From: an uncultured Chloroflexia bacterium
Lineage (GTDB): Bacteria > Chloroflexota > Anaerolineae > CG2-30-64-16
NCBI GenBank assembly: GCA_963774265.1
Contig: CAVZDU010000002.1
Coordinates: 256,001-320,000 of the forward strand
Length of the DNA stretch: 64,000 nucleotides
Reading direction: 5' to 3'
A program made the translations under genes and the position numbers. Positions 1 through 64,000 of the stretch are shown piece by piece (position 1 is the stretch's first letter; each line of letters starts with the position of its first letter). The notes beneath the pieces were generated by a model. It had not been told where the DNA came from and did not search any database. It was given only the letters and a program-made list of their open reading frames with translations.

Positions 1-7
1 CCTCATA

Positions 8-970
8 ATGTCGGAAGTCCGGCTCATGGCGCTGAGCATCGTTATGATGGGCATTGGCGTGTTGCTCACAGGACAGGCCAACAGTATTCCCACCCTCCTG
101 GCAACCACATTCATCATGAGCCTCGGCTTTCACTTCTTCATGCCCAGCAGCAACGCCGTTGTTCTGATGATCATGAAAGAAGAGGACACACCCAAAACGC
201 TGGGCAATCTGGGCAGCCTGGGCTCTCTCGCTTCGGTTGCGGGGACAGGAGCTGTGCTACTCCTGGCTGCACCAATGGGCTATCGCAACCTGTTCAGCGC
301 GGTCGGAGCGGTGGTTATCCTGGGCGGGCTACTGCTCTTGCCATTTGGCAACCGGCAGACCCGCCTGCCGCTGGGTCGGAAGATTCGTTTGCGGCGGCGT
401 TACTGGTTGTACTATTTGTTGTCATTCCTGCTGGGCAGCCGGCGCCACATCTTTACGACTTTCGCCGTGTTTCTGTTGGTGCGAGAGTATAATGTCAGCG
501 TGCAAACCACGGCGATGCTGTTCCTGGTAAACAGCATCATCAACGTGCTCACCCTGCGGTGGACGGGCCAACTCGTCGGCAAGATCGGCGAGCGAACGGC
601 CATGACGATTACTTTCAGCTCGCTCGCTCTGATCTTCATGGGCTACGCCACTATTAAGGTGCTGCCGTTACTGTTCGGGCTGTTCATCCTGGATAATATT
701 TTCTTCGGATTCAACGTCTCCTTATCGTCGTATTTCCAGAAGATTGCAGTCTCACGCGAGGAAATTACCAGCAACCTATCAACGCAGCAAGCGATCGAGC
801 ACCTGGCGGCCATCACTGTGCCGCTGATTGGTGGGACCGTATGGCAGGTCTACGGGGCGCAAGCCCCGTTCCTGTTTGGCGTGGTGATCGTCTTGCTGGG
901 GCTGGTGTTCACACAGTTCATGCGAACAGGTCCGGCACCCCAACCGGGCGTTGTTGGTGGAGGCCACTGA
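8..970 (+). CDS. MFS transporter (probably 5'-truncated by window edge)
   Basis: Many hydrophobic helices; MFS-like loop motif (GQLVGKIGER); only the C-terminal ~320 aa visible. Confidence 0.8.
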   Translation: MSEVRLMALSIVMMGIGVLLTGQANSIPTLLATTFIMSLGFHFFMPSSNAVVLMIMKEEDTPKTLGNLGSLGSLASVAGTGAVLLLAAPMGYRNLFSAVGAVVILGGLLLLPFGNRQTRLPLGRKIRLRRRYWLYYLLSFLLGSRRHIFTTFAVFLLVREYNVSVQTTAMLFLVNSIINVLTLRWTGQLVGKIGERTAMTITFSSLALIFMGYATIKVLPLLFGLFILDNIFFGFNVSLSSYFQKIAVSREEITSNLSTQQAIEHLAAITVPLIGGTVWQVYGAQAPFLFGVVIVLLGLVFTQFMRTGPAPQPGVVGGGH

Positions 971-1063
971 ACTGAGACTGACGCGGCTCATTGTTACTCG
1001 CCCCTCTTTGGTGCTAGAATCCCCTCGGTGATTGTAAACTCAACACAAAGGAGTGACTCACTC

Positions 1064-4000
1064 ATGCCCGACCGTGAGTATTGGGACACGTACCTGGGCG
1101 CCGATCTCGGCGTTATCGACCCGGACATCGATGCTATTGTTGATTTCGAGGAAGAACGCCAGGCGCGCAAGCTGATCATGATCCCCTCGGAGTCCATGGC
1201 GCCCCTGGCAGTCCGCCAGGCGCTCGGCTCCGTCTTCAACAACGTCTACGCTGAGGGCTACCCTCCCCTGCGCATGACGCGCGATGATGAGGATTTGCTC
1301 CTCGACTATCCCCATCAGCTCGCCTACTATCGCCGCTATGCAGACCGGCGATTCTATAAGGGCGTCGACTACGTTCACTTCGTGGAGACGCTGGCTCAAC
1401 GCCGGGCAGCGCTTATCTTCGCCAACCAGCGCGTGAGCGATAAGAATATTTATGTCAACGTCCAACCCCTCTCCGGCGCAGCTGCTAACCTGTCAGTGTA
1501 CGATGCGATCTGCCAGACGGGCGACACTGTCATGGGCATGGATCTTTTCCAGGGGGGGCACCTGACCCACGGCAGTGAGTTCAACTTCTCAGGCAAACGG
1601 TTTCGGGTGGCAAGCTACGGCGTGAGCAAGGCGACGGGCAAGCTCGACTATGACGAAATCCGCGATCTGGCGCGCAATCACAAGCCCAAAATGATCATCG
1701 CCGGGTTTACGTCGTACACGTGGGCGCCCGATTGGGAGCTGTTCGCGGAGATCGCGCACGAGGTGGGAGCGGTGCTGCTGGCCGACATCAGCCACCCTGC
1801 CGGTATGGCGACTGCAGGCGCATTTCCCAATCCGGTGGGCATTGCCGACGTGATCACCTGCACAACCCACAAGACGTTATGCGGGCCGCGCGGCGCCATC
1901 ATCATGACGACCGATGAAGACCTGGGCAAGCGTATCGACCTGGCGGTGTTCCCCGGCGAACAAGGCGGTCCTCACACGCAGAAGTTCGCGGCGATGGCTG
2001 TGGCGTTCAAAATCGCAGGCACTGATGCGTTCAAGCGCATGATGCACCGCATCAAAGAAAACGCTGCTACGTTGGCCGATGGACTGACCAGGCGCGGGCT
2101 GAAGCTCGCTTATGGCGGCACCGACACGCACTTCTGCATGCTGGACCTCAACAGCGTCAAGAGCAAGACGGGTGCACCGTTACGCGGTGAACCTGCCGTG
2201 CGCATCCTGGACATGGCCGGCATTGTGGCCAATAAGAACACGATCCCCGGCGATACGCTCACGGCACTGGGCATGGGCATCCGGCTCGGAACGCCCTGGC
2301 TGACCCAGCGCGGGTTCGGGCCGGCGGAAATCGACCGGGTTGCGGGCCTCATCCACAAGACCGTCACCAACATCCAACCATTCAGCTACATCGGACTTTC
2401 TGGCGAGCTGCCCCGCGGGAAGATCGATTTGGACATCTTCGAGGAAATCAAGATGGAAGTGGCCGGATTGGCCGCAACAGGCGCGGCCGAGACCCCCAGT
2501 CGAGGGACAGGCTACCCGCATTTCTTCGGTCTCCAGAAAGCTGCTGTCAGCGACGGCCACGGCTTGGTTCTGGTCTCCGGCGACCGCGCCACACCGGGCC
2601 TGAACCAGATCGTCACGACGGACATCGCCGGACTTCAGGCGGAGCAAACCACCGTAGGATATATCCTCGATCCCGAGGGATGCGCCATGGACACGGTAGC
2701 CCTGCTGCGCGTGGCTGCCGACGAATATGGCCGCGACCGCTATTTCGTACGGACCCATCAACGTAATCATGGACGGGTGCTGGCATGGCTGCGCGGCCTG
2801 GCAGACGGGTATACGCTGTTTGACAGCAAAGACGTCCTTGCCAAGGTGGAAGGCCCACTGGTTGTTGTGGAGATGACACAGGGTGAAGCCGCTGAGTTGG
2901 GCGATCTCTCGGCTCTGTTGCACGCAGACACTGGCCCGTCAGACTGGGCCGGCCGTCACGCGCTGGAGTTATTCCGCACGACGCCCGACCGGTTCGAGCT
3001 GCAAAAGCCGTATTTCGTCGGACAGCACGTACTGGCGGAGGTCCGGGATACGACGGAGCTCCCGGTCTTCCGTTGGCAAGAGCCGGAGAATGCGCCACTC
3101 AAGCGTACGGCCCTCTACGAATGGCACAAGGCGCATACGCGACACATCGTCCCCTTCGCGGGCTGGGAGATGCCGGTCTGGTACACGGGTGTGCTCGATG
3201 AACACAACGTCGTGCGCAGGGCCGCCGGCCTGTTCGACGTGTCTCACATGGGCGTATTCGAGGCGACGGGACCGCATGCCGAGGAATTCCTGGACCTGGT
3301 GCTGACCAACTACGTCCGCTGGTACGCGCCGGGCGAGAGCTTCTACTCCTACCTGCTCGACGTTGACGGGAATGTAATCGACGATTTGCTGATCTACCGC
3401 CGCGCGAAAGATAACTTCCAGATCGTCGTCAACGCATCTAACGCGGACAAGGACTGGGCATGGCTCAATGCGGTCAACAACGGCGAGGTGCTCCTTGACC
3501 GGAGCCGGCCCGCCCTTAAGGTGCTGCGGCCTGCAACACTGCGCAACCTGAAGGACCCCTCCAGCGGTCCGGACATGCGCGTCGACCTGGCCCTGCAAGG
3601 CCCGGCGTCCATGCGCATCCTGCAGAGCCTGACCGACGATGCGCGCCTGCAAGACCAGATCGGCCGCGTGCCCCGCACCGGGGTGACTCAATGCGTGCTG
3701 GCGGGGTTCGACCTCGTCATCGCACGCACGGGTTACACGGGAGAAGATGTCGGCTACGAGATCTTCGTGCATCCTGACCGGGCGGTGGCATTCTGGGAGA
3801 AACTAATGGAGGCTGGCAAGCCCTTCGGCATACAGCCGACTGGGCTGGCGGCGCGCGACAGCACACGCACGGAGGCCGGCCTGCCGCTGTATGGCCACGA
3901 ACTGGCTGGGCACTTCAACATCTCGCCCGCAGGCGCGCGCTTCGCCGCATACGTCAAGCTCCACAAGCCATACTTCATCGGTCGCGAGGCCTACCTGGCG

Positions 4001-4390
4001 AAGGAGAAGGGACGCACAATGGAGGTGGCCCGCTTCCGCATGAATGAACGGGGTGTGCGCATGCCGAAGACAAGCGACCCGGTGGTGAACAAAAAGGGAC
4101 AGGTAATGGGCTGGGTCACGAGCGCGGCGGTAGATGTGGACGGTGTGATCCTCGGCCTGGCGTATGTTCAGAGTCGCTATGCCAAACCGGGAGACGAAAT
4201 CGGCATCTTCAATCTGCCGGCGAAGCCCTTGGTGGAAAAAGACAACAAAGCGGAACTGCAGCCCGGCGACAAGATCGCATTGTCGGATGCCGCCACCCTG
4301 CTCCCACGCTTCCCGGGCAAGGCTGAGCGAGCGCACTGGCGCGGTGATGTCGCGGCGCCCCTATCGCAACCGGCTGCGGCCAACGAATAG
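1064..4390 (+). CDS. glyA-gcvT: Serine hydroxymethyltransferase fused to glycine cleavage T protein (SHMT-GcvT)
   Basis: SHMT motifs [32 protein letters not shown]; GcvT motifs [39 protein letters not shown]; AAGGAG RBS before ATG 1064. Confidence 0.93.
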
Positions 4391-4405
4391 GAAGAGGATA
4401 AGAGA

Positions 4406-4436
4406 GGTGCCCGGCACTTTCGAAGCGCCGGGCACC
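4406..4436. terminator. GGTGCCCGGCAC...GCGCCGGGCACC inverted repeat between convergent genes (terminator/REP-like)
   Basis: Near-perfect stem between the fusion gene and typA 3' ends. Confidence 0.6.
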
Positions 4437-4469
4437 CGCAGCCCGCTTGTGGTGCGAAAGAAATCCGCG

Positions 4470-6335
4470 TTAACTCACCGCGTCTCCGGCTGCGGCCAGG
4501 CTGTGGGTCTTCCGACTCTTCTTACGGTCGTCGGTGCCTAGTATGCGCTTGCGCATTCGGATGCTCTTCGGCGTTACCTCGACCAGTTCATCGTCTGTGA
4601 TGTACTCCAGGCAATCATCCAGAGACATCACAATCGGCGAATCCAGGTGGACCAACTCATCGCCGGCCGATGACCGGTGGTTGGTCAGATGCTTCTTCTT
4701 GGTGACGCTGAGCGTCAGATCTTCCTCGGTCGGCCGGCGACCCACGATCATTCCTTCGTATACCTCAACGCCAGGACCAATAAACAACCGGCCGCGCTCC
4801 TGAGCATTGAACAACGAATATTGCGTGCTCATCCCGCTCTCCCAGGCCACCAGCGAACCGGTCTGCCGTGACTTGATCGGGCCCATGAACGGCTCGTACC
4901 CAGAAAAGATGCTGTGCACGATGCCAAGTCCGCGCGTGGCGGTTAGAAATGACTGGCGGAAGCCCAGCAGGCCCCGCGTCGGCACCAGGAAAGTGTAGTA
5001 GACCGTGCCGGTTGCGCCGTTCGAGCCCTGGTGCATGTTGGTCATCTGGCCTTTGCGCGGGCCGAGCATTTCCACGACCACTCCCGAATACGGCTCGGGG
5101 ACCTCAATATAGGCCTCTTCCACCGGTTCAAGTGTTTCGCCCGTGTCGGGGTCATCATGCAGGATCACCTCCGGCGCGCTGACCTGAAACTCATAGCCCT
5201 CACGGCGCATCGTTTCAATCAGGATCGCGAGATGCAGCTCGCCTCGTCCGCTCACAAGGAAGGTGTCTGCCGCTTCAGTCGGCTCAACCCGCAACGCCAC
5301 GTCGCGCTCCAGCGCGCGCTCCAACCGTTCCTTGAGCTTGCGGCTGGTGACCCACGTGCCCTCACGTCCCGATAGAGGCGACGTATTGACGCCGAACGTC
5401 ATACGGACGGTCGGCTCTTCTACCGTGATAACGGGCAATGCGCGAGGATCGGCCGCGTCCGCGATCGTTTCCCCAATGTTGATCTCGGGGATGCCCGTCA
5501 GAGCAACGATTTCGCCGGCAGCTACTTCCGGAACCTCCAGGCGCTCCAGCCCCTCATAGATGAACACCTGCGCGGTCTTCTCCTGGTGGATCTGCCCCTG
5601 CCGGTCAATCCTGGCGATGCTCTGCCCCCGACGCAGCGTGCCAGCGGACAGACGCCCCATGATGATCTTGCCCTTGTAGTCGTCGTACGACAGATTGGTC
5701 ACCAGCATCTGCGTGGGCGCGTCCGGATCCACAATCGGCGCCGGCAGCTTCTCCACAATCGCGTCGAAAAGCGGCTTGAGGCTGCCCTGGAGATTGTCCG
5801 GATCGGTGCCAGACTGGCCTGAGGTCGCGATGGTGTAGATAACAGGGAATTCCGCCTGCTCTTCGGATGCGCCCAGATTGATGAACAAATCAAAGGCGGC
5901 GTCTACAGCCCACCCGGGCCGCGCGTGGTTACGATCCACCTTGTTGATGACGAGAATGGCGCGGCGGCCCAACTCAAGTGCCTTGCGCAGGACAAAACGG
6001 GTTTGCGGCATCGGTCCTTCGGCTGCATCAACCAGAAGCAGAACGCCATCCACCATGTTCAGAACGCGCTCGACCTCGCCGCCAAAGTCCGCGTGGCCGG
6101 GAGTATCCACAATGTTAATCTTTATGGGGCCATAGCGCACCGAAGTATTCTTGGCCAGGATGGTAATGCCGCGCTCGCGCTCCAGGTCGTTGGAGTCCAT
6201 CACACGCTCGGGCACATTCTGGTTGTCGCGAAACACGCGTGATTGTTTGAGCATGGCGTCGACCAAGGTGGTTTTCCCGTGGTCTACGTGTGCGATAATG
6301 GCGATATTGCGGATGTCTTCCCGTCGAACCTGCAT
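4470..6335 (-). CDS. typA: Translational GTPase TypA/BipA
   Basis: [56 protein letters not shown]. Confidence 0.97.
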
Positions 6336-6357
6336 TTGTTCCTCGCTGCCTTAATCC

Positions 6358-6440
6358 AAAACGCCGGAAGCCATTGAGGCTTCCGGCGTCTCTCACAGAC
6401 GCATACGAAAATGTCAGCCGGCTATCTGCCTCGGCTGACA
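6358..6440 (-). promoter_or_regulatory. Two hairpins in the typA leader, the proximal one followed by TTTT
   Basis: Minus strand: TGTCAGCCGA..CCGGCTGACA then GACGCCGGAAGCC..GGCTTCCGGCGTTTT. Confidence 0.45.
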
Positions 6441-6505
6441 AATCAGTAAGATGATTCTACAGCAAGTCCGCTAAAAAAACAAGTTTGATGATGGATTCTT
6501 GCAGC

Positions 6506-7354
6506 CTAATGGTTGAGGGGATCGAGTCGCCGGCCCTTGTTCACCATCAGCCCCGGCTGGCACACCCGACAAAAGTAAGTGGTCGAGCGTTCATAGGTGA
6601 TCGAGCTGATGCGTCCAGCGCAGCGCGGGCAGTCGCCGTCTTCCTTGCCGTGGATGGCAAGGAAGTCACGCACTTCAACGTCGATCTTGTCGCCCACGCG
6701 TTCACGCAGGACTTCGATAGCCCGCCGCAGCACCGCCTGCATGCATCCGTACAGCCGGTCCACTTCCTCGACGCTCAGAGTGGCGCGGCGACGCATCGGA
6801 TAGATGGCGGCACACCATAGTATCTCGTCAGCGTACGCGTTGCCGATGCCCGCGACAAATTGCTGATTCGTCAGCACACCCTTGATCTCTCCCTGGAATT
6901 TCCGCAGCCGCTCACGGAAGACCTCCAGCGTCAGCTCGGGATCATCTGCTTCGGGCGCCAGTCCGGTGAACCCCGGAACCTGGTCGAGATCGGAGACCAG
7001 GTAGATCTTCCCCATATCCTTGGCGTCGTGGTAGCGCAGCTCCTTGCCGTCTTCAAGGGTCAGGATCAGGGCGTCGCGCACGCGGTTCTTGCCCAGGGGT
7101 TCGCCGTAGCGGATGCGGCCGGCCAGCATCGGGTGTATAACGATCGTCACGCCGCTATCGAGCGAAAGCAGCAAATACTTACCACGGCGCGTGACAGCCA
7201 CGAAGCGCCGGCCCACCAGGATTACGGAAGGCTCCCCACCGAGGATGTTGCGGACGATCAATGGACGCGGCGCCTGCGCGTCCACGATTGTCACCCCGGG
7301 CAGTCGTGGCGCCAGATATTCGCGGATGATTTCGAGGTCGGGCAGTTCAGGCAC
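6506..7354 (-). CDS. mutM: Fpg/Nei family DNA glycosylase
   Basis: N-terminal MPELPD, RRGKYL, H2TH AGIGNAYADEIL, C4 zinc finger CPRC...CRVC. Confidence 0.88.
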   Translation of the reverse strand: MPELPDLEIIREYLAPRLPGVTIVDAQAPRPLIVRNILGGEPSVILVGRRFVAVTRRGKYLLLSLDSGVTIVIHPMLAGRIRYGEPLGKNRVRDALILTLEDGKELRYHDAKDMGKIYLVSDLDQVPGFTGLAPEADDPELTLEVFRERLRKFQGEIKGVLTNQQFVAGIGNAYADEILWCAAIYPMRRRATLSVEEVDRLYGCMQAVLRRAIEVLRERVGDKIDVEVRDFLAIHGKEDGDCPRCAGRISSITYERSTTYFCRVCQPGLMVNKGRRLDPLNH

Positions 7355-7496
7355 TGTCTATCAGCACGGCTATCGAGGCATGCATCGATGTGAGCGGACG
7401 ACCCTGATTTTGAGGTGAGATCTGGAGCCGGGCCTTCGAGCTCTTGTGGACCTCGAAGGCCCTCGCATGCAGATCCCACCCCACGAATTGACCGGA

Positions 7497-8952
7497 TCAG
7501 CTACACCCGGGCGCGTAGCAGAGGTGCAAGTCCTTCGCAGCGCGCACCTCGTCCAGACGCTTGACCGGCGCGTTATGCGGCGCCGTCTTTAGCAATTCGG
7601 GGTTCTCGCGCGCTTCTTGAGCGATCGCAATCAATGCGTCGGCGAAGGCGTCCAGCGTCTCCTTACTCTCCGTCTCCGTCGGCTCGATCATCAAGGCCTC
7701 TGGAACAATGAGCGGGAAGTAGACTGTAGGCGGGTGGAAGTTGTAGTCCATCAGCCGCTTGGCGATGTCCAGGGTGTTCACTCCAGGTGCGCCATCCAGC
7801 TTACCTTGGGCCACGAACTCATGCATACACGTCCGGTCGCCGTGAGGGATCGGATAGGTGTCCCGCAGCCGCGCTTGAAGGTAGTTTGCGTTCAGCACTG
7901 CATTCTCGCTGATCGCTCGCAACCCATTGGCGCCGTGCATCCGGATGTAGGTATATGCGCGCACCAGGACACCGAAGTTGCCCCAGAACGCCTTAACCCG
8001 GCCGATGCTCTTCGCCGGCATGTGCCACTCGTACCAGCCGTCCTCGGTCTTCGCCACGATCGGGCCGGGCAGATAGTCTGCCAAGTGAGCCGCAACGCCG
8101 ACCGCGCCGGAACCGGGACCCCCGCCACCATGGGGGGTGGAGAATGTCTTGTGCAGGTTGTAGTGCATGACGTCGAAGCCGACCTCGCCCGGTTTGGCGA
8201 TGCCGAGGATCGCGTTGAAGTTGGCGCCGTCGCCGTAGCAGAGACCGCCCGCCTCGTGAACGAGTCGCAGGACTTCCTGGACGTTGCAGTCGAAGAGACC
8301 GAGCGTGTTCGGGTTCGTCAGCATCAGGCCGACAAGCTGTGGACCGTGCTTGGCGATCGACGCGCGGAGGGCGTCCAGATCGACGTTGCCATCGGCGTCG
8401 GACCCGACCTCCACGGCCTTCAAACCGGACATGCTCGTCGTGGCCGGATTTGTGCCATGCGCAGAATCCGGGACGAGGATGATATTGCGATGAGTTTCGC
8501 CTCGATCGTAGAGATACTTGCGCATGATCAAGACGCCAGTTAGCTCGCCGTGCGCACCGGCGGCGGGTTGAAGCGTGACCGCAGCAAAGCCGGCGATCTC
8601 CGCAAGCATCTCCTGCAGGTTGTAGATGAGCGCCATCGCCCCCTGCGCCGTGTCTTCAGATTGGAGAGGGTGCAAGTTGGCGAAGCCCGGCATGCGCGCG
8701 GCTGCCTCGTTCACCTTTGGGTTGTACTTCATCGTGCAGGAGCCGAGCGGGTAGAACCCGGTATCGATCGAGTAGTTCAACTGGCTCAGCCGGGTGTAGT
8801 GGCGCACCAGGTCGATCTCAGACACTTCAGGAAGGGGCAAGTCCGCCGCGAACCGCGTCCTGTGGCAGCGGCGTTTCGGGCACGTCAGCATCGGGCAGAT
8901 GCACTGCCTTACGTCCAGCCCGGCAGATCTCGTAGATCAAAGGCTCGCCCAT
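7497..8952 (-). CDS. gcvPB: Glycine dehydrogenase subunit 2 (one apparent frameshift near 8850)
   Basis: [39 protein letters not shown]; a typical N-terminus MGEPLIYE starts at 8952 overlapping the gcvPA stop but lies in another frame. Confidence 0.92.
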
Positions 8953-10361
8953 CACGCCACCTCCTCGATGTCGTTCAATTCGTCCTGGCCTTCCAGATCG
9001 TCTACTTCGAGAGTGCTCATCCCGGCAAGCGCCTCAGCCAACGCCTCGATCTCGGCGCGGCTGTTCATCTCCGTGACGCAGACCAGCATGTGATCAGCCA
9101 ACTCGGGATAGTCCCGGCCCAGGTCATAGCCTCCCAAGATGCCCCACTCATCCAGCAGGTGCTGGTTGATATCGGCCACAGGTTGCGGACACTGGACAAC
9201 GAATTCTTTGAAGAACAGACCGTCGCTCTTGACCGCGTAGCCTTCCAGCTTGTCGATGAGGGTCGCAGCGTAATGCGCCTTATGATACGACAGCTCTGCG
9301 GCCTTGCGCAGGCCGTGCTTGCCCATCGCAGCCATGTAGATGGCGGCGGCGAGCGCGTTGAGGGCCTCGTTGCTGCAGATATTGCTGGACGCCTTGTCGC
9401 GTCGAATGTGCTGCTCGCGAGTGCTGAGGGTCAGCACGTAGCCGCGTTTGCCGTCAACGTCAACGGTTTCCCCAACGATGCGGCCCGCCGACTTGCGCAC
9501 GTCATCCATCTTCATGGCATAAAAACCGACATATGGCCCACCAAAGCTGAGTGCGTTGCCCATGGGCTGGCCCTCGCCGCAGGCTACATCCGCGCCGTAT
9601 TGGCCGGGAGGGGTAAAAAGGCCCAGGCTGATGGGATCGACGGCCACAACCAACAACGCACCCGCTGCGTGCACTTTGTCCGCGAGCGCCTGCATTTCCC
9701 CGGGAGTATAGAGACGGCCCAGAAAATCCGGGTTCTGCACGATGATACATGCCACGTCTTTGTCGGCCAGGCTCGCGAGCGCGTCCATATCACCCAGAGG
9801 TGCAGTCTCACCGACCGTGGCGACACTCATCCCCTGGATGTAGGTGTGGACCACTTCGCGGTACTGCGGATTCAGTGTGGGGCTGAGCACGACCTTGAGC
9901 CTCTTACCTCGGCCAACCTGAAGCGCCATGATTACGGCCTCGGCCACAGCAGTCGCCCCGTCATAGTGCGAGACGTTCGAGACCTCCATGCCGGTCAAAG
10001 CCGTAATCATGGACTGATACTCGAAGTGCGCTTGAAGCGTGCCCTGGCTGATTTCCGGTTGATAGGGCGTGTAGGCCGTGTAGAACTCCCCGCGCGAGAT
10101 GATGGAATCGACCACCTTGGGCACGAAGTGGTTATATGCACCCGCGCCAAGGAAGCACGCGATGTGGTTCAGGTCGTCGTTCTCGTCACCCAGCGCCTGG
10201 AGTTCCTGAAGCATCTCCATTTCAGTGAGGGCGGGCGGCAGGTCGAGTTTCGGGAAGCGCAGCTTCTCCGGGACATCGACAAAGAGATCAGCCACCGACT
10301 TGACGCCGACAACCTTGAGCATTTCCTCACGGTCGGCGTCTGTGTTCGGAATATAGTCCAT
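8952..10361 (-). CDS. gcvPA: Glycine dehydrogenase subunit 1
   Basis: FLGAGAY, YTAYTPYQPEISQG, REQHIRRDKASSNICSN. Confidence 0.96.
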   Translation of the reverse strand: MDYIPNTDADREEMLKVVGVKSVADLFVDVPEKLRFPKLDLPPALTEMEMLQELQALGDENDDLNHIACFLGAGAYNHFVPKVVDSIISRGEFYTAYTPYQPEISQGTLQAHFEYQSMITALTGMEVSNVSHYDGATAVAEAVIMALQVGRGKRLKVVLSPTLNPQYREVVHTYIQGMSVATVGETAPLGDMDALASLADKDVACIIVQNPDFLGRLYTPGEMQALADKVHAAGALLVVAVDPISLGLFTPPGQYGADVACGEGQPMGNALSFGGPYVGFYAMKMDDVRKSAGRIVGETVDVDGKRGYVLTLSTREQHIRRDKASSNICSNEALNALAAAIYMAAMGKHGLRKAAELSYHKAHYAATLIDKLEGYAVKSDGLFFKEFVVQCPQPVADINQHLLDEWGILGGYDLGRDYPELADHMLVCVTEMNSRAEIEALAEALAGMSTLEVDDLEGQDELNDIEEVA

Positions 10362-10384
10362 TCAAGTCCTCCCAGCGAGTGCGG

Positions 10385-10792
10385 TTAGTGACCGCCTTTT
10401 TCTTCCTCTTCCTGCACATAGGACTCGTAGGCCGTCGCATCCATCAGATCGGCCAGCTCGCTCTCATCGCTGAGAGTCACCTTGACCAGCCAGGCCTTGC
10501 CGTAGGGATCCTCATTCACCCATTCAGGGTTGTCCTCAAGCTCAGTATTGACCTCGATCACCTCGCCACTGATGGGAGCATAGGCGTCTTCCGCGGCCTT
10601 CACCGACTCGACGGTGCCCATTGTTTCACCCTTTGCCAGGGTGTCACCCACTTCGGGCAATTCCACGTAGACGATGTCGGATAGGAGGTGCTGTGCATAA
10701 TCAGAGACACCGACGACCGCGATGTCCCCCTCCACGCGCACCCACTCGTGCGACTTCGCGTACCGTGCCTTTGCATCGAACTTGTAAGCCAT
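10385..10792 (-). CDS. gcvH: Glycine cleavage H protein
   Basis: HEW, lipoyl motif VESVKAAED, VNEDPYGKAW; AGGAGG RBS before ATG 10792. Confidence 0.95.
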   Translation of the reverse strand: MAYKFDAKARYAKSHEWVRVEGDIAVVGVSDYAQHLLSDIVYVELPEVGDTLAKGETMGTVESVKAAEDAYAPISGEVIEVNTELEDNPEWVNEDPYGKAWLVKVTLSDESELADLMDATAYESYVQEEEEKGGH

Positions 10793-10834
10793 GATGTCCT
10801 CCTGCTGGTGATACTGATTGGATGGTAGCGTGCT

Positions 10835-10885
10835 TAAACATAAAGACGGGAGTAGAAAGCAAGCCCTTGCCCCGCTCCCGTCTCT
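10835..10885 (-). terminator. Riboswitch expression-platform terminator
   Basis: AGACGGGAG...CTCCCGTCT followed by TTATGTTT on the minus strand, overlapping the aptamer 2 3' end. Confidence 0.75.
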
Positions 10886-11082
10886 GTCTGGTGACCTGAG
10901 AGATTGCCCACGTCGGCTTGCCCCATCGGTGTCATCGTTCGGATGAGCTTTCCAGAGTGCTGTCCCAACGCGATGTCTTTTGCCTGAGAGATTGTCCCGC
11001 CGGCCCGGCAGCCGGTCGGAGTGCCCCTTCGGCGACTGATCCCAAACTGCGTGGGTCAGTGCTCTCTCGCGCTGTTCATCCA
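10875..11082 (-). ncRNA. Tandem glycine riboswitch
   Basis: Minus strand has two aptamers: GAGAG..CGCCGAAGGGGCA..AATCTCTCAGGCAAAAG and CTCTGGAAAG..CACCGATGGGGCAA..AATCTCTCAGG..GACAGAG; upstream of gcvH. Confidence 0.92.
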
Positions 11083-11201
11083 GCGTATATGCCTTTAGCT
11101 TGGTTGAGTGTAGCATAGCCTTGAGGTGCTGTCAACGAAAATGCGCGCGTATGTTATACTGACACCCTTGTGCCCATCGTCTTCATCTGGAGGATTTCTT
11201 A

Positions 11202-11858
11202 ATGCCAGCGTGGATGCCAGCAACCGGCCCGGAACGCCTCTTGTGGCTCGTGATCATCTTCCTTGTGGTCGGCTACTTAGTTGGCCAGTGGTTGAACCGG
11301 CAGCGCAGCAAGCGCATCGGCTCATGGTTGCAGGCCGGCCTGGGCGCATTGGGCGGCCGGGTCGCCTGGAAATGGCTGCGACCGATGAGCGCCGGCGCAG
11401 AAATCACCGTCCAGGAAACGCGGCCGCCGTATCGGGGTCTTGTCATCGGCTACTATCTGCTGACACGGGAATTCGCACCCCTCTGGCTGGTCGAGTGGCT
11501 GCGGGGCAAGCGCGATTTGCTGTCTCTACGGGCGGACCTGCGCACGCAGCCAACACGCGAGTTCGACATCCTGCCCCTCCAAGGCAAGCTTCGAAAGGAG
11601 CTTGACGAAGCGTCGGTGCAGCGGGCATACCACTGGCAGGAACTGGCCAACGGGCTTGGATTGGCCACACAGGGTCAGCCCGATCGGGCGCTGCTTCACA
11701 GGGTTCAGCAATTCCTGGATGCCTATGGACCCTACGTGGAACGAATATCGCTTCGGCGGCGCGCACCTCATGTGGTTTCCTTTCTAAGGCTATCTGGGCT
11801 GGAAAACACGAAAAGTGACAAGTTGTGGCGCGCATTGGGGGAGTTAGTACAAGGGTGA
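11202..11858 (+). CDS. Hypothetical membrane-anchored protein
   Basis: GGAGG RBS; single N-terminal TM helix; start of the panE-scpA run. Confidence 0.75.
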   Translation: MPAWMPATGPERLLWLVIIFLVVGYLVGQWLNRQRSKRIGSWLQAGLGALGGRVAWKWLRPMSAGAEITVQETRPPYRGLVIGYYLLTREFAPLWLVEWLRGKRDLLSLRADLRTQPTREFDILPLQGKLRKELDEASVQRAYHWQELANGLGLATQGQPDRALLHRVQQFLDAYGPYVERISLRRRAPHVVSFLRLSGLENTKSDKLWRALGELVQG

Positions 11859-11903
11859 CGCCAGCAACGAATGGCGAGGAAGAGCAATTACGGAGGAGGC
11901 CCC

Positions 11904-12851
11904 ATGCGCTTCGCGATTATGGGAACCGGCGGCGTCGGCGGCTATTTTGGCGGGCTGCTGGCAAAAAATGGCGAGGACGTCACCTTCATCGCGCGCGGTG
12001 CACATCTCGAGGCGATTCGCCGGGTCGGCTTACGTGTTGAGAGCGTCCACGGGGACTTCGTGGTGCCCCGCGCACAGGTCACTGACGATCCACGAACGGT
12101 TGGTCCGGTCGATGTCGTGTTATTTGCGACCAAGACCCACCAACTGGAAGCCGCCGCGCAAACCCTGCAGCCACTCATCGGGACGCACACTGTCGTGGTC
12201 CCGCTCCACAACGGAGTGGACGCGGCCGAGCGCACCGCGGCCATCCTTGGCCGGGAACACGTGCTTGGCGGAGTGTGCTACGTCGGCAGCATGATCGCCT
12301 CACCCGGGGTCATCCGCCAACAGAGCCCATTTCGTAGAGTCATCGTCGGTGAACTGGCGGGCAACCCGAGCGCTGGGGGTGCGACATCGCGGGTGCAAGC
12401 GATTGTCGATGCGTTGGCCAGATCCGGGGTCACAGCGGAAGCATCCCCCGATATCCAGGCCACAGCCTGGGTCAAATTTGCGTTTATCGGTCCCTTCAGC
12501 GGGGTGGGTGCAGTAACGCGCGCACCAGCCGGCGAAATCAATGCCACGAGCGAGACACGGCAGATGCTGTATGACACGATCCGCGAGGTGGAAGCCGTCG
12601 CGCTCGCCGAGGACGTGGCTGTCCCATCGGCTCTGTCGGGTGAGACAATTGCATTCTGCGAGGGACTGCCACCCGCCATGACTGCTTCTATGCAGCGGGA
12701 TGTACTCGACGGTAAGCCGTCGGAACTCGAGTCGCTCATTGGCGTGATGGTCCGTAAAGGCGAGGCGCGTCGAGTTGCGGTTCCGACCTTCCGATTCTTC
12801 TACGCGGCGCTGCTGCCACAGGAGAAGCGGGCACGCACGACGAGCAGGTGA
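11904..12851 (+). CDS. panE: 2-dehydropantoate 2-reductase (ketopantoate reductase family)
   Basis: GTGGVGG, LHNGV, ASMQRD..G..SE; GGAGGAGG RBS. Confidence 0.92.
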   Translation: MRFAIMGTGGVGGYFGGLLAKNGEDVTFIARGAHLEAIRRVGLRVESVHGDFVVPRAQVTDDPRTVGPVDVVLFATKTHQLEAAAQTLQPLIGTHTVVVPLHNGVDAAERTAAILGREHVLGGVCYVGSMIASPGVIRQQSPFRRVIVGELAGNPSAGGATSRVQAIVDALARSGVTAEASPDIQATAWVKFAFIGPFSGVGAVTRAPAGEINATSETRQMLYDTIREVEAVALAEDVAVPSALSGETIAFCEGLPPAMTASMQRDVLDGKPSELESLIGVMVRKGEARRVAVPTFRFFYAALLPQEKRARTTSR

Positions 12852-13633
12852 TGGCTACATTTACGCGAGACGATACTTACACGGTCCAACTACCCGATTT
12901 CGAAGGGCCGCTTGATCTGCTGCTCCAGTTGATCGAGCGAGAAAAGCTTGATATCAGCGCTGTCTCGCTCGCGCAGGTTGCCGACCAGTTTCTGAGCACC
13001 GTTCGGCAAATGGAGCAGGTGGAAGCCGCGGACCTGGCCAATTTCCTGGTCATTGCCGTGAAGCTTGTGTGGATCAAATCCCGGTTATTGCTGCCCCAGC
13101 CACGACCGCCGAGTGACGACGGCGAAGAGGAAGATCCAGCTGAAGCTCTGGCGCGACAACTTCGAGAGTACAAGCGGTTCAAGGAAGCCGCCGCCTCACT
13201 GCGCTCTATCGAAGAAGCCGGCTTGCGCACATATCTGCGCGCGGCGCCACCCCCTGAGCTCGAACAGCGGCTCCAACCCGATGGCGGATTGATCAGCGAG
13301 CTTCTGGCCGCTGCACGCACGGCCTTCGCCGCACTCGACGCCTCAGCCCCGGAAATTCCACAAGGCATGGTGGCGCCTTTCAAACTCACCATCCAAGACC
13401 AGATCGTCCATATCCATGAAGTAACCCAGGGCAGGCAGCGCGTCACGTTTCGCGGCCTTCTCTCGCAGGCGCGTCACCGGCTTGAGATCATCGTCACGCT
13501 GCTCGCAGTGCTGGAACTCATCAAGCGGCAGCACATCCATGTCAAGCAGGATTCGGCCTTTGGTGAGATTTTCATTGAGGCGGCAGAAGGCGTGGAATTC
13601 AATGTTGATTCCGACGACGAGGCAGATATCTGA
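12851..13633 (+). CDS. scpA: Segregation and condensation protein A
   Basis: FEGPLDLLLQLI, IKSRLLLP, LLAVLELIK, Q..FGEI. Confidence 0.93.
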   Translation: MATFTRDDTYTVQLPDFEGPLDLLLQLIEREKLDISAVSLAQVADQFLSTVRQMEQVEAADLANFLVIAVKLVWIKSRLLLPQPRPPSDDGEEEDPAEALARQLREYKRFKEAAASLRSIEEAGLRTYLRAAPPPELEQRLQPDGGLISELLAAARTAFAALDASAPEIPQGMVAPFKLTIQDQIVHIHEVTQGRQRVTFRGLLSQARHRLEIIVTLLAVLELIKRQHIHVKQDSAFGEIFIEAAEGVEFNVDSDDEADI

Positions 13634-14000
13634 GGAGCAGCAGAGCACAAGTCGCGCCGGCAGCATCGGTGGCGATATCGAAAGCATCGGGATGCCTGCC
13701 AGGCACAAATGATTGATGGAACTCGTCGCTAAGTGCGTAGAGAAGAACCATGGCGAGTGACCACCACAAAGGGTGCGCCACACCGGAGCCACTCAAGGCC
13801 CAGGCGAACAAGATGGCGAGCACCCCAAACGCCACGAAATGCCCCGCAATATCCTGCAACGCATCGGCCCAGCCCAGAGGAAGCAAAGGCAGACGGGACT
13901 GGGATGACAGAAAGAAGATCAGGGCCATCCAGATGACGGCCGCCGCCCAGCGGAATAGCCGATTCTCAGTCAGAACTTGCAAACAAACTCCTCGAATCAT
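13599..14000 (-). CDS. VanZ family membrane protein
   Basis: WMALIFFLSSQ, YALSDEFHQSFVPGR; start uncertain. Confidence 0.85.
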   Translation of the reverse strand: MIRGVCLQVLTENRLFRWAAAVIWMALIFFLSSQSRLPLLPLGWADALQDIAGHFVAFGVLAILFAWALSGSGVAHPLWWSLAMVLLYALSDEFHQSFVPGRHPDAFDIATDAAGATCALLLLRYLPRRRNQH

Positions 14001-14008
14001 GGAGGTGG

Positions 14009-15208
14009 TTATTGCTGGCGCTGCGGATTTCCGTACGCCGTCAACGCGACCCCCGCAAGCACGTCCCAATTGAAATGCTCACACACACGATGACAGGCCG
14101 CCGTTCCAAGCGCAGCGCGGCGTGGCCGATCGTGAATCAGGCCAACGACAGCCCGGGCAAAATCCTCCGGGTCACCCGGAGCAACCAGCACGCCTGTCTT
14201 GCCGAGTGTGCTCGGTATCTCGCCCACACGAGTCGCAACCACAGGGAGGCCCGCGGCCATGAGCTCCAGGATCTTGGCGCTGTGCCGCGCACAGTTGGCT
14301 GGGGTGTCGCGCCATGGCGCGATAGCGACCGCGGCCTGCACCAGGGTCGCATGGATCTGGTCTGCAGCCAGCCAGCCCTTCACTTCGACGCCCGGCAGCA
14401 AGGCCAGGTTCCGTTCTTCTCCCAAGGCGCCACGTCCGATGATGGTGAGCCTGGCGTCTGGCTCCAGCGCCCGAATCCGGCGCCAGATAGCCGCAACATC
14501 GTCGGGCCGCGTCCCTGCAAAGCGCGTGTACAGCACTACGCATGCAGGGATGGGGCTTGTCGTCTCACCTCTGGAGGGAAGACCCAAATCCCGCAAGGGC
14601 GCCACGTCGTCGTCATCACCGTATGTACTCGCCTCGACGCCATTGGGCAAGATACGGACGTTCTCCGGTCCGGCTCCGAAGCCGATGGCGCGCTCAGCCA
14701 GGCATTGGCTTGTCACGGTCCAGGCATCGGCATGCGACAGCCCGAACCGCTCTTGCCAGGTGAAGAATCGCTTCTGCCCTTCGGAATAGCCTGCCGCCGG
14801 ATTGTCGTTCCAGCCGCCCGGTCCCTCCCAATCGTCCGAATCGACGATGAGCCGGGGGCGTACGTCTCGCCGCCGGGTCCAGAGGAGCGTTGCAGCTAAC
14901 CCCGATGGCCCCTTCGGCTTGAAGGCATGAACGACATGCGGACGCCACTGCACGGCTGCCTGGTATAGGCGCCATCCAAGCTGCCAGTGCCAGGGTGCGC
15001 TTTGGCCGCCCGGAGGCAGGCTCACGTTGATGACCTCGACCCCGGCGTCGTTCCATCGCTGCCCGGCGTCCTCAATGCTGTCATAGGGCGGGATAAACAC
15101 GGCGACAGTATGGCCGTGGCGCACCAAAGCACGCGCCAGCGGCAGAGTTCGCGCGCGGGCTGTCCCTTTGGTGCGTATTCCGAATGGGGCGAGGAGGGCG
15201 ATGCGCAT
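14009..15208 (-). CDS. Glycosyltransferase family 4
   Basis: LVRHGHTV, ILPNGV, KILELMAAGLPVVATRVG. Confidence 0.9.
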   Translation of the reverse strand: MRIALLAPFGIRTKGTARARTLPLARALVRHGHTVAVFIPPYDSIEDAGQRWNDAGVEVINVSLPPGGQSAPWHWQLGWRLYQAAVQWRPHVVHAFKPKGPSGLAATLLWTRRRDVRPRLIVDSDDWEGPGGWNDNPAAGYSEGQKRFFTWQERFGLSHADAWTVTSQCLAERAIGFGAGPENVRILPNGVEASTYGDDDDVAPLRDLGLPSRGETTSPIPACVVLYTRFAGTRPDDVAAIWRRIRALEPDARLTIIGRGALGEERNLALLPGVEVKGWLAADQIHATLVQAAVAIAPWRDTPANCARHSAKILELMAAGLPVVATRVGEIPSTLGKTGVLVAPGDPEDFARAVVGLIHDRPRRAALGTAACHRVCEHFNWDVLAGVALTAYGNPQRQQ

Positions 15209-15253
15209 GCGAAGATGGTACCACACAACCTCTTCTTATGGTATCATGCGGCT

Positions 15254-16525
15254 ATGACGCATCCTTCCTCCTCGAGCCTGCCGGGCGAGCGTCTGGCGTT
15301 ACTTGCGCGCCTGGCCCAACAGTTCAACTCGTCCCTGGACCTGGACGAGGTCCTCAACCGAGTGATGGACGAGGTGATTGTTGCCGTCCAAGCAGAGCGC
15401 GGGTTCGTCATGCTTCGCGAGGCTAATGGCGCGCTCTCCTTCATGGTGGCACGCGGGATGGACCAACGCACCATCGAAGAGCCGGGTTTCCAGGTGTCAC
15501 GCGGGGTCATCGAGCGAGTTGCAGCCGATGGCCGACCCATCTTGTCTTCGGACGCGCAGCACGACGATCGGTTCTCGATGCGCCAATCCATCGTCAGCCT
15601 GGGCCTGCGCTCCATCCTTTGCACCCCGCTTGTCGTGCGCGATCAGATTACGGGGGTCATTTATGTCGACAGCCGTCTGCACGCGGGCATTTTCGCTCCG
15701 ACCGATCTGGAACTTCTGACGGCCATTGCTTCCAGCGCGGCTATCGCGCTTGAGAATGCGCGATTGTATCGCGCGGCCGTTGAGAAGGGCCGTTTGGAGC
15801 GAGAGCTTCAAATGGCGCGCGAGCTGCAGTCCGGTCTGCTGCCCCACGACTTGCCCGTGCTCCCGGGTTGGGACTTCGCCGCGCGCTGGCAGCCCGCACG
15901 GGAGGTGGCTGGAGACTTTTACGATTTCATCCGCGTCCGCGAAGATCGGCTAGGTCTACTCGTGGCCGATGTGGCAGACAAGGGCATGGCGGCGGCCATC
16001 TTCATGGCGCTCTCACGCAGCATCCTGCGCGCGAGCCTGGCCAACGCAGCCTCGCCGGCCGAAGGAATTGCGGCAGCTAACCGACTCATCTGCGAGGACG
16101 CGACCGGCGGCATGTTCGTCACGCTGTTCTATGCGGAGGTGGACACGTCAGGCAAGTTGACCTATGTCAATGCGGGCCACAATCCTGCATTACTCAGCCT
16201 TGGCCGAGGGGGCCCGTGTCGCGAGCTAACGGGAACAGGGCCTCTGTTGGGGGTCGATGAGCATTCCCAGTTCCACCAGGTGACCCTGCAACTTGCACAA
16301 GGCGACTTCGTACTACTTTATACCGACGGCGTGACCGAGGCGATGTGCAGTTGTGCGGAGGATGCCTGCTTCGGCGAAGAGCGACTTCGGGAGTTGGTGC
16401 AGGCACAAAGTGCTGGTTCGGCATGCGCAGTGCTTGATGCTCTCAGCCTTGCCTTGACGGACTTTATAGGCCCCACGCCGCCGTTCGATGATGTGACAGT
16501 GGTCGGGATCAAGAGGCTTGCATGA
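15254..16525 (+). CDS. GAF-domain PP2C/SpoIIE (RsbU-like) phosphatase
   Basis: GAF domain then VAGDFYD, DVADKG, NAGHNP, LYTDGVTEA, DDVT. Confidence 0.92.
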   Translation: MTHPSSSSLPGERLALLARLAQQFNSSLDLDEVLNRVMDEVIVAVQAERGFVMLREANGALSFMVARGMDQRTIEEPGFQVSRGVIERVAADGRPILSSDAQHDDRFSMRQSIVSLGLRSILCTPLVVRDQITGVIYVDSRLHAGIFAPTDLELLTAIASSAAIALENARLYRAAVEKGRLERELQMARELQSGLLPHDLPVLPGWDFAARWQPAREVAGDFYDFIRVREDRLGLLVADVADKGMAAAIFMALSRSILRASLANAASPAEGIAAANRLICEDATGGMFVTLFYAEVDTSGKLTYVNAGHNPALLSLGRGGPCRELTGTGPLLGVDEHSQFHQVTLQLAQGDFVLLYTDGVTEAMCSCAEDACFGEERLRELVQAQSAGSACAVLDALSLALTDFIGPTPPFDDVTVVGIKRLA

Positions 16526-19500
16526 TTGGGGCGGTGCTCAACAATCGCTATCGGCTTGACGCCGAGCTCGGCCACGGCGGCATGGGGGTGGTCTACCGCG
16601 GCCACGACCTGCTGCTCGGCCGGGATGTGGCGGTGAAGCTGCTAAATCGAGCCGGCCTTACCCCGGAGGGCCGCGCTCGCCTGCTGCGCGAGGCGCAGGC
16701 CGTCGCCAAGCTCAATCACCCGAATATTGTCACGCTTTATGATGCGGGAGAGGCCGATAATGCGCCCTTCATCGTCATGGAGTTACTCACCGGGCACTCG
16801 CTTTATGAGCGCAAGCCGGCCAACATAGACGAATTGCTCCAGGTGGCCCGACAGGTATGCGCGGCGTTGGAACATGCACATGAACACGGGATTATTCATC
16901 GCGATCTGAAACCGGAGAATGTCATCCTGATCGATCACCGGCCCAACGGCGCGACCGGGTTCTCAAGCGGCGACTTGCGAGTTAAGCTGACGGATTTCGG
17001 GCTGGCCCGGTCGGTCACCTCCCGACAAAGCACCAATGGCGGGCTGGTGGGAACCGTATTCTATCTGCCCCCCGAGCAAGCGATGGGGCGCGAACTCGAT
17101 GGCCGGGCTGATCTATACTCACTCGGCGTGATGCTCTACGAGCTGGCGGCGGGCCGGCTCCCTTTCGGCGGGGACGATCCACTCACAGTTATTGCTCAAC
17201 ATCTAACCGCGCCTGCGGTGCCGCCCAGCACCTTTAACCCGGGCATCTCGGGCGCTCTCGAAGCGCTCATCCTCAAACTGATCGGCAAGCAACCCGAGGA
17301 CCGGCCTGCAACGGCTGCGGAAGTAGGGCATGTGCTGGAGCGCATTGCCCGAAAGAGCACCGATCTGATTCTCGCGGCCACGGAGTCGGCTGAGCCATCG
17401 CCTCTGGAACGCCTCGTACGTGGCCGATTGGTTGGGCGAGACGGTGAGCTTGCTGAGGCGCGCACCATATGGCAGAGAGCCACGGTCGACCCGGATACCG
17501 AGACACCACACGTGCTCCTGATTGCGGGTGAATCGGGTGTCGGCAAAACACCTTTCGTGCGCGCATTGCGGGCATTGGCTGAGGTTTCACGCGGGCGGTG
17601 GCTCCACGGCGAGTGCTACGCCCAGGGTGGTTCTCCCTACGCGGCGTTCGATCAAGCCTTCGGCGCGGTGCTCACGGATCCTGTGCTGCAGGCTGCCGTC
17701 CCAAAGTGGATTGCGGCCGAGCTCGTTCGCATTGCGCCTTCGTTACGAAGTTGCATGCCTGAGTTGCCTGTGGACTCTTCTAAGGCGGATGCCGGCCGAT
17801 TGGTGGAAAGCGTCGTAGCTGCCAGCGAAGCAATTATCGCGACCGGCCGGGGCCGAAACTCACCTCCTTCGCCTCTGATGTTGGTCATTGAGGATCTGCA
17901 GTGGGCGGATCCTGCGGCACTGGCGTTGCTGCGGAGCCTGGCACGACGAGCTCGCATGGGCAGGCTGCAGATTCTAATCGTCCTCACTTACCGGGAATCA
18001 GAACTGCGCGAGGCGCAAGGTGTTCGGGATCTGGTGCTCGACTTCACCCGCGAGCGATTGGCTGCACGTATTCGGCTGGAGTCTTTCGATCGTGACCGAA
18101 CAGCCGAGCTGCTGCGCGTGATGTTTCAGCAAGAAATCCCGCCTGCATTCGCCGACGAGATCTACCGCGAGACGGAGGGCAACCTGTTCTACATCGAAGA
18201 GGTCTGCAAGACCTTGATCGAGGAAGGAGCACTACGTCGCGCGGAGAGCGGCTGGGAGTTACCGGGCGAACTGTGTTGTGAGGCATTGCCCCAAAGCGTG
18301 CGCCTGACAGTGCAGGCGCGAATCACCAATCTTGCCCCTGCAACGCAGGATGTGCTCCGCCTCGGCGCCGTGATCGGACGTGAGTTCGACTTCGAGACTC
18401 TCCAAAGAGCCGCCGACCTTCCTGAGAGCACGCTCATCGACGCGCTTGAGGACGCCCAGCACGCACAGTTGATCATGGAGGTGCATGACGGCCCCAATCG
18501 GGCCGCAAGCCAAGAGGCCTTCCGCTTCGCGCACAACCTGGTGGCGGCCACACTGCGCGACAGCATCAGCGGCATCCGCCGGCGACGGATGCACCGGCGA
18601 GTCGGACAGGTGATCGAAGCGTTGCGTCCGGATGATCACGCTTCACTCGCCTATCATTTCACACAGGCCGGTGATGACGCGCATGCTCGAACGCAACTGC
18701 AACAAGCCGGCGAGGCCGCTCGGCGCGCCTACGCGAACGACGCAGCATTGGAGGCATACACTCAAGCGCTGGCGCTCACGCCTGACGCGTCAGCGGAGCG
18801 TTTCGACATCCTGCTGGCCCGAGTCGAGACTTACAATCTGTTGGGCCGCAGATCTGAGCAGCGAGCGGATATCCAGGAGTTGCTGGTGCTCGCCGAGAGA
18901 TTGGATGACGATGAGCGACGCTTCGAAGCGCTGCTGGCCCAGGCTGATTACGACATCGGGACTCAGCAATTGCATGCACGCGAGCCGGCACAGCGGGCGG
19001 TCGAGATGGCGCGACGACTAGGCGACAAGGCACGCGAGGGCCGGGCACTGATCTGCCTCGGCATGGATGCCCGACTTCATGGCGACCTCGAACGCAGTCG
19101 GCCGGCGTTGGAACTGGCGATCGATAGATTGCGCGAAGTAGGACTCATAGGGGAGGCTGCAGCCTGTCTGCAGACCCTCTCACTCACGTTAGGCGATCTG
19201 GCCGAGTTTGGCCCAGCGCTGGCGGCGGCTGAGGAGGCCGTCCGGCTGAGTCAGCAGCTCGGAGATAAGCGCCGGGAAGCGGTCAGCCTGCGCCGGGTCG
19301 CTATCGCCTATATGGAACAGAATCAGTTCGCCGAGGCGCTGCCCTACGCGGAATCTGCGTTAGAACTCCACAGGGAGGTGGGCGAGCGAGTCGAGGAATG
19401 CCACGCACATAACGTGTTGGGAATCATCAACGCCTATTTGGGGCGGGGAAGCGAGGCCGAAGCTCACTGGCGAGCCGGACTTCCGCTGGCCGAAGCGGCT

Positions 19501-20373
19501 GAGACGACGGTGGGCGGCCTTTACTGTCTCGAAAACATGTCTGTACTCCACTTCGCCTGGCGTGGCGAATATCTCGCGGGCATCGCCCTGATTCAGGAGC
19601 AGCTTACGCGGCCCTACCTGGGAGAAAACGCCTACGCGGCCATGTTACTTCGGTTCCGCATTGCGCAGTTTAGCCATGCCCTGGGTCTGCGTGAGCAGGC
19701 GCTGGCGCTCATGCCGGAAGTGCTTGATGTGGCTCAACGCCTGGTAAGCCAGGGAATCATGATAAGGAGCCTGCTCGCCGCAGTGCGCGCGACTTACGGC
19801 AAAATGCTGGCGGACGGGGATCGTCTTGAGGAGGCGCGGCGGGAACTTACAGAAGCCTTACGCATGACACTGGCCGAGAAATGGATCGTGCAGCGTGGTG
19901 ATGCCTTGCTGACCTGGGCACAAGGTGTCCTGGCGCTCCGAACGAGCGATCAGTCGCGCCGAGCGATCGAACTGACCACAGCAGCCTTGAGACGATTCGG
20001 CAACGCTGCGCCCTGGAATTTCGATGCCGGGGCCGCCCATCTTGTGCTTGCCGAACTACATCTTGCTTTGAAAGAGACAGGCCCCGCGCTCGAACATGCA
20101 AGAAAGGCCCTGGCCATCCAGGGCGCCCGCCAGTATGGAGTTGAACGCTTTCACTACACACTGGCTTGCGCGCTGCGGGAAGACGGCCAACCCGCTGAGG
20201 CCGCTGAAGCCATTCGTGCGGCATACCAAAGGGTTCTCCTGGTCGCGGGCCGCACGCCTGATCCCCAGGCCCAGTCCGCCTGGCTCGAACGGGTCCCCAC
20301 GAATCGGGCCGTCATCACATGGTGGGAGGCCCTCAACCAACCCGGCGGCCTGACCGCCACCGCCATCACCTGA
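16522..20373 (+). CDS. Ser/Thr protein kinase - AAA/STAND ATPase - TPR protein
   Basis: GHGGMGVV, HRDLKPEN, DFGLA; Walker A GESGVGKT, EDLQWAD, EGNLFY; helical repeat C-terminus. Confidence 0.92.
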   Translation: MIGAVLNNRYRLDAELGHGGMGVVYRGHDLLLGRDVAVKLLNRAGLTPEGRARLLREAQAVAKLNHPNIVTLYDAGEADNAPFIVMELLTGHSLYERKPANIDELLQVARQVCAALEHAHEHGIIHRDLKPENVILIDHRPNGATGFSSGDLRVKLTDFGLARSVTSRQSTNGGLVGTVFYLPPEQAMGRELDGRADLYSLGVMLYELAAGRLPFGGDDPLTVIAQHLTAPAVPPSTFNPGISGALEALILKLIGKQPEDRPATAAEVGHVLERIARKSTDLILAATESAEPSPLERLVRGRLVGRDGELAEARTIWQRATVDPDTETPHVLLIAGESGVGKTPFVRALRALAEVSRGRWLHGECYAQGGSPYAAFDQAFGAVLTDPVLQAAVPKWIAAELVRIAPSLRSCMPELPVDSSKADAGRLVESVVAASEAIIATGRGRNSPPSPLMLVIEDLQWADPAALALLRSLARRARMGRLQILIVLTYRESELREAQGVRDLVLDFTRERLAARIRLESFDRDRTAELLRVMFQQEIPPAFADEIYRETEGNLFYIEEVCKTLIEEGALRRAESGWELPGELCCEALPQSVRLTVQARITNLAPATQDVLRLGAVIGREFDFETLQRAADLPESTLIDALEDAQHAQLIMEVHDGPNRAASQEAFRFAHNLVAATLRDSISGIRRRRMHRRVGQVIEALRPDDHASLAYHFTQAGDDAHARTQLQQAGEAARRAYANDAALEAYTQALALTPDASAERFDILLARVETYNLLGRRSEQRADIQELLVLAERLDDDERRFEALLAQADYDIGTQQLHAREPAQRAVEMARRLGDKAREGRALICLGMDARLHGDLERSRPALELAIDRLREVGLIGEAAACLQTLSLTLGDLAEFGPALAAAEEAVRLSQQLGDKRREAVSLRRVAIAYMEQNQFAEALPYAESALELHREVGERVEECHAHNVLGIINAYLGRGSEAEAHWRAGLPLAEAAETTVGGLYCLENMSVLHFAWRGEYLAGIALIQEQLTRPYLGENAYAAMLLRFRIAQFSHALGLREQALALMPEVLDVAQRLVSQGIMIRSLLAAVRATYGKMLADGDRLEEARRELTEALRMTLAEKWIVQRGDALLTWAQGVLALRTSDQSRRAIELTTAALRRFGNAAPWNFDAGAAHLVLAELHLALKETGPALEHARKALAIQGARQYGVERFHYTLACALREDGQPAEAAEAIRAAYQRVLLVAGRTPDPQAQSAWLERVPTNRAVITWWEALNQPGGLTATAIT

Positions 20374-20381
20374 AAGCCGAC

Positions 20382-22244
20382 ATGTCCGATCCAACCATCG
20401 CATCGAACAGCCTTGTGATCTACCGCACGCGACCGGGTCGCGTTATGGCCGCGGCCGGCGATAAGCTCTCGCTGGAACTGGAAGGCGGCGAGACCGCGAA
20501 AGTCCGGCCCAAAGACGTGTCGCTGCTCCACCCAGGCCCGCTGCAATCGTTGGCCGAACTGAGCGCGCGCCGCCTGTCCTCTGACGTGCAGACAGCCTGG
20601 GAACTTCTCGCGGGCAATCCGACGTCGATCGCAGAGATCGCCGAGTTGACGTTCGGCGCTTTCACCCCCGCAACTGCCTGGGCCGCATGGCAGCTCGTGG
20701 CAGACGGTCTCTACTTCCGGCAGACAGGCGAAGTCATCCGGGCCACCACGGGCGAGGAGTTTGCACACACCCAATCGCAACGCGCAGCAGAGGCAGCTGA
20801 GCGAGTGGCGTGGGAAGCGTTCATGGGACGCGCAAAAAGCGGGAATGTTACGCATGACGACCGCCGCTATCTGCGCGAGGTGGAAGACCTGGCCTATGGC
20901 CGCACTGAGCGCAGCCGCGTACTCAAGACCCTGGGCAGGGAGGAGAGCGCCGAAAACGCACACGCGGCCCTCCTGGAATGGGGAGCGTGGGACGATACGA
21001 TCAACCCTCATCTTGCCCGGGCCGAGCTGAATATTGCTCCTCCCTCCATCTCCGTTCCCACCGAGCTGAGCGCGCTTTTGGCTGATCCGACCCGCATCGA
21101 TCTAGCTCACTTACCAGCGTTCGCGGTGGATGATGAGTCGACCGAAACGCCCGATGACGCGTTGAGTTGGGAAGATGGACCGGGATTAGGCAAGGTGTGG
21201 ATCCACGTGGCGGATCCTGCAGCATTCATTCGCCCAGGTGACCAGCTCGATTTGGAAGCCCGCAGTCGCGGTGTGACCCTGCACCTGCCCGAGTTCGTGA
21301 TCCCGATGCTTCCCGCAGCGACGACGCCGCTTCTGGGGCTGGGGCTGAACGAATTCTCGCCTGCGTTGTCATTCGGCATCAGCGTGGACGAGGCCGGGGA
21401 GATCACGGGCGTGGAGATCGCGCCCAGTATCGTGCGCGTGAGCCGGCTGACCTATGAGGTGGCGAGCGCACGCCTGGCAGAGGCGCCGTTCACCGGACTT
21501 CAACGCATTGCCTTGTCGCTCGAGGCCCGAAGGAACGCAGCCGGTGCGGTGAAGATCGACCTGCCCGAGGTGCAAGTCCGCGTGCGCGACGGCGATATCG
21601 AGATCAATCCCGTGCTTACACTGCCCGGTCGCGTGGTGGTGGAGAATTGCATGATTCTGGCGGGCGAGGCCGTGGCACAGTACGCGCTGGAGCGCCGCAT
21701 CCCTCTGCCCTATGCCACACAGGACGCGCCGGACAACCCTTTTTCCACGCCCGCACAGACACTTTCGGAAATGTTCGCGCTGCGCCGCACGATGAAGCGG
21801 AGCCAGTATCGCAGCGCGCCCGCGGCGCACAGCGGACTGGGCCTCGCGGCCTACAGCCAGGCCACAAGCCCCCTGCGCCGGTATCTTGACCTGGTGGTGC
21901 ACCAGCAGTTGCGCGCGCACGCCGCAGGGGAGCCCGTGCTCACGGCCGCGGAGATCATCGAGCGAATCGGCGAGGTTGAACCCTCTATCGCGGCTGAGCG
22001 TCAAGCCGAATCGCAGTCCGAGAAGCACTGGACGCTGGCATTTCTGCGCCGTCGAACCGGTTGGCGTGGTAAGGCGGTCCTGGTGGACCGCCGCAACGCA
22101 AGCGGCATCTTCATCATCCCTGAGTTAGCGTTGGAGACGCAGATCCATTTGAATGCCGATCTACCCTTGGACACTGAAGTCACCCTGGTCCTGCGTTCGG
22201 TGGATCTGCCTCGCCTGGACGCCCGCTTCAGGATCGAACTCTGA
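20382..22244 (+). CDS. RNB-domain exoribonuclease (RNase II/R family)
   Basis: AVDDESTETPDDALS, IHVADP, ENCMILAG, ATSPLRRYLDLVVHQQL. Confidence 0.92.
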   Translation: MSDPTIASNSLVIYRTRPGRVMAAAGDKLSLELEGGETAKVRPKDVSLLHPGPLQSLAELSARRLSSDVQTAWELLAGNPTSIAEIAELTFGAFTPATAWAAWQLVADGLYFRQTGEVIRATTGEEFAHTQSQRAAEAAERVAWEAFMGRAKSGNVTHDDRRYLREVEDLAYGRTERSRVLKTLGREESAENAHAALLEWGAWDDTINPHLARAELNIAPPSISVPTELSALLADPTRIDLAHLPAFAVDDESTETPDDALSWEDGPGLGKVWIHVADPAAFIRPGDQLDLEARSRGVTLHLPEFVIPMLPAATTPLLGLGLNEFSPALSFGISVDEAGEITGVEIAPSIVRVSRLTYEVASARLAEAPFTGLQRIALSLEARRNAAGAVKIDLPEVQVRVRDGDIEINPVLTLPGRVVVENCMILAGEAVAQYALERRIPLPYATQDAPDNPFSTPAQTLSEMFALRRTMKRSQYRSAPAAHSGLGLAAYSQATSPLRRYLDLVVHQQLRAHAAGEPVLTAAEIIERIGEVEPSIAAERQAESQSEKHWTLAFLRRRTGWRGKAVLVDRRNASGIFIIPELALETQIHLNADLPLDTEVTLVLRSVDLPRLDARFRIEL

Positions 22245-22258
22245 TCACGGAGGAAATC

Positions 22259-22594
22259 ATGGCCTACTTTTTCGATTCGGCTGCGCGCACGCGCAAGGAG
22301 CTCTTGCCAGGCGTGGCTTCGCGCACTTTCTGGGGCGAACGCATGCTCCTGTCCCTGGTCGACCTTGACCGCGGCGCCTCGATCCCACCCCACGCCCATC
22401 CTCACGAACAGGTGGGGATGGTCATCAGTGGGGCGATGGAAATGACAATCGCGGGCGAGACCCGCCAGGTGAGCCCGGGCGACATATATGTCGTGCCAGG
22501 TGGCGTGGAACACAGCGTGCGGCTGGAAGCAGGGCCATGCCAGGTTCTCGAGGCATTTGCGCCGGTGCGCGAGGAGTACAAGTTTCCGGATTGA
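22259..22594 (+). CDS. Cupin domain protein
   Basis: PHAHPHEQ ... VPGGVEH ... FAPVREEY. Confidence 0.9.
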   Translation: MAYFFDSAARTRKELLPGVASRTFWGERMLLSLVDLDRGASIPPHAHPHEQVGMVISGAMEMTIAGETRQVSPGDIYVVPGGVEHSVRLEAGPCQVLEAFAPVREEYKFPD

Positions 22595-22693
22595 TTGGAT
22601 GCTGAGTCAGGGAGAAACGGCGTCTGATTTGACCTGGGTCCGGTTTACGGCTATAATTTCGACTGCTGTGAAGGTGCAACGTCGTCTTCATGC

Positions 22694-22766
22694 GGGTCGC
22701 TAGCTCAATTGGCAGAGCATCTGACTCTTAATCAGAGGGTTCAGGGTTCGAGTCCCTGGCGACTCA
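22694..22766 (+). tRNA. tRNA-Lys (CTT), no encoded CCA
   Basis: GGGTCGC/GCGACTC acceptor stem, TAGCTCAATTGGCAGAGC D arm, TCTGA-CT-CTT-AA-TCAGA anticodon arm, GGTTCGAGTCC T arm. Confidence 0.97.
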
Positions 22767-23303
22767 TGACTAATCAGAGGGGGGAAAACGTCCGTTGCGA
22801 TGTTTTCCGGTGACGGCGCCCCGTTTGGGGCGAGGAAGTTGGGTATTCGGTTGTCAAGGTGCGTGAATGGCCCGAAGGCAATCGTGACTTGAATCGGCAG
22901 CGCGCCAACGCTGCCGATTCGCTTTAACGGGCCGGCGGCGGAACGGTCTAGCAGCGCCTCGATGCGGTTCCAATCGTCAGCGGTCAGCCCGATGTAGCCC
23001 ATCGAGTACTCCGTTACGTAGCAGATCCGGCCCTAACGCAAAAGGCCGCCCACGGCTTGACCGGGGCGGCCCCTTCGACTACACTACCCTCCGCCAGGAC
23101 GCCCCACGTCTTGGCCACAGCCTCGGGCCCTCGACCGGCCGCGACGCTTTGTGTTTCCTGGCACGGAATACTACCACAAGTCGTTGTCTGGGCCAATCAT
23201 TCCAGACAGGAGCGGTATTGCTCCATGCCCGTTTTGTCGTGTTATCATGCGGCCAGCCGGCGCCCAGGATCGTCCTGGGCCCGATCTCTCAGAAGGAAGC
23301 GCA

Positions 23304-23552
23304 TCAGGTCGGCTCTGCAGTCAATGGCGGGAAGAGGGTGCTCTGGAGGGATTGGGCGGCGAACAAGAGGCAGGCCTGAATATCGGCACGCTCAAGGCCC
23401 TTGTATTCGTCCAGTATTTCAGCCTCGGTTGCGCCGTTTGCCAGCAGGTTTAGGATGTATTCCACCGTCAGCCGTGTACCGCGAACGATCGGTTTGCCAA
23501 CCATCACTCGAGGATTGATGACGACGCGATCGAGCAGAAGATCTCCCTTCAT
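23304..23552 (-). CDS. DUF433 family antitoxin
   Basis: INPRVMVGKPIVRGTRLTVEYIL..LANG.T..EIL..Y..L...DI.ACL. Confidence 0.9.
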   Translation of the reverse strand: MKGDLLLDRVVINPRVMVGKPIVRGTRLTVEYILNLLANGATEAEILDEYKGLERADIQACLLFAAQSLQSTLFPPLTAEPT

Positions 23553-23745
23553 GAATCATTACCTCGGCCGTCATGATATACCGGAAGGTTCTGGATGTCT
23601 AGCCGCGATTTGCCCCGCCGGAAGCGACAGTGCTCCCAAAGAGGACCCCCGCACGCTGGGCGTCCCCCCCCCATGTCTTCCCCACTCGGACGGCATCGCC
23701 GCCTCCTGTCCCTCGCCGGCCCCGAGCGCGAGTCCATCCTGAGAT

Positions 23746-23892
23746 GCAAACGGCCGCGGTGCACATGCCGCGGCCGTTCTGTCCTGCCCTGTGCCCCTTA
23801 CGGGGCCGACCCACAAAACCGCAGATCGCACTCCTCGCACAGATAGATCTGCGTGCGCGGAAAGACCAGCATGAGGCTGCCGGCTGCGGCCT
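23746..23892 (-). repeat. Copy 2 of the Zn-finger 3' end + hairpin module
   Basis: 23834-23892 matches 32530-32588 at 57/59 nt; followed on the minus strand by an AACGGCCGCGG..CCGCGGCCGTT hairpin. Confidence 0.85.
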
Positions 23893-23944
23893 GAAGGAGG
23901 GCTCCTTCGGGCCGCGAATCTGGGCTGCGATGCGGCAGACGCGA

Positions 23945-24433
23945 CTATTTGCACTCCATGCTGAAATTGTCAACGGAGGTCGTCACCGTTCCGTTGGCGT
24001 TCACGGTGGCGTGGAACGTCTCATGCACGAGATAGTTATTGTCCGGGCCGGCACCAATGATACGGAAGTTGTTCACATATGTTGCGGTGAAGGGAAGAGA
24101 AGCCGCTGCCACGGTGAGGGTGTCGCGGGTAATGCCCGTGGCCCGGTATTGGGTTCCGGTGGACCCTACACCGCTGACGCCCATTGGTTGGTAGTGGGAT
24201 TGCAGGGTTAATCCACCGGTGCCATTAAACACGACCGCAGACACAATGTGCAGTTCACCAGTGAGATACACATCCTCACCGGTTCCGCCGCTTGCACAAG
24301 AAACATTCACGTATAGTTCGAGGGGGACTTTCTCGCTGGTGACAACCGGCGCAGCCGCGCTGAACGCGGGAAGCACAGCCCCCAGCAGCAGCGTTAGAGT
24401 CAGAGTAATCGCGAGCATAAGACGTGACTTCAT
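23945..24433 (-). CDS. Hypothetical secreted beta-rich protein
   Basis: Signal peptide MKSRLMLAITLTLTLLLGAVLPAFSA; T/V/G/N-rich mature part with two Cys. Confidence 0.75.
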   Translation of the reverse strand: MKSRLMLAITLTLTLLLGAVLPAFSAAAPVVTSEKVPLELYVNVSCASGGTGEDVYLTGELHIVSAVVFNGTGGLTLQSHYQPMGVSGVGSTGTQYRATGITRDTLTVAAASLPFTATYVNNFRIIGAGPDNNYLVHETFHATVNANGTVTTSVDNFSMECK

Positions 24434-24916
24434 CTGCCTTTTTCCTTCCATACACGACTCGGCTCTGGTCGGACATTTGATGGCAGGGCCAAAGCAAGGG
24501 TTTGGTGGGCCACCCACACAACTCAAACTGCGTACATTCAGAACACAAACACGGTAGCCGACAGATGATGAAGAAAATGTAGTGGCGATTCCTGTCTCGA
24601 GTTCACAAAAATGCGATATGTCGCGCCCGCGATTGGGATGGTGTGCATCACTTGCCGGAATTGCCGAACTCTCGGTACTACTGCACTCCAGGGACAAGCA
24701 AGAAACCAAACTCACCTGCGCGGTTGGAGTTGTCGGACTCTCTTCCCGCGTTGTTCGTGCCGCGGACGATGAAGCACTGGGCCTGGCCGTCAACCAGGAT
24801 GCCAGAAAGTGATGGTGACCACCGGCGAGACAGGCAGGGTGAATTCATCCGCGCCGAGGTCCGGCAAAGCGTCGCGCGGCTCGCCGTTCATGTCATCGGT
24901 CACCTCCGAAATTGTT

Positions 24917-25024
24917 CCCTTAACGCAAACGGCCGCGGCATTCGTGTCGCGGCCGTTTGCGTTAAGGGGCGTGCAGCTAGACTGGGTCTGATCCGCAGGA
25001 TTGGAGGGCGCACTGCCCGCGCAA
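24917..25024 (-). repeat. Copy 3 (degenerate) of the Zn-finger 3' end + 24-bp hairpin
   Basis: Minus strand LRGQCALQSCGSDPV* vs LCEKCGLQFCGPDPV*; stem CCCTTAACGCAAACGGCCGCGGCA/TTCG/TGTCGCGGCCGTTTGCGTTAAGGG. Confidence 0.7.
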
Positions 25025-25505
25025 GGCCGCTCACGGGGGGACGATGCTCGCGCACCGTTTCTCTTTCCCGTTCTCACGGGGGTGGGTTCGCCTCGTTCGG
25101 CTTGACGATGACGCCTTCATGCATGAGCGAGAGCCGGTGGACATTGCTGGATTTGATGCCGTCCATATTGAGAATGCGCGCCAGTTCGGCCTGGGCGGAC
25201 TCATCGGCTTAGTTTGTATAGTCATGGCAACCTCCATGAGTTGGGCGTGAATCAGGTCAAGAAGACGCCGGTCACTGATTGGGTGACCGGCGTTGATATG
25301 AGAGGACTGATATACAGCGATGTCACTTACGCTTGGACTACAGACTCCTAGGGATCAAAGTATCTGCCGATGCAAAGAGGTAAGGGCGATTTTGCCAACC
25401 TCGCGATCATCTCGCTCTGCGCCTGCTCCTCCAGTGCGAGGGTGCGGGCCTCACCTCCAGGTGCTGTCTGGGCGCTTAGCTCACCTCCTTGTGAAGGTAG
25501 CAGCC

Positions 25506-25931
25506 TCACAGAATAATCGGCAATCTCTCGACAGCATTAGCTGACCCATCAACAGGTTCATCGGTGAATTGAATCCACTCGACAGGCGTGACGAGCGGCG
25601 GGGGATCACTCTCGACCGCCCTGAGGAACCAATACACCATGTTTACGTCGCCGGGGATGTAGGCCAACCCGTAGCTCACGTCGATCTTCGCCAGACGCAC
25701 CGAACCATTGTCTGTATCATACACGAGGACAGTTGTGCAGAGGCAACTCTTGATGGCTCGGGTTGTATTGGCGAGGCCAGGTGCCCACGGGCAACTGGAG
25801 GCATCTAACTCGCTCAGCCAATTGTCGATCATCTCGAGCTGACCATTATCCGCTTCGCTATCTTCCAAGTAATGCTGTACGCTCTGCAAACGTTGGCGCT
25901 CTGACTTCAAGTTCGCGGACTGGTGAATCAT
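25506..25931 (-). CDS. Hypothetical protein
   Basis: GGGAGG RBS; co-directional with the dksA-like gene; no family recognised. Confidence 0.55.
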   Translation of the reverse strand: MIHQSANLKSERQRLQSVQHYLEDSEADNGQLEMIDNWLSELDASSCPWAPGLANTTRAIKSCLCTTVLVYDTDNGSVRLAKIDVSYGLAYIPGDVNMVYWFLRAVESDPPPLVTPVEWIQFTDEPVDGSANAVERLPIIL

Positions 25932-25968
25932 AACAGTACCTCCCAGCTATTGCTCCAACAAAGAGCAA

Positions 25969-26070
25969 TTACCAGTGACTCGGATAGTTCGGACGGCTGA
26001 GCGAGAAGCCTACAATCAAACCTATGATGAAGGCTACCAGCAACAAGATTACGATCACGTCGATGTCCAT
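25969..26070 (-). CDS. Small (33 aa) single-pass membrane protein
   Basis: GGAGAGG RBS; MDIDVIVILLLVAFIIGLIVGFSLSRPNYPSHW. Confidence 0.6.
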   Translation of the reverse strand: MDIDVIVILLLVAFIIGLIVGFSLSRPNYPSHW

Positions 26071-26462
26071 GTGGTCCTCTCCTCCGGTGATCGATGCCTG
26101 GCACCGATCACCGAGCGTTCTCTGCAACAGCTTGCGCACAAGGTGGCGGAGGGAATGCAATCGAGACGTTCGGGACTGATGCCCTCACCGCACTGCTCAC
26201 AATAGCCGTACACCCCTTCACTGAGCAGTCGCAGTGCGTGCTGCACCTGCTGCATAGATGCGTTGCGTCGACCCACCTTCTGCTTCCATTCGTAGACGAG
26301 CAACCAATCATTAGCTCGATCTGCTGGATCGCTGGATGCCGTGCGGGCGCTAGTGGCGGCCTGCAAAGCACTTTCGTCAGTCTCGTAGTCCTGGCTTTTT
26401 AGGTTGCAGAATTCATCCTGCAGAATTCTCCGGTATTCAGCTAGTTTGATGTTCGTCAGCAT
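26055..26462 (-). CDS. TraR/DksA C4-type zinc finger protein
   Basis: DPADRA, ALR..EGVYGYCEQCGEGISPERL..IPSATLCASC. Confidence 0.88.
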   Translation of the reverse strand: MLTNIKLAEYRRILQDEFCNLKSQDYETDESALQAATSARTASSDPADRANDWLLVYEWKQKVGRRNASMQQVQHALRLLSEGVYGYCEQCGEGISPERLDCIPSATLCASCCRERSVIGARHRSPEERTTWTST

Positions 26463-26747
26463 CTGATTCTCTCTTTCTGAAGCGCTCGGCTTGCTGATTA
26501 CGCCTACAGGGTATTGCATTTTCTTCTTTGCATCATGAAGCAAACGCGTTATGCATGTGACGGATTCTTCTATGTATCGCATGATCGGAGAGAGGTGCGT
26601 CGGGAGAAGCAGTAGGAACATGATGCATTCTGACTAGTGGGGAAGCCTGATGAGTAGTGCTTTTTGGGTCTTGGTACGGGTGAATAGAGGGATGACGTGA
26701 TCAAGCCGACGCGCTATAATTCGAACATCGGCGTGGGAGGCTAAAGG

Positions 26748-29679
26748 ATGCTCGATCGTAAATTTGATTCGCCAGATCGTCAGCGTTTGTCGCCTCGCTG
26801 GCAGGCGCTTAACGGTGTTCTCAACAGCGCGATGGTGTGGTGGCGTTTTGCCTTGATCTCGGCGGCAGTTCTGATCATTAAAACACCCGATGCGCGTGAG
26901 AACGCGCATCGGGTGCTTCTGACCTGGGCGGTTTCGTACGGCATCTATTCAGTTGTTGCCCTGTGGATTTCTGTGGCCTTCCCTGCATTCTATCATAAGC
27001 GACCGGCACGGCGGCTGCGGATTCTCGTTGATGTAGCTGCTATTACCATAGCACTTTTCATCGATCCGCTTGCTCTCCGATTTCTTTGGGTTTTCTACGC
27101 GATGCGTGTGCTAGCGGCTCTGCGCTATTTCGACGGGAACGAATGGTGGATCGTTCTGGGGACAAGCATCGTGAGCATTGTGGCGGCCACTTTGACTTTT
27201 GAGCCGCTGGGCAACGGTAATGCTGTGGCGATTGTTGGCAAGAGTGCGACCCTTGGAGTCATTACTGGAGGGTTCCATTACCTGCAAAGGCTCATCCCGC
27301 GTCTCTCAAACGCGGACTTCGTATCCGAATCAGCGCTGAAGTTACTGCAAGGTCTGGATCGAGGTCAGATTCTTGAGCAGATTGCACATCTGGTGCGAGA
27401 CGGCATCCCAACCGCGGACAGCGTTGTAATTCATATGCTAGGTGGCGATGACGGCATCACACTCATCCCGGTTTTCGGGCTTGGAATTGATATCAGCCTC
27501 CTGGGTCGATCGCCCATGCGCCTAGGGGAGGGAATCGCCGGCCGGGTCCTTTCCAACCGAATCGTGGATAATGTTGGCGATGTTAGAAGAAATCAGCACT
27601 TCCAACCACTGCCTGAAGATTCGCCGAGCTTGGTGTCGCTGCTGGTGGCGCCAATGTACATGGGTGACAGGAATATCGGCACGATCAGCGTGAACAGCTG
27701 GCGTCGGCGCGCCTTTGATGATCGTGATGAGCAGCTGACAAGGACTGCCGCTTCACAGGCCGCGCTTGCGTTGGCGAATAATCGGTTGTTCGAGAGGGGT
27801 CGTCGCCAGCGGAATCAGTTGAGCCAGATATTGAACGCGAGCTTGACCTTCAACCCCTTGCAGCCCGTGGATCGATTGCTGGATCAACTCGCCGAGGCTG
27901 TTTGTCGATACAGTGCGTTCGGCATGGCAGCAGTTAATCTGATTGATGACGCGATGGGGACCGTTTCGGTCGTTGCCACGGCGGGCATTCCTCAGCCCGC
28001 ACGAGAGGAACTGATGAAACAACGTATCCTCCTCTCGGAACTAGAGCCGTTGCTTCAGGAGCAGTTTCAGGTAAGCAGTATCCTATTTCGTGCACCACAA
28101 CCGTATGCCAAGTGGCCTGAACCTAGATGCCTATGGTTATACCCCGGACCTACCGGAGGCTGGTCCTGGTATGTGGCACAAAAAAGATGTTCTACTGGTT
28201 CCGATCGTAGAGCAAAACGGCAAGGTGTTAGGATATCTCTCGGTAGATGCCCCTGAGGATAAACAATTGCCGTCTTTCGAGTCAGTTCAGATCCTCGAAG
28301 TTCTAGCCAGACTTATCGGTGGCATGGCCTCTACAGCAGGGCTTTACGAAAAACTTCAGCAACAAAGTGGAGAGACAGAACGAGTCACCCGTTTGCTGCA
28401 TCTGCTAAACCGAATTGGCACTGTCACGCCCACCATGACCTCTCTTGAACGGATACTGCATGTCCACCTTACGGGAATCACGTCCAATGACGGCCTCCGT
28501 TTTAATCGTGCAAGTTTGTTTCAGTTGGAGCACGATGAGCGAACCTTGACCGGCGTAATGGCTATCGGTCAACTGGACGAACGCATGGCCCACTCCATTT
28601 GGGAGGAGATGGTCGCTGGCAGTTCTACTATCGACCTTTATCTACAGAATATGCAGGCTGGAGCACCGATCGAATGGACAGAGTTGCACAATCGTATTCA
28701 AGGTAAACGAATCGAGATTCCGGATGATCCATCGAATGCATTATATAGAGTGCTTCAATCCAAGTCCCCATTGATTGTGCATGCGTCATCCGAATCGTCT
28801 TTACCTCCCAATTTCGTCGCTATGTCGGAGACAAACACATCGGTGGTAGTAATCCCCTTGCTTGTGGGGAATCGGTTACTTGGCATGCTTATCTGCGACA
28901 ACAAGTTCACACAGGAGAAGCTAACCAACCTAGATTTGTTACTACACTTCGCCGCACGCATGGCTGCGATGATGGAGAACGATCGACTTAACAGAGAAGC
29001 TCGCGAGTCCGCGTCAGTGGCCGGCTGGCAACAGGGCGCGTACGACGAGCGTCAGCAGTTGCACGATAAACTGCATGACATCGTCGGTGAACTGCAGACA
29101 AGAGTTAGGTGGGATATTGAAGAAGCAACTGAGCATGTCGAGAACGGGCATCGTGAACAGGCAAAGGAGGACTTGGAGGACGGTCTTGCCATTCTGGATC
29201 AGATCACTGGGCCGCTGAAAGGAGTCGTCGAAGACCTGCGTCCAACAATCCTTGCGGGTGGAGACATACTCGACGCACTACGAAGTCGTGCCCCGCGGTT
29301 GCACCCTGGACAGGTTAGTGTGGATGGACAACTCCGCACAGTACTTCCGCAGAAGATTCGAAATGAACTGTATTGGGCGGGGAAAGAAGGCTTGACTAAT
29401 GCCGCCAAGTACTCGGGTGCGAAATCTGATCCGCAGATCCACATAGCGTTGTGGCTTGAGCAGTTGGACGATCAATCCGTTCAATTGTCCATAACTGATA
29501 ACGGCGTAGGATTTGACCCCAAGCTGTTGAACGAAAATGGCCGTTACGGCGGGCTGAGCCGACTCAAACAACGGGTGGAAAGAGCCGGAGGGCAATGTTT
29601 CATCCAATCGAAGGTTGGCACCGGCACGCAGCTATTCGTAGTTTTCTCGCTATCCCAGCAGGGAGCGGAGACAGAGTGA
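26748..29679 (+). CDS. Membrane-bound multi-GAF sensor histidine kinase (HisKA_3-type); one frameshift near 28080
   Basis: TM N-terminus, GAF motifs (GEGIAG, SLLVAPM, IPLLVG); LHD, EGLTNAAKYS, DNGVGF, GTGT; ORFs 26748-28256 and 28090-29679 join across one indel. Confidence 0.88.
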
Positions 29680-30587
29680 GTCAGCTCACCGCAATGGTAG
29701 CTCTGTGTGACGATATCGAGCAAGAGGGTGTTGTTCGCATTCTGGAGCACCAGCCCGATATTCTGGTGCCCTGGGTGCTGTCCACGCTACCTGCGACGCT
29801 GAGTGGCTTCCGGAAGCACCATCCCGATGTTTTGATATTTGATCTGGGTTGGGTTGGTGATAGCGAGACAGCGAGCAGACTTAGGTCAACAATTGCCGAG
29901 CATCCCGCTGCCGTATTGATCGGCATGGCCGCTTATCATGAGCTGAGCTCGAACATTTTCGACGGTATCGCTGACAAAATACTTCTGAAAGTGGCTACGA
30001 GACAGCAACTCCTCGACACGATTCGCGATGTTTGTCGCAGGAAGCGAGGGCTGGACGATCCCGATCTAACATCGGCTCGGGCTGCGTTGCAACGGGTCAC
30101 TCTACGCATACCAGGCGATGCATGGCGGGACCATGAAATAGACATTGCGCAAATTCTCAAGTACGTGTTCTCGCCGGCACTGGGCAGCCAGTACCTTCAA
30201 GCACGGACGCTCGATGGAACAGAGCGAAGAGATGTCGTGATGGTGAACCAGTCAGAAGTAGGCTTCTTTGCTTGGGCTCGCATAAAACATGGCGTTGATT
30301 ACGTGGTGTTTGAGGTCAAGAATGTCAACGAGACCAAGCCTGAGCACCTACATCAGACAGCCGCGTATTGTTGGCGAGCGCTTGGGCGCCTGGGCTTTGT
30401 CGTAGCGAGAACTCACCCGGGGGAAACGTGGGATAGGCACGCCGCTGCGCAGTGGCACCGGCACGAGACAGTGGTCCTGTTATTGTGCGATAACGACCTT
30501 CAGCGGATGGTGGAGATGAAGGCCTTTGGCGAAGATCCAATATGTATAGTTCGGGAACTATACGACCGCCTTATTCTTTCATTGTGA
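29676..30587 (+). CDS. Receiver domain fused to a restriction-endonuclease-like PD-(D/E)XK domain
   Basis: REC with DD, PDVLIFD and LLK; C-terminal RTLDGTERRD...VFEVKN...HQTAAY...GRLGFVV...LCDNDL; GTG overlaps the kinase stop. Confidence 0.72.
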   Translation: MSQLTAMVALCDDIEQEGVVRILEHQPDILVPWVLSTLPATLSGFRKHHPDVLIFDLGWVGDSETASRLRSTIAEHPAAVLIGMAAYHELSSNIFDGIADKILLKVATRQQLLDTIRDVCRRKRGLDDPDLTSARAALQRVTLRIPGDAWRDHEIDIAQILKYVFSPALGSQYLQARTLDGTERRDVVMVNQSEVGFFAWARIKHGVDYVVFEVKNVNETKPEHLHQTAAYCWRALGRLGFVVARTHPGETWDRHAAAQWHRHETVVLLLCDNDLQRMVEMKAFGEDPICIVRELYDRLILSL

Positions 30588-30595
30588 GGTTACTA

Positions 30596-31216
30596 ATGAG
30601 CCCCAAGATTAGACTGGCCATCGCGGATGATCAAGATATTATCCTGGACGGCATGCAGCGAATCATGGGTTCGCAACCGGATATTGAGATCGTGGCAGCA
30701 ACCAGCGTACTTCCTGAAGCAGAGAATGAGGTAAGGAAACTGCGTCCAGATGTCCTGCTCTTGGACGTGAAGTGGCACGGCGATGAGCAAGCGGGTATCG
30801 ATGCAATAAGGCGACTACGTAGAGACGTACCAGAGACGCGGATAGTCGCTATCACGGTGTATGAGCACCTTATTCGGGATGCTAAGCAGGCGGGTGCCCA
30901 TGCGGTTGTTCTCAAGAGCATCTCGCGCCGTCAGCTGGTCGAACAAATTCGGCAGATTTATCAACAACCTGCTGCGCCGCTACCTGTCGTCACCAATGAT
31001 ATGGTACCCGCTCCCGAAACTCTCAGCGTGCGGGAGCTTGAAGTTCTTGAACTGCTTGCCGAAGGTAAGAGCGATCGCGAAGTGGCCAATGAGCTCAGCA
31101 TTGCGGAAAGCACGGCGAAAAACCATGTGAGTAGTATCCTTAGCAAGCTGGGAGTAGCTAATCGGGCCGCCGCTGTGTCCCTGGGACATCGCCGTAAGCT
31201 CATCAAGACGCAATGA
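30596..31216 (+). CDS. NarL/LuxR family response regulator
   Basis: IADD, PDVLLLD, LSVRELEVLELLAEGKSDREVANELSIAESTAKNHVSSILSKL. Confidence 0.95.
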   Translation: MSPKIRLAIADDQDIILDGMQRIMGSQPDIEIVAATSVLPEAENEVRKLRPDVLLLDVKWHGDEQAGIDAIRRLRRDVPETRIVAITVYEHLIRDAKQAGAHAVVLKSISRRQLVEQIRQIYQQPAAPLPVVTNDMVPAPETLSVRELEVLELLAEGKSDREVANELSIAESTAKNHVSSILSKLGVANRAAAVSLGHRRKLIKTQ

Positions 31217-31223
31217 GTCGCAT

Positions 31224-31817
31224 ATGGAAATCAGAATTGAGCTCTCGGACGAACAAATGCGGCGCCTTGGGCGTTGCCTTCGTGAAGCTCGATCGAATAG
31301 CCTGGAGGAAGCAGCGGTTGAGTTTGCCACGCTCGCAACTACGGCGTGGATTGACTGGCTGAGCGGTTATGTGCGGTATTACAGCCTCACGGAACAGTAT
31401 GCCGACTGGATCGAGGATATCTATGCCCGGCTCTTGCCCGAATCTGAGCCGCCTAGCACCGACCGGCTATACAACTCGTTCAACATCCCTTATGGTCAGG
31501 CCCAATATATCCAACGCATGCTGAACAACAAAATGCTAACCAAATGGCGTGCGCGTGCCGTTGAGGAGCTGAAGGCGGCCATGGAATTCCGTCTGCATGA
31601 GGCAGGGGAGTGGGTTCGCACAGGCAGAGGTGATGACAGCGTTGAGATCATCGTAAGCCGGCTCGCATATTTGGAGCTGAAGAGTGCTTGGGAGCGGCTC
31701 TTTCAGCAAGACCCCAATCAAGTCCCCTTCCCCAAAGTCCAGACGGCCGGGAATCTGTGCTCCATCCGCATTCCAGCCCTCTTCTTCGCGACCTTGTATG
31801 ACTCCGTCAAGCCTTGA
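31224..31817 (+). CDS. Hypothetical protein
   Basis: 197-aa ORF starting 7 nt after the RR stop; plausible globular composition. Confidence 0.7.
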   Translation: MEIRIELSDEQMRRLGRCLREARSNSLEEAAVEFATLATTAWIDWLSGYVRYYSLTEQYADWIEDIYARLLPESEPPSTDRLYNSFNIPYGQAQYIQRMLNNKMLTKWRARAVEELKAAMEFRLHEAGEWVRTGRGDDSVEIIVSRLAYLELKSAWERLFQQDPNQVPFPKVQTAGNLCSIRIPALFFATLYDSVKP

Positions 31818-31840
31818 CGGGAAAAAGGCGAGGTATACCA

Positions 31841-32299
31841 ATGGCTCAACCCGACGATGCGCTGTCCGTGATCGGTTATTTTCTTACACTGGTGGGACTT
31901 CTGGGCTCCTTCTTTTACATGCACCTGGGCGATTGGTATCGTCAAGTGCTGGCCCTTGAGGTCAAATGGGAAATCAACAGGACGGGTGACGACCCTGAGT
32001 TGCGAACCGGTCGTCGCGAGTGCCGGCATGAAGCGGCGCACATCGCTGGCTGGAGCATCTTGGCAACCAGCCTCTCTGTGTCCTCCTTTATGCTCTTGAT
32101 TTCGATCCTGGCGCTGGTTTTGTGGTTTCGTCGAGCAGACAGGACCGAGGCTTGGACGTTCATCGGCATCGCCGGTCTGGCATTCCTAATCCTTTATGTG
32201 ACTATGACCGCGTACTTCCTAATTCAAGGCTATTCCAAAGCTCGACGAATACGTGGCGAAATCGATGCCCTGGCTCATCTTGTGCGTAGCCCTCACTAA
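31841..32299 (+). CDS. Hypothetical membrane protein (about 3 TM)
   Basis: GAGG RBS; three hydrophobic segments. Confidence 0.7.
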   Translation: MAQPDDALSVIGYFLTLVGLLGSFFYMHLGDWYRQVLALEVKWEINRTGDDPELRTGRRECRHEAAHIAGWSILATSLSVSSFMLLISILALVLWFRRADRTEAWTFIGIAGLAFLILYVTMTAYFLIQGYSKARRIRGEIDALAHLVRSPH

Positions 32300-32490
32300 T
32301 GGGTGACCGCACATTGCTCTCCTCCTGCCGATTTGCCTTCCGTCTGTATCGCGCGGCCAACTCCCCGGGGGAAGACGGTGGAATGGTACGGTGTGTTCGT
32401 GGTCGAGAACCTTCTGATTCTCGCATGGGCGCGGGACCGCGCGCCAGGCGCCTCCCTAGAACGTGGCGCGCGGTCTGCCGAGGCGTGCCC

Positions 32491-32694
32491 CTACACTGGG
32501 TCCGGGCCACAGAACTGCAGGCCACATTTCTCGCACAGGTAGATCTGCGTGCGCGGGAAGACCAGCATGAGGCTGCCGGCTGCGGCCTTGCGGTGGCAGC
32601 GCCAGCAAATTTCGCCTTCGGTGGCGTTGATCCATACGGGCGGTTTGCGGTCGGAGCGGATCTTGCGGGCGCTTTTGCGGCGCATGATGGCCAT
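32491..32694 (-). CDS. Small Cys-rich zinc-finger protein (full copy 1 of the repeated module)
   Basis: AGGAGG RBS; CWRC...CEKC...C; a diverged copy elsewhere differs by synonymous changes. Confidence 0.72.
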   Translation of the reverse strand: MAIMRRKSARKIRSDRKPPVWINATEGEICWRCHRKAAAGSLMLVFPRTQIYLCEKCGLQFCGPDPV

Positions 32695-32806
32695 CGGTGC
32701 TTCCTCCTGTGTGTGCCGGCGTCGCGCAGAGCTGTGTGCGCGATCCCGCCAGGCAAGCGCGGGGGACGGCGCTGACTCACCGCCCCCCTTCCCGTCCTTA
32801 TGAGGA

Positions 32807-33196
32807 CTACATAGCCTCCCCCGGCTCCTCGCCGGCCTTTTCGGCCGCGGCCGCCGGCGCCTTCGGCCCCGTGCCGTTCCCGCCGGGCGCGGCCTTCAGC
32901 CGGATCACGGTCAGCTCCCACCCCGCGACCCGCATGGGCGTGGGTTCGAGCAGGACCTTCTTGCCGAAGCAGCTGGTCACATCGTCCCCAAAGAGCGCCT
33001 GCAGCGCGTCCTGGTTCGTCTGCGAGAGGACCAGGCCCTTTTTGGTCTCCCGGAAGTACAGCACCGCTGCGGGCCGGTTGCGCTTCTCGGCCTGGGAATA
33101 GACTTCTTCGACCACGACCTGGTCGATGGTGAGCGTGCGGGCCTTGCCCTGCAGGTGGTCGGCCTTGAGCCAGCGATCGAAATCACTCCACTTCAT
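32807..33196 (-). CDS. Phage-type hypothetical protein, possible OB-fold ssDNA-binding protein
   Basis: WLKADHL..LTI..V..E..VLYF..KGLVL..TN..LFGDD...GK pattern recalled from phage proteins; acidic low-complexity tail; GGAGA RBS; function inferred. Confidence 0.65.
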   Translation of the reverse strand: MKWSDFDRWLKADHLQGKARTLTIDQVVVEEVYSQAEKRNRPAAVLYFRETKKGLVLSQTNQDALQALFGDDVTSCFGKKVLLEPTPMRVAGWELTVIRLKAAPGGNGTGPKAPAAAAEKAGEEPGEAM

Positions 33197-33208
33197 GGGG
33201 TTCTTCTC

Positions 33209-33484
33209 CTAGTGATGGGTATTGGTGTGCCGGCGCTGGTCCGCGTGCCGGATCAGCTCGCCCGGCCAGAAGCCGTAACGTAGATGGTGGACCATGCGGT
33301 GGTCCTCGCTGCGCACGTCGAGCTCAATCATGATCCCGCCGGTGTTCGTGACCAGGGCGACCACGCGGGAGATCTGGCCATGCGGCACCCCACGCCGGGT
33401 GTAGTCCGGCAGCGTGATGGGGATGATGATCTCCTGGGTCTGGTCATCGGCGAGCTCGGACAGGTTGATGACATAGCGTCCCAT
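33209..33484 (-). CDS. Hypothetical protein
   Basis: GGAGGAGG RBS; tightly packed with 32807-33196. Confidence 0.65.
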   Translation of the reverse strand: MGRYVINLSELADDQTQEIIIPITLPDYTRRGVPHGQISRVVALVTNTGGIMIELDVRSEDHRMVHHLRYGFWPGELIRHADQRRHTNTHH

Positions 33485-33898
33485 ATTAGCCCCTCCTCCA
33501 GATGGGCAGTCCGCCCCGGCGGTCGCGGATGTGGATCATGTCCACGTGCTGGCTGCCGGTGGTCAGGATGTGGTTGCGCAGCCGCCAGGCCGGCGGCCCT
33601 CGCCGGCCTGGCTGGGCACGAGGCCGCGCCCGCCGCATGCTCCGCACAGCACCTGACAAAAGCGTCCTGAGCAATGCCAAACAAACAGGGAGGAGTGGCA
33701 AGCGCCGGCTGCCCATACGACGCAAGGCAAGGAAGCCAGAAGGCCTCCCGGTCACCCTCCAGCCGCAAGGGGCAAAGCGGCCCCCATAGAAAGGCAGCGC
33801 CAGCCATCCGCCTCCCCAGATTGCTCCCGCCAGGGGAGGCCGGTCGTCATTCCCTACTCTCTCATTGATCGCGCGACCGCGATGGGGCGGGAGCGCGC

Positions 33899-33968
33899 AC
33901 GGGCAACGGGGCGCGCGGTTGGGGGGCGGGGTGTGGGTCCCGGGCCTGCGAGCGAGGCGAGGGAGGTC
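33899..33968. repeat. G-rich direct repeat A
   Basis: ACGGGCAACGGGGCGCG (17 nt identical) plus ~50 nt similar to 35794-35862. Confidence 0.75.
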
Positions 33969-34396
33969 AGATGGTGTGGCGCGATTGGGCGTTAGTGGCG
34001 CGAGGTGCGGAGATGGGTGGGAGGGGATCGCGGGGGAACCGCAGTGCGGTGCCGCCCGTCGGACTCTTGTCCATCGTCAGTTCGGCCGTGGACCACTTTG
34101 GGTGAAAATTCGCTGGACCAGCTTGGGTGAAGACACCTGGTCCAGATAATATCTCAGGAAGTGGTGTAGAAGCAGCCCGATGCGGTATTGGCAACCGTCG
34201 ACGCATTCGTATGGATCCTGGCCTATTGTTTGGTCGTTGCAGTTGCACCTTCCGCGGATGACATGAGAAAAAGACCGTTAACGCGTCGTCTTTACACCAG
34301 AGCGTCGAAATGATAGACTCTTATCAGAATTGTCAAGCGTCAAATGAGACCAAACTTCTTACTCACATCTCATGACTCAATCGCTAAGGGGGTACT

Positions 34397-35686
34397 ATGG
34401 CGACGAATACCATTCTTGTGAACACGTACACCAACGGGATCCTTGGACCCAGCGCCCAAATGCTGGGGCCGGTAAGGGACGGCGGAACCATCATTGCCAA
34501 TACTGCACCGGGATGCTGGGGACCGATGATCACGCCCGAGATCCGCGGCGGTCATGAAGTCACTCAGCCGGTGGCAGTGGAGGGGGCAATGCCGGGAGAC
34601 AGCATTGCGATCCGTATTCTTTCCATCGATGTGACCAGCAAAGTCACCTCCTCCGGCGTTGATATCATTCAGGGAAGCTTTTGTGTGGGAGATCCTTTCG
34701 TGGCAGCGAAATGCCAGAATTGCGGAAAACTCTGGCCGGAGACCCACATCGAGGGGATCGGAAAAGATGCCATCAAATGCGACGACTGCGGCGCTACTGT
34801 CGCACCCTTTGTCTTTGCCAACGGATACACTATCGCCTTCGATGAGAAGAAGACAGTGGCTTTGACCCTTGCCAAAGAGCAGGTGGATCAGATCGCTCCA
34901 GAGGCGGAAAAATACGCTTCCCTTCCCGAGCATTCCATTCAGAACCCGGTCACCACGCTGGCTCCCAGCGATCTGCCCGGCATCGCGACCAGGATGAGGC
35001 CCTTTGTCGGACAGTTGGGGACATGCCCGCCAGTGGATACCCCGGACAGCCACAACGCAGGTGATTTCGGTCAATTTCTCATTGGAGCGCCTCACGATTA
35101 TGCCATCCAGCCGGAAGGCATTGAACAATTGACGGACGGACATATGGATGTCAACCGCGTACGGGCAGGCGCGGTTCTGATCGTCCCGGTCCGCATGGCA
35201 GGAGCCGGTGTCTATGTAGGTGATATGCATGCGATGCAGGGAGATGGCGAAATTGCAGGCCACACCGCTGACGTCTCTGGCGTGATCGTGATGCAGGTGA
35301 ACGTGATCAAGGGACTTTCGATCCCTGGACCGATCCTCCTGCCCAATGAAGCGGACCTGCCCCATCTTGCCAAACCACTGAATGAATCGGAGAAACTGGC
35401 TGCGACGCGTCTCAGCGAACAGTGGAACACCTCCATCGAGGAGACGGCTCCCATTTCCTTTATCGGAACTGGTGCGAATCTCAACGCTGCAGTAGACGGG
35501 GCAATCAGCCGGGCTTCCCAGGTCCTGGGCATCCGTCAGGAAGAAATAAAAAACCGCCTGACCATTGCAGGCGGACTGGAAATCGGGCGCTACCCTGGAA
35601 CAGTGACCGCCACCTTCGCTGCTCCCGTGAAGGCCTTGAAAAACGCGGGGCTCTACGACCTGGTCAAAGAACAATATCAGCTATAA
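34397..35686 (+). CDS. Acetamidase/formamidase family protein
   Basis: GGHEVTQPVAVEGA.PGD, CxxC..CxxC insert, DGHMD, GDMHAMQGDGEIAG. Confidence 0.9.
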   Translation: MATNTILVNTYTNGILGPSAQMLGPVRDGGTIIANTAPGCWGPMITPEIRGGHEVTQPVAVEGAMPGDSIAIRILSIDVTSKVTSSGVDIIQGSFCVGDPFVAAKCQNCGKLWPETHIEGIGKDAIKCDDCGATVAPFVFANGYTIAFDEKKTVALTLAKEQVDQIAPEAEKYASLPEHSIQNPVTTLAPSDLPGIATRMRPFVGQLGTCPPVDTPDSHNAGDFGQFLIGAPHDYAIQPEGIEQLTDGHMDVNRVRAGAVLIVPVRMAGAGVYVGDMHAMQGDGEIAGHTADVSGVIVMQVNVIKGLSIPGPILLPNEADLPHLAKPLNESEKLAATRLSEQWNTSIEETAPISFIGTGANLNAAVDGAISRASQVLGIRQEEIKNRLTIAGGLEIGRYPGTVTATFAAPVKALKNAGLYDLVKEQYQL

Positions 35687-35722
35687 AAAGATGCCCGGCA
35701 GGAAGCCGGGCATCTTTGCTTT
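35687..35722 (+). terminator. Rho-independent terminator
   Basis: AAAGATGCCCGGC-AGGAA-GCCGGGCATCTTT then GCTTT directly after the stop. Confidence 0.8.
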
Positions 35723-35793
35723 GTGCGCCAGGCATGTCGTGTCTGAGCGCCAGGATGACCACCTGGGCAAGCGTGCGCGGCCGGGACAGTCAA

Positions 35794-35862
35794 ACGGGCA
35801 ACGGGGCGCGAATGGGAGGGTGGGGCGCGGGCCATGGGCCCGCGGGCGAGGCGTGGGGGGTC
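35794..35862. repeat. G-rich direct repeat B
   Basis: Diverged copy of 33899-33968. Confidence 0.75.
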
Positions 35863-36156
35863 TTCCCCCATGGCTGTGTCATCGTTGGCGAGCAGATGGG
35901 CGAGTTGGCCGTGATGATCGTGACCGGCGTGATGGCCGGATCGATCTTCGGCGTCATCATGGCCCGGGTCGGCTGCCGGTGATGAACACTGGTCTGGGTC
36001 TGATCAGGCCCGCGGACATGCATCAGCAAGGACAAAAACTGGCGTACGTAGCAAAACGGTTGTCTTGGCAGACAACGCCGCTTGCACCATGTGTCACATT
36101 GACATACTATGGAGACACGCCAATCGCTATAGTCTCTCCCACCAGGAGGCACTGCC

Positions 36157-37045
36157 ATGAAGCGTTTTGTCTTTTGGCTGCTCAGCATCGCTGCACTCAT
36201 CACCATGCTCTTGCCCGTCAGCACTCTGGCTGCAGCTCAGGGGCTGGTCAGGCCGGAGTCGGGCGACGCCAATGGCTACTCAGTCTACCTGCCGCTGGTT
36301 GTCAAGCTGCCTCCTCCCCCCGGCGATATGGTTCTCGTCCCCGCCGGCACGTTCCAGATGGGCTGCGACCCGGCGCACAACGGCGGCTACACGTGCTCCT
36401 CCGATGAGCTGCCGCTGCACACGGTGTACCTGGACGCGTACCGCATCGACCGGACCGAGGTGACCAACGCGCAGTACGCGCAGTGCGTGGCGGCCGGGGG
36501 GTGCACGCGCGCCATCCAACAGCTCGTCCTACACCCGTTCGTCCTATTACGGCAACCCGACCTACGCCAACTACCCGGTGATCTACGTGAGCTGGTATCA
36601 GGCGGCCGCCTACTGCGGGTGGGCGGGCAAGCGGCTGCCGACGGAGGCGGAGTGGGAGAAGGCGGCGCGCGGGGCGAGCGACACGCGGGCCTACCCGTGG
36701 GGCGATGCGGCGCCGACCTGCGCGCTGGCGAACAAGTATGATTGCGTAGGCGACACCAACGCGGTGGGCAGCTACCCGGCCGGGGCCAGCCCGTACGGCG
36801 CGCTGGACATGGCCGGCAATGTGTGGGAATGGGTCAACGACTGGTACGACGAGGGCTACTACAGCATCTCGCCGTACAGCAACCCGCCGGGGCCGACGAC
36901 GGGGACTATGAAGGTGCTGCGCGGGGGCGGTTGGGACTACTCCCGCTACGACGGCCATTTCCGCGCGCCGCGCCGCAACGCCTACTACCCGACGGTCCAG
37001 TTCTACCAGCTCGGTTTTCGGTGTGTTGCAGCCCCAGGAATGTGA
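36157..37045 (+). CDS. Secreted FGE-sulfatase/SUMF1 (CLec-fold) protein; one frameshift near 36510
   Basis: Signal peptide, [57 protein letters not shown]...GFRC. Confidence 0.9.
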
Positions 37046-37340
37046 GCTGCTGGGCTTTGGGTTCTGGCCTTCTGAGGGGGGAGCCTGAGGGGGCAAGACC
37101 CCCCCGTCCCCGCCAGCTCGGTAGCGCAGGGCCGGACTGAAGCCGGCCCCCGAGGGGGTCTGGGGCGAGGAGCCCCGGTCGGAGGGGGCGTTAGGGCCGC
37201 CTTCGGCGGCTCTAACGTAAGGGGGAACCCCAGTGGGGTGCCGCGTCTTTAGATCGGCCTGGCCGATAGGCCAGGTTCCACTGTTGGATCGTTTCGCCGC
37301 CGCAAAAAGGGGGACCGACCCACCCGGGCCGGCCCCCCGC
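37046..37340. other. Dense cluster of hairpins between the convergent FGE gene and the A-free ORF
   Basis: GGGGG-CAAGA-CCCCC, GGGGC-GAGGA-GCCCC, GTTAGGGCCGCC-TTC-GGCGGCTCTAAC, CCTGGCC-GATA-GGCCAGG, plus a minus-strand terminator ending TTTTT. Confidence 0.7.
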
Positions 37341-37350
37341 ACGCGGACCC

Positions 37351-37623
37351 TCACGCCCGCACCCAGCGCAGCGCGCCCGCCAGCGGACCGGACGACACGG
37401 CCACCCACGACCCACCCGGCGCCAGCGGAGCCAACGCAGAGGGCGGAAAGCCCACGCAGAACACCAACACGGACACCCCCAAGCCCGCAGCCAGCCGGGC
37501 AGCACCGAGCGACCCGACCGACGAGGGCGAGGAGAGGAACCACACCCCGACCGACGAGCGAGGCGCACCAGCCACGGGGCGCACACAGGCAGCGGATCGG
37601 CGAGCCAGGCGCGGCGTGAGCAT
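37351..37623 (-). CDS. Adenine-free ORF, C-terminal half of a SLOG/DprA-like protein (probably 5'-truncated)
   Basis: No T on the + strand at 37352-37596; SVGSLGAARLAAGLGVSVLVF resembles DprA SGSLITARLA..GREVF. Confidence 0.55.
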   Translation of the reverse strand: MLTPRLARRSAACVRPVAGAPRSSVGVWFLSSPSSVGSLGAARLAAGLGVSVLVFCVGFPPSALAPLAPGGSWVAVSSGPLAGALRWVRA

Positions 37624-37886
37624 CCGCCCAGCTATCGTGAATCATCACGGCATCGGCGCTGACGCCGGCCGTGAGAGTGGCACGATCGCTATCGAGCACG
37701 AACGGAGGCTCGCTCGACTGCCAGGCGGCCAGCAGGTCGGTTGTGGCACCCCACCGGGGCTGTTCGGGTCTGCCAGAAGCCCAACGGATTTAGCGGAACA
37801 GGGTTCAGTCATGGGGCACCTCCTCAAAGTGGGTATGGGTCGGTCACCGGTTTGGCCCTCACCAGTGTAAGTGCCCCAACACTTGG

Positions 37887-38528
37887 CTACCCATCGAACT
37901 GTACGGAGCTTGATCCCTGCTCTACAGATCTGCTTTTCCGGGCTAGAATCACCTGGTGACGTTCGTCCCCGCCTTCGTCGATTTCGTCCAGTAGTATCTC
38001 GAAGCCGGCGCCACGGATGATCGCACTATTCTCATCAGGGCCGTAATGGCTCCACCACATCGTTACACCGTAGAAATCAGATTCGGCACCTTCCCATTTT
38101 GAGGCGCCCATAGTCACCAGGATGTATCCACCCGGCCTCAAGAACGTGTTGATGGTGCGGAAAAGCGATTCGTGCGATTCTCTTGGTAGGTGGAAGATCG
38201 CGTAGAACGAAACAACCGCATCGACCTGGTACTCGCTGGCGCACAGTCCGCGCATGTCTGCCACCGCGAAGGTGGCCCCAGGCACATTGGCGCGCGCTAG
38301 TTCGATTTGTTTTTCGGAGATGTCCAGGCCGCTAACTCGAAACCCTCGATCTACAAGATAGCGATCGATCGGAATGCCGGCTCCGCAACCAAGATCGAGA
38401 ACGGCCGCCTGAGGTTTAAGAAGCGGCGTGAGCTTATCCAAATATCGATTGCTCTTGAACTGATTGCGTCCCCGAAGGTAGGCTTCAGCAGCTTTGTTAT
38501 AGCTGTCTTTCACGATGGAATCAGCCAT
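37887..38528 (-). CDS. Class I SAM-dependent methyltransferase
   Basis: VLDLGCGAG, GLDISEKQI, ADM, FYAIFHLP, LRPGG. Confidence 0.92.
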   Translation of the reverse strand: MADSIVKDSYNKAAEAYLRGRNQFKSNRYLDKLTPLLKPQAAVLDLGCGAGIPIDRYLVDRGFRVSGLDISEKQIELARANVPGATFAVADMRGLCASEYQVDAVVSFYAIFHLPRESHESLFRTINTFLRPGGYILVTMGASKWEGAESDFYGVTMWWSHYGPDENSAIIRGAGFEILLDEIDEGGDERHQVILARKSRSVEQGSSSVQFDG

Positions 38529-38639
38529 GCCGGATTTGTCTCCCCTTGTGGTAGGTCGGCCACACGTGGCGGTCGGCCGCCGTCACGAGGGCGTTGGACA
38601 CGTAAGCGTGAGCGAGGTCTGCGCCTTGCCAAGGGCTAG

Positions 38640-40234
38640 CAGCCTGTCGGAGAGTTGCCACTGTGGGACAGGCTGAATCGTGATACACTGGTCGCATGAC
38701 CAGAAAATTCAAGACGGTTGACTACGAAGCGGCTCTCGATCAGACGGTCAGTCTGCGAGAAGCGTTGCCGGCCAATCATCTGGCTCGGTTCGTGGTAGAG
38801 TTGGTGGCCCAGCTGGATTTAACCAACATCTACCAACGCTATGGAGCACACGGCGGCGAAGCCTATGCGCCGGAGATCCTGCTGGCGCTGTTGTTTTACG
38901 GCTACGCCACTGGCGTGTTCAGTTCCCGCAAGATCGAAAGGGCGACCTACGAGACGTTGCCTTTCCGGTTTGTAGCGGGCGGGCTGCATCCCGATCACGA
39001 CACGCTGGCGAACTTTCGCAAGACGTTTCGGGTCGAGATCAAAGAGCTGTTCGTGCAAGTGCTGTTTCTGGCCCAGGCTACTGGCTACTTCAAGCTTGGC
39101 AACATCAGCATGGATGGCTCCAAGGTGCATGCCAATGCTTCCAAGAGCAAGGCGATCAGCTTCAAACGGCTACTGGAACTGGAAGCCCACTTGCGGGCCG
39201 AAGTGGACCAGTTGTTCATCCTGGCTGAACAGGCGGACCGCCACGAACTGTCGGACGCCATGAATGTCGCCGACGAGATCACTTTACGACAGGAACGTCT
39301 TGAGCGGTTGGCCGAGGCCAAGAAGGTGCTGCAAGCCCGGGCGCAGGAGCGGCAGGCGGCCGAGCAGGCCGAGTACGAAGCCAAGCAACGTGAGCGCGCG
39401 GCCAAAGCCAAGCGCTCAGGACGCAAGCCGCCGGGACGGCCGCCAACGCCGCCGTCTGGCGAGCCGCAGGACAAGGACCCGTACAACTTCACCGACCCTG
39501 AGTCGCGCATCATGAAGTGTTCCAGCAGCGCCGGGTTTGAGCAAGCCTACAACGCCCAGGTGGCAGTAGACCAGGATAGCTTGTTGATCGTCGCCTATAG
39601 CTTGTCCAACCGCCCGAACGACAAAGCCGAGGCTGAACCAACTCTGGAAGCTCTGCCACCGGCCCTGGGCACGCCCGCAGCGGCGGCGCTGGACAACGGC
39701 TTCTGGAGCGAGAAGAATCTCGCTGCTCTGGAAAAGCGGCGCATCGAGCCTTACATCGCCACGGGCCGCGAGCCGCATCACAAGAGTTGGCAAGAGCGCT
39801 TCACCGCCGAGCCCGAGCCGCCAGCGGAGGATGCCAGCCCGCAGGTCAAGATGGCCTACAGGCTGCGTACTGAGATCGGCCAGGCGATCTACCGCTTACG
39901 CAAATGCACCGTCGAGCCGGTGATTGGCATCATCAAAGCGGTGCTCGGCTTCCGCCAGTTCTCGTTACGCGGCCTCAACGCCGCCGATAGCGAATGGGCC
40001 CTGGTCTGTTTGGCCTTTAACCTGAAGCGCATGCATACGTTGAGCTTGGCCTAACCGCGCCCAGTGCATGCTGGAGGCGGCTCGATGCAGCGCCGCCCGC
40101 CTGAGTTTGGGATGTTAAGGATCATTTTCGATACTCGCCTGCCGGAGACCGTCACTACCAGCCGCTAACGTTAGCCCTTTGGGCTTACCGTACCGGCTGT
40201 TAGCCAGCCAATAACGCTCCTCTCCGACAGGCTG
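38640..40234 (+). mobile_element. IS1182-family insertion sequence
   Basis: IRs CAGCCTGTCGGAGAG / CTCTCCGACAGGCTG; CTAG on both sides (38636-38639, 40235-40238). Confidence 0.9.
38696..40054 (+). CDS. IS1182-family transposase
   Basis: YGYATGVFSSRKIE, PDHDTLANFR, DGSK, TDPESRIMK, YNAQ, DNGF, RKCTVEPVIG. Confidence 0.95.
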   Translation: MTRKFKTVDYEAALDQTVSLREALPANHLARFVVELVAQLDLTNIYQRYGAHGGEAYAPEILLALLFYGYATGVFSSRKIERATYETLPFRFVAGGLHPDHDTLANFRKTFRVEIKELFVQVLFLAQATGYFKLGNISMDGSKVHANASKSKAISFKRLLELEAHLRAEVDQLFILAEQADRHELSDAMNVADEITLRQERLERLAEAKKVLQARAQERQAAEQAEYEAKQRERAAKAKRSGRKPPGRPPTPPSGEPQDKDPYNFTDPESRIMKCSSSAGFEQAYNAQVAVDQDSLLIVAYSLSNRPNDKAEAEPTLEALPPALGTPAAAALDNGFWSEKNLAALEKRRIEPYIATGREPHHKSWQERFTAEPEPPAEDASPQVKMAYRLRTEIGQAIYRLRKCTVEPVIGIIKAVLGFRQFSLRGLNAADSEWALVCLAFNLKRMHTLSLA

Positions 40235-40239
40235 CTAGG

Positions 40240-40491
40240 CTAAGCCCCGCCAGCAGATGGGTCGCAGCAACAGCAGCCCTTGCGTCCAAACAGGAAGTAC
40301 GCGATCGGCCCCGCAAAGTTCACAAACGAGATCAGCGTCCAAAGCCGCCGGTCGCCCCTGATTTCGTCCGCAGGCCGGCGCCACATATCCCACAGCGCCG
40401 CGACCAACAGCGTGATCTGCAAGACCGCCCCCAGCTGGATTGCTTTCTGTTGCCCAGTTGTGAAGTCGCTCCACTTTTTCTGCTGCATCAT
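40240..40491 (-). CDS. PLDc_N-like small membrane protein
   Basis: ALWD..RRP..IRG..LW..ISFVN.AGPIAYFLFGR; AGGAGG RBS. Confidence 0.8.
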   Translation of the reverse strand: MMQQKKWSDFTTGQQKAIQLGAVLQITLLVAALWDMWRRPADEIRGDRRLWTLISFVNFAGPIAYFLFGRKGCCCCDPSAGGA

Positions 40492-40620
40492 GGTTGCCCT
40501 CCTGACGGTTGGGTCCGGCCCCATATGGCCGGCCGGGTAAAGGTGTTCGATGTTCTGAATTCGTTTGCCACCGGCATCCATCATACACCTTCACGCCTTC
40601 GCCGTCTATCCCCCTTAGCG

Positions 40621-42160
40621 CTTGCGGTACCCCACTTTGTAATGCCAGCTAGTTGAATAGATCGACAGCTTCGGGCATCTTGTGTTATTCCACAAACCCA
40701 AGTATCCGGAGCTGTCGATGACCTTAACATATGCTGATGTGTTGACATTTGTCCAGCATCTCACACCCACGTGGGTCAAGCCGCAGCAGAGCATGCTGGC
40801 GCAGATCGTGAGTGCGTTGACGGAACGTCCGAGCTTCTGTGCGACCGAGGTGGCGCGTGCGCTGCCCGACGGACCGCGTGCGCAGGGCCGCCAGTCGTTG
40901 CATGGTCGGCTCAAACGGCTGAACCGCTTTCTGAGCAATCCACGCCTGGATGAGCCCGAGATCTTCTATCGGTGGTACCGCTTAGCCGTCCACTTTAGCA
41001 CCGCGGTGCCGACGGACCCGCAACTATTGCCCGTCTTACTCGACACGACGTATTTCGAGCCCTTTGCGGCCCTGATTGCCAGCGTGCCCTGTGGCGGCCG
41101 CGCCTTGCCCATCGTGTTCACCACCTATCATCGCCGCCAACTCCGGGCCTGTTTCCCCCCGGCCGCCCGCTGGCCCACGCCCGATACGACCAGCATCCGG
41201 CCCGCACGACGGCAGCACCAACCGCTGCAAGCGGCGAGCGCCGAGGTGCACCACTGGACCAGTCAAAACCATATCGAGGAACACCTGCTCCATTACCTGG
41301 GGTCCTTGGCCACCCCCAGCCAGCAAATCGTGATCGTGGCGGATCGCGGGTTTGCGCGCGCCAGTCTTTTCCGCTGGTTTCTGACCCACCAGCGCCAGTT
41401 TGTGATTCGGTTCGACGGCGAAACCTGGCTGCACCTGCCCGACGGGACGGCCGGCGCGGCCAAGGACGTGTTGGCCCTGCAACCCGGCCAACGGCGCTGG
41501 CTGCCGCAGGCTCAGTACGGCAAAGACGACCCAGTGCCCGTGGCGGTCCTGGCGCTCTGGGAAGTCGGTCACAAGGAACCCTGGTATCTGGCTACCCATC
41601 TACCGTCTGAACCCGCCACCGAAACCTGTTATCGCTGGCGTATGCGCATTGAAGCCGGTAACCGCGACGACAAATCCGGCGTCATGCTCCGCGAAAGCGG
41701 CGATGAACACCGCCTTAAGTCACCCTTACATGTGCACAGCTTGCTCCTGGCCAACCTGTGCCTGCACTGGCTCGCCGCACTCACGGGCCTCCAGGCCCAT
41801 CATGACTTGGCGCAACCGCACGCGATCGCCCCCGCCCTCGAAGCGGCACCCCCGGATACACCGGATGCCGACTTGCTGGCCCATGGCCCCGCCCAGCCGC
41901 CCCCAGTCATCCCCCATCGCGGCCCACAACCCCACCTCCCCCACTGGATGCGCCGCTTTGCCGCACGCGGCTGGCTCAGCTATGTGCGCCTCGGCCTCGA
42001 AATCCTGCGCGCCCCCGCCTGGTCGACACTCGTCCGCCGCGCCGTCCACTGGCTCGGCGTCTATCTCTGGACCACAACCCCGCTCTGGCGCCCATGGCAG
42101 CGTCGCTACCGCCTCAAACACTGGTGGCCCCTACCAAGCTAGAAAGTGGGGTACCGCAAG
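40621..42160 (+). mobile_element. IS4-family insertion sequence
   Basis: Perfect 18-bp IR CTTGCGGTACCCCACTTT / AAAGTGGGGTACCGCAAG; 9-bp TSD CCCTTAGCG at 40612-40620 and 42161-42169. Confidence 0.92.
40682..42142 (+). CDS. IS4-family DDE transposase
   Basis: LLDTT, VADRGF, FVIR, EPWYLAT, YREK-type YRWRMRIEAGNRDDK; start uncertain. Confidence 0.88.
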   Translation: MLFHKPKYPELSMTLTYADVLTFVQHLTPTWVKPQQSMLAQIVSALTERPSFCATEVARALPDGPRAQGRQSLHGRLKRLNRFLSNPRLDEPEIFYRWYRLAVHFSTAVPTDPQLLPVLLDTTYFEPFAALIASVPCGGRALPIVFTTYHRRQLRACFPPAARWPTPDTTSIRPARRQHQPLQAASAEVHHWTSQNHIEEHLLHYLGSLATPSQQIVIVADRGFARASLFRWFLTHQRQFVIRFDGETWLHLPDGTAGAAKDVLALQPGQRRWLPQAQYGKDDPVPVAVLALWEVGHKEPWYLATHLPSEPATETCYRWRMRIEAGNRDDKSGVMLRESGDEHRLKSPLHVHSLLLANLCLHWLAALTGLQAHHDLAQPHAIAPALEAAPPDTPDADLLAHGPAQPPPVIPHRGPQPHLPHWMRRFAARGWLSYVRLGLEILRAPAWSTLVRRAVHWLGVYLWTTTPLWRPWQRRYRLKHWWPLPS

Positions 42161-42362
42161 CCCTTAGCGGCATCGCCGGCGATGCTTACCCCCCGCCTCC
42201 TGCAGCCGATCCAGCGGCGGCCCGTTACCGCGCGCCGCCACTTGCCGCCGTGCCCGTCCTCCCCGATAATCCCATCATCGTCCATTGTCGCCGCTCATCG
42301 CCACCGGAGTCCCACCGCCCATGCAGCAGACCGAACTCGCCGCCCGCGACTATCGCGTCCTC

Positions 42363-42776
42363 TCAGCCTTCGCCGCCGGCCGCAGCCTGAACCCGATCGC
42401 GGCGGACGCCGGTCCGGGCTGGCATTCCCCGGCGCCGGGCGTTCGAGTCGCCGGACGGGCCGCGCTGCCAGACCGGCCGATCAAACGTGCCGAGAACCAC
42501 ATAAACGTTGCCGGCGACTTGAGGCGCGTGGTTTGCGAAGAATATGGTTAGCTGATCTTCCAACTCGTCTCGATGGACGATCAGCAGATCGCATCCGGTG
42601 CAATAACGGCAGGTCCTGTTCAGGACCAACGGATTCATGGGGTCAACGTGAACTATAAGCGGCACCTTGCGCACGCGTCGTACGGCGCGACAGCGCGGGC
42701 ATACTGTGAACCGGACATCCTGATATGGATTGACAAAGAAACTGTAGCGGGCTGGCTGCTTGCCGAGCTGTGTCAT
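42363..42776 (-). CDS. Hypothetical Cys4 (zinc-ribbon-like) protein
   Basis: GGAG RBS; CPRC...CRYCTGC; C-terminus may be degenerate. Confidence 0.65.
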   Translation of the reverse strand: MTQLGKQPARYSFFVNPYQDVRFTVCPRCRAVRRVRKVPLIVHVDPMNPLVLNRTCRYCTGCDLLIVHRDELEDQLTIFFANHAPQVAGNVYVVLGTFDRPVWQRGPSGDSNARRRGMPARTGVRRDRVQAAAGGEG

Positions 42777-42830
42777 GGCTGTACTCCGTCGTGATGAACG
42801 ATTACCAAGGCGCACCCTCCCGGACGGCCA

Positions 42831-43295
42831 CTAAAACGTTGACGCCACCGCCAAATGGAACCCGCCTGCCGTCTCCGTAATTTCGAAGTTGATGATCCGC
42901 CTGGTGTTGTCTGCAAACAGGGCCTGTTTGCGCGCGACCAGCGCGTTCACGATCTCCTTGGCGTCCGCTCTCACCGGTCCCGCGTCTGCCGGAACGCTTG
43001 CGTTCACGATCCCATCAATCATCTGCTCTCGCTCGCCAGGTGGTAGCAAGGCCGCGTTCCAGGCGAGCGCCGCCAGTGTGAACAGCGTGCGGTGGTCGGC
43101 TGCTGTCTCAGCCAATTCAAGATACGGGTCCACAAACTGCTCCAGGACATCGGACATCTTGACCTGACCTTTGGGTTCGATGACGAACTGCGTCGCTTGC
43201 AACGGCCCCTGAGCCACCTTGTGCTTGAGACGCTCCATCCCCAACTGGCGCTGTTTCTGTTTGCTCTTGTGCCGCTTGGATTTCGAATTCGCCAT
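42831..43295 (-). CDS. Hypothetical protein
   Basis: GAGGAG RBS; KMSDVL..F..PY, LAALAWNAALL, RK..LF. Confidence 0.75.
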   Translation of the reverse strand: MANSKSKRHKSKQKQRQLGMERLKHKVAQGPLQATQFVIEPKGQVKMSDVLEQFVDPYLELAETAADHRTLFTLAALAWNAALLPPGEREQMIDGIVNASVPADAGPVRADAKEIVNALVARKQALFADNTRRIINFEITETAGGFHLAVASTF

Positions 43296-43382
43296 TCGCT
43301 CTCCTCCTCGCAGATTGTCGCTCATCAAAACAATTGAGGCCATTTTACCACGCATCGGCAGACTAATGATCTGCTCGGGGTC

Positions 43383-45989
43383 AGCGTGACCGATTGGGGA
43401 CATCAGTCACCTCGGCCGTTTGCATGGGCCAGACAATGCTAAAGCCAGCGCATAGGGTGGTCATGGGCAAGTTGGCGACGTCATAGCCGGCCAGCTGCAG
43501 CGGCGACTTGCCGCGGATGCGGGGCTGGGCGTCTTGCGAGAAGGGGGTGAAGCGGTAGATCTTCTCGAAGACGGCCAGGTAGCGTTGCGCATCGGTGAGC
43601 GACTCGAAGCCGCAGAAGTTTTGGTAGTGTTGGTCGAAGCGGCGAATCACCAGTTCCACGGTATTGTTGGTGGCCGGGATCAGGCTGGAGTCAATGCTGT
43701 TGGCGAGCTTGGGCCAATGGCGCTCCAAGAAATCGAAGATCGCGGCCGCCTCGGGGCGGGCTTGGACATAGTCTGGGCGTAAGGCGAGCACGGCCGTGTA
43801 GCGTTGGGTAGCCAGGGTCAGGGTTGTGGCGGCGAAGATGGTGTAGATTTGCTGCTTGAGTTGCTCAGCTTCGGGGTGCTGGTCCGCATAGTCCGGGCCA
43901 TAGACCGCCTTGATATGTTTTTGGGCATCTTGCAGCGCATGGAAAAGACACAGGTGATGCACAGCCTGTGGGAAGACCTGGGCAATGACCGGGCCGTAGT
44001 CCTGGCGCAGGTCGGTGACGATCACTTGCGGGTGGTAACCCTTGGCGCGCAACGCCAGCAGGAAGGCCTGGGCGCTGTCGTCATTGTTGTAGGCGTACAT
44101 GGCGATGTGCAAGAGATCATAGGTCCACACGTCCACGGCCAGGTAGACATACATCCAGCGTCGCATCTCGCCCGCCGGCTTGTCGTTCTTGGGTACCAAG
44201 ACGTACTTCTCGTCCACGCCTACCACCCCGCTCGACTTCACCACGCCAAACACGGCCGCCACCGGCAACAAGTCATCACCCCAGGCGCTCACCCAGCGCC
44301 AGGCGGTCAGACTGGCCACGCCGAGCGCGGTACCTGTGCGCCGGTAGGTCGAGTAGCCCCAGGCGTACATCTGGATCGCCAGCAGGTGGACTTCCGTGCG
44401 GTAACGGGAGTAAGGCACCAGCCCGCGCGGCAGGTTGGTAAAGCTGCCCTTGTCACACTGCGGGTTGCGGCAGTAGTACCGATAGACGGCTAGCTCACGC
44501 AACTGGTGGGTCTCGTCGTAGTACTGCTTCAGGCGCGGCGTCGCGCTCTTGCGCCCAACCTGGTCGGAGCCACAAGTAGGGACAGCGCACCTGGCCGTCC
44601 GTGAGCAGCTCCCAGGAGCCGAACAGCGCCTGCTCCACCCGCAGGAGCCAGGGCTAGCGCCTTGCCCGGTGGTGCGGCAGGCACTCCGGCTTCAGCCGTC
44701 AACGCCATCACGTCAGCCAGCGGCAGGCGCACTTCCGCCGGCGCACCGCCTCCGCTTTCCCAACGGGCCAGCAGATCTCGGATCTGCGTCAGCAACTGCC
44801 CCACCAACCACTCGTCACGCAGCCGCAGCGCGCTAGCGCCTCAGCTCATAGCGTTCGTCCAGGGTCTGCCGCAGCCGCTGCCAGCCGCTTTGGACGGCAG
44901 CTTGCGCCACCTGCGCCGCAGTCACGGGCACACCCTGCTGGCGCAGATAGTGGTACACCCGTTCTTGACTCCAGGTCGGGAAGCTGGCGAACACCTCCAC
45001 GATCCGACCAACCAGTTCGACAGTCAGCACTTCCGCACTACACAGGCTCAGCAGATTGGCCCAGTCCCGGCCAACCAGTAGCGCTGCCAGCGACTGATGT
45101 CAGGGTGCGGGACGCCGAACCACGCCGCCAGTTGCATCTCCCGCACGAATGGCGTGCGCCCATCCCGCGTGCGCCGGCCGCCCCGTTGCGGCCCCGGCAC
45201 CATCCAGCAAACCCAAGAACAGGATCAGCAAGCGCATCCGGAACGGATGGTCAGCCAGCGACGGCCAGCGTAAAGTGCCCGCACAGCGTGGCCTGGTAGC
45301 TGCCATCCGCCTGGCGCTCGACCTGTACCCAGGGCTCTTCCCGCTCACAGACCACGCAGCCCACCCCCAGACCCCACGCCGTCCTGGCGCCCAGCAGGCT
45401 GGACCACTGCCAGCCCAACAGCAGATACCCGACCAGTAACAGCCGCTGGGCCTGCCACAGCCCCAGTCTGCACACCCCGCCAGAGCGCCCGGGTGCGCCA
45501 ACTCGGCCAGCCAACGCCCAAACCCTGCCATAGCCACAAACACCCACGGCAGCAGCCGCAGCCCAGCGCGGCCCCCAGCGCCCACTCCACTCCCATAAGC
45601 CCCATAACAACAGGCTGCGCAGCAGCACAGGCGGCCAACTCGCCAGCAGATAGCGCCCCAGCGCAGCCAAGTCGCACCCCACCCCGGCGCCGCGGCGACC
45701 CACCGCCGCTCGCCCGGTGGCACGGCCCGCACCTGCCCCGCCGCCACGGCCGGCGGCACCACCCACCACCCCGCCACCTCGCCCGGCGTTTGCCCCAGCA
45801 GCACCAGCCCGAGCAGGCTCAGCACCGCCAAGCCATGCAACACGACCCACGCCGGTTGATAAACCCAGTGCCTTGTGGTACCTTGCATCGGAGCCAACCT
45901 TTCCGGTGGTTCTGTTTTCTGCAAGGTACAGTATGTACCATGTATCGGCGGGTTGGCTTAACCTTCTCTTGTCCCCAGCGTGTTACGCT
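43383..45989 (-). mobile_element. Large IS with IS256/ISH6-like (DDE, CxxH) transposase; multiply frameshifted
   Basis: Imperfect IRs AGCGTGACCGATTGGGGACA / TGTCCCCAGCGTGTTACGCT; flanking direct repeat CTCGG(G)GTC; catalytic part GVDEK, IVTD, CLFH, TNNTVE at 43381-44502. Confidence 0.82.
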
Positions 45990-46115
45990 CTCGGGTCTGA
46001 ATCGCCAGCCACATGCGCCATGCACCGGATCGCTTCCACCTTTCGCGCAACCTCCCCGTCCCTCGTTCGTACTAGAAGTAGTACATTCTCCACCCAGAAA
46101 CACGGAGGACATCTC

Positions 46116-46817
46116 ATGATCATCGAGGCGCACGGAGTACACAAAACATATCGCAGCGGCAGGTTGGAAGTGCACGCGCTGCGAGGGGTCGACTTCGGCG
46201 TCGAACCGGGCGAGATGGTCGCCGTGATGGGGCCGTCGGGCTGCGGCAAGACCACCCTGCTCAACTGCCTGTCGGGGCTCGACGAGTTCGACAGCGGCGA
46301 GGTGCATATCGAGGGCGCGGACCTGCGCCAGATGAACGACCGGCGCCGCACCGACTACCGCGGCCGGCGCATGGGCTTCATCTTCCAGACCTTCAACCTG
46401 TTGCCGGTTCTCACCGCGGTGGAGAACGTCGAGCTGCCGCTCCTGGTCAGCGGCGTGCGGGCCGCCGAAGCGCGGCGCCGCGCCGTGGCAGCGCTCGAAG
46501 GCGTGGGCCTGGGCGAACGGATCCACCACCGGCCGGCCGAGCTCTCGGGCGGACAGCGCCAGCGCGTCTCCATCGCCCGCGCGCTCGTCAACGGTCCCGC
46601 TATCGTCTGGGCGGATGAGCCGACGGGCAACCTCGACAGCAAGACGACCACCGACGTGATGAGTCTCATCCAGCAGCTCAATACCGAGCAGCAGCAGACT
46701 TTCGTGATCGTCACCCACGATGCCGACATCGGCGCGCTGTGCAACCGTATCGTGCGCATGAACGACGGCGAGATCATCGACCAGGGTCTAAAGCCGCCGC
46801 CGGAGGAGACCACATGA
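46116..46817 (+). CDS. ABC transporter ATP-binding protein (LolD/MacB type)
   Basis: [30 protein letters not shown]; GGAGG RBS. Confidence 0.95.
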
Positions 46818-49800
46818 ACGCACCACAAGCTATTCCTACCAACGTGATGGTCGCCCTGGGCCTGCTGATCGCCGTGGTCGCGATCTTGCTCTTCCTCTTC
46901 CTCGCCGGGCTCCGGCAGCCAGTCATGGCGAAGCTGGGGATGCGCAGCATTCCCCGGCGTCCCACCCAGTCCATCCTCATCGTGTTCGGACTCACCCTGA
47001 GCACCATCATCATCGTCAGTGCGCTCGCCATTGGCGACACCCTCAACAACTCCGTCCAGTGGCATGCGATCAAATCGTACGGCAAGATCGACGAGATCGT
47101 CGCGCCGCCGCTGCTTGCTACCTTCGCGCAGTTGGCCGGCGGCGAAGACAGCACGTTCGGCAGCCAGGAAACTGGCGAGCCGGCCAGCGCGGCCGGGGCT
47201 CTGGCTGCGCAACTGGGGCAGGAGAATGCCGGGCTTGCCAACGTGCTGCGACTCCTCGACCAGGGCCTGCCGGGCATCGACTACGCGGCCTATGAACAAC
47301 TGCGCGACCGGGTGCAGCAGGAACCCCTGGCCGACGGCGTCGCGGCGTCGATCGTGTTCCCCACGATCATCCGCAACACGACGACGGGCCAGGGCGAGCC
47401 GCTCGGCTTCATCATGGCAGTGGACGACGAGTACACCCGTGGCTTCGGGCTGCACTCTGTCGACGGCCAGACGGTGACGATGGAACGCCTGCGACCGGGC
47501 GTGGGCAACATCTTCGTGCTCGCCGGCCGGGTGTTTGGCTGGGCCGGCCAGGCCGGCAGCCAGTTGGGTTTCGGCGACCTGAAGCTGTCCGATGTGGCGA
47601 CCGCTCTCACCGGTGCCGGGACGTCGCTGTCTGGCTCGGACGGCGCCAGCCAGCCGGGCACCACCGCTCGGTCACGAGCCGCGCCTCACCGGCACCTTCT
47701 CCCTGGCCAACCTGAATCTGGGCACGCTCAGTGGCGAGATCGACCGGGTGTTGGGCCAGGCCGGGCTGCAGCTGCGGGAGGGTGAGGTGTACCTGAGTCG
47801 GCTCGGCGCCGAACGGCTGGACGCGCGGCCCGGCGACCGCCTCGAGGTCTTCCTCGGCCCGATAGCGCTCCCCTACCGCGTCGTCGGCATCGTTGACGAG
47901 GCCGGTCCGCTTTCCGCACTCGCACCCGTCGTGATGATGCGGCTCGACGAGGCGCAGCAGTTGCTCTTCATGCAGGGGCGCATCAACAACGTCCTGGTGT
48001 CCAACCTCGGCGACGCGACGGGCGGCTTGCAGCACTACTGCAGCCATGACGGAGCGGCTGCGCGTCCTGGCCCTCGACGACGAGGTTGTCGAGCAAATCG
48101 CGGGTTATCTGCGCGCTCCCGAGGTCCGTCCGATCCTCGAAGACGCGATTGCGAAACGGGCTGCGCCCGGGGGGACTGCCGGGACGACGCAGGTCGTCAT
48201 GCCCACGAGTGGCCTTGCCGGTGCGCTGTTCGGCTCGCTGATCCCGCAGGACCGATTCCCCCAACACCTGGCTGACTTGCAAGCCGGTCTGGACGAGGCC
48301 GACAGCGGCAGGGTCAGGGAGGCGCTGGCCGACGCCGGGGTGCGCGGCTGGCTGCGCGAATTGCCCATGCCGGAAGCGGAGCGCGTGCAATGGCAAGGGT
48401 GGCTGGATACAGTAAGCCCGATGGAGGTGCTCGAGGTGTTGAACAAGGCCACGGTGGTCTCGGTTTCGGACGTGGCCGGCACGGTCTTCTCCTCGATCTT
48501 CACAATCTTCGGCATCTTCTCCATCCTGGCCGGCGTGCTGCTGATCTTCCTGATCTTCGTCATGCTGGCCGCCGAGCGGCGTTCCGAACTGGGGGTGGCA
48601 CGGGCCATCGGCGTGCAGCGCCGGCATCTGGTGCAGACCTTTGTCACCGAAGGAATGCTCTACGACGTGGTGGCCGCGGCTCTGGGCCTGGCGCTGGGCC
48701 TGTTGGTGTCCTTCGGCATGGTGGGCTTCGTCGGCGGGCTGTTCAACACCGTCAGCGGGACGGTGACGGGCCGGCCGGCCAACATCTTCGAATTTCGCTT
48801 CAACGTCGCGACCACGTCGCTCGTCATCGGCTACTGTCTGGGCGTGCTGTTCACCTTCCTCGTTGTGGTGATCTCTTCGTGGCGGGTCAGCCGCCTTAAC
48901 ATCGTGACAGCCATCCGAGACCTGCCCGACGAGGCGCAGGCGCGCACCTTGGGCAGCGGCACGCGGGTATGGCGCTGGGCTGCCGGGCTGCTCTGGTTGG
49001 CTGCCGGCGCCCTGCTCTACGTCTCGTCCGGACGGAACGATCGCACGATCGCGCTGCTCTGCGTGACGCTGGCCTTGGCCGGACTGACCACGCTGCTGGC
49101 GCGCGTCCTCGAACGGACGAGCGTGCGGCCGGAGCGCGTCACCTGGGCGCGGTACACGCTGCTGGGGCTCGGGCTGATTGTGACCTGGGGAGTCCCGTGG
49201 AGCGACTTGTTGGGGCTGCCTTCGGGGGCTTCGCTGCTGGAGGCCAACCCGACCTATCTCCTCTCGTTCGTGTTGCGCCCCGCTTTCCTCATCCTGGGGA
49301 TGATCATGACGATCATATTCAATGCCGATGCGATCGCCTGGGTCGCGACCCGGCTCTTCGGCGGCGTCGGCTGGCTGGCACCGGTGCTCCGCACCGCGAT
49401 CGCCTACCCCCTCAGCACCCGCTTCCGCACGGGCATGGCAATGGTGATGTTCGCGATGATCGTCTGCACCGTCACCGTCATGGCCGTCGTGATCGAGGCG
49501 ACCCAGTCGCTGATCGTGCTCGACGAGAAGCAGAGCGCGGGCTTCCAGATCCAGACCAAATCTACCCTGCTCAGCTTCTTCGACCCGATCACGGACTTGC
49601 AGGACCGGATCGCGGCCCAGCGCCAGGCGCATCCGCTGCTGGAGCAGATCAGCGCGGTGGGCGGCGTGGCTACTCAGAATGTCGAGGCGCGCACGCCGGG
49701 CGCCGCCACATGGGGCCAGGCATCGCTCTCCGGGATCGACGCGGGCTATGTGGCACAGGCCCAAAAGGTCTATGCGCTGCAGGCGCGCGCGGCTGAGTAC

Positions 49801-50702
49801 GCAGACGACGCAGCCATTTGGGCGGCGCTGGCCACGCGGGACGATGTAGCGATCATCACGCCCGAGCTGCTGACCCGTCGACAGCCCGGGGTAGTCCAGA
49901 GTGAGGTGAGCACGGGCGGCGCGGCGCCTTCGAATGACCTGTCCGCTGATCCCGGCGCGCTATGCGCCCGGGCCAATCGTGATCCAGGAAGGCAGGCTGC
50001 CAGAAACGTACGTCGAGATACGGTCGAGCGCCGCCGTCAGCACGACCCACCGATTACAGATCATCGGAGTGCTCGCCGAGAACAGCACCCTGCGCGGGCG
50101 CAAATATGCAAGTCCCCCTCGCTGCGCTGCGGCGGATCGGAGGCAAGGAGGTCGCGCCGCAGAGCTTCTACCTGCGGGTGGCGCCGGCCGCCGACGTGCA
50201 CGCAGTCAGCCAGGAGGTCGAGCGGACCTTCCTGGGCAGCGGCCTGGACGCGACGGTGATGACGGAGAGCTTCGCGCAGGGGCAGACGGTCATGCGCGGC
50301 ATCCTGCGGCTGTTCCAGGGCTTCATGGCGTTGGGGCTGCTGGTCGGCATTGCAGCGCTCGGGGTGATCGCCAGCCGCACAGTCGTGGAGCGTCGGCAGC
50401 AGGTGGGCGTGCTGCGCGCACTGGGCTTCCACCCCGGCATGGTGGCGTTGTGCTTCCTGCTGGAGAGCAGCTTCATCGCGTTAACCGGCATCCTGATCGG
50501 GGTCATCGCCGGACTGCTGCTGGGCAAAGACATGATACGCACCCTCTTCGCACAGCTCACACCCGAGACGGCCGTGACGGTGCCGTGGGGCCAGCTGGGA
50601 GTGATCCTGCTCCTGGCTTACGGCTTCTCGCTGCTGCTGACGCTGATACCCTCGCTCCAGGCGTCAAGGATCTTCCCCGCAGAGGCGCTGCGGTATGAAT
50701 AG
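46814..50702 (+). CDS. Large FtsX/MacB-type ABC permease; about four apparent frameshifts
   Basis: Consecutive fragments: [44 protein letters not shown]. Confidence 0.82.
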
Positions 50703-51153
50703 TGCCCGCGCATGGAGAGGAGCGCGGAAGATGGGGTGAAGTCGCAAAACGACAGCCGTGGAGCCAACCGCGTGAACAACGCCTGCAACCTGAAGCACTA
50801 CGGCTTCTTCGCGCCTCGCCACGGGCGCTTGTTCGGTTGGCTGCATGCTCGGCCTCGGTAGTGGGCCATCGCGCTGGTTAATGTTGGCGGGCATTGCGAC
50901 AGGCCTCGGGCTGAAGCTGTGGCAGGTGCACGGGGTGCTGTACGAGAGGGGAGTGCTGCGCGTGCTCGATTGCAGCTCCGTTTTGGGGGCTGGTGGTGCT
51001 GTCGGTAGCTGCGAATTTGTTTGACAATCTCCAGCCTCAGACATATACTCAATCCTGGTCGGCCAGCATCGATGTCACATGGCAGGCCCACCCTCCGACC
51101 GCACATTCTCGACCGGCGAGCACGTCCGGTTCCCCAGTAACGGAGGTACCCCC

Positions 51154-51525
51154 ATGAAACTGTCGTCTTTTTTGCCCGTGAAAGCCATCATCTCTGTTGT
51201 TAGTGGGCTTGCACTGCTGCTTGTCCCTGGCGCGTTCATGGGCCTGGCTGGTGTCACACTCGATGTGAGCGGCGTCACCATGGCTCGCATGTTGGGCGCG
51301 ATGCTTGTAGGGATCGCCGTCATCTGCTGGAGTGCCAGGAACGCAGACCCTGGCGTGGGGCGCGAAGCTCTCGTGCTCGGCCTTTTTGTGGCCGACACCC
51401 TGGGGTTCGTGGTCATACTGCTTGCCCAGCTCTCAGGACTCATGACCGCGTTCGGCTGGGTGTTTGTGCTGCTGTGGCTTTTCGTGGCAGCAGGGCTCGG
51501 CTACTTCCGCTTCGTGGCCAAGTAG
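51154..51525 (+). CDS. Small 4-TM membrane protein
   Basis: GGAGG RBS; four hydrophobic segments. Confidence 0.75.
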   Translation: MKLSSFLPVKAIISVVSGLALLLVPGAFMGLAGVTLDVSGVTMARMLGAMLVGIAVICWSARNADPGVGREALVLGLFVADTLGFVVILLAQLSGLMTAFGWVFVLLWLFVAAGLGYFRFVAK

Positions 51526-51993
51526 CGCCTACAGACCAGTCAGCGGAGGGCCGGCGCGTTGGTCAGACCGCCGTTCGGATTTGGCGCGCGGCGGTCTGGC
51601 TGGGCTGATTGCGACGTCTTGCCGGGTCCCGGGCATCTGATCGAGCAGCTCTGGGATACTGGCTGGGTTTCCTCTTCCTTCTTCGATGCTCCGGTCTGGC
51701 ATGGCTGGCTGTAGCGCGACATGATCATGGTTGTGGATCCGCCCTGGAACCTCCACTGCTGATTGTCTCCCCCAATGCGTTCTTGCTGGTAAGCCGGGCT
51801 CAACAGCTGCGTGCTGTTGACCTCCTGGCGACCGTTTTGTACGATTCGCCCGCCGATTACGCGATACTTGCGCTCATTAACACCATCCGGCGCGGCTGGG
51901 TTTCCGGCCGGACAGCGTTGTGCTAGAATCTCCGAGGAACCGACGCGTCTGGCGATCGACGAACGGCGCGTCATCACACTCCCGGAGGAAGCC

Positions 51994-52677
51994 ATGGATT
52001 ACACCTACGCCGACATCGCGAAAATGATCGACCACTCCCTACTGCGACCGTTCTACAACGACGAAGAGCTGGAAGCCGGCTGCCGGCTCGCGCTGGACTA
52101 CGACGTGGCCACCGTATGCATCAAACCGTACTACCTGAGGCGGGCGGCGGCCATGCTGGCCGGGAGCAGTGTTAAGGCTACCACCACCATCGGCTTCCCG
52201 CACGGAGGACATACCACAACCATTAAAGTCGCCGAAACCGAGCAGGCGCTGGCCGACGGCGCCCAGGAAGTCGATATGGTCATCAACATCGGCAAGGCGC
52301 TCAGCCGCGATTGGGACTTCGTCCGCGAGGACATCACCGCAGTGGCGCGCGTGGCCCACGCGGGGGGCGCCCTGGTCAAGGTCATCTTCGAGAACTGCTA
52401 CTTGCAGGACGAGCACCGGATCCGGTTGTGCGAGATTTGCGGCGAGGTGGGGGTCGATTGGGTCAAGACCTCCACCGGATACGGGACCGGCGGCGCGCTG
52501 ATGGACGATCTGCGCCTGATGCGAAAGCACGCACCCGCGCACGTGCAGGTCAAGGCCGCAGGCGGGGTCAGTACGTTGGACATCGCCCTGGAAGTGCGCG
52601 CCATCGGCTGCACGCGCTTCGGCACGCTTCAGACGGTGGAAATCCTGGAGGAATGCAAACGCCGACTGACCGTGTAG
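51994..52677 (+). CDS. deoC: Deoxyribose-phosphate aldolase
   Basis: IDHSLL, IGFPHG, EVDMVINIG, KVIFE, VKTSTG, VKAAGG. Confidence 0.95.
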   Translation: MDYTYADIAKMIDHSLLRPFYNDEELEAGCRLALDYDVATVCIKPYYLRRAAAMLAGSSVKATTTIGFPHGGHTTTIKVAETEQALADGAQEVDMVINIGKALSRDWDFVREDITAVARVAHAGGALVKVIFENCYLQDEHRIRLCEICGEVGVDWVKTSTGYGTGGALMDDLRLMRKHAPAHVQVKAAGGVSTLDIALEVRAIGCTRFGTLQTVEILEECKRRLTV

Positions 52678-52787
52678 CGGTTGGACAAGGGACGGACGAC
52701 GCAGAAAAAACGGGACTTGGCGTCAGGGATGGGCCTGTAGCCGGACAAGTCGTTTAGATGTGACGCAATATACCTGCAGGAGGCATC

Positions 52788-53870
52788 ATGCGAGAGTACC
52801 AGGTGGCCCTGATCCCAGGAGACGGCATCGGCCACGAGGTTTGCCCAGAGGGCGTTAGGGTCATCACCGCGGTCGGAGAGTTGCTCGGGAACTTCCGGAT
52901 AACCTACGAGACGTTTCCCTGGGGATGCGAGTACTATTTGAGGCACGGCGAGATGATGGGGAAGGATGCGCTGCACATCCTGGAGCCATTTGACGCCATA
53001 TACTTCGGCGCAGTGGGCTTTCCCAGCGTGCCAGATCACATCTCGCTGCACGGGCTCCTGCTGCCGGTGCGCCAGGGCTTCGAACAATACGCCAACGTGC
53101 GCCCCAGCTTGCTGCTGCCAGGGGTGCCCGGCCCGCTTAGAGACAAGAGCCCCGGCGACATCGACTTTGTCGTGGTGCGCGAGAACACGGAAGGAGAATA
53201 CGCGGGTGCGGGCGGGCGAATCCACCGTGGACTGCCGCTGGAGCTGGCCGTCGAGACGTCCATCTTCACTCGCGAAGGGGTGGAGCGGGTCGTGCGATAT
53301 GCGTGCCAGCTCGCGATGGGACGGTCACGAAAACGGCTGGCCAGTGTCACGAAATCCAACGCGCAGCGCCATTCGATGGTCCTCTGGGACGAAGCCTTCG
53401 AGCGCGTGGCCGGGGAATATCCGGAACTGCAAACCGAGCGGGTGTTGGTCGATGCGATGGCCGCACGTTTTGTGCTGAAGCCGGAGACGCTCGACGTGCT
53501 CGTGGCCTCCAACCTGTTTGCGGACATCCTCACTGACCTGGGAAGCGCCATTTGCGGCAGCATGGGGATCGCGCCCAGCGCAAACATCAACCCGGAACGC
53601 AAGTACCCGTCGATGTTCGAGCCGGTGCACGGTTCCGCACCCGACATCGCAGGACGTGGGATCGCCAATCCCATTGCAGCCATCTGGAGTGGGGCGATGA
53701 TGCTGGACTTCCTGGGCGAGGCCCAGGCCGCCGGCCTCGTGATGGAGGCCGTCAAGAAGGTCACAGGCGAGGGCAAGGTGCTGACGCCCGACCTGGGCGG
53801 CCGCGCCCGGACGAGCGAGGTGGGGGATGAGGTGGTCGCCAAGTTGAGGTCGCTGGCGGCTCATCTGTGA
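52788..53870 (+). CDS. Tartrate dehydrogenase / isocitrate-isopropylmalate dehydrogenase family
   Basis: [43 protein letters not shown]. Confidence 0.9.
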
Positions 53871-53888
53871 TCGCGGGGAAAGCCTACC

Positions 53889-54668
53889 ATGTCCATCACC
53901 TTGCTGTCCTGGAATGTGAACGGCGCACGCGCCGTCTACCGCAACGGCTTCTTGCCCTGGCTGGCCCAGGCTGCGCCGGACATCCTCTGCCTCCAGGAGA
54001 CTCGGGCCGAAGCCAACCAGCTTCCTCCTGAGCTATGTCAGCCCGCCCCATACACCGGCTTCTGGACACATTCGACGCGCAAGAAGGGCCATTCGGGGAC
54101 GGCGATTCTGTCGCGATGGGAGCCATTGGCCGTAGACTACGGGATCGGGAACGCAGAGTTCGACGACGAAGGCCGCACGGTCATCGCGGACTTCGGGCGC
54201 TTCACCTTGATCAACTGCTATTTCCCGAACGGTGGCCGCGACCAGGAACGCGTGCCCTACAAGCTGGCCTTCTATGGTGCGTTCCTCGCGTTCTGTGAGG
54301 GGTTGCGGGCGCAGGGGAAGTCGCTGATTATCTGCGGCGACGTAAACACGTCACACCGCGAAATCGATCTGGCACGACCCAGGCAGAATCTGAAGAGCAC
54401 CGGGTTTCTGCCAGAAGAGCGCGCGTGGCTGGATCAGGTCGTTGACCTCGGTTATGTCGACACATTTCGACGAAGCTACCCCGATCTGGAGGGCGCCTAC
54501 ACGTGGTGGTTGCAGTGGGGCGCGGCGCGCGAGAGGAACATCGGCTGGCGGCTGGATTACTTTTTCGTCACGCCAGAACTGGTACCATATGTCGTCGATG
54601 CTTTTATTCTTCCTGACGTCAAGGGATCCGACCACTGCCCCGTTGGCCTGACGCTCGAGTTTCCGTAA
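53889..54668 (+). CDS. xth: Exodeoxyribonuclease III
   Basis: SWNVNG, CLQET, YFPNG, GDVN, GWRLDY, SDHCP. Confidence 0.95.
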   Translation: MSITLLSWNVNGARAVYRNGFLPWLAQAAPDILCLQETRAEANQLPPELCQPAPYTGFWTHSTRKKGHSGTAILSRWEPLAVDYGIGNAEFDDEGRTVIADFGRFTLINCYFPNGGRDQERVPYKLAFYGAFLAFCEGLRAQGKSLIICGDVNTSHREIDLARPRQNLKSTGFLPEERAWLDQVVDLGYVDTFRRSYPDLEGAYTWWLQWGAARERNIGWRLDYFFVTPELVPYVVDAFILPDVKGSDHCPVGLTLEFP

Positions 54669-54677
54669 GAAGGGGTG

Positions 54678-55085
54678 ATGATGGCTGACTTGAAAACAAA
54701 ACTGACGGGCGCCAGTGTGGCCGATTTCATTGCGGGTGTGGCAGATGAGCGGCGCCGGCAAGATAGTGAGACGATAGTCGCACTGATGCAAGACGTGACA
54801 GGCCAGCCACCAGAGATGTGGGGCGATTCGATTGTGGGATTCGGACGGTATGCCTACCGATATGCGTCCGGACGGACCGGCGAATGGATGGCCACAGGAT
54901 TCTCGCCGCGCAAAGACAGCCTGACGCTCTATATCATGGGCGGATTCGACGAACTCGCTGACTTGATGGCGCGCCTGGGCAAGTACAAGACGGGCAAGGG
55001 CTGCCTGTATATCAAACGACTGAGTGATGTGGATATGGGAGTTCTCAGGGAGTTGGTGGAGCGGTCAGTTACAAAGCTAATTTAG
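54678..55085 (+). CDS. DUF1801 family protein
   Basis: MWGDSIVGFG.Y.Y.YASG, GFSPRK, LGKYKTGKGCLYIK. Confidence 0.9.
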   Translation: MMADLKTKLTGASVADFIAGVADERRRQDSETIVALMQDVTGQPPEMWGDSIVGFGRYAYRYASGRTGEWMATGFSPRKDSLTLYIMGGFDELADLMARLGKYKTGKGCLYIKRLSDVDMGVLRELVERSVTKLI

Positions 55086-55192
55086 CGCTATTTGACCGAG
55101 AGGTCGGCCTTACCCGCATCCCTGAGACCGGCGGCTTCGGGCGCACGCACGGTGATACGTGCGCCCGTCGATGGCGGTCGGTGATCGCTTGA

Positions 55193-55693
55193 TCAGTGGC
55201 CGTGACCGTTCCCTTCGTGAACATGGCCGTGCTCAAGCTCGATCGGCGTGGCCGGACGAACATCGATCACCTTGACATGGAAGCTGAGGGTCTCGCCGGC
55301 GAGGGGGTGATTGTAGTCGAGAATGACTGAGTCTTCGCGGACCTCGTAGACATTCGCTTCGTAGGTCTCGCCTTCGGTGTCGGTCACTTCCAGGGGCATC
55401 CCCTCTTCGAGCTCGACATCTTCCGGTAGTTCGCTGAGTGCGACCTCTTCCAGCGCTTCTTCATCCCACTCGCCGTACGCATCTTCGGGGCGCAGGGTGA
55501 TATCACGTTCCTCATTCACTGCCATGCCGATCAGCGCGTCTTCCAGCCCAGGCAACAGCTGCCCCTGCCCAACAACGAAACGAAGCGGCATCTCGCCTTG
55601 CGTTGAATCCGCAACCTCACCATCACTCAGGGTCAACGTGAAGTCGAGCGTCACCACCATACCATCAGCCACAGTCGGCTTCGATTTGTCCAT
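55193..55693 (-). CDS. slyD: FKBP-type peptidyl-prolyl isomerase (SlyD-like)
   Basis: PEDAYGE, DYNHPLAG, His-rich tail. Confidence 0.9.
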   Translation of the reverse strand: MDKSKPTVADGMVVTLDFTLTLSDGEVADSTQGEMPLRFVVGQGQLLPGLEDALIGMAVNEERDITLRPEDAYGEWDEEALEEVALSELPEDVELEEGMPLEVTDTEGETYEANVYEVREDSVILDYNHPLAGETLSFHVKVIDVRPATPIELEHGHVHEGNGHGH

Positions 55694-55705
55694 GATTCTC
55701 CTCCG

Positions 55706-57499
55706 CTAGTTTGTCATCGCGCCGGCCAGCCCTTCGGCTTCGGCGACCATGTCTTCCAAAATGCGCAGGCCACCATGCCAGAAGGACGGATCCTGCAAAT
55801 TCACTCCCAGCGGCGCGACGATTTCGTGGGGCCAGTCGGAGCCGCCGCGAGAGAGCATCTCGAGATATGCGTCGGCGAAATCGCCGCCCACCTGCTTGTA
55901 GCGCGCATAGAGCGCCAGCACGAGCAGCTCGCCGAACGCGTAAGCGTACACGTATCCGGGCGTGCCTATGAAGTGGGGAATGTAGCTCCACCATAGGCCG
56001 TAATTCTCGGTCAATGTGACGCTATCGCCAAACATGGTGCGCTGAGTCTCCAGCCATAGCTCGCTGAAGCGTTCAGAGGTCAACTCCCCCTCTTCGCGCC
56101 GTGCATTATGAATGGCGTGTTCAAACCGATTCATGCTGATCTGGCGAAACGCCGTGGCGAAAGAATCTTCGATCTTCTGGGTCAGCATTCCCAGGCGCAC
56201 CTGCGGCGACGCCTCCGCTCGCATCATTGACTGGAACACCAGCATCTCGCCAAAGACCGATGCGGTCTCCGCAGTCGTCAGCGGCGTGTCCGCCTGAAGC
56301 AGACCTTGCACCCCTGACAGCTTTTGATGCACCCCATGGCCCAGCTCGTGAGCGAGGGTCATCACGTCGCGCGGCTTGGCGTCATAGTTTAGAAGGATAT
56401 ACGGATGCACCGAAGGCGTCACGCCATGGCTGAAGGCGCCGCCGTATTTGCCCGGACGCGACGGGGCGTCAATCCAACGCCTATCGAAGAACCAGCCGGC
56501 CACCTCGGCCATCTTCGGGTGAAATTCGCCGTAAGCGTCGAGCACGACCTTCCGTGCCTCGGCCCATGGGTAGAAACGGTCCGCTGCAGGAAGCGGCGCG
56601 TATCGGTCGTAATCGAACAATTCATCCAATCCCAGCAGACGAGCCTTTAGGCGATAATACCGGGCCACGACGTCATACCGAGAGGTGACTGCGTCGACCA
56701 GGGCCTGCACCGTCGTATCATCGACCTCATTGGCCAGATTGCGGCTTGTGATCCAGGTCGGGTATTTGCGCAGGCGGTCGTCCGATGCCTTATCGGCCAG
56801 AATCGTGTTGAAAACGTAGGTCGTGCTGCGCTTCAGAGCCTGCAAGCCGACCGTGAACTTCGCTTCCGCGTGCCGGCGTAGATCCCGGTCCGGCGAGTAG
56901 AGCTTACTGAGAATCTGATCCCGGCTCATCTCTTCGCCGTCCAACTCGTACCGTGCGGCTGAGTGGGTCTCATCGAAGAAACGATCCCATGCGCTGCACC
57001 CGGTGACGGATTTTTCAGCCAGAATCTTCTCCTCAGGCTCGGTCAGCAGATAGGGACGATATAGCCGCACGATCTCCAGCCAATGGCGGAAGCGCGCGAG
57101 CTCGGGTGACGCGATCCACTGCGCCGCCACGTCGTCGGGTGCATGGGCCAACTCCAGGTCCAACCAGACAAGCTTCTGACCCAACCTGGACCCGCGTTCG
57201 GTGACGCGTTGCAGCAGGGCGCCGCGGCCTGGGTCTTCCGTGTTTTGCGTCCAGTTCAGGGAAGCGAAGGCGCCGGCCGTTGCGGCGCGCTCGCGCAGCG
57301 CCTCGTAGCGACCCAAGAGCCCGACCAACGCGGGGGCTGAAAGACCTGCAACGAGCCCGCGATAGGCTGCGTCAAGTGCGTCGGCTTCCGTATCGGCCGC
57401 GTCAAGATCAGCATCGAGCGCGGGATCGTCCATGCCCGCGTAGAGGTCCGAAAGGTCCCAGGTGGCCTCTTCGGCGCCTGTCAGGGTTGATGTGGCCAT
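55706..57499 (-). CDS. pepF: M3B oligoendopeptidase F
   Basis: WDLSDLY, GKYGGAF, LAHELGH, AETASVFGE, YVYAYAFG. Confidence 0.9.
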   Translation of the reverse strand: MATSTLTGAEEATWDLSDLYAGMDDPALDADLDAADTEADALDAAYRGLVAGLSAPALVGLLGRYEALRERAATAGAFASLNWTQNTEDPGRGALLQRVTERGSRLGQKLVWLDLELAHAPDDVAAQWIASPELARFRHWLEIVRLYRPYLLTEPEEKILAEKSVTGCSAWDRFFDETHSAARYELDGEEMSRDQILSKLYSPDRDLRRHAEAKFTVGLQALKRSTTYVFNTILADKASDDRLRKYPTWITSRNLANEVDDTTVQALVDAVTSRYDVVARYYRLKARLLGLDELFDYDRYAPLPAADRFYPWAEARKVVLDAYGEFHPKMAEVAGWFFDRRWIDAPSRPGKYGGAFSHGVTPSVHPYILLNYDAKPRDVMTLAHELGHGVHQKLSGVQGLLQADTPLTTAETASVFGEMLVFQSMMRAEASPQVRLGMLTQKIEDSFATAFRQISMNRFEHAIHNARREEGELTSERFSELWLETQRTMFGDSVTLTENYGLWWSYIPHFIGTPGYVYAYAFGELLVLALYARYKQVGGDFADAYLEMLSRGGSDWPHEIVAPLGVNLQDPSFWHGGLRILEDMVAEAEGLAGAMTN

Positions 57500-57610
57500 T
57501 CCAAGTTATCTCCCGTCAGTATCATATGGTTATTGCGCTGCACGCGGCACAGCCGCGCCAGTATACGGTGCGGCGGTCTGCCCGTCTGTATCCGTGTCAT
57601 CAATGGTTGG

Positions 57611-59431
57611 CTACGCGCTGACGAAATCCAACTCCGGCGTGGCGTATTGCGCGGTGCGCTGCTGCCGGAACTGCTGCGTGTACAAGCGGTAGTACTTTCC
57701 ACCCAGCCGCAACAGGTCGGCATGCGAGCCCTGCTCCACAATGCGGCCACCTTCGATCACCAGGATGCGGTCGGCTCGCTTGATGGTCGACAGGCGATGG
57801 GCGATGACAAACGTGGTCCGGCCCTCCATCACCTGGTCCATGCCCTTCTGGATCAGCGCCTCAGTCACCGTGTCGACGGAGCTGGTCGCTTCGTCCATCA
57901 CCAGGACCTCGGGATTCGCCAGCACCGCACGTGCCAGGCTGATGAGCTGCTTCTGTCCCACAGAGAGACGGTTGCCGCCTTCACCCACCTCGGCCTTATA
58001 CTTGCCTTCCAGCTTGGTGATGAACTCGTGCGCCCCGGCGATTCGGGCGGCCTCCTCAACCTCCTCATCACTGGCCTTGAGGCGTCCGTAGCGGATGTTT
58101 TCGCGAATCGAACCAGAGAACAGATGAGGCGTTTGAAGGACAACACCGATCCGCGACTGGATGCTGTTCAGGGTGAAATCGCGGTAATCCTGGCCGTGGA
58201 TCTTCACCAAACCCGACTTTGGCTCGTAGAATCGGCACACCAGATTGACGATGGTTGACTTGCCGCCGCCCGTTGGGCCAACGAGTGCGATGGTCTCCCC
58301 AGTCTGCACCTTCAGACTGAAGTCGGTCAGCACCGGCTTGTCTGGCTCATAGTAAAAGTCGACATGTTCGAACTCGATCTCCCCGCGGATCGTCGGCGTG
58401 TGACGCGCGCCACGCCGGTCGGCCACTTCTGGCGTGGCATCCAGCAAAGAGAAGGTGCGCTCCGCAGAGGCGATGGCGTGTTGCATCTCGGAATAAACGC
58501 GTGCCATGTCCTGAATGGGCCACATCATGAATGTCACGTAGGAAACGAATGCCTGGAGTGCGCCGATCGTCATGCCGGCCACGCTTGTGCTCATGCCCGA
58601 ATAGAGCACCACCGCACCCACAGCGAACGCGCTGATGATTTGGACTGCAGGCAGGAAGAGCGCCGAGAGCCACGCGGCCCTGTAAGACGCGCGTCGCATT
58701 TCGCCTGTCAGGTGACTGAACTCGCGCAGGTTCGCCTCTTCACGGCCCAGCCCCTTGACCACTCGTACGCCCGTGATGTTCTGATTGAACTCCCCAGTGA
58801 TCTTCGAATTGAGCTTACGTACAAGCCGAAACTGCTGCAGGATCTTCGTTTTGAAGTAGACCGCAACGACAAGCAGGATCGGGACGGTAGCCAGCACAAC
58901 CACCGAAAGCCGCCAGTTGAGGCTTGCCATGAAGACCATTGACGATGCGATATTGAAGATAGCCCACGTCACATCCAGCATTCCCCAGGTGACGAGTTGT
59001 GCGATGCGTTCTGAATCCGACGTCACGCGTGACATGATCCAGCCAACCGGCGTCTTGCTAAAGTAAGAGAAAGACAGATCCTGCAGGTGGTTGAACAGTT
59101 TCTTGCGCAGATCATACTGCACGCGCTCGCCCAACACACCGGCCAGGTAGATGAACATGAACACGCCGAGGGCCTGCACCAGCATCAGACCGCCGTACGT
59201 GATAATGATTTCCCGCAGGACACTCGCGTTGCGCGCGATAATGCCCTCATCTATGATGCGCTTGGATAGGAAGGTGAAGACCGCGTCAAGGACGCTCACC
59301 CAGGCGATGGTGAACAAAAACCCGGCCACCCACCTAGAATGTGGCTTCACCAGGCCCATAATGCGGCGAAGCGTACCACCGTTGAATTGGGCCCCAAATT
59401 CCTCTTCTTCGAATTCGTAGTCGTCTGCCAT
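57611..59431 (-). CDS. ABC exporter, fused permease/ATPase
   Basis: TMD + GPTGGGKST, LSVGQKQ, DEATSSVD. Confidence 0.95.
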   Translation of the reverse strand: MADDYEFEEEEFGAQFNGGTLRRIMGLVKPHSRWVAGFLFTIAWVSVLDAVFTFLSKRIIDEGIIARNASVLREIIITYGGLMLVQALGVFMFIYLAGVLGERVQYDLRKKLFNHLQDLSFSYFSKTPVGWIMSRVTSDSERIAQLVTWGMLDVTWAIFNIASSMVFMASLNWRLSVVVLATVPILLVVAVYFKTKILQQFRLVRKLNSKITGEFNQNITGVRVVKGLGREEANLREFSHLTGEMRRASYRAAWLSALFLPAVQIISAFAVGAVVLYSGMSTSVAGMTIGALQAFVSYVTFMMWPIQDMARVYSEMQHAIASAERTFSLLDATPEVADRRGARHTPTIRGEIEFEHVDFYYEPDKPVLTDFSLKVQTGETIALVGPTGGGKSTIVNLVCRFYEPKSGLVKIHGQDYRDFTLNSIQSRIGVVLQTPHLFSGSIRENIRYGRLKASDEEVEEAARIAGAHEFITKLEGKYKAEVGEGGNRLSVGQKQLISLARAVLANPEVLVMDEATSSVDTVTEALIQKGMDQVMEGRTTFVIAHRLSTIKRADRILVIEGGRIVEQGSHADLLRLGGKYYRLYTQQFRQQRTAQYATPELDFVSA

Positions 59432-59439
59432 AGCTATCC

Positions 59440-61266
59440 CTATGCCGTGACGGTCAGCTCCTGTTGGAGCTCCTCTTCGACCTTGGCCTGCAGATCGTAG
59501 ATCTGACGGTATAGCCCTTCCTGGGCGAGCAGGGTCTCGTGATTGCCCTGCTGGATGATCTTGCCCTGGTCCAGGACAACGATCTGATCCGCGTTCATCA
59601 GGCTTTGCACCCGGTGAGCGATAATGAAGGTCGTCCGCCCTTCCATCAGCGTGTTCAGCGCGGAACGGATCTCCGCTTCGGTCTCGGTGTCCACCGAGGA
59701 AGTCGAGTCATCCAGGATCAGGATGCGCGGATTCTTGAGCAAAGTTCGAGCGATGGCCACGCGCTGCTTCTGGCCACCGGACAGCGTCACGCCTTTTTCA
59801 CCGACTAGCGTGTCATAGCCTTCGGGGAAGGTCACGATCGAGTCATGGATTGCCGCCGCCTTTGCGGCCGCGATGATCTCGTCATCAGTCACGGGGCGAT
59901 CTACGCCCAGCCGTATGTTCTCCTTGATCGACCTCGAGAAGAGGAATGGCTCCTGCTCCACGATGCCGATTTGGCTTCGCAGGTAGATCCGCGAGTAGTC
60001 CGTCAATTCCACGCCGTCAAGTTTGATCGCACCGTCGGTGTACTCGTAAAAACGGGGCAGCAGGTTGACCAGCGTCGTCTTGCCCGAGCCGGTGGAGCCG
60101 AGCAGCGCGACGGACTCACCCGCGGCCACCGTCAGGTTGATGTTGCTCAGCACGGGCTGGGTAGGGTCGTAGCCAAACGCTACGAACCTGAAATCGATGT
60201 TCCCCTTCACCGTGCCGTCCGGGCAGTGCGTTCCCTCGTCCAGCGGCTCACGATCCTGGCTGATGACATCGATCACGCGGCGGTAGGACACCATGCCGGT
60301 GGAGGTCTGCACAATCAAGCGGCCCAGGTTGCGCATGGGGAAAATGATCCACACGAGCAGCCCTGCGTAGGCCAGGTAGGTGCCAACCGATATCTCGCCG
60401 CCGATCGCCATGAGAGCGCCGACCGTATAGCCAAAAAGCATCTGGGCGCCGCACAGGACGTCGGACACCGGCCAGAACAGCGAGTGTGCCAGAATGAGAT
60501 TGCGGCCCCGATTGTACTTCTCCGCGTTTTCCTTCTCGAACTTATCCCGCTCGTAGGCCTGGCGCGCAAAGGCCTTCACAACGCGCACGCCGCTCAGGTT
60601 CTCCTGCAACACGGTTGACAGCGACGCCTCTTGCTCCTGGTACTTCTCATAAGCGCGAGAGATGCGCTTAAAGAAGAAATAGGACATGATCACGATGAGC
60701 GGTACGACTATGATCGAGAGCCACGCCAACCGCATGTTGAGCCGCGAGATGACCACAAAGTTGATCGCAAACAACAGAAAGATGCGACCGATACCCAAAG
60801 CCTGGTCCGAATAGAAGCGTCTGATCGCATCGACGTCGGAGGTGCTGCGCTGGATCAGCTCGCCAGTCTGCATCCGATCATGGTAGCTGAACGCTAGACG
60901 CTGGATGTGGTCGTAGAGGTAGTTGCGCAAACGCTGCGCCATCCCCTCGGCGGTCTGCGCGGCCAGCCGGCCGCTCATGAATGTGAAGCCGCCCTCCACC
61001 AGTGCCAAACCGATGAATGCGAGGGCAATGAGTGCAAGAGTGAGTGGAGCGCGCTCCTTGCCCAGCACATTGTCCACGAAGTGCCGGAGCAACAAGTAAG
61101 TGGCCGTTTTTGCGCCGGCGCCGACGGCCAGGGAGGCGGTCGCGCCGAGATAGCGCCAGTGAAAACCGGTGGACATGGTCCAGAGGCCAGCCAGGCGATT
61201 GGAACTGACAGCGTTTTTCAGGTCGTAGTCATAGGCGGGCTGCGCCGCCTGTACCATCGATGACAT
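59440..61266 (-). CDS. ABC exporter, fused permease/ATPase (heterodimer partner)
   Basis: TMD + GSTGSGKTT, LSGGQKQR, degenerate Walker B LDDSTS; start uncertain. Confidence 0.93.
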   Translation of the reverse strand: MSSMVQAAQPAYDYDLKNAVSSNRLAGLWTMSTGFHWRYLGATASLAVGAGAKTATYLLLRHFVDNVLGKERAPLTLALIALAFIGLALVEGGFTFMSGRLAAQTAEGMAQRLRNYLYDHIQRLAFSYHDRMQTGELIQRSTSDVDAIRRFYSDQALGIGRIFLLFAINFVVISRLNMRLAWLSIIVVPLIVIMSYFFFKRISRAYEKYQEQEASLSTVLQENLSGVRVVKAFARQAYERDKFEKENAEKYNRGRNLILAHSLFWPVSDVLCGAQMLFGYTVGALMAIGGEISVGTYLAYAGLLVWIIFPMRNLGRLIVQTSTGMVSYRRVIDVISQDREPLDEGTHCPDGTVKGNIDFRFVAFGYDPTQPVLSNINLTVAAGESVALLGSTGSGKTTLVNLLPRFYEYTDGAIKLDGVELTDYSRIYLRSQIGIVEQEPFLFSRSIKENIRLGVDRPVTDDEIIAAAKAAAIHDSIVTFPEGYDTLVGEKGVTLSGGQKQRVAIARTLLKNPRILILDDSTSSVDTETEAEIRSALNTLMEGRTTFIIAHRVQSLMNADQIVVLDQGKIIQQGNHETLLAQEGLYRQIYDLQAKVEEELQQELTVTA

Positions 61267-61471
61267 CGGATCGCTCCGGAAAAGTGTCGAGCGGCCGCCA
61301 TTGCCGGCCGCGAAGAAAGATTGTACCATCGCAGTGTGATACGAAGTAAATACGAATAAATCCTCGGTGAGTTGCATGCATCGGGTTCCGTCTTCAGCTT
61401 GCGCGCAACCTCAGGTTTGCGCTACTATGAACCCGGGGGAACCAGCAAAGGATGGATACCGTCAAGCGGCT

Positions 61472-62560
61472 ATGAGACGCGCTATTTTCGGGCTACTGAT
61501 CTTCATCGCGGCCTTCAACGCGGGATGCAGCGGCGCGGACCTGTCTGCCGCGTACTTGGAGGCGAACCGTTCCCGGCTGGCGACGCCTGCCGCGTCAGAG
61601 GACCAATCCACGCAGTTCGTCGTTGCGCCAGGGTCCAGCGCGCGATCCATCAGCCAGAACCTAGCAGACCGGGGCCTGATTGAAGATGCCCGGCTGTTCG
61701 AGGCGTATGTCAGGGTGAACGGTCTCTCGGGAAAGCTGGAGGCGGGGACATTCCAGCTCAGCCCCCATATGACCATCCCCCAGATCGCATACGCGCTGAC
61801 GGATGCGCGGGCGGCAGAAATCACGTTACGACTACGCGAAGGCTGGCGCTTCGAGCAAACAGCCGATTACCTTTCCCAGAACACCCCGCTGGACGGCACC
61901 GAGTATCGCCAGCGCGCAACGCAGAATGTCCTGACCGGCATCGACACCATCACTTACGAGTTCCTCCAGGCGCGACCTCCGGGTGCGACGCTTGAGGGGT
62001 ACTTAGCGCCGGATACGTACCGCCTGCCGGCTGAGGGCGCAACGGTGCTTGACCTGATGAAGCGGCAGTTAGACGCCTTCCGCGACAGAGTTATGCCTTT
62101 GTGGCGCGAGGCACAGACCGCAGGAACGACAAAACTGACCTTGCACGAAGTGCTGGTCATGGCGAGCATCGTAGAGCGCGAGGCGGTCATCGACGACGAG
62201 CGGCCGACCATCGCGGGCGTGTATCTCAATCGTGTGGCGCGCGGGATGAGACTGGAGGCGGACCCAACGGTGCAGTACGCCATGGGCTATCAGGCGGACA
62301 GCGGGTTGTGGTGGAAGGCGCCGGTTTATCTGGAGGAGTATGGGAAGGTCGAAAGTCCTTACAACACGTACAAGGTTTCGGGGCTGCCGCCGGGACCGAT
62401 CTGCGCGCCTGGCCTGGCGAGCATCAGCGCGGTATTGAATCCTGAGCAGCACGACTATCTGTTCTTCATGGCCAAGGGCGACGGAAGCGGACGGCATTCG
62501 TTTGCCAGGACTTTTGACGAGCACCTCAAAAATGTGGATGCATATCGGCAGGGCAAGTAG
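61472..62560 (+). CDS. mltG: Endolytic transglycosylase MltG
   Basis: [40 protein letters not shown]. Confidence 0.93.
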
Positions 62561-62621
62561 GCGCGCGTCCTCCTGCGCGGTGTGGCGTCATCTCCTATAG
62601 TGTTTCGGTGTGGAGGAGAGG

Positions 62622-64000
62622 ATGGGAATGAAGCACCTCCTCGGAAGAGAGAAACCGGATTTCTGGCCTAAACAGAAACCTGGTTTCTTTGTCCTCGCGC
62701 TCTTGGCCCTGTTGCTTTCCGCGTGCGTCGCTCCCACCCAACAGCTTGGCCCGCGGCCCGGACAAACCCCGTTGGAGGCGGCTGAGGCTTATCTGCAACG
62801 CTTCCAACCCGGCGTGACTCCCCGGGTCTTCCAGACCACGCGAATCCTTGACCGCCGCGGAACGCTGATTGCTGAGCTTTGGAATGAGGGGCGGCGCACG
62901 TGGATCCCCCTCAGCCGCGTATCTCGGCACCTCATTGACGCCACAATCGCAGCGGAAGATTCCACCTTCTACATCAACTCCGGCGTGGACACGGTACGAG
63001 TGCTGGGCGCGGCCTTACAGAATTACGAGGAAGGCGGGGTCGTATCGGGAGCGTCGACCATCACAATGCAGCTCGCGCGCAACCTTTTCCTGGACCCTGA
63101 CGAACGCTTCGAGCAGTCGATGGATCGGAAGATGCTCGAAGCCGCGCTGGCGCAGGAGCTGACCACCCTCTTCTCCAAGGATGAGATCCTGGAGATGTAT
63201 CTCAACCTTGCCAACTACAGTCATATTGCCTATGGACCAGAAGCTGCAAGCCAGATCTTTTTCGCCAAATCCGCTTCAGCGCTGACCCTTGCCGAGGCCT
63301 CATTGATCGCTGGCATCCCCCAACGACCGGCTATCTACGATCCCTTCACTAACCTGCCTGCAGTCAAGGAACGGCAGCGCACAGTGCTCGACATGATGGT
63401 GCGGCACGGATACTTGACATCAGCGGCCGCTGACGCCGCGTATCAGGAACCGATTGTGCTCAACCCCGACCCGGATCGCCGCATCAATCTTCTGCCTCAT
63501 TATGTAAACTACGTTGCCGACGTGCTCGATGCACGACTGGGATCTGGCGCAGGGCTGCGTTCCGGTTTAACGATCACAGGCACGCTGGACATTCGATTCC
63601 AGAATCTGGCACAAGAGATCGTCGCCAAGCAGGTTAAGGCGCTGCAGCCGAAACATGACCTGAGCAACGGTGCGCTGGTCGCCATGCTGCCCTACAGCGG
63701 TGAGATACTCGCGATGGTAGGCAGCGCGGACTTCAACAACGTCGAAATCGCAGGACAAGTGAACGTTACCCGTTCACTCCGTCAACCGGGCAGCGCCATA
63801 AAGCCAGTGCTTTACGCGGCCGCCATGGACGACTTATTGATCTCACCTGCAACCGTGTTGTGGGACATTCCCGTTTCCTATCCGATCACCGGCACGCAGC
63901 CCTATGCACCGGTGAACTACGACGGAAAGTTCCACGGGCCTGTCACCGTGCGCACCGCCCTTGCAAACTCCTACAACGTGCCTGCGGTCAAGCTCCTCGA
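62622..64000 (+). CDS. Class A penicillin-binding protein (transglycosylase-transpeptidase), runs off the window
   Basis: Translated by eye (absent from ORF track): lipobox-like LSAC, AAEDSTFY, GASTITMQLARN, RKMLE, KDEILEMYLN, RQPGSAIKP. Confidence 0.92.
   Translation, partial: MGMKHLLGREKPDFWPKQKPGFFVLALLALLLSACVAPTQQLGPRPGQTPLEAAEAYLQRFQPGVTPRVFQTTRILDRRGTLIAELWNEGRRTWIPLSRVSRHLIDATIAAEDSTFYINSGVDTVRVLGAALQNYEEGGVVSGASTITMQLARNLFLDPDERFEQSMDRKMLEAALAQELTTLFSKDEILEMYLNLANYSHIAYGPEAASQIFFAKSASALTLAEASLIAGIPQRPAIYDPFTNLPAVKERQRTVLDMMVRHGYLTSAAADAAYQEPIVLNPDPDRRINLLPHYVNYVADVLDARLGSGAGLRSGLTITGTLDIRFQNLAQEIVAKQVKALQPKHDLSNGALVAMLPYSGEILAMVGSADFNNVEIAGQVNVTRSLRQPGSAIKPVLYAAAMDDLLISPATVLWDIPVSYPITGTQPYAPVNYDGKFHGPVTVRTALANSYNVPAVKLL
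62650..62688. repeat. REP-like double palindrome AGAAACCGGATTTCT...AGAAACCTGGTTTCT
   Basis: Two near-palindromes 9 nt apart at the 5' end of the PBP gene. Confidence 0.6.

Follow-up and report, generated by a model that had tools for sequence, protein, structure and literature searches.

A probable decayed composite island at the 3' end of a tRNA-Lys gene in an uncultured Chloroflexia bacterium

The region at the 3' end of the tRNA-Lys gene in a 64,000-nt stretch of DNA from an uncultured Chloroflexia bacterium (the whole stretch is hereafter called the window) is probably a composite, decayed genomic island, the backbone of which represents the remains of phage-like integrative elements, in two or three co-oriented partial copies. 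The backbone family is best read as an uncharacterised, phage-like, integrative one of the Chloroflexota. An orphan DUF433 gene, gene fragments and transposase genes are the signs of decay, and the island is no longer able to move by itself. The source genome is metagenome-assembled (84% complete, 5.65% contamination) and the window lies inside a 909-kb contig; C1, C2 and C10, mentioned below, are contigs of the same genome. The features are listed in Table 1.

Table 1 Features of the tRNA-Lys region (window positions)
Feature	Position	Strand	Remarks
tRNA-Lys (CTT)	22694..22766	+	ARAGORN; Rfam 67.7 bits
Conserved ~130-nt end piece of tRNA-targeting integrative element family	22826..22958	-	contains 11-bp hairpin
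Hairpin H4	23014..23060	.	-33.8 kcal/mol; z -1.9; tail TTTTGCGTTAGGG resembles tails of A and C
DUF433 gene, antitoxin-type, orphan	23304..23552	-	PF04255 E 2.7e-22; 74% identity to G005:C297
Hairpin A	23746..23778	.	12-bp stem; z -2.7; downstream of Zn remnant A
Zn-ribbon 3' remnant A	23791..23892	-	residues 36-66 only; starts directly past stop codon of secreted-protein gene
Secreted-protein gene	23948..24430	-	signal peptide MKSRLMLAITL...; cargo, 56.5% GC
Hairpin C	24917..24968	.	52-nt near-perfect palindrome, related to A; -44.2 kcal/mol
Zn-ribbon 3' remnant C	~24975..25040	-	shorter; reads ...CALQSCGSDPV*; aligned with A, B and C1 copies
DUF3150 isolated 5' fragment	25101..25202	-	residues 8-41; directly upstream of Zn remnant C
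Low-GC (~54%) cargo block	25506..32299	.	Pfam, PHROG, NCBIfam and PADLOC scans
Cargo block, part 1			141-aa ORF, DksA/TraR-type protein, membrane GAF protein, GAF histidine kinase
REC-like protein, PDC-M36A-type C-terminal domain	29595-30587		in cargo block
Cargo block, part 2			LuxR response regulator, 197-aa ORF, 161-aa membrane protein
Hairpin B	~32435..32475	.	12-bp stem; downstream of intact zn67
zn67, intact 67-aa Zn-ribbon ORF	32491..32694	-	CWRC...CEKC; conserved AGGAGGA Shine-Dalgarno
p129, conserved, predicted phage-type OB-fold protein, disordered tail	32807..33196	-	homologues and AlphaFold model
p91, small conserved ORF upstream of p129	33209..33484	-	58% identical homologues, same position, L030 and L031
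3' part of 96-aa gene (precedes p91 in L031)	33492..33659	-	residues 40-94; E 4e-12
70-nt direct repeat, copy 1, G-rich (C-rich on minus strand)	33899..33968	+	
Acetamidase/formamidase gene and promoter region	34290..35686	+	PF03069 E 4.7e-44; 57% GC
70-nt direct repeat, copy 2	35794..35862	+	
FGE-sulfatase family gene	36157..37045	+	frame change between ~36510 and 36580
340-nt tract with hardly any T on plus strand (A on minus)	37293..37632	.	
Strong terminator-like hairpin	37309-37338	-	overlaps low end of tract
SAM-dependent methyltransferase gene	37887..38528	-	54% GC; 81% identity to G002:C17
IS element, DUF772/DDE_Tnp_1 transposase	38636..40238	+	3 further genome copies, 99-100% identity
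Two more transposase genes	40682-42142, 43381-44502		

The 3' end of tRNA-Lys is a synteny breakpoint: the matches of three genus relatives (G001, G004 and G007) reach window positions 22766-22767, and beyond this point different DNA is present in every genus relative compared. The end piece next to the tRNA gene shows 80-89% identity to pieces at five loci of genus relatives, where it neighbours a full tRNA-Lys (G001:C1) or a full tRNA-Asn (G001:C41 and G003:C385) or adjoins 29-nt partial tRNA 3' fragments (G002:C45 and G001:C32). At G001:C1, G001:C41, G003:C385 and G001:C32 the C-terminus of a conserved gene lies before it, and the gene in question, as scanned in G001:C1, is HTH_17/phrog_66 and excisionase-like; at the end piece of the window (22826..22958) this excisionase-like HTH_17 gene is absent. 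By these alignments, the 130 nt beside tRNA-Lys are the conserved end of excisionase-bearing, tRNA-targeting elements of the relatives, and elements of this kind adjoin tRNA genes in them. The end piece can be connected with the p129 operon only indirectly, since no p129 homologue was found in the 11.7 kb available of the G001 element which occupies the same tRNA-Lys and has the end piece. Partial copies of tRNA-Lys were detected neither in the window (last 25 nt, up to 5 mismatches) nor in the genome (up to 3 mismatches), so that none lies between the proposed copies of the element, and no target-site duplications or defined ends were found.

Two metagenome contigs, L030 and L031, contain the backbone stretch 32816-33592 with 82% identity, the similarity stopping at 33592 at the DNA level and at 33659 at the protein level. 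In L031 this stretch is preceded by genes for an AAA ATPase, a Zn-ribbon protein of 107 aa and a DUF3150 protein, in that order. No family was found for p91, and p129 has 44 homologues, every one of them unnamed. The AlphaFold model of p129 (pLDDT 74) has an OB topology, its matches in the PDB consist of OB-fold rows only (the best being PrgE, E 7e-3, with Z 6.2 to an OB domain), BFVD yields 11 matches at E ≤ 1e-3, the best of them at 7e-9, and viral proteins make up 69-94% of the nearest clusters in the ESM Atlas; on the modelled fold and its neighbours, p129 is phage-type. The DUF3150 (Pfam PF11348) fragment resembles in tblastn the 438-aa DUF3150 protein of L031 (68% identity, E 1e-8) and the DUF3150 protein of G007:C6 (E 3e-4), its DNA being 83% identical to L031 3347-3453. 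The fragment, the Zn 3' end and the hairpin follow each other in the same order as in the operon elsewhere. All backbone scraps and repeated parts are co-oriented on the minus strand, towards tRNA-Lys, with lower-GC foreign genes on the tRNA side of each scrap.

The only whole Zn-finger copy in the window (CxxC...CxxC) is zn67. It was found in none of 60 relatives, a word search of 5.8 billion proteins returned the self match only, and an exhaustive HMMER search of 1.84 billion representatives added one spurious repeat protein to the self match, so zn67 is an orphan. It lies beside p129 at no other locus, and its place in the backbone is suggested by this window and a positional analogue, namely a small CxxC...CxxC ORF after the p129 homologue in L032, which has no sequence similarity to zn67. 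Remnant A and 32485-32588 share 86% identity in blastn (E 8e-24), tblastn giving 81% over 31 aa, and remnant C matches the last ~40 nt of the Zn-ribbon gene. A further full copy is located at C1:1080833-1081132, 120 nt in from the border of a strain-specific block of 11.7 kb, beside ordinary metabolic genes and with no other backbone gene nearby; the module is found three or four times, in the source genome only.

Behind every Zn copy there is a GC-rich hairpin. Hairpins A, C and H4 have a GGCCGTTTGCGTTA-like tail in common and the hairpin of the distant C1 copy is like those of A and C, while hairpin B is unrelated to A and C in sequence. The RNA fold of hairpin C has a z of -6.7, with none of 200 shuffles as good. 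The 14-nt tail motif, which is no repeat of the genome at large, has 30 matches at up to 2 mismatches in 5.5 Mb and lies on such hairpins at this locus only; outside this locus the hairpin family occurs at C1 and nowhere else. Most simply, the hairpins are terminator-like stems closing the backbone operon. The preliminary description of this DNA counted three copies of a Zn finger with a hairpin and possibly a fourth hairpin. One intact ORF and two 3' remnants, with a hairpin after each, are indeed present, but a single copy is whole, and H4 exists and has an A/C-like tail but shows no significant similarity to the Zn gene.

The cargo was listed correctly in that description (DUF433, secreted protein, the GAF/histidine-kinase/LuxR cluster, acetamidase and FGE). 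Each cargo block starts straight after a hairpin. The GC content of the cargo is 52-57%, against 63-70% in the scraps and backbone and 62.6% in the genome, with a sharp step at ~32.3 kb. The partner ORF found downstream of DUF433 in G005:C297 is absent in the window, and the secreted protein was found in one of 60 relatives (41% identity). A relative also has cargo at the position behind p129, since in G007:C6 the gene for the p129 homologue is immediately followed, on the same strand, by a two-component system.

At 33.6-38.6 kb, the right half (acetamidase, FGE, methyltransferase and IS) is probably a further unrelated mosaic of the variable zone. The C-rich repeat, reported earlier in two copies, is confirmed as two direct copies, 79% identical over 70 nt, which flank the acetamidase gene and occur nowhere else in the genome nor among the matches listed for genus relatives. 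The acetamidase is 94% identical to that of G002 vs ~78% for adjoining core genes. The frame change in the FGE gene, an intact paralogue of which lies at C1:994304-995185, may be a sequencing error. The A-poor leader (33640-33820, where the minus strand has 14 A among 181 nt) and the hairpin cluster before the tract (37040-37300; DNA fold z -2.3, 3 of 200 shuffles as good) were likewise reproduced. As for the supposed A-free ORF, the minus strand does hold only 4 A in 273 nt at 37351-37623, and the tract at 37293-37632 is one of only four such single-base-free tracts in the genome; with one base missing, however, all six frames are open by composition, so that the open frame is no evidence for a gene. 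Neither the A-free tract nor the C-rich repeat nor the hairpin cluster was found together with the backbone at any other place. Three transposase genes follow at 38.7-44.5 kb, at least two of which belong to multi-copy IS elements.

As stated in the preliminary description, no integrase or Rep is visible: none was found among the 49 window ORFs scanned, nor was any HUH or RT gene, and PF00589 has no match in the window. Among the six loci of p129 homologues with at least 8 kb of context, four contain a tyrosine integrase gene or fragment 0.9-12 kb from the homologue (L034 0.9 kb, G007:C15 6.5 kb, G001:C40 10 kb, G007:C6 12 kb), L034 having an excisionase-like gene as well, and two (G007:C8 and G007:C1) have no integrase near it. 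The idea of an integrase-less element with its enzyme supplied in trans finds no support, as ordinary tyrosine integrases and excisionase-like genes accompany the relatives of the backbone and the end piece is that of excisionase-bearing elements. A decayed prophage with a standard integrase, named there as the contrary outcome, is borne out at least in part, through the integrases of the relatives. Nor does a ssDNA or cDNA intermediate find support: no RT or HUH/Rep gene turned up among the 49 ORFs scanned, the DprA-like gene of that description is not confirmed, the PF02481 matches in the genome lying outside the window (C10:316097 and C2:880235), and the SSB-like protein, correctly recognised as far as a phage-type OB fold goes, is of a kind common to phages in general and no sign of a life cycle with a particular ssDNA stage.

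In an intact element, genes for a tyrosine integrase and an excisionase-like HTH_17 protein would surround the attachment site, and there would be an operon with, in this order, AAA ATPase, Zn-ribbon, DUF3150, the 96-aa gene, p91, the OB-fold p129, a small Zn-ribbon ORF and a terminator hairpin. Two or three related elements would have integrated in turn at the tRNA site, which would have been regenerated each time, with newcomers pushing older copies inward. Later deletions would have taken away most genes of the backbone along with the integrases, excisionases and internal attachment sites, so that the operon tail (p91, p129, zn67), two Zn 3' scars with hairpins, the DUF3150 5' scrap and cargo may be what is left over, IS elements and imported genes having added to the island. 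As a search of the window at E<0.01 brought up no trace of integrase, excisionase, AAA ATPase or DNA methylase, such tandem accretion is read from only three short scars. Repeated arrival is reasonable to suggest because the minus-strand parts point towards the tRNA, foreign genes lie between them and the scraps keep the operon order; this much of the earlier proposal, that related elements inserted repeatedly beside tRNA-Lys, stands, and the undescribed element has no support. A precedent is provided by the tycheposons, which are described as integrating repeatedly at an island tRNA and leaving degraded remnants there (bioRxiv 10.1101/2020.12.28.424599).

It is possible, although rather unlikely, that a single phage-like element sits at tRNA-Lys, that illegitimate or short-homology recombination produced two or three local copies of the Zn-ribbon/hairpin module at its end and that foreign "moron" genes were meanwhile inserted behind the operon terminator. 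The single end piece, the lack of internal partial tRNAs, the restriction of the repeated part to the hairpin and the final ~100-150 nt of the Zn gene, the start of each cargo block right behind a hairpin and the cargo position in G007:C6 are consistent with this, but the copies are old or of different origin (A and B are 86% identical), the hairpins of A and C resemble that of the distant C1 copy and not that of B, and the DUF3150 5' scrap upstream of remnant C fits a second, internally deleted backbone copy better. Very unlikely is the original proposal, a new integrase-less, self-stacking, gene-capturing small element with its enzyme in trans and a ssDNA/cDNA stage using hairpins and the OB-fold protein. 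Although Zn 3' ends with hairpins alternate with unrelated cargo, the window has no recombinase, p129 has an OB fold and the module recurs in this genome only, at C1 at the edge of a strain-specific block, all this is outweighed by the integrases and excisionase-like genes near relatives of the backbone, the missing RT, HUH/Rep and DprA, a hairpin family restricted to this locus and C1, an A-free tract, C-rich repeat and hairpin cluster that do not recur with the backbone, and the lack of target-site duplications and defined ends.

A chimeric joining of reads from different organisms is highly improbable: the contamination of the genome and the sharp GC steps would agree with such an artefact, but the window lies within a long contig, genus relatives match both flanks, diverged repeats (79-86% identical) and consistently ordered scraps are unlike a misassembly product, and the IS copies are also found on other contigs of the same genome. 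It is more improbable still that the region is an integron-like cassette array without an integrase (CALIN), in which the DUF433 and secreted-protein genes would be the cassettes and hairpins H4, A and C their attC-type sites. These two genes do form short, co-oriented single-gene units with a hairpin at the end of each. The attC R''/R' consensus is RYYYAAC/GTTRRRY, and the outer arms of hairpin C (CCTTAAC...GTTAAGG) each agree with it at 6 of 7 positions; both arms, however, are present in hairpin C only, there being no 5' arm in A, H4 or the C1 copy. Furthermore, no integron integrase was found in the genome, 84% complete as it is (best TIGR02249 score 123.5 bits vs a cut-off of 265), the units have homologous gene remnants in common, beyond structure, and the 7-kb block holds several genes, most of which lie on the opposite strand.

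Read as a decayed composite island at tRNA-Lys, the region would be a genome scrapyard of a kind common in bacteria, and no novel class of mobile element.

The window is part of a 909-kb contig and belongs to a metagenome-assembled genome of 5.5 Mb (completeness 84%, contamination 5.65%). DNA similarity to the genus relatives extends across the genes for the kinase, RNase II and cupin as far as the last base of the tRNA-Lys gene: the match to one relative (G001:C1) reaches position 22766, the tRNA-Lys of two others (G004 and G007) is 100% identical, and synteny with all three ends at 22766-22767. The DNA downstream of the tRNA is unlike from relative to relative, with the contigs of the relatives ending 8-12 kb past it, and conserved genes return only near 52 kb of the window, on different contigs of the relatives. 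The stretch from 22.8 to ~51 kb is therefore a variable zone beside the tRNA. The analysis described below makes it rather probable that this region is a decayed composite tRNA island.

Features of the window and corresponding positions in related loci (L numbers denote extracted loci or metagenome contigs)
Feature	Position	Strand	Remark
RNase II gene, cupin gene			upstream of tRNA-Lys
tRNA-Lys(CTT)	22694-22766	+	sole tRNA gene of the window
End piece	22826-22958		read on the minus strand
End piece in related loci	L022 3727-3829; L027 693-792; L028 3380-3473; L029 6022-6090; L024 9828-9960
Hairpin H4	23014-23060
DUF433 gene	23304-23552	-	downstream of tRNA-Lys
Zn-ribbon scrap A	23791-23892	-	followed by hairpin A
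Secreted-protein gene	~23948-24430	-
141-aa ORF, then DksA/TraR-type protein		-	both after the secreted-protein gene
Zn-ribbon scrap C	~24975-25040	-	followed by hairpin C
DUF3150 scrap	25101-25202	-	immediately upstream of scrap C
Plus-strand block		+	in order: membrane GAF protein, GAF histidine kinase, 330-aa protein, LuxR response regulator, two unknown ORFs
Kinase/LuxR genes near p129	28090-31216
Kinase/LuxR genes or fragments near p129 homologues	L015 8666-10600; L017 12770-15822; L018 9991-10239
zn67 (67-aa Zn-ribbon ORF)	32491-32694	-	followed by hairpin B
p129 (OB-fold protein)	32807-33196	-
p91 (small ORF)	33209-33484	-
p96 fragment	33492-33659	-	residues 40-94 of the 96-aa protein
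70-nt repeat pair	33899-33968; 35794-35862
Acetamidase gene	34397-35686	+
FGE-family gene	36157-37045	+	frame change
Single-base-free tract	37293-37632
Terminator-like hairpin	37309-37338	-
Methyltransferase gene	37887-38528	-
IS element	starts 38636

Against a genome mean of 62.6% GC, the window contains blocks of atypical composition at 52-57% and 65-72%. The secreted-protein gene (56.5%) and the block at 25.2-32.3 kb (~54%) are both low, the scraps located between such low-GC cargo (hairpin C, Zn scrap C and the DUF3150 scrap) are at ~63%, and the stretch comprising p91, p129 and zn67 is at 64-70%, with the step at 32.3 kb located after the last cargo gene and before hairpin B. Farther from the tRNA, the acetamidase gene has 57% GC, the FGE gene and the base-free tract 66-72%, and the methyltransferase gene and the IS 55-57%.

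Read on the minus strand toward the tRNA, the region holds three collinear, co-oriented partial copies of one backbone with no attachment-site repeats between them, namely a p96 fragment, p91, p129, zn67 and hairpin B; the 5' scrap of a DUF3150 gene, Zn scrap C and hairpin C; and Zn scrap A with hairpin A. Each of them is followed by foreign genes of lower GC content, and the series closes with H4, the end piece and the tRNA.

The search of 22-39 kb against the whole genome with BLASTN returned few repeats: IS elements, FGE paralogues, tRNA-like matches, the Zn-ribbon gene and a 70-nt repeat. The repeated Zn-finger and hairpin unit reported in the preliminary description is indeed present, as 32485-32588 is 86% identical to 23791-23892 (E 8e-24) and a shorter scrap C exists as well; there are three units, each with a GC-rich hairpin, but within the window the gene is intact only in zn67, and A and C are 3' scraps. 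Scrap A codes for residues 36-66 only and starts directly past the stop codon of the secreted-protein gene, and scrap C, shorter than A, corresponds to the final ~40 nt of the gene. The segment 32485-32588 also matches a third, full-length copy on another contig of the same genome (C1:1080833-1081132, 79% identity), in which the first cysteine is lost and the Shine-Dalgarno site retained. The differences between this paralogue and zn67 are spread evenly across codon positions (12/13/17); 10 of the codon changes are synonymous, 20 non-synonymous. A GC-rich hairpin follows every Zn-ribbon copy; hairpins A and C, that of the C1 copy and H4 have a common tail resembling GGCCGTTTGCGTTA(A)GGG, and hairpin B, located after the intact zn67, is unlike them in sequence. 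H4 was considered as a fourth Zn remnant and rejected, the local alignment being not significant, and the hairpins were likewise rejected as REP or MITE sequences, with BLASTN of the hairpin units and a genome scan for the 14-nt tail motif finding no family beyond the window locus and C1.

No homologue of zn67 was found in any of 60 relatives, nor any match except itself in a word search of 5.8 billion proteins, and the exhaustive HMMER search of 1.84 billion representatives returned zn67 itself and one tandem-repeat protein (P0046, 733 aa), which was judged spurious as its score is the sum of nine weak stretches. By these sequence comparisons zn67 is an orphan. The C1 copy of the module is located 120 nt inside the left edge of an 11.7-kb block (G000:C1:1080713-1092390) that the relative G002 lacks there, with ~100 nt instead on its contig C164. 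The block carries genes for a LacI regulator, URO-D-like enzymes, a creatininase-like protein and a sugar ABC transporter.

The backbone operon recurs outside this genome. The segment 32816-33592, comprising p129, p91 and the 3' part of the 96-aa gene, is 82% identical to parts of two metagenome contigs, L030 and L031, and the latter shows the order AAA ATPase, 107-aa Zn-ribbon protein, 438-aa DUF3150 protein, p96, p91 and p129. The DUF3150 scrap of the window corresponds to residues 8-41 of the L031 protein (E 1e-8), which is in turn 70% identical to the DUF3150 protein adjoining a p129 homologue in G007:C6, and the order of the scraps in the window agrees with the gene order in L031. Nothing relevant on DUF3150 was found in the literature. 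In L032, a 65-aa CxxC...CxxC ORF after the p129 homologue is a positional analogue of zn67 with no sequence similarity to it; neither does p91 resemble the 98-aa ORF of the same locus. Matches to p129 were detected in 5 of 60 relatives' genomes, with five separate pieces in G007, so decayed copies are common in the genus. One of these (L015, G007:C6:11159-11573) is split by a frame change, is not accompanied by a p91 gene and is flanked by genes for DUF3150, a 493-aa DNA methyltransferase and a HerA-like ATPase, with an integrase gene 12 kb away and a tRNA-Pro 3.6 kb further.

The preliminary description had pointed to reverse transcriptase, recombinase or HUH genes as possible neighbours of p129 homologues, and it is tyrosine integrases that are located there: of the six loci with 8 kb or more of context, four have an integrase at a distance of 0.9-12 kb. 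In L034, an excisionase-like gene comes after the p129 homologue and a tyrosine integrase is 0.9 kb away, and the PF00589 search of G001, G002, G003 and G007 placed integrase genes or fragments at 12 kb (G007:C6), 6.5 kb (G007:C15) and 10 kb (G001:C40, this copy having an internal stop) but none near the homologues of G007:C8 or G007:C1. No HUH/Rep or reverse transcriptase Pfam family is represented among the scanned neighbours.

The statement that neither integrase nor Rep is visible in the window itself holds. Pfam scans of 49 window ORFs (27 + 22) revealed neither an integrase nor a Rep/HUH protein or reverse transcriptase, PF00589 does not match anywhere in the window, its nearest match being at C2:458866, and TBLASTN with element proteins (integrase, excisionase, AAA ATPase, methylase and others) gave nothing in the window at E<0.01 save the DUF3150 and p96 scraps. 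The DprA-like gene mentioned earlier was not found in the window either. In the Rfam scan of 20-42 kb at E<=1, the tRNA was the only match apart from chance rows below the threshold on hairpin C.

The first ~130 nt of the variable zone, here called the end piece, are 80-89% identical to pieces in five loci of the relatives. The end piece adjoins the same tRNA-Lys in G001:C1, a tRNA-Asn in G001:C41 and G003:C385, and 29-nt partial tRNA-Lys and tRNA-Asn fragments in G002:C45 and G001:C32, and in four of these loci (G001:C1, G001:C41, G003:C385 and G001:C32) it is preceded by the C-terminus of a conserved gene. The one scanned, in G001:C1, codes for an HTH_17/excisionase-like protein and is gone from the window. 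The end piece is a conserved non-coding sequence of ~100-130 nt with an 11-bp hairpin (AATCGGCAGCG...CGCTGCCGATT), which has an excisionase-like gene on one side and tRNA-Lys, tRNA-Asn or partial tRNAs on the other. It represents the end, on the excisionase side, of tRNA-targeting integrative elements of one family, probably the arm or terminator region of their attachment site, and its position beside a partial tRNA would be the junction expected within a tandem array. The last 25 nt of tRNA-Lys do not recur in the window (<=5 mismatches) or elsewhere in the genome (<=3 mismatches).

The p129 protein has 44 homologues, all unnamed. The AlphaFold model, built from 19 of these homologues (pLDDT 74), shows the OB-fold topology with the order b1-b3, helix, b4-b5. 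Among solved structures, only OB folds are matched, and weakly: the best Foldseek row (E 7e-3) is PrgE of pCF10 (PDB 8s4t), described as an OB-fold ssDNA-binding protein (PMC11137577), and the best Z score is 6.2 (VIA, OB domain), with SSBs at Z 4-4.6. Of the predicted viral structures in BFVD, 11 match at E<=1e-3, the best with E 7e-9 and TM 0.67, with phage SSB and DUF669 rows lower down, and the nearest ESM Atlas clusters are 69-94% viral. The protein belongs to no Pfam family at E<=0.01 (SSB and DUF669 included), nor to any NCBIfam or PADLOC family; its one weak PHROG match (E 9e-4) is of unknown function, its profile matches no PDB sequence, and none of 36 candidate stretches in IMG/VR viral contigs was confirmed as a relative. 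It resembles the phage and plasmid OB-fold ssDNA-binding proteins (PrgE, PRD1 P12, DUF669) in the barrel of five strands, the third and fourth of which are separated by a helix, the disordered tail and the phage-like distribution, and differs from them in the lack of an SSB or DUF669 sequence match and in the weak structural scores (Foldseek E 7e-3; Z ~4-4.6). Of the earlier label "phage-type SSB-like", the OB fold and the phage-like distribution stand, whereas an SSB function would be putative. No usable match to p91 was obtained in the ESM Atlas.

The cargo has some features of its own. HisKA_3 histidine kinase or LuxR regulator genes or fragments are located within ~3 kb of p129 homologues or fragments in four of the seven loci examined with Pfam, and such two-component systems may be habitual cargo of the element family. 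In the block at 26.7-32.3 kb, the 330-aa protein (29595-30587) has a receiver-like N-terminus, 31% identical to the REC domain of the neighbouring response regulator, and a C-terminal domain with matches to phrog_31260 and to PDC-M36A, a candidate defence family of PADLOC (E 3e-18). This protein, encoded within the low-GC GAF/histidine-kinase/LuxR cluster, may be an effector under two-component control. In the PADLOC scan, 17 window proteins yielded only this domain, the methyltransferase (mad2-like) and generic HTH rows. Beyond the methyltransferase gene, three transposase genes lie within 6 kb (38636-44502): the IS at 38636-40238 has three further copies of 99-100% identity, that at 40620-42162 has two further copies (99%), and 43381-44502 is an IS66-type gene.

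No link to the backbone is seen in the stretch at 33.6-38.6 kb. The C-rich repeat noticed earlier is real, being a 70-nt pair, 79% identical, around the acetamidase gene. The acetamidase block (34290-35686, the gene with 107 nt of promoter region) is 94% identical to sequences of G002 (G002:C62:1-729 and G002:C233:3640-3777), compared with ~78% for neighbouring core genes, and the similarity ends at the stop codon, with unlike flanks on either side, which suggests either a recent exchange of the single gene or its strong conservation. In the FGE-sulfatase family gene the frame shifts between ~36510 and 36580, and the paralogue at C1:994304-995185 is intact; the frame change could be an artefact or mark a pseudogene and is no proof of decay. 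As for the A-free ORF, its composition is real (4 A in 273 nt of the minus strand), but the open frame does not indicate a gene: all stop codons, whichever the strand, contain the missing base or its complement, and so all six frames are open. The tract around it extends over 340 nt, in which no 200 nt of the plus strand have more than 3 T; it is not tandemly repetitive, and overlaps at its low end a strong 13-bp terminator-like hairpin. Only four single-base-free tracts of such kind occur in the 5.5-Mb genome, one other being a Pro/Thr linker inside a gene, and none of the matches listed for the genus relatives covers it. The plainest guess is a decayed low-complexity coding region.

The composite island would have been built from an undescribed family of Chloroflexota integrative elements, the type of island itself being already known. 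The simplest account uses known processes alone: related integrative elements would have integrated successively at a tRNA site regenerated by each integration, and later deletions would have stripped integrases, excisionases, inner attachment sites and most genes. Islands at tRNA genes derived from tyrosine-integrase elements and prophages are catalogued in Islander (PMC4383910), which describes the same kind of island, and composite islands have also been described (PMC8978831, PMC4891358). Like these, the region lies directly 3' of a tRNA at a synteny break, has foreign composition, carries cargo and IS elements, and has an integrase and an excisionase-like gene in the relatives of its backbone; unlike them, it has no integrase in cis and no displaced tRNA fragment at its far end, and neither a function nor a name has been described for its backbone family (p96, p91, the OB-fold p129 and DUF3150). 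Tandem accretion at a single attachment site is reported for the tycheposons of Prochlorococcus (bioRxiv 10.1101/2020.12.28.424599), and site-specific accretion for ICEs, IMEs and phages (PMC5704250, PMC13651849). The window shares with such arrays several related co-oriented remains by one tRNA, with degraded pieces and cargo between them, and in the relatives partial tRNAs adjoin the same element end. It lacks, however, the internal attachment-site copies and integrase fragments that define them, and its repeated marker is the 3' end of a gene with its hairpin instead of a partial tRNA. The main weakness of the composite reading is precisely that no partial tRNA-Lys separates the copies and that an integrase remnant is absent too. 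A serious rival, to which we give a low probability, is a single element whose terminal module was duplicated locally during the insertion of cargo.

Another reading takes the ~0.3-kb module of Zn-ribbon ORF and hairpin as an active site of recombination, a non-integron cassette capture in which an enzyme encoded elsewhere would insert foreign genes, or copy the module, at the hairpin. It arises because a small orphan module is located at the edges of foreign DNA in two places. The module occurs three or four times, in this genome only; each window copy is directly followed by compositionally foreign DNA, and the C1 copy is located just inside a strain-specific block. We consider this reading very improbable. 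The short co-oriented gene units, each with a hairpin at the end, also resemble CALINs; unlike in CALINs, an IntI was not detected, the hairpins have ancestry and gene remnants in common and not structure alone, and attC-like arms are present on one hairpin only, hairpin C, each arm matching 6/7 positions of the R''/R' consensus. The integron idea appears very improbable, as no IntI above the cut-off was detected in the genome (84% complete), the best TIGR02249 score being 123.5 bits against a cut-off of 265.

The features noticed in the preliminary description are largely real, and with the composite island as the preferred reading, the stacking beside the tRNA that it proposed appears right. 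Its proposal of a new element class does not stand, since the backbone relatives lie near tyrosine integrases in four of six loci, and the ssDNA or cDNA intermediate it envisaged finds no HUH/Rep transposase or reverse transcriptase in the window ORFs or the scanned p129 neighbours.

To our knowledge, few mobile elements of Chloroflexota have been described. The result removes a candidate for a new class of mobile elements, the pattern being how a tRNA island looks after repeated integration and decay, and gives the first outline of an unnamed phage-like integrative element family of soil Chloroflexota, which includes an AAA ATPase, a Zn-ribbon gene, DUF3150, two small ORFs, an OB-fold protein and an excisionase-side end located beside tRNA-Lys or tRNA-Asn.

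What the first reader, a model, noticed from the sequence alone, without database searches (positions are those of the whole stretch)
37295..37623. Adenine-free coding strand encoding a SLOG/DprA-like fragment
Seen: the + strand has no T from 37352 to 37596 (245 nt), and the only T in 37295-37596 is the A of the TGA stop. The minus-strand ORF over this stretch uses only A-less codons (F, L, S, C, W, P, R, V, A, G). It still keeps a motif (RS..V...F.S..S.GS..AR.A..LG..V.VF) resembling the C-terminal half of DprA/SLOG Rossmann proteins. High GC does not explain this, because A is abundant on the + strand. Inference: the sequence has been purged of adenines, which is the expected end state of repeated copying by an adenine-mutagenic reverse transcriptase such as a DGR RT, or of selection against A-targeted modification or damage on one strand. 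It lies tail-to-tail with a DGR-target-like gene. Upstream of ~37616 adenines reappear, so the 5' half seems lost.
Basis: partly seen in the sequence, partly recalled or inferred. Interest (0 to 1): 0.88.

Follow-up and report, generated by a model that had tools for sequence, protein, structure and literature searches.

The report
Adenine-free DprA-like gene remnant
The thymine-free stretch is the reverse side of a broken-off tail of a mobile-element DprA-like gene that belongs to a widespread subfamily written almost without the letter A, a so far unexplained trait that a local diversity-generating retroelement does not account for.

Summary
The + strand has no T at 37352-37596 (245 nt), and one T in 37295-37596. 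This is the longest single-base-free run in the 5.5 Mb genome and it is not repetitive.

It is the antisense of a minus-strand ORF (37623-37351, 90 aa). That ORF has 81 consecutive A-less codons. Its only late A is the TGA stop, followed 12 nt later by an A-free intrinsic terminator.

phmmer found 45 relatives (best E 2.5e-14). These are about 190-aa proteins with DprA hits (Pfam 11 of 39, PDB 3uqz). An AlphaFold model of one member (pLDDT 95.6) has DprA as its top Foldseek matches. The window holds only the C-terminal half, so this copy is a 5'-truncated relic.

Adenine avoidance is a trait of part of the family. In Bacteroidota and Ignavibacteriota loci with about 30% A, the domain has 2-6% A, including fourfold sites (2 of 155 against 25% in flanking ORFs). 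The most extreme proteins keep one Asp beyond ten amino-acid types.

The DGR idea is not supported. No RT or TR was found in this genome, none at nine homologous loci, and three of five host genomes searched lack RVT_1.

The likely cause is selection on the sense strand or transcript. The agent is unknown.

The parts
37351..37623 (-). ORF of 90 codons plus TGA stop. It is the C-terminal half (family profile positions 104-193) of a DprA-like SLOG-fold protein, with 81 consecutive A-less codons. No Shine-Dalgarno-like sequence precedes its ATG, so it is probably a non-functional remnant.
   Evidence: sequence read
37352..37596 (.). 245-nt run without T on the + strand, which is without A on the minus (sense) strand.
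37295..37350 (.). Second T-free run (56 nt). It is the 3' untranslated part of the minus-strand unit and includes the terminator.
37304..37338 (-). Intrinsic-terminator-like site on the minus strand. The stem is 37338-37309 (13 pairs, 11 G-C, two G-T wobbles, no A), followed by TTTTT at 37308-37304. It starts 12 nt after the TGA.
   Evidence: conserved in L031
37281..37303 (-). About 23 nt beyond the T-run that is still shared with the independent copy L031. Similarity ends here, so this marks the common 3' end of the two truncated copies.
37597..37830 (-). Upstream flank with normal A content and unrelated to the DprA-like family. It has coding-like periodicity in another minus frame, no homologues were found, and it is also present in a soil-metagenome contig that spans the junction.
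37096..37280 (.). Hairpin-rich spacer not shared with the relatives searched. One freshwater contig lacks 37184-37234.
36157..37045 (+). Convergent neighbour: an FGE-sulfatase-domain gene, frameshifted near 36497-36507. Its 3' end aligns with the VR of a true DGR target in same-genus genome G004, but no TR or RT was found in this genome, so it is an orphan former DGR target.

Best explanation
The T-free run is the antisense of a 5'-truncated, probably non-functional remnant of a horizontally acquired DprA-like (SLOG-fold) gene of phage or mobile-element type. The remnant comprises the last 90 codons, the TGA stop, an intrinsic terminator and about 23 nt beyond it.

The gene belongs to a part of that family whose sense strand is kept almost free of adenine at all three codon positions and in adjoining untranslated sequence. 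As a result the proteins are built from about ten amino acids (F L S C W P R V A G) plus a few indispensable residues, such as the Asp of the G-x-G-A-D motif.

Shown: the identity, the truncation, the family-wide nucleotide-level avoidance of A, and the absence of a DGR partner.

Inferred: the avoidance is maintained by selection on the sense strand or its transcript, or equivalently on a T-free template, so that this one gene can still be expressed or stay undamaged when adenine in RNA, thymine in template DNA or the ATP supply is under attack in phage-host conflict. The remnant in this window simply inherited the trait.
For: Identity:
- phmmer of the 90-aa ORF against 1.84 billion representatives gave 45 hits at E<=1e-3. 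The best is 2.5e-14 with 59% identity over residues 3-89, and almost all hits align it to the C-terminal part of the target; three hits match it near their N-terminus.
- In alignment A1 the ORF fits the conserved blocks.
- Family-library hits: Pfam DNA_processg_A 11 of 39 members, TIGR00732 11 of 39, PHROG 768 (DprA-like) 6 of 39, PDB DprA 3uqz E 1.7e-4 and 3maj E 6e-4.
- The AF2 model of P0014 has pLDDT 95.6 and pTM 0.91. Its top Foldseek chains are DprA (5mll, 4ljk, 3uqz, 3maj), then ShosA (8zva), then TRPM and LOG SLOG domains.

Truncation:
- Only profile positions 104-193 are found in six frames of 36900-38700.
- Only this piece was found in the whole genome, apart from a weak hit on the host's own DprA.

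Gene-like 3' end:
- The single A is the TGA stop and a terminator follows 12 nt later.
- GC3 is 0.84 in this frame.

Family-wide trait:
- Nine loci from Bacteroidota, Ignavibacteriota and Chlorobiaceae MAGs have 23-31% A overall, but 2-6% A in the domain in 6 of 9, with sharp edges.
- A at fourfold sites: 5 of 135, 6 of 135 and 2 of 155, against 0.36, 0.32 and 0.25 in flanking long ORFs.
- In 27 of 52 rows, at least 93% of domain residues come from A-less codons. The most extreme rows keep only Asp, or Asp plus one other.
- The host's own DprA has normal A content, 18.5%.
- The avoidance extends into non-coding or upstream sequence: the A-free terminator uses G-T wobbles, L022 has 7-9% A for about 180 nt before its ATG, and five proteins have A-less 'extensions' of 55-184 residues upstream of the domain.

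Horizontal origin:
- 0 of 60 relatives and 1 of 400 other genomes of the phylum hold the family.
- A second truncated copy with the same stop, terminator and 3' flank sits in a different context, joined to a carboxyltransferase gene, in contig L031. It has a 276-nt A-free run and 231 of 276 aligned bases identical to the window copy.

No DGR.
Against: - No selective agent was identified, and nothing here shows expression.
- In some members the ORF runs on into an A-rich tail (for example P0008, P0017). This sits badly with a purely transcript-wide requirement.
- 3 of 9 loci (L023, L028, L030) are only mildly depleted or not depleted, and the one other copy in the phylum (G084) is only mildly A-poor. 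The trait is therefore not universal in the family.
- In the remnant, which should be free of selection, none of the 12 listed inter-sample differences creates an A on the sense strand. This could point to a mutational cause. However, 8 of the 12 differences lie in 18 nt and may be a single event.
- Two 5'-truncated copies with a common 3' end, one of them beside a decayed DGR, is a pattern that reverse transcription could also produce.
- The ORF has no visible ribosome-binding site, and 8 of the 9 candidate ORFs in this region, including this one, are not in the protein collection.
Confidence: 0.6

Rival explanations
1. Adenine-mutagenic reverse transcription. The segment was repeatedly copied through RNA by a DGR-type RT, so every A was eventually replaced. 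The truncated copies are 5'-incomplete cDNA insertions.
For: - A was replaced by all three other bases roughly evenly in the AT-rich loci.
- The depleted segments have sharp edges.
- There are two copies with a common 3' end and different 5' truncation points in unrelated contexts.
- The window copy lies where a same-genus relative carries the RT, Avd and TR of a real DGR.
- No inter-sample difference creates a sense-strand A.
Against: - RVT_1: 0 hits in this genome, which is 84% complete. tblastn with the relative's RT and Avd: 0 hits.
- No TR-like partner of the run was found. No parent sequence was found even with T collapsed or treated as a wildcard.
- 0 of 9 homologous loci have an RT or Avd within about 6 kb. 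3 of 5 host genomes searched have no RVT_1 hit.
- The run is on the strand opposite to the local DGR target.
- The shared 3' end extends about 23 nt past the terminator's T-run, beyond where a terminated transcript would end.
- At fourfold sites in AT-rich hosts, A is replaced mainly by T (T3 0.51-0.59). This looks like selection plus host bias.
Confidence: 0.1
2. A gene-specific, non-RT mutational process, for example adenine-directed deamination or damage of the exposed sense strand, removes A over time without selection for A-lessness.
For: - The remnant still shows no change to sense-strand A among 12 listed differences.
- The trait is confined to this one gene in each locus and genome.
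Against: - A deaminase would give A-to-G only. The replacements seen are C, G and T, and mostly T at fourfold sites in AT-rich hosts.
- The A's that remain are the start codon, the Asp of the conserved motif and the stop, which is the signature of selection.
- The edges follow the gene unit.
Confidence: 0.1
3. Selection acts at the level of decoding. A-less codons need no tRNA with U in the anticodon, so the protein can be made when anticodon nucleases or tRNA depletion hit Lys, Asn, Asp, Glu, Gln, His, Tyr and similar tRNAs.
For: - All three codon positions avoid A.
- In L027 the depletion begins about 40 nt before the ATG.
Against: - The avoidance continues in the 3' untranslated terminator of the window copy and of L031.
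- It also continues about 180 nt upstream of the ATG in L022, and in long upstream 'extensions' that look non-coding.
Confidence: 0.1
4. The + strand is the coding strand. On this reading the T-free run encodes a hydrophilic disordered region, as in the other T-free runs of this genome, or the run is chance composition.
For: - The other long T-free or A-free runs of the genome are sense-strand T-free linker coding, as is window 32814-32897.
- The + frame shares the GC3 phase and reads like a disordered protein.
- This frame has slightly fewer amino-acid changes among the sample variants (7 against 9).
Against: - There is no ATG, GTG or TTG in that frame between the stop at 37250 and 37616.
- The + frame has no homologues, while the minus frame has 45.
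- T3 is 0 over about 100 codons and then becomes frequent right after 37597.
- By my arithmetic, the chance probability is about 4e-16 genome-wide.
Confidence: 0.02
5. The run is an assembly or sequencing artefact.
For: The genome is a 10-contig MAG with apparent frameshifts, for example in the FGE gene.
Against: - Contigs from three other runs in three studies carry the same T-free sequence without indels.
- An independent bioreactor contig has a 276-nt A-free homologue.
Confidence: 0.01

Closest known systems
DprA / Smf (DNA-processing protein A; Pfam PF02481, TIGR00732), a member of the SLOG superfamily
   Same: The family profile matches DprA by sequence. The model of a full-length member has DprA as its best structural match, with TM about 0.54 and probability 1.00. 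It shares the Rossmann-like core with G-S-R and G-x-G-x-D type motifs.
   Different: These proteins are about 190 aa and consist of a single domain. No SAM or winged-helix flanking domain was detected by Pfam. They are found in mobile-element or phage-like contexts and are rare in the host lineage. Many members are encoded almost without adenine. The host's own DprA in this genome has normal composition. The window copy lacks the N-terminal half.
ShosA, the DprA-like antitoxin of the ShosTA defence system (PDB 8zva), and phage DprA-like proteins (PHROG 768)
   Same: ShosA is rank 8 in the fold search. 6 of 39 members hit PHROG 768. The nearest ESM Atlas clusters list Uroviricota as the commonest phylum.
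   Different: No PRTase-type partner gene was seen next to the loci examined. The role of ShosA is recalled from the literature, not tested here. No compositional oddity is reported for ShosA in anything I saw.
Diversity-generating retroelements (adenine-specific mutagenic retrohoming)
   Same: This is the only well-known adenine-specific sequence-changing process in bacteria and phages. A true DGR with VR, TR, RT and Avd sits at the orthologous FGE gene in a same-genus genome.
   Different: No RT, Avd or TR is associated with the A-less gene here or at nine homologous loci. The depleted segment is 0.3-0.7 kb or more and covers a whole gene unit, not a 100-150 nt VR.
Sequence avoidance as self-protection, for example restriction-site avoidance in phages and plasmids, or ACA-less mRNAs that escape the MazF RNase (recalled, not tested here)
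   Same: A gene escapes an attack by not containing the attacked sequence.
   Different: Here a whole nucleotide is avoided on one strand of one gene, which forces a reduced amino-acid alphabet. No paper among those listed in six full-text searches describes this for bacteria or phages (search listings only).

Membership tests
DprA-like / SLOG superfamily | Significant sequence match to DprA models | tested here: met
   The family around the ORF matches Pfam PF02481 in 11 of 39 members (best 3.9e-7) and TIGR00732 in 11 of 39. The family profile matches PDB DprA 3uqz at E 1.7e-4. The 90-aa fragment alone hits no Pfam model even at E<=10. Its membership rests on phmmer hits to the family (best 2.5e-14).
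DprA-like / SLOG superfamily | Rossmann-like alpha/beta fold resembling solved DprA or LOG structures | tested here: met
   The AF2 model of the full-length member P0014 has pLDDT 95.6. The top Foldseek PDB hits are DprA chains, followed by ShosA, TRPM SLOG and LOG. This was tested on a homologue, not on the window fragment.
DprA-like / SLOG superfamily | Complete domain with the N-terminal G-S-R and G-x-G-A-D motifs | tested here: not met
   Only profile positions 104-193 are present in any of six frames of 36900-38700, and no other copy was found in the genome. The window holds a fragment, not a whole member.
DprA-like / SLOG superfamily | Binds single-stranded DNA or a nucleotide ligand; loads RecA | not testable with these tools
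Diversity-generating retroelement | Reverse transcriptase (RVT_1, DGR clade) in the cassette | tested here: not met
   0 RVT_1 hits in the genome. tblastn with the same-genus DGR RT and Avd gave 0 hits. 0 of 9 homologous loci have one.
Diversity-generating retroelement | TR/VR repeat pair differing at template adenines | tested here: not met
   blastn of 37046-37900 against the genome gave a self hit only. The FGE 3' end has no TR partner. No parent was found with T collapsed or treated as a wildcard. As a positive control, the relative's VR/TR pair was found the same way (121 nt, 81.8%).
Diversity-generating retroelement | Target gene with a C-terminal variable region (the neighbouring FGE gene) | tested here: inconclusive
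   The FGE 3' end aligns with the relative's VR and TR and differs mostly at TR adenines, but it also has a 6-nt insertion and other changes. The gene is frameshifted.
Rho-independent terminator | G+C-rich hairpin followed by a T-run on the transcribed strand | tested here: met
   One search found 13 pairs, 11 of them G-C, a loop of 4, then TTTTT. This is a consensus scan only. The site is conserved in L031.
Retrocopy (5'-truncated cDNA insertion) | Many copies with one 3' end, variable 5' ends, target-site duplications | tested here: inconclusive
   Only two copies are known (window and L031), with a common 3' end and different 5' joints. I saw no duplication at the joints, and the shared end lies beyond the terminator.

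The most novel reading that the evidence does not exclude
A subfamily of phage and mobile-element DprA-like proteins is deliberately written without adenine. The whole transcription unit, including leader and terminator, avoids A, and the protein folds from about ten amino-acid types plus one essential Asp. On this reading the purpose is composition-based evasion of immunity. The gene can still be transcribed, translated or left undamaged when host or rival systems attack adenine nucleotides. Candidate attacks are ATP depletion, ATP-to-ITP conversion, A-specific collateral RNases, ADP-ribosylation of adenine in mRNA or of thymine in template DNA. The SLOG protein itself may be the antidote.
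Probability: 0.3. Interest if true: 0.92.

Novelty: new variant of a known kind. Interest (0 to 1): 0.8.

Why it matters
If the trait is selected, it would be a new way for a gene to escape attack: dropping one of the four letters on its sense strand.

It would also be a natural experiment in protein design. A Rossmann-like fold predicted at pLDDT 95.6 is built from about ten amino acids.

It would point to a still unidentified adenine- or thymine-directed weapon, and to this DprA-like protein as its likely counter-measure. That makes an open question directly testable by recoding the gene.

For annotation, it shows two things. Long single-base-free runs can flag real genes on the opposite strand. 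Such genes are easily mis-called, because they have no stop codons in any frame, which produces fused or extended ORFs.

For this window itself the biological weight is small. The copy is a truncated relic beside a decayed DGR target.

Tried and rejected
Searches for the same DNA elsewhere:
- 41 related genomes gave only short chance-like matches, plus the FGE 3' end.
- An exact 24-mer was not found in metagenome contigs or genome contigs.
- Phage and plasmid collections gave no match.
- Viral contigs with alignment A2 gave none.

RNA readings:
- Rfam gave no match at E<=1.
- Folds of the run on either strand are no more stable than shuffles (z -0.90 and -1.45).

Other protein readings:
- The minus frame that looks coding upstream (37298-37783) and the + frame (37253-37867) have no homologues at near lengths. 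The first also gave only weak hits (E 0.0015-0.0095) in 5 of 60 related genomes.
- Pfam found nothing for these frames, apart from one sub-threshold PARM hit at E 0.044.

Hypermutated-copy idea:
- BLAST after collapsing T to C, A or G in both strands of the genome and of the relatives' loci scored no better than shuffled queries.
- A local alignment against the relative's DGR cassette with T as a wildcard also scored no better than shuffles.

Synteny:
- Homology to the FGE side ends at about 37095 and to the methyltransferase side at about 37920. The 0.8 kb between them has no counterpart in the relatives searched.

Sequencing runs:
- No RNA holder was listed.
- Only small shares of the stretch are held by three DNA runs. 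These were laid.
- Parts without cover say nothing.

Context of homologues:
- Only one neighbour family is shared, by 3 of 6 loci, and it has no Pfam or PHROG match. No conserved partner was found.

Correction: the L027 row was computed one base out of frame.

No paper was read beyond search listings, and supplements were not consulted.
Full report
1. The observation.

The + strand has no T at 37352-37596 (245 nt; C 105, G 78, A 62). The adjoining 37295-37350 also has none. The only T in 37295-37596 is at 37351.

With 19.5% T in the window, a 245-nt run without T has a probability of about 8e-24. This is about 4e-16 after allowing for every position, base and strand of the 5.5 Mb genome (my arithmetic, run).

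Across the genome only 9 runs of 90 nt or more lack one base, and this is the longest. The others that I read are tandem repeats or sense-strand T-free coding for Pro/Thr/Ala-rich linkers. The 84-nt A-free run at window 32814-32897 is the same kind of thing, the low-complexity tail of a minus-strand ORF.

The 245-nt run is not repetitive and occurs once in the genome.

Contigs from three other public runs (two soil, one freshwater, three studies) carry pieces of 37106-37730 at about 90-98% identity with no indels apart from one 51-nt skip. None of the 12 listed differences inside the run introduces a T. The sequence is real.

2. Which strand carries the meaning.

Base composition by codon phase gives GC3 of 0.84 for one + frame and one minus frame that share their third positions.

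The + frame reads like a disordered protein. However, it has no start codon between the stop at 37250 and 37616 and no homologues.

It starts with ATG and has A only in codons 1, 3 and 9 and in the TGA stop, so 81 consecutive codons lack A. An intrinsic-terminator-like hairpin of 13 pairs with TTTTT follows 12 nt after the stop. That hairpin is itself free of A and uses two G-T wobbles.

3. What the ORF is.

Pfam finds nothing in the 90 residues, even at E<=10.

phmmer against 1.84 billion cluster representatives gave 45 proteins at E<=1e-3 (2 at E<=1e-10). The best is 2.5e-14 with 59% identity over residues 3-89. In almost all of them the match lies in the C-terminal part of a protein, typically of about 160-260 aa; three match near their N-terminus.

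The aligned family (A1, 39 rows) has conserved blocks G-S-R-x-L, V-G-C-A-x-G-A-D, W-W-A-G-G, P-L-R-x-R-L-A-x-R-S, F-L-x-S-P-x-S-R-G-S-L and V-F-C-x-G-F. The window ORF fits the last three blocks.

Family-library and structure evidence:
- Members hit Pfam DNA_processg_A (11 of 39, best 3.9e-7; one hits cpYpsA SLOG).
- Members hit TIGR00732 dprA (11 of 39) and PHROG 768 'DprA-like' (6 of 39).
- The profile hits solved DprA structures by sequence (3uqz E 1.7e-4, 3maj E 6e-4).
- AlphaFold2 on member P0014 with A1 as its alignment gave pLDDT 95.6 and pTM 0.91, an alpha/beta fold.
- Its best Foldseek PDB matches are DprA chains (5mll, 4ljk, 3uqz, 3maj; TM about 0.54; probability 1.00). Next come ShosA (8zva), TRPM SLOG domains and LOG enzymes.

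The family profile finds only positions 104-193 in any frame of 36900-38700. The rest of the genome has only a weak hit on the host's ordinary DprA. So the 5' half is indeed lost.

The ATG has no visible ribosome-binding site. I take this copy to be a remnant.

4. The adenine avoidance belongs to the family, not to this locus.

Many homologues consist almost wholly of F, L, S, C, W, P, R, V, A and G, the amino acids whose codons can all be written without A.
- In 27 of 52 rows examined, at least 93% of domain residues are of this set.
- In the most extreme rows (P0041, P0018) the single exception is Asp. P0027, P0023 and P0034 keep Asp plus one other residue.

DNA for nine members came from Bacteroidota, Ignavibacteriota and Chlorobiaceae MAGs.
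- The loci have 23-31% A. The domain has 2-6% A in 6 of 9 and 13-16% in 3 of 9, with T raised to 32-39%.
- A-free runs reach 200 nt, in L027.
- The depletion has sharp edges.

It holds at synonymous sites.
- At fourfold-degenerate positions A is 5 of 135 (L022), 6 of 135 (L025) and 2 of 155 (L027, corrected frame).
- Flanking long ORFs have 0.36, 0.32 and 0.25.
- In L027 only 7 of 179 codons hold an A. Among them are the start codon and the Asp of the G-A-D motif.

The host's own DprA in this genome has 18.5% A. The only other copy found in 400 genomes of the phylum is only mildly A-poor. The trait therefore marks part of the family.

It also reaches beyond coding sequence.
- The window and L031 have an A-free stop-to-terminator stretch.
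- L022 has about 180 nt of 7-9% A before its ATG.
- Five database proteins carry N-terminal 'extensions' of 55-184 residues upstream of the domain that are 95-100% A-less residues and look like translated non-coding DNA. That last point is my inference.

5. Where this copy came from.

None of 60 related genomes and 1 of 400 other genomes sampled from the phylum hold the family.

The contexts examined look like mobile elements.
- L022 carries an N6-methylase/SNF2 helicase fusion and a NACHT protein.
- L027 carries an AAA_24 (phrog_1366) protein and AbiEi.
- The ESM Atlas's nearest clusters list Uroviricota as the commonest phylum.

A 1.6-kb bioreactor contig (L031) holds a second truncated copy.
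- It has a 276-nt A-free run, the same TGA, the same terminator and about 23 nt of shared 3' flank. 231 of 276 aligned bases are identical to the window copy.
- Its 5' end is joined in frame to the start of a carboxyltransferase gene, at a point 23 codons further in than the window's joint. Its flanks are otherwise unrelated.

This gives two remnants with one 3' end and different 5' ends. They could be the surviving edge of a decayed element, or incomplete retrocopies. Two copies cannot decide between these.

6. The DGR question.

The convergent neighbour (36157-37045) is an FGE-sulfatase-domain gene, frameshifted near 36497-36507.

In the same-genus genome G004 the orthologous domain ends a 1044-aa protein. 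That protein is followed by a DGR-type RT (353 aa), an Avd-like ORF and a TR that matches the VR over 121 nt at 81.8%.

The window's FGE 3' end aligns with that VR and TR and differs mostly at TR adenines. So it is a former DGR target.

Evidence against a DGR acting on the run:
- This genome (84% complete) has no RVT_1 hit and no tblastn hit to that RT or Avd.
- The FGE 3' end has no TR.
- The T-free run has no partner or parent, even with T collapsed or treated as a wildcard.
- None of the nine homologous loci has an RT or Avd within about 6 kb.
- Of the five host genomes searched, three have no RVT_1 hit. One has seven identical 442-aa copies elsewhere in the genome, and one has a partial weak hit.

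The adjacency to a decayed DGR remains an unexplained coincidence. It is not evidence of a mechanism.

7. How it most likely works.

Shown: a nucleotide-level avoidance of A on the sense strand of one gene. It is conserved across phyla and host compositions. It spares only indispensable codons and includes adjoining untranslated sequence.

Inferred: this is selection on the sense strand or its transcript, or equivalently on a T-free template.
- Because no other gene in the loci or in this genome shows the trait, the cause should be tied to what this protein does or to when it is needed.
- Candidate agents, from general knowledge and untested here, are: systems that deplete or convert ATP; RNases that cut at A; enzymes that ADP-ribosylate adenine in mRNA or thymine in single-stranded template DNA.
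- SLOG and LOG folds bind or cleave nucleotide and ribosyl compounds, so the protein could be the counter-measure.

Against a purely transcript-wide rule, some members run on into A-rich tails.

Against pure selection, the remnant shows no gain of A among 12 listed differences. This is weak evidence, because 8 of them lie within 18 nt and may be one event.

A decoding-level explanation (no U-containing anticodons needed) fits the codon data but not the untranslated parts.

8. Novelty.

Six full-text searches (listings only) gave no paper describing adenine-free genes in bacteria or phages. The only adenine-poor coding elements listed concern eukaryotic signal-sequence regions.

The library lacks most subscription journals, so this is not proof of absence.

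I file the gene as a DprA-like remnant, a known kind. I file the adenine-free coding of its subfamily as a new variant of sequence avoidance, with a bolder reading left open.

9. Verdict.
- The SLOG/DprA reading and the loss of the 5' half are confirmed.
- The purge is real, but it is inherited and family-wide.
- The DGR mechanism is not supported.
- The cause is open. Selection on the A-free sense strand or transcript is the best-supported reading.

Noticed in passing
window 36157-37045; L015 (G004:C17:6000-24000, reverse complement): The FGE-domain gene is split by a frameshift near 36497-36507. Its 3' end looks like an orphan DGR variable region. The same-genus genome G004 has the intact cassette: a 1044-aa target, RT, an Avd-like ORF, and a TR/VR pair of 121 nt at 81.8%.
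   Followed up: partly
window 32814-32897: This 84-nt A-free run on the + strand is the T-free sense strand of the Ala/Pro/Gly/Glu-rich tail of a small minus-strand ORF (32807-33196). It is an ordinary low-complexity case and serves as a contrast to the finding.
   Followed up: partly
window 37184-37234: One freshwater-metagenome contig joins 37183 to 37235 and so lacks a 51-nt hairpin segment of the spacer between the FGE gene and the remnant.
   Followed up: no
window 38696-40054 and 40682-42142: Two long + strand ORFs that read like transposases lie just beyond the methyltransferase gene (37887-38528, minus). I did not run them against family libraries. This suggests a rearranged region.
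   Followed up: no
window 26748-28256 and 28090-29679: Two long overlapping same-strand ORFs may be one sensor-kinase gene split by a frameshift. Together with the FGE gene this hints at indel errors or pseudogenes in this assembly.
   Followed up: no
L031 1-1000: In the bioreactor contig the A-free remnant is fused in frame to the first 100 or so codons of a carboxyltransferase-like (PccB-like) gene. I named that gene by eye and did not test the name.
   Followed up: partly
G000:C8:353814-354064: A 213-nt C-free and 175-nt T-free A-rich run lies at the very end of contig C8. It is probably a contig-end artefact or simple repeat.
   Followed up: no
P0030, P0045, P0032, P0007/P0017: Some family members are fused to other domains: DUF4326 in one member (P0045 by eye; one search does not name the member), a SWIM zinc finger in one member (P0032 by eye), or a membrane anchor with a helix-hairpin-helix-like tail (by eye). 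P0030 also looks DUF4326-like by eye only; it was not in the scanned alignment. These fused parts have normal composition.
   Followed up: no
L022-L030: Because A-less DNA has no stop codons in any frame, ORF callers extend or fuse these genes. Examples are 253-394-aa database entries for a domain of about 190 aa, and overlapping ORFs in all three frames at L022 5762-7023.
   Followed up: partly
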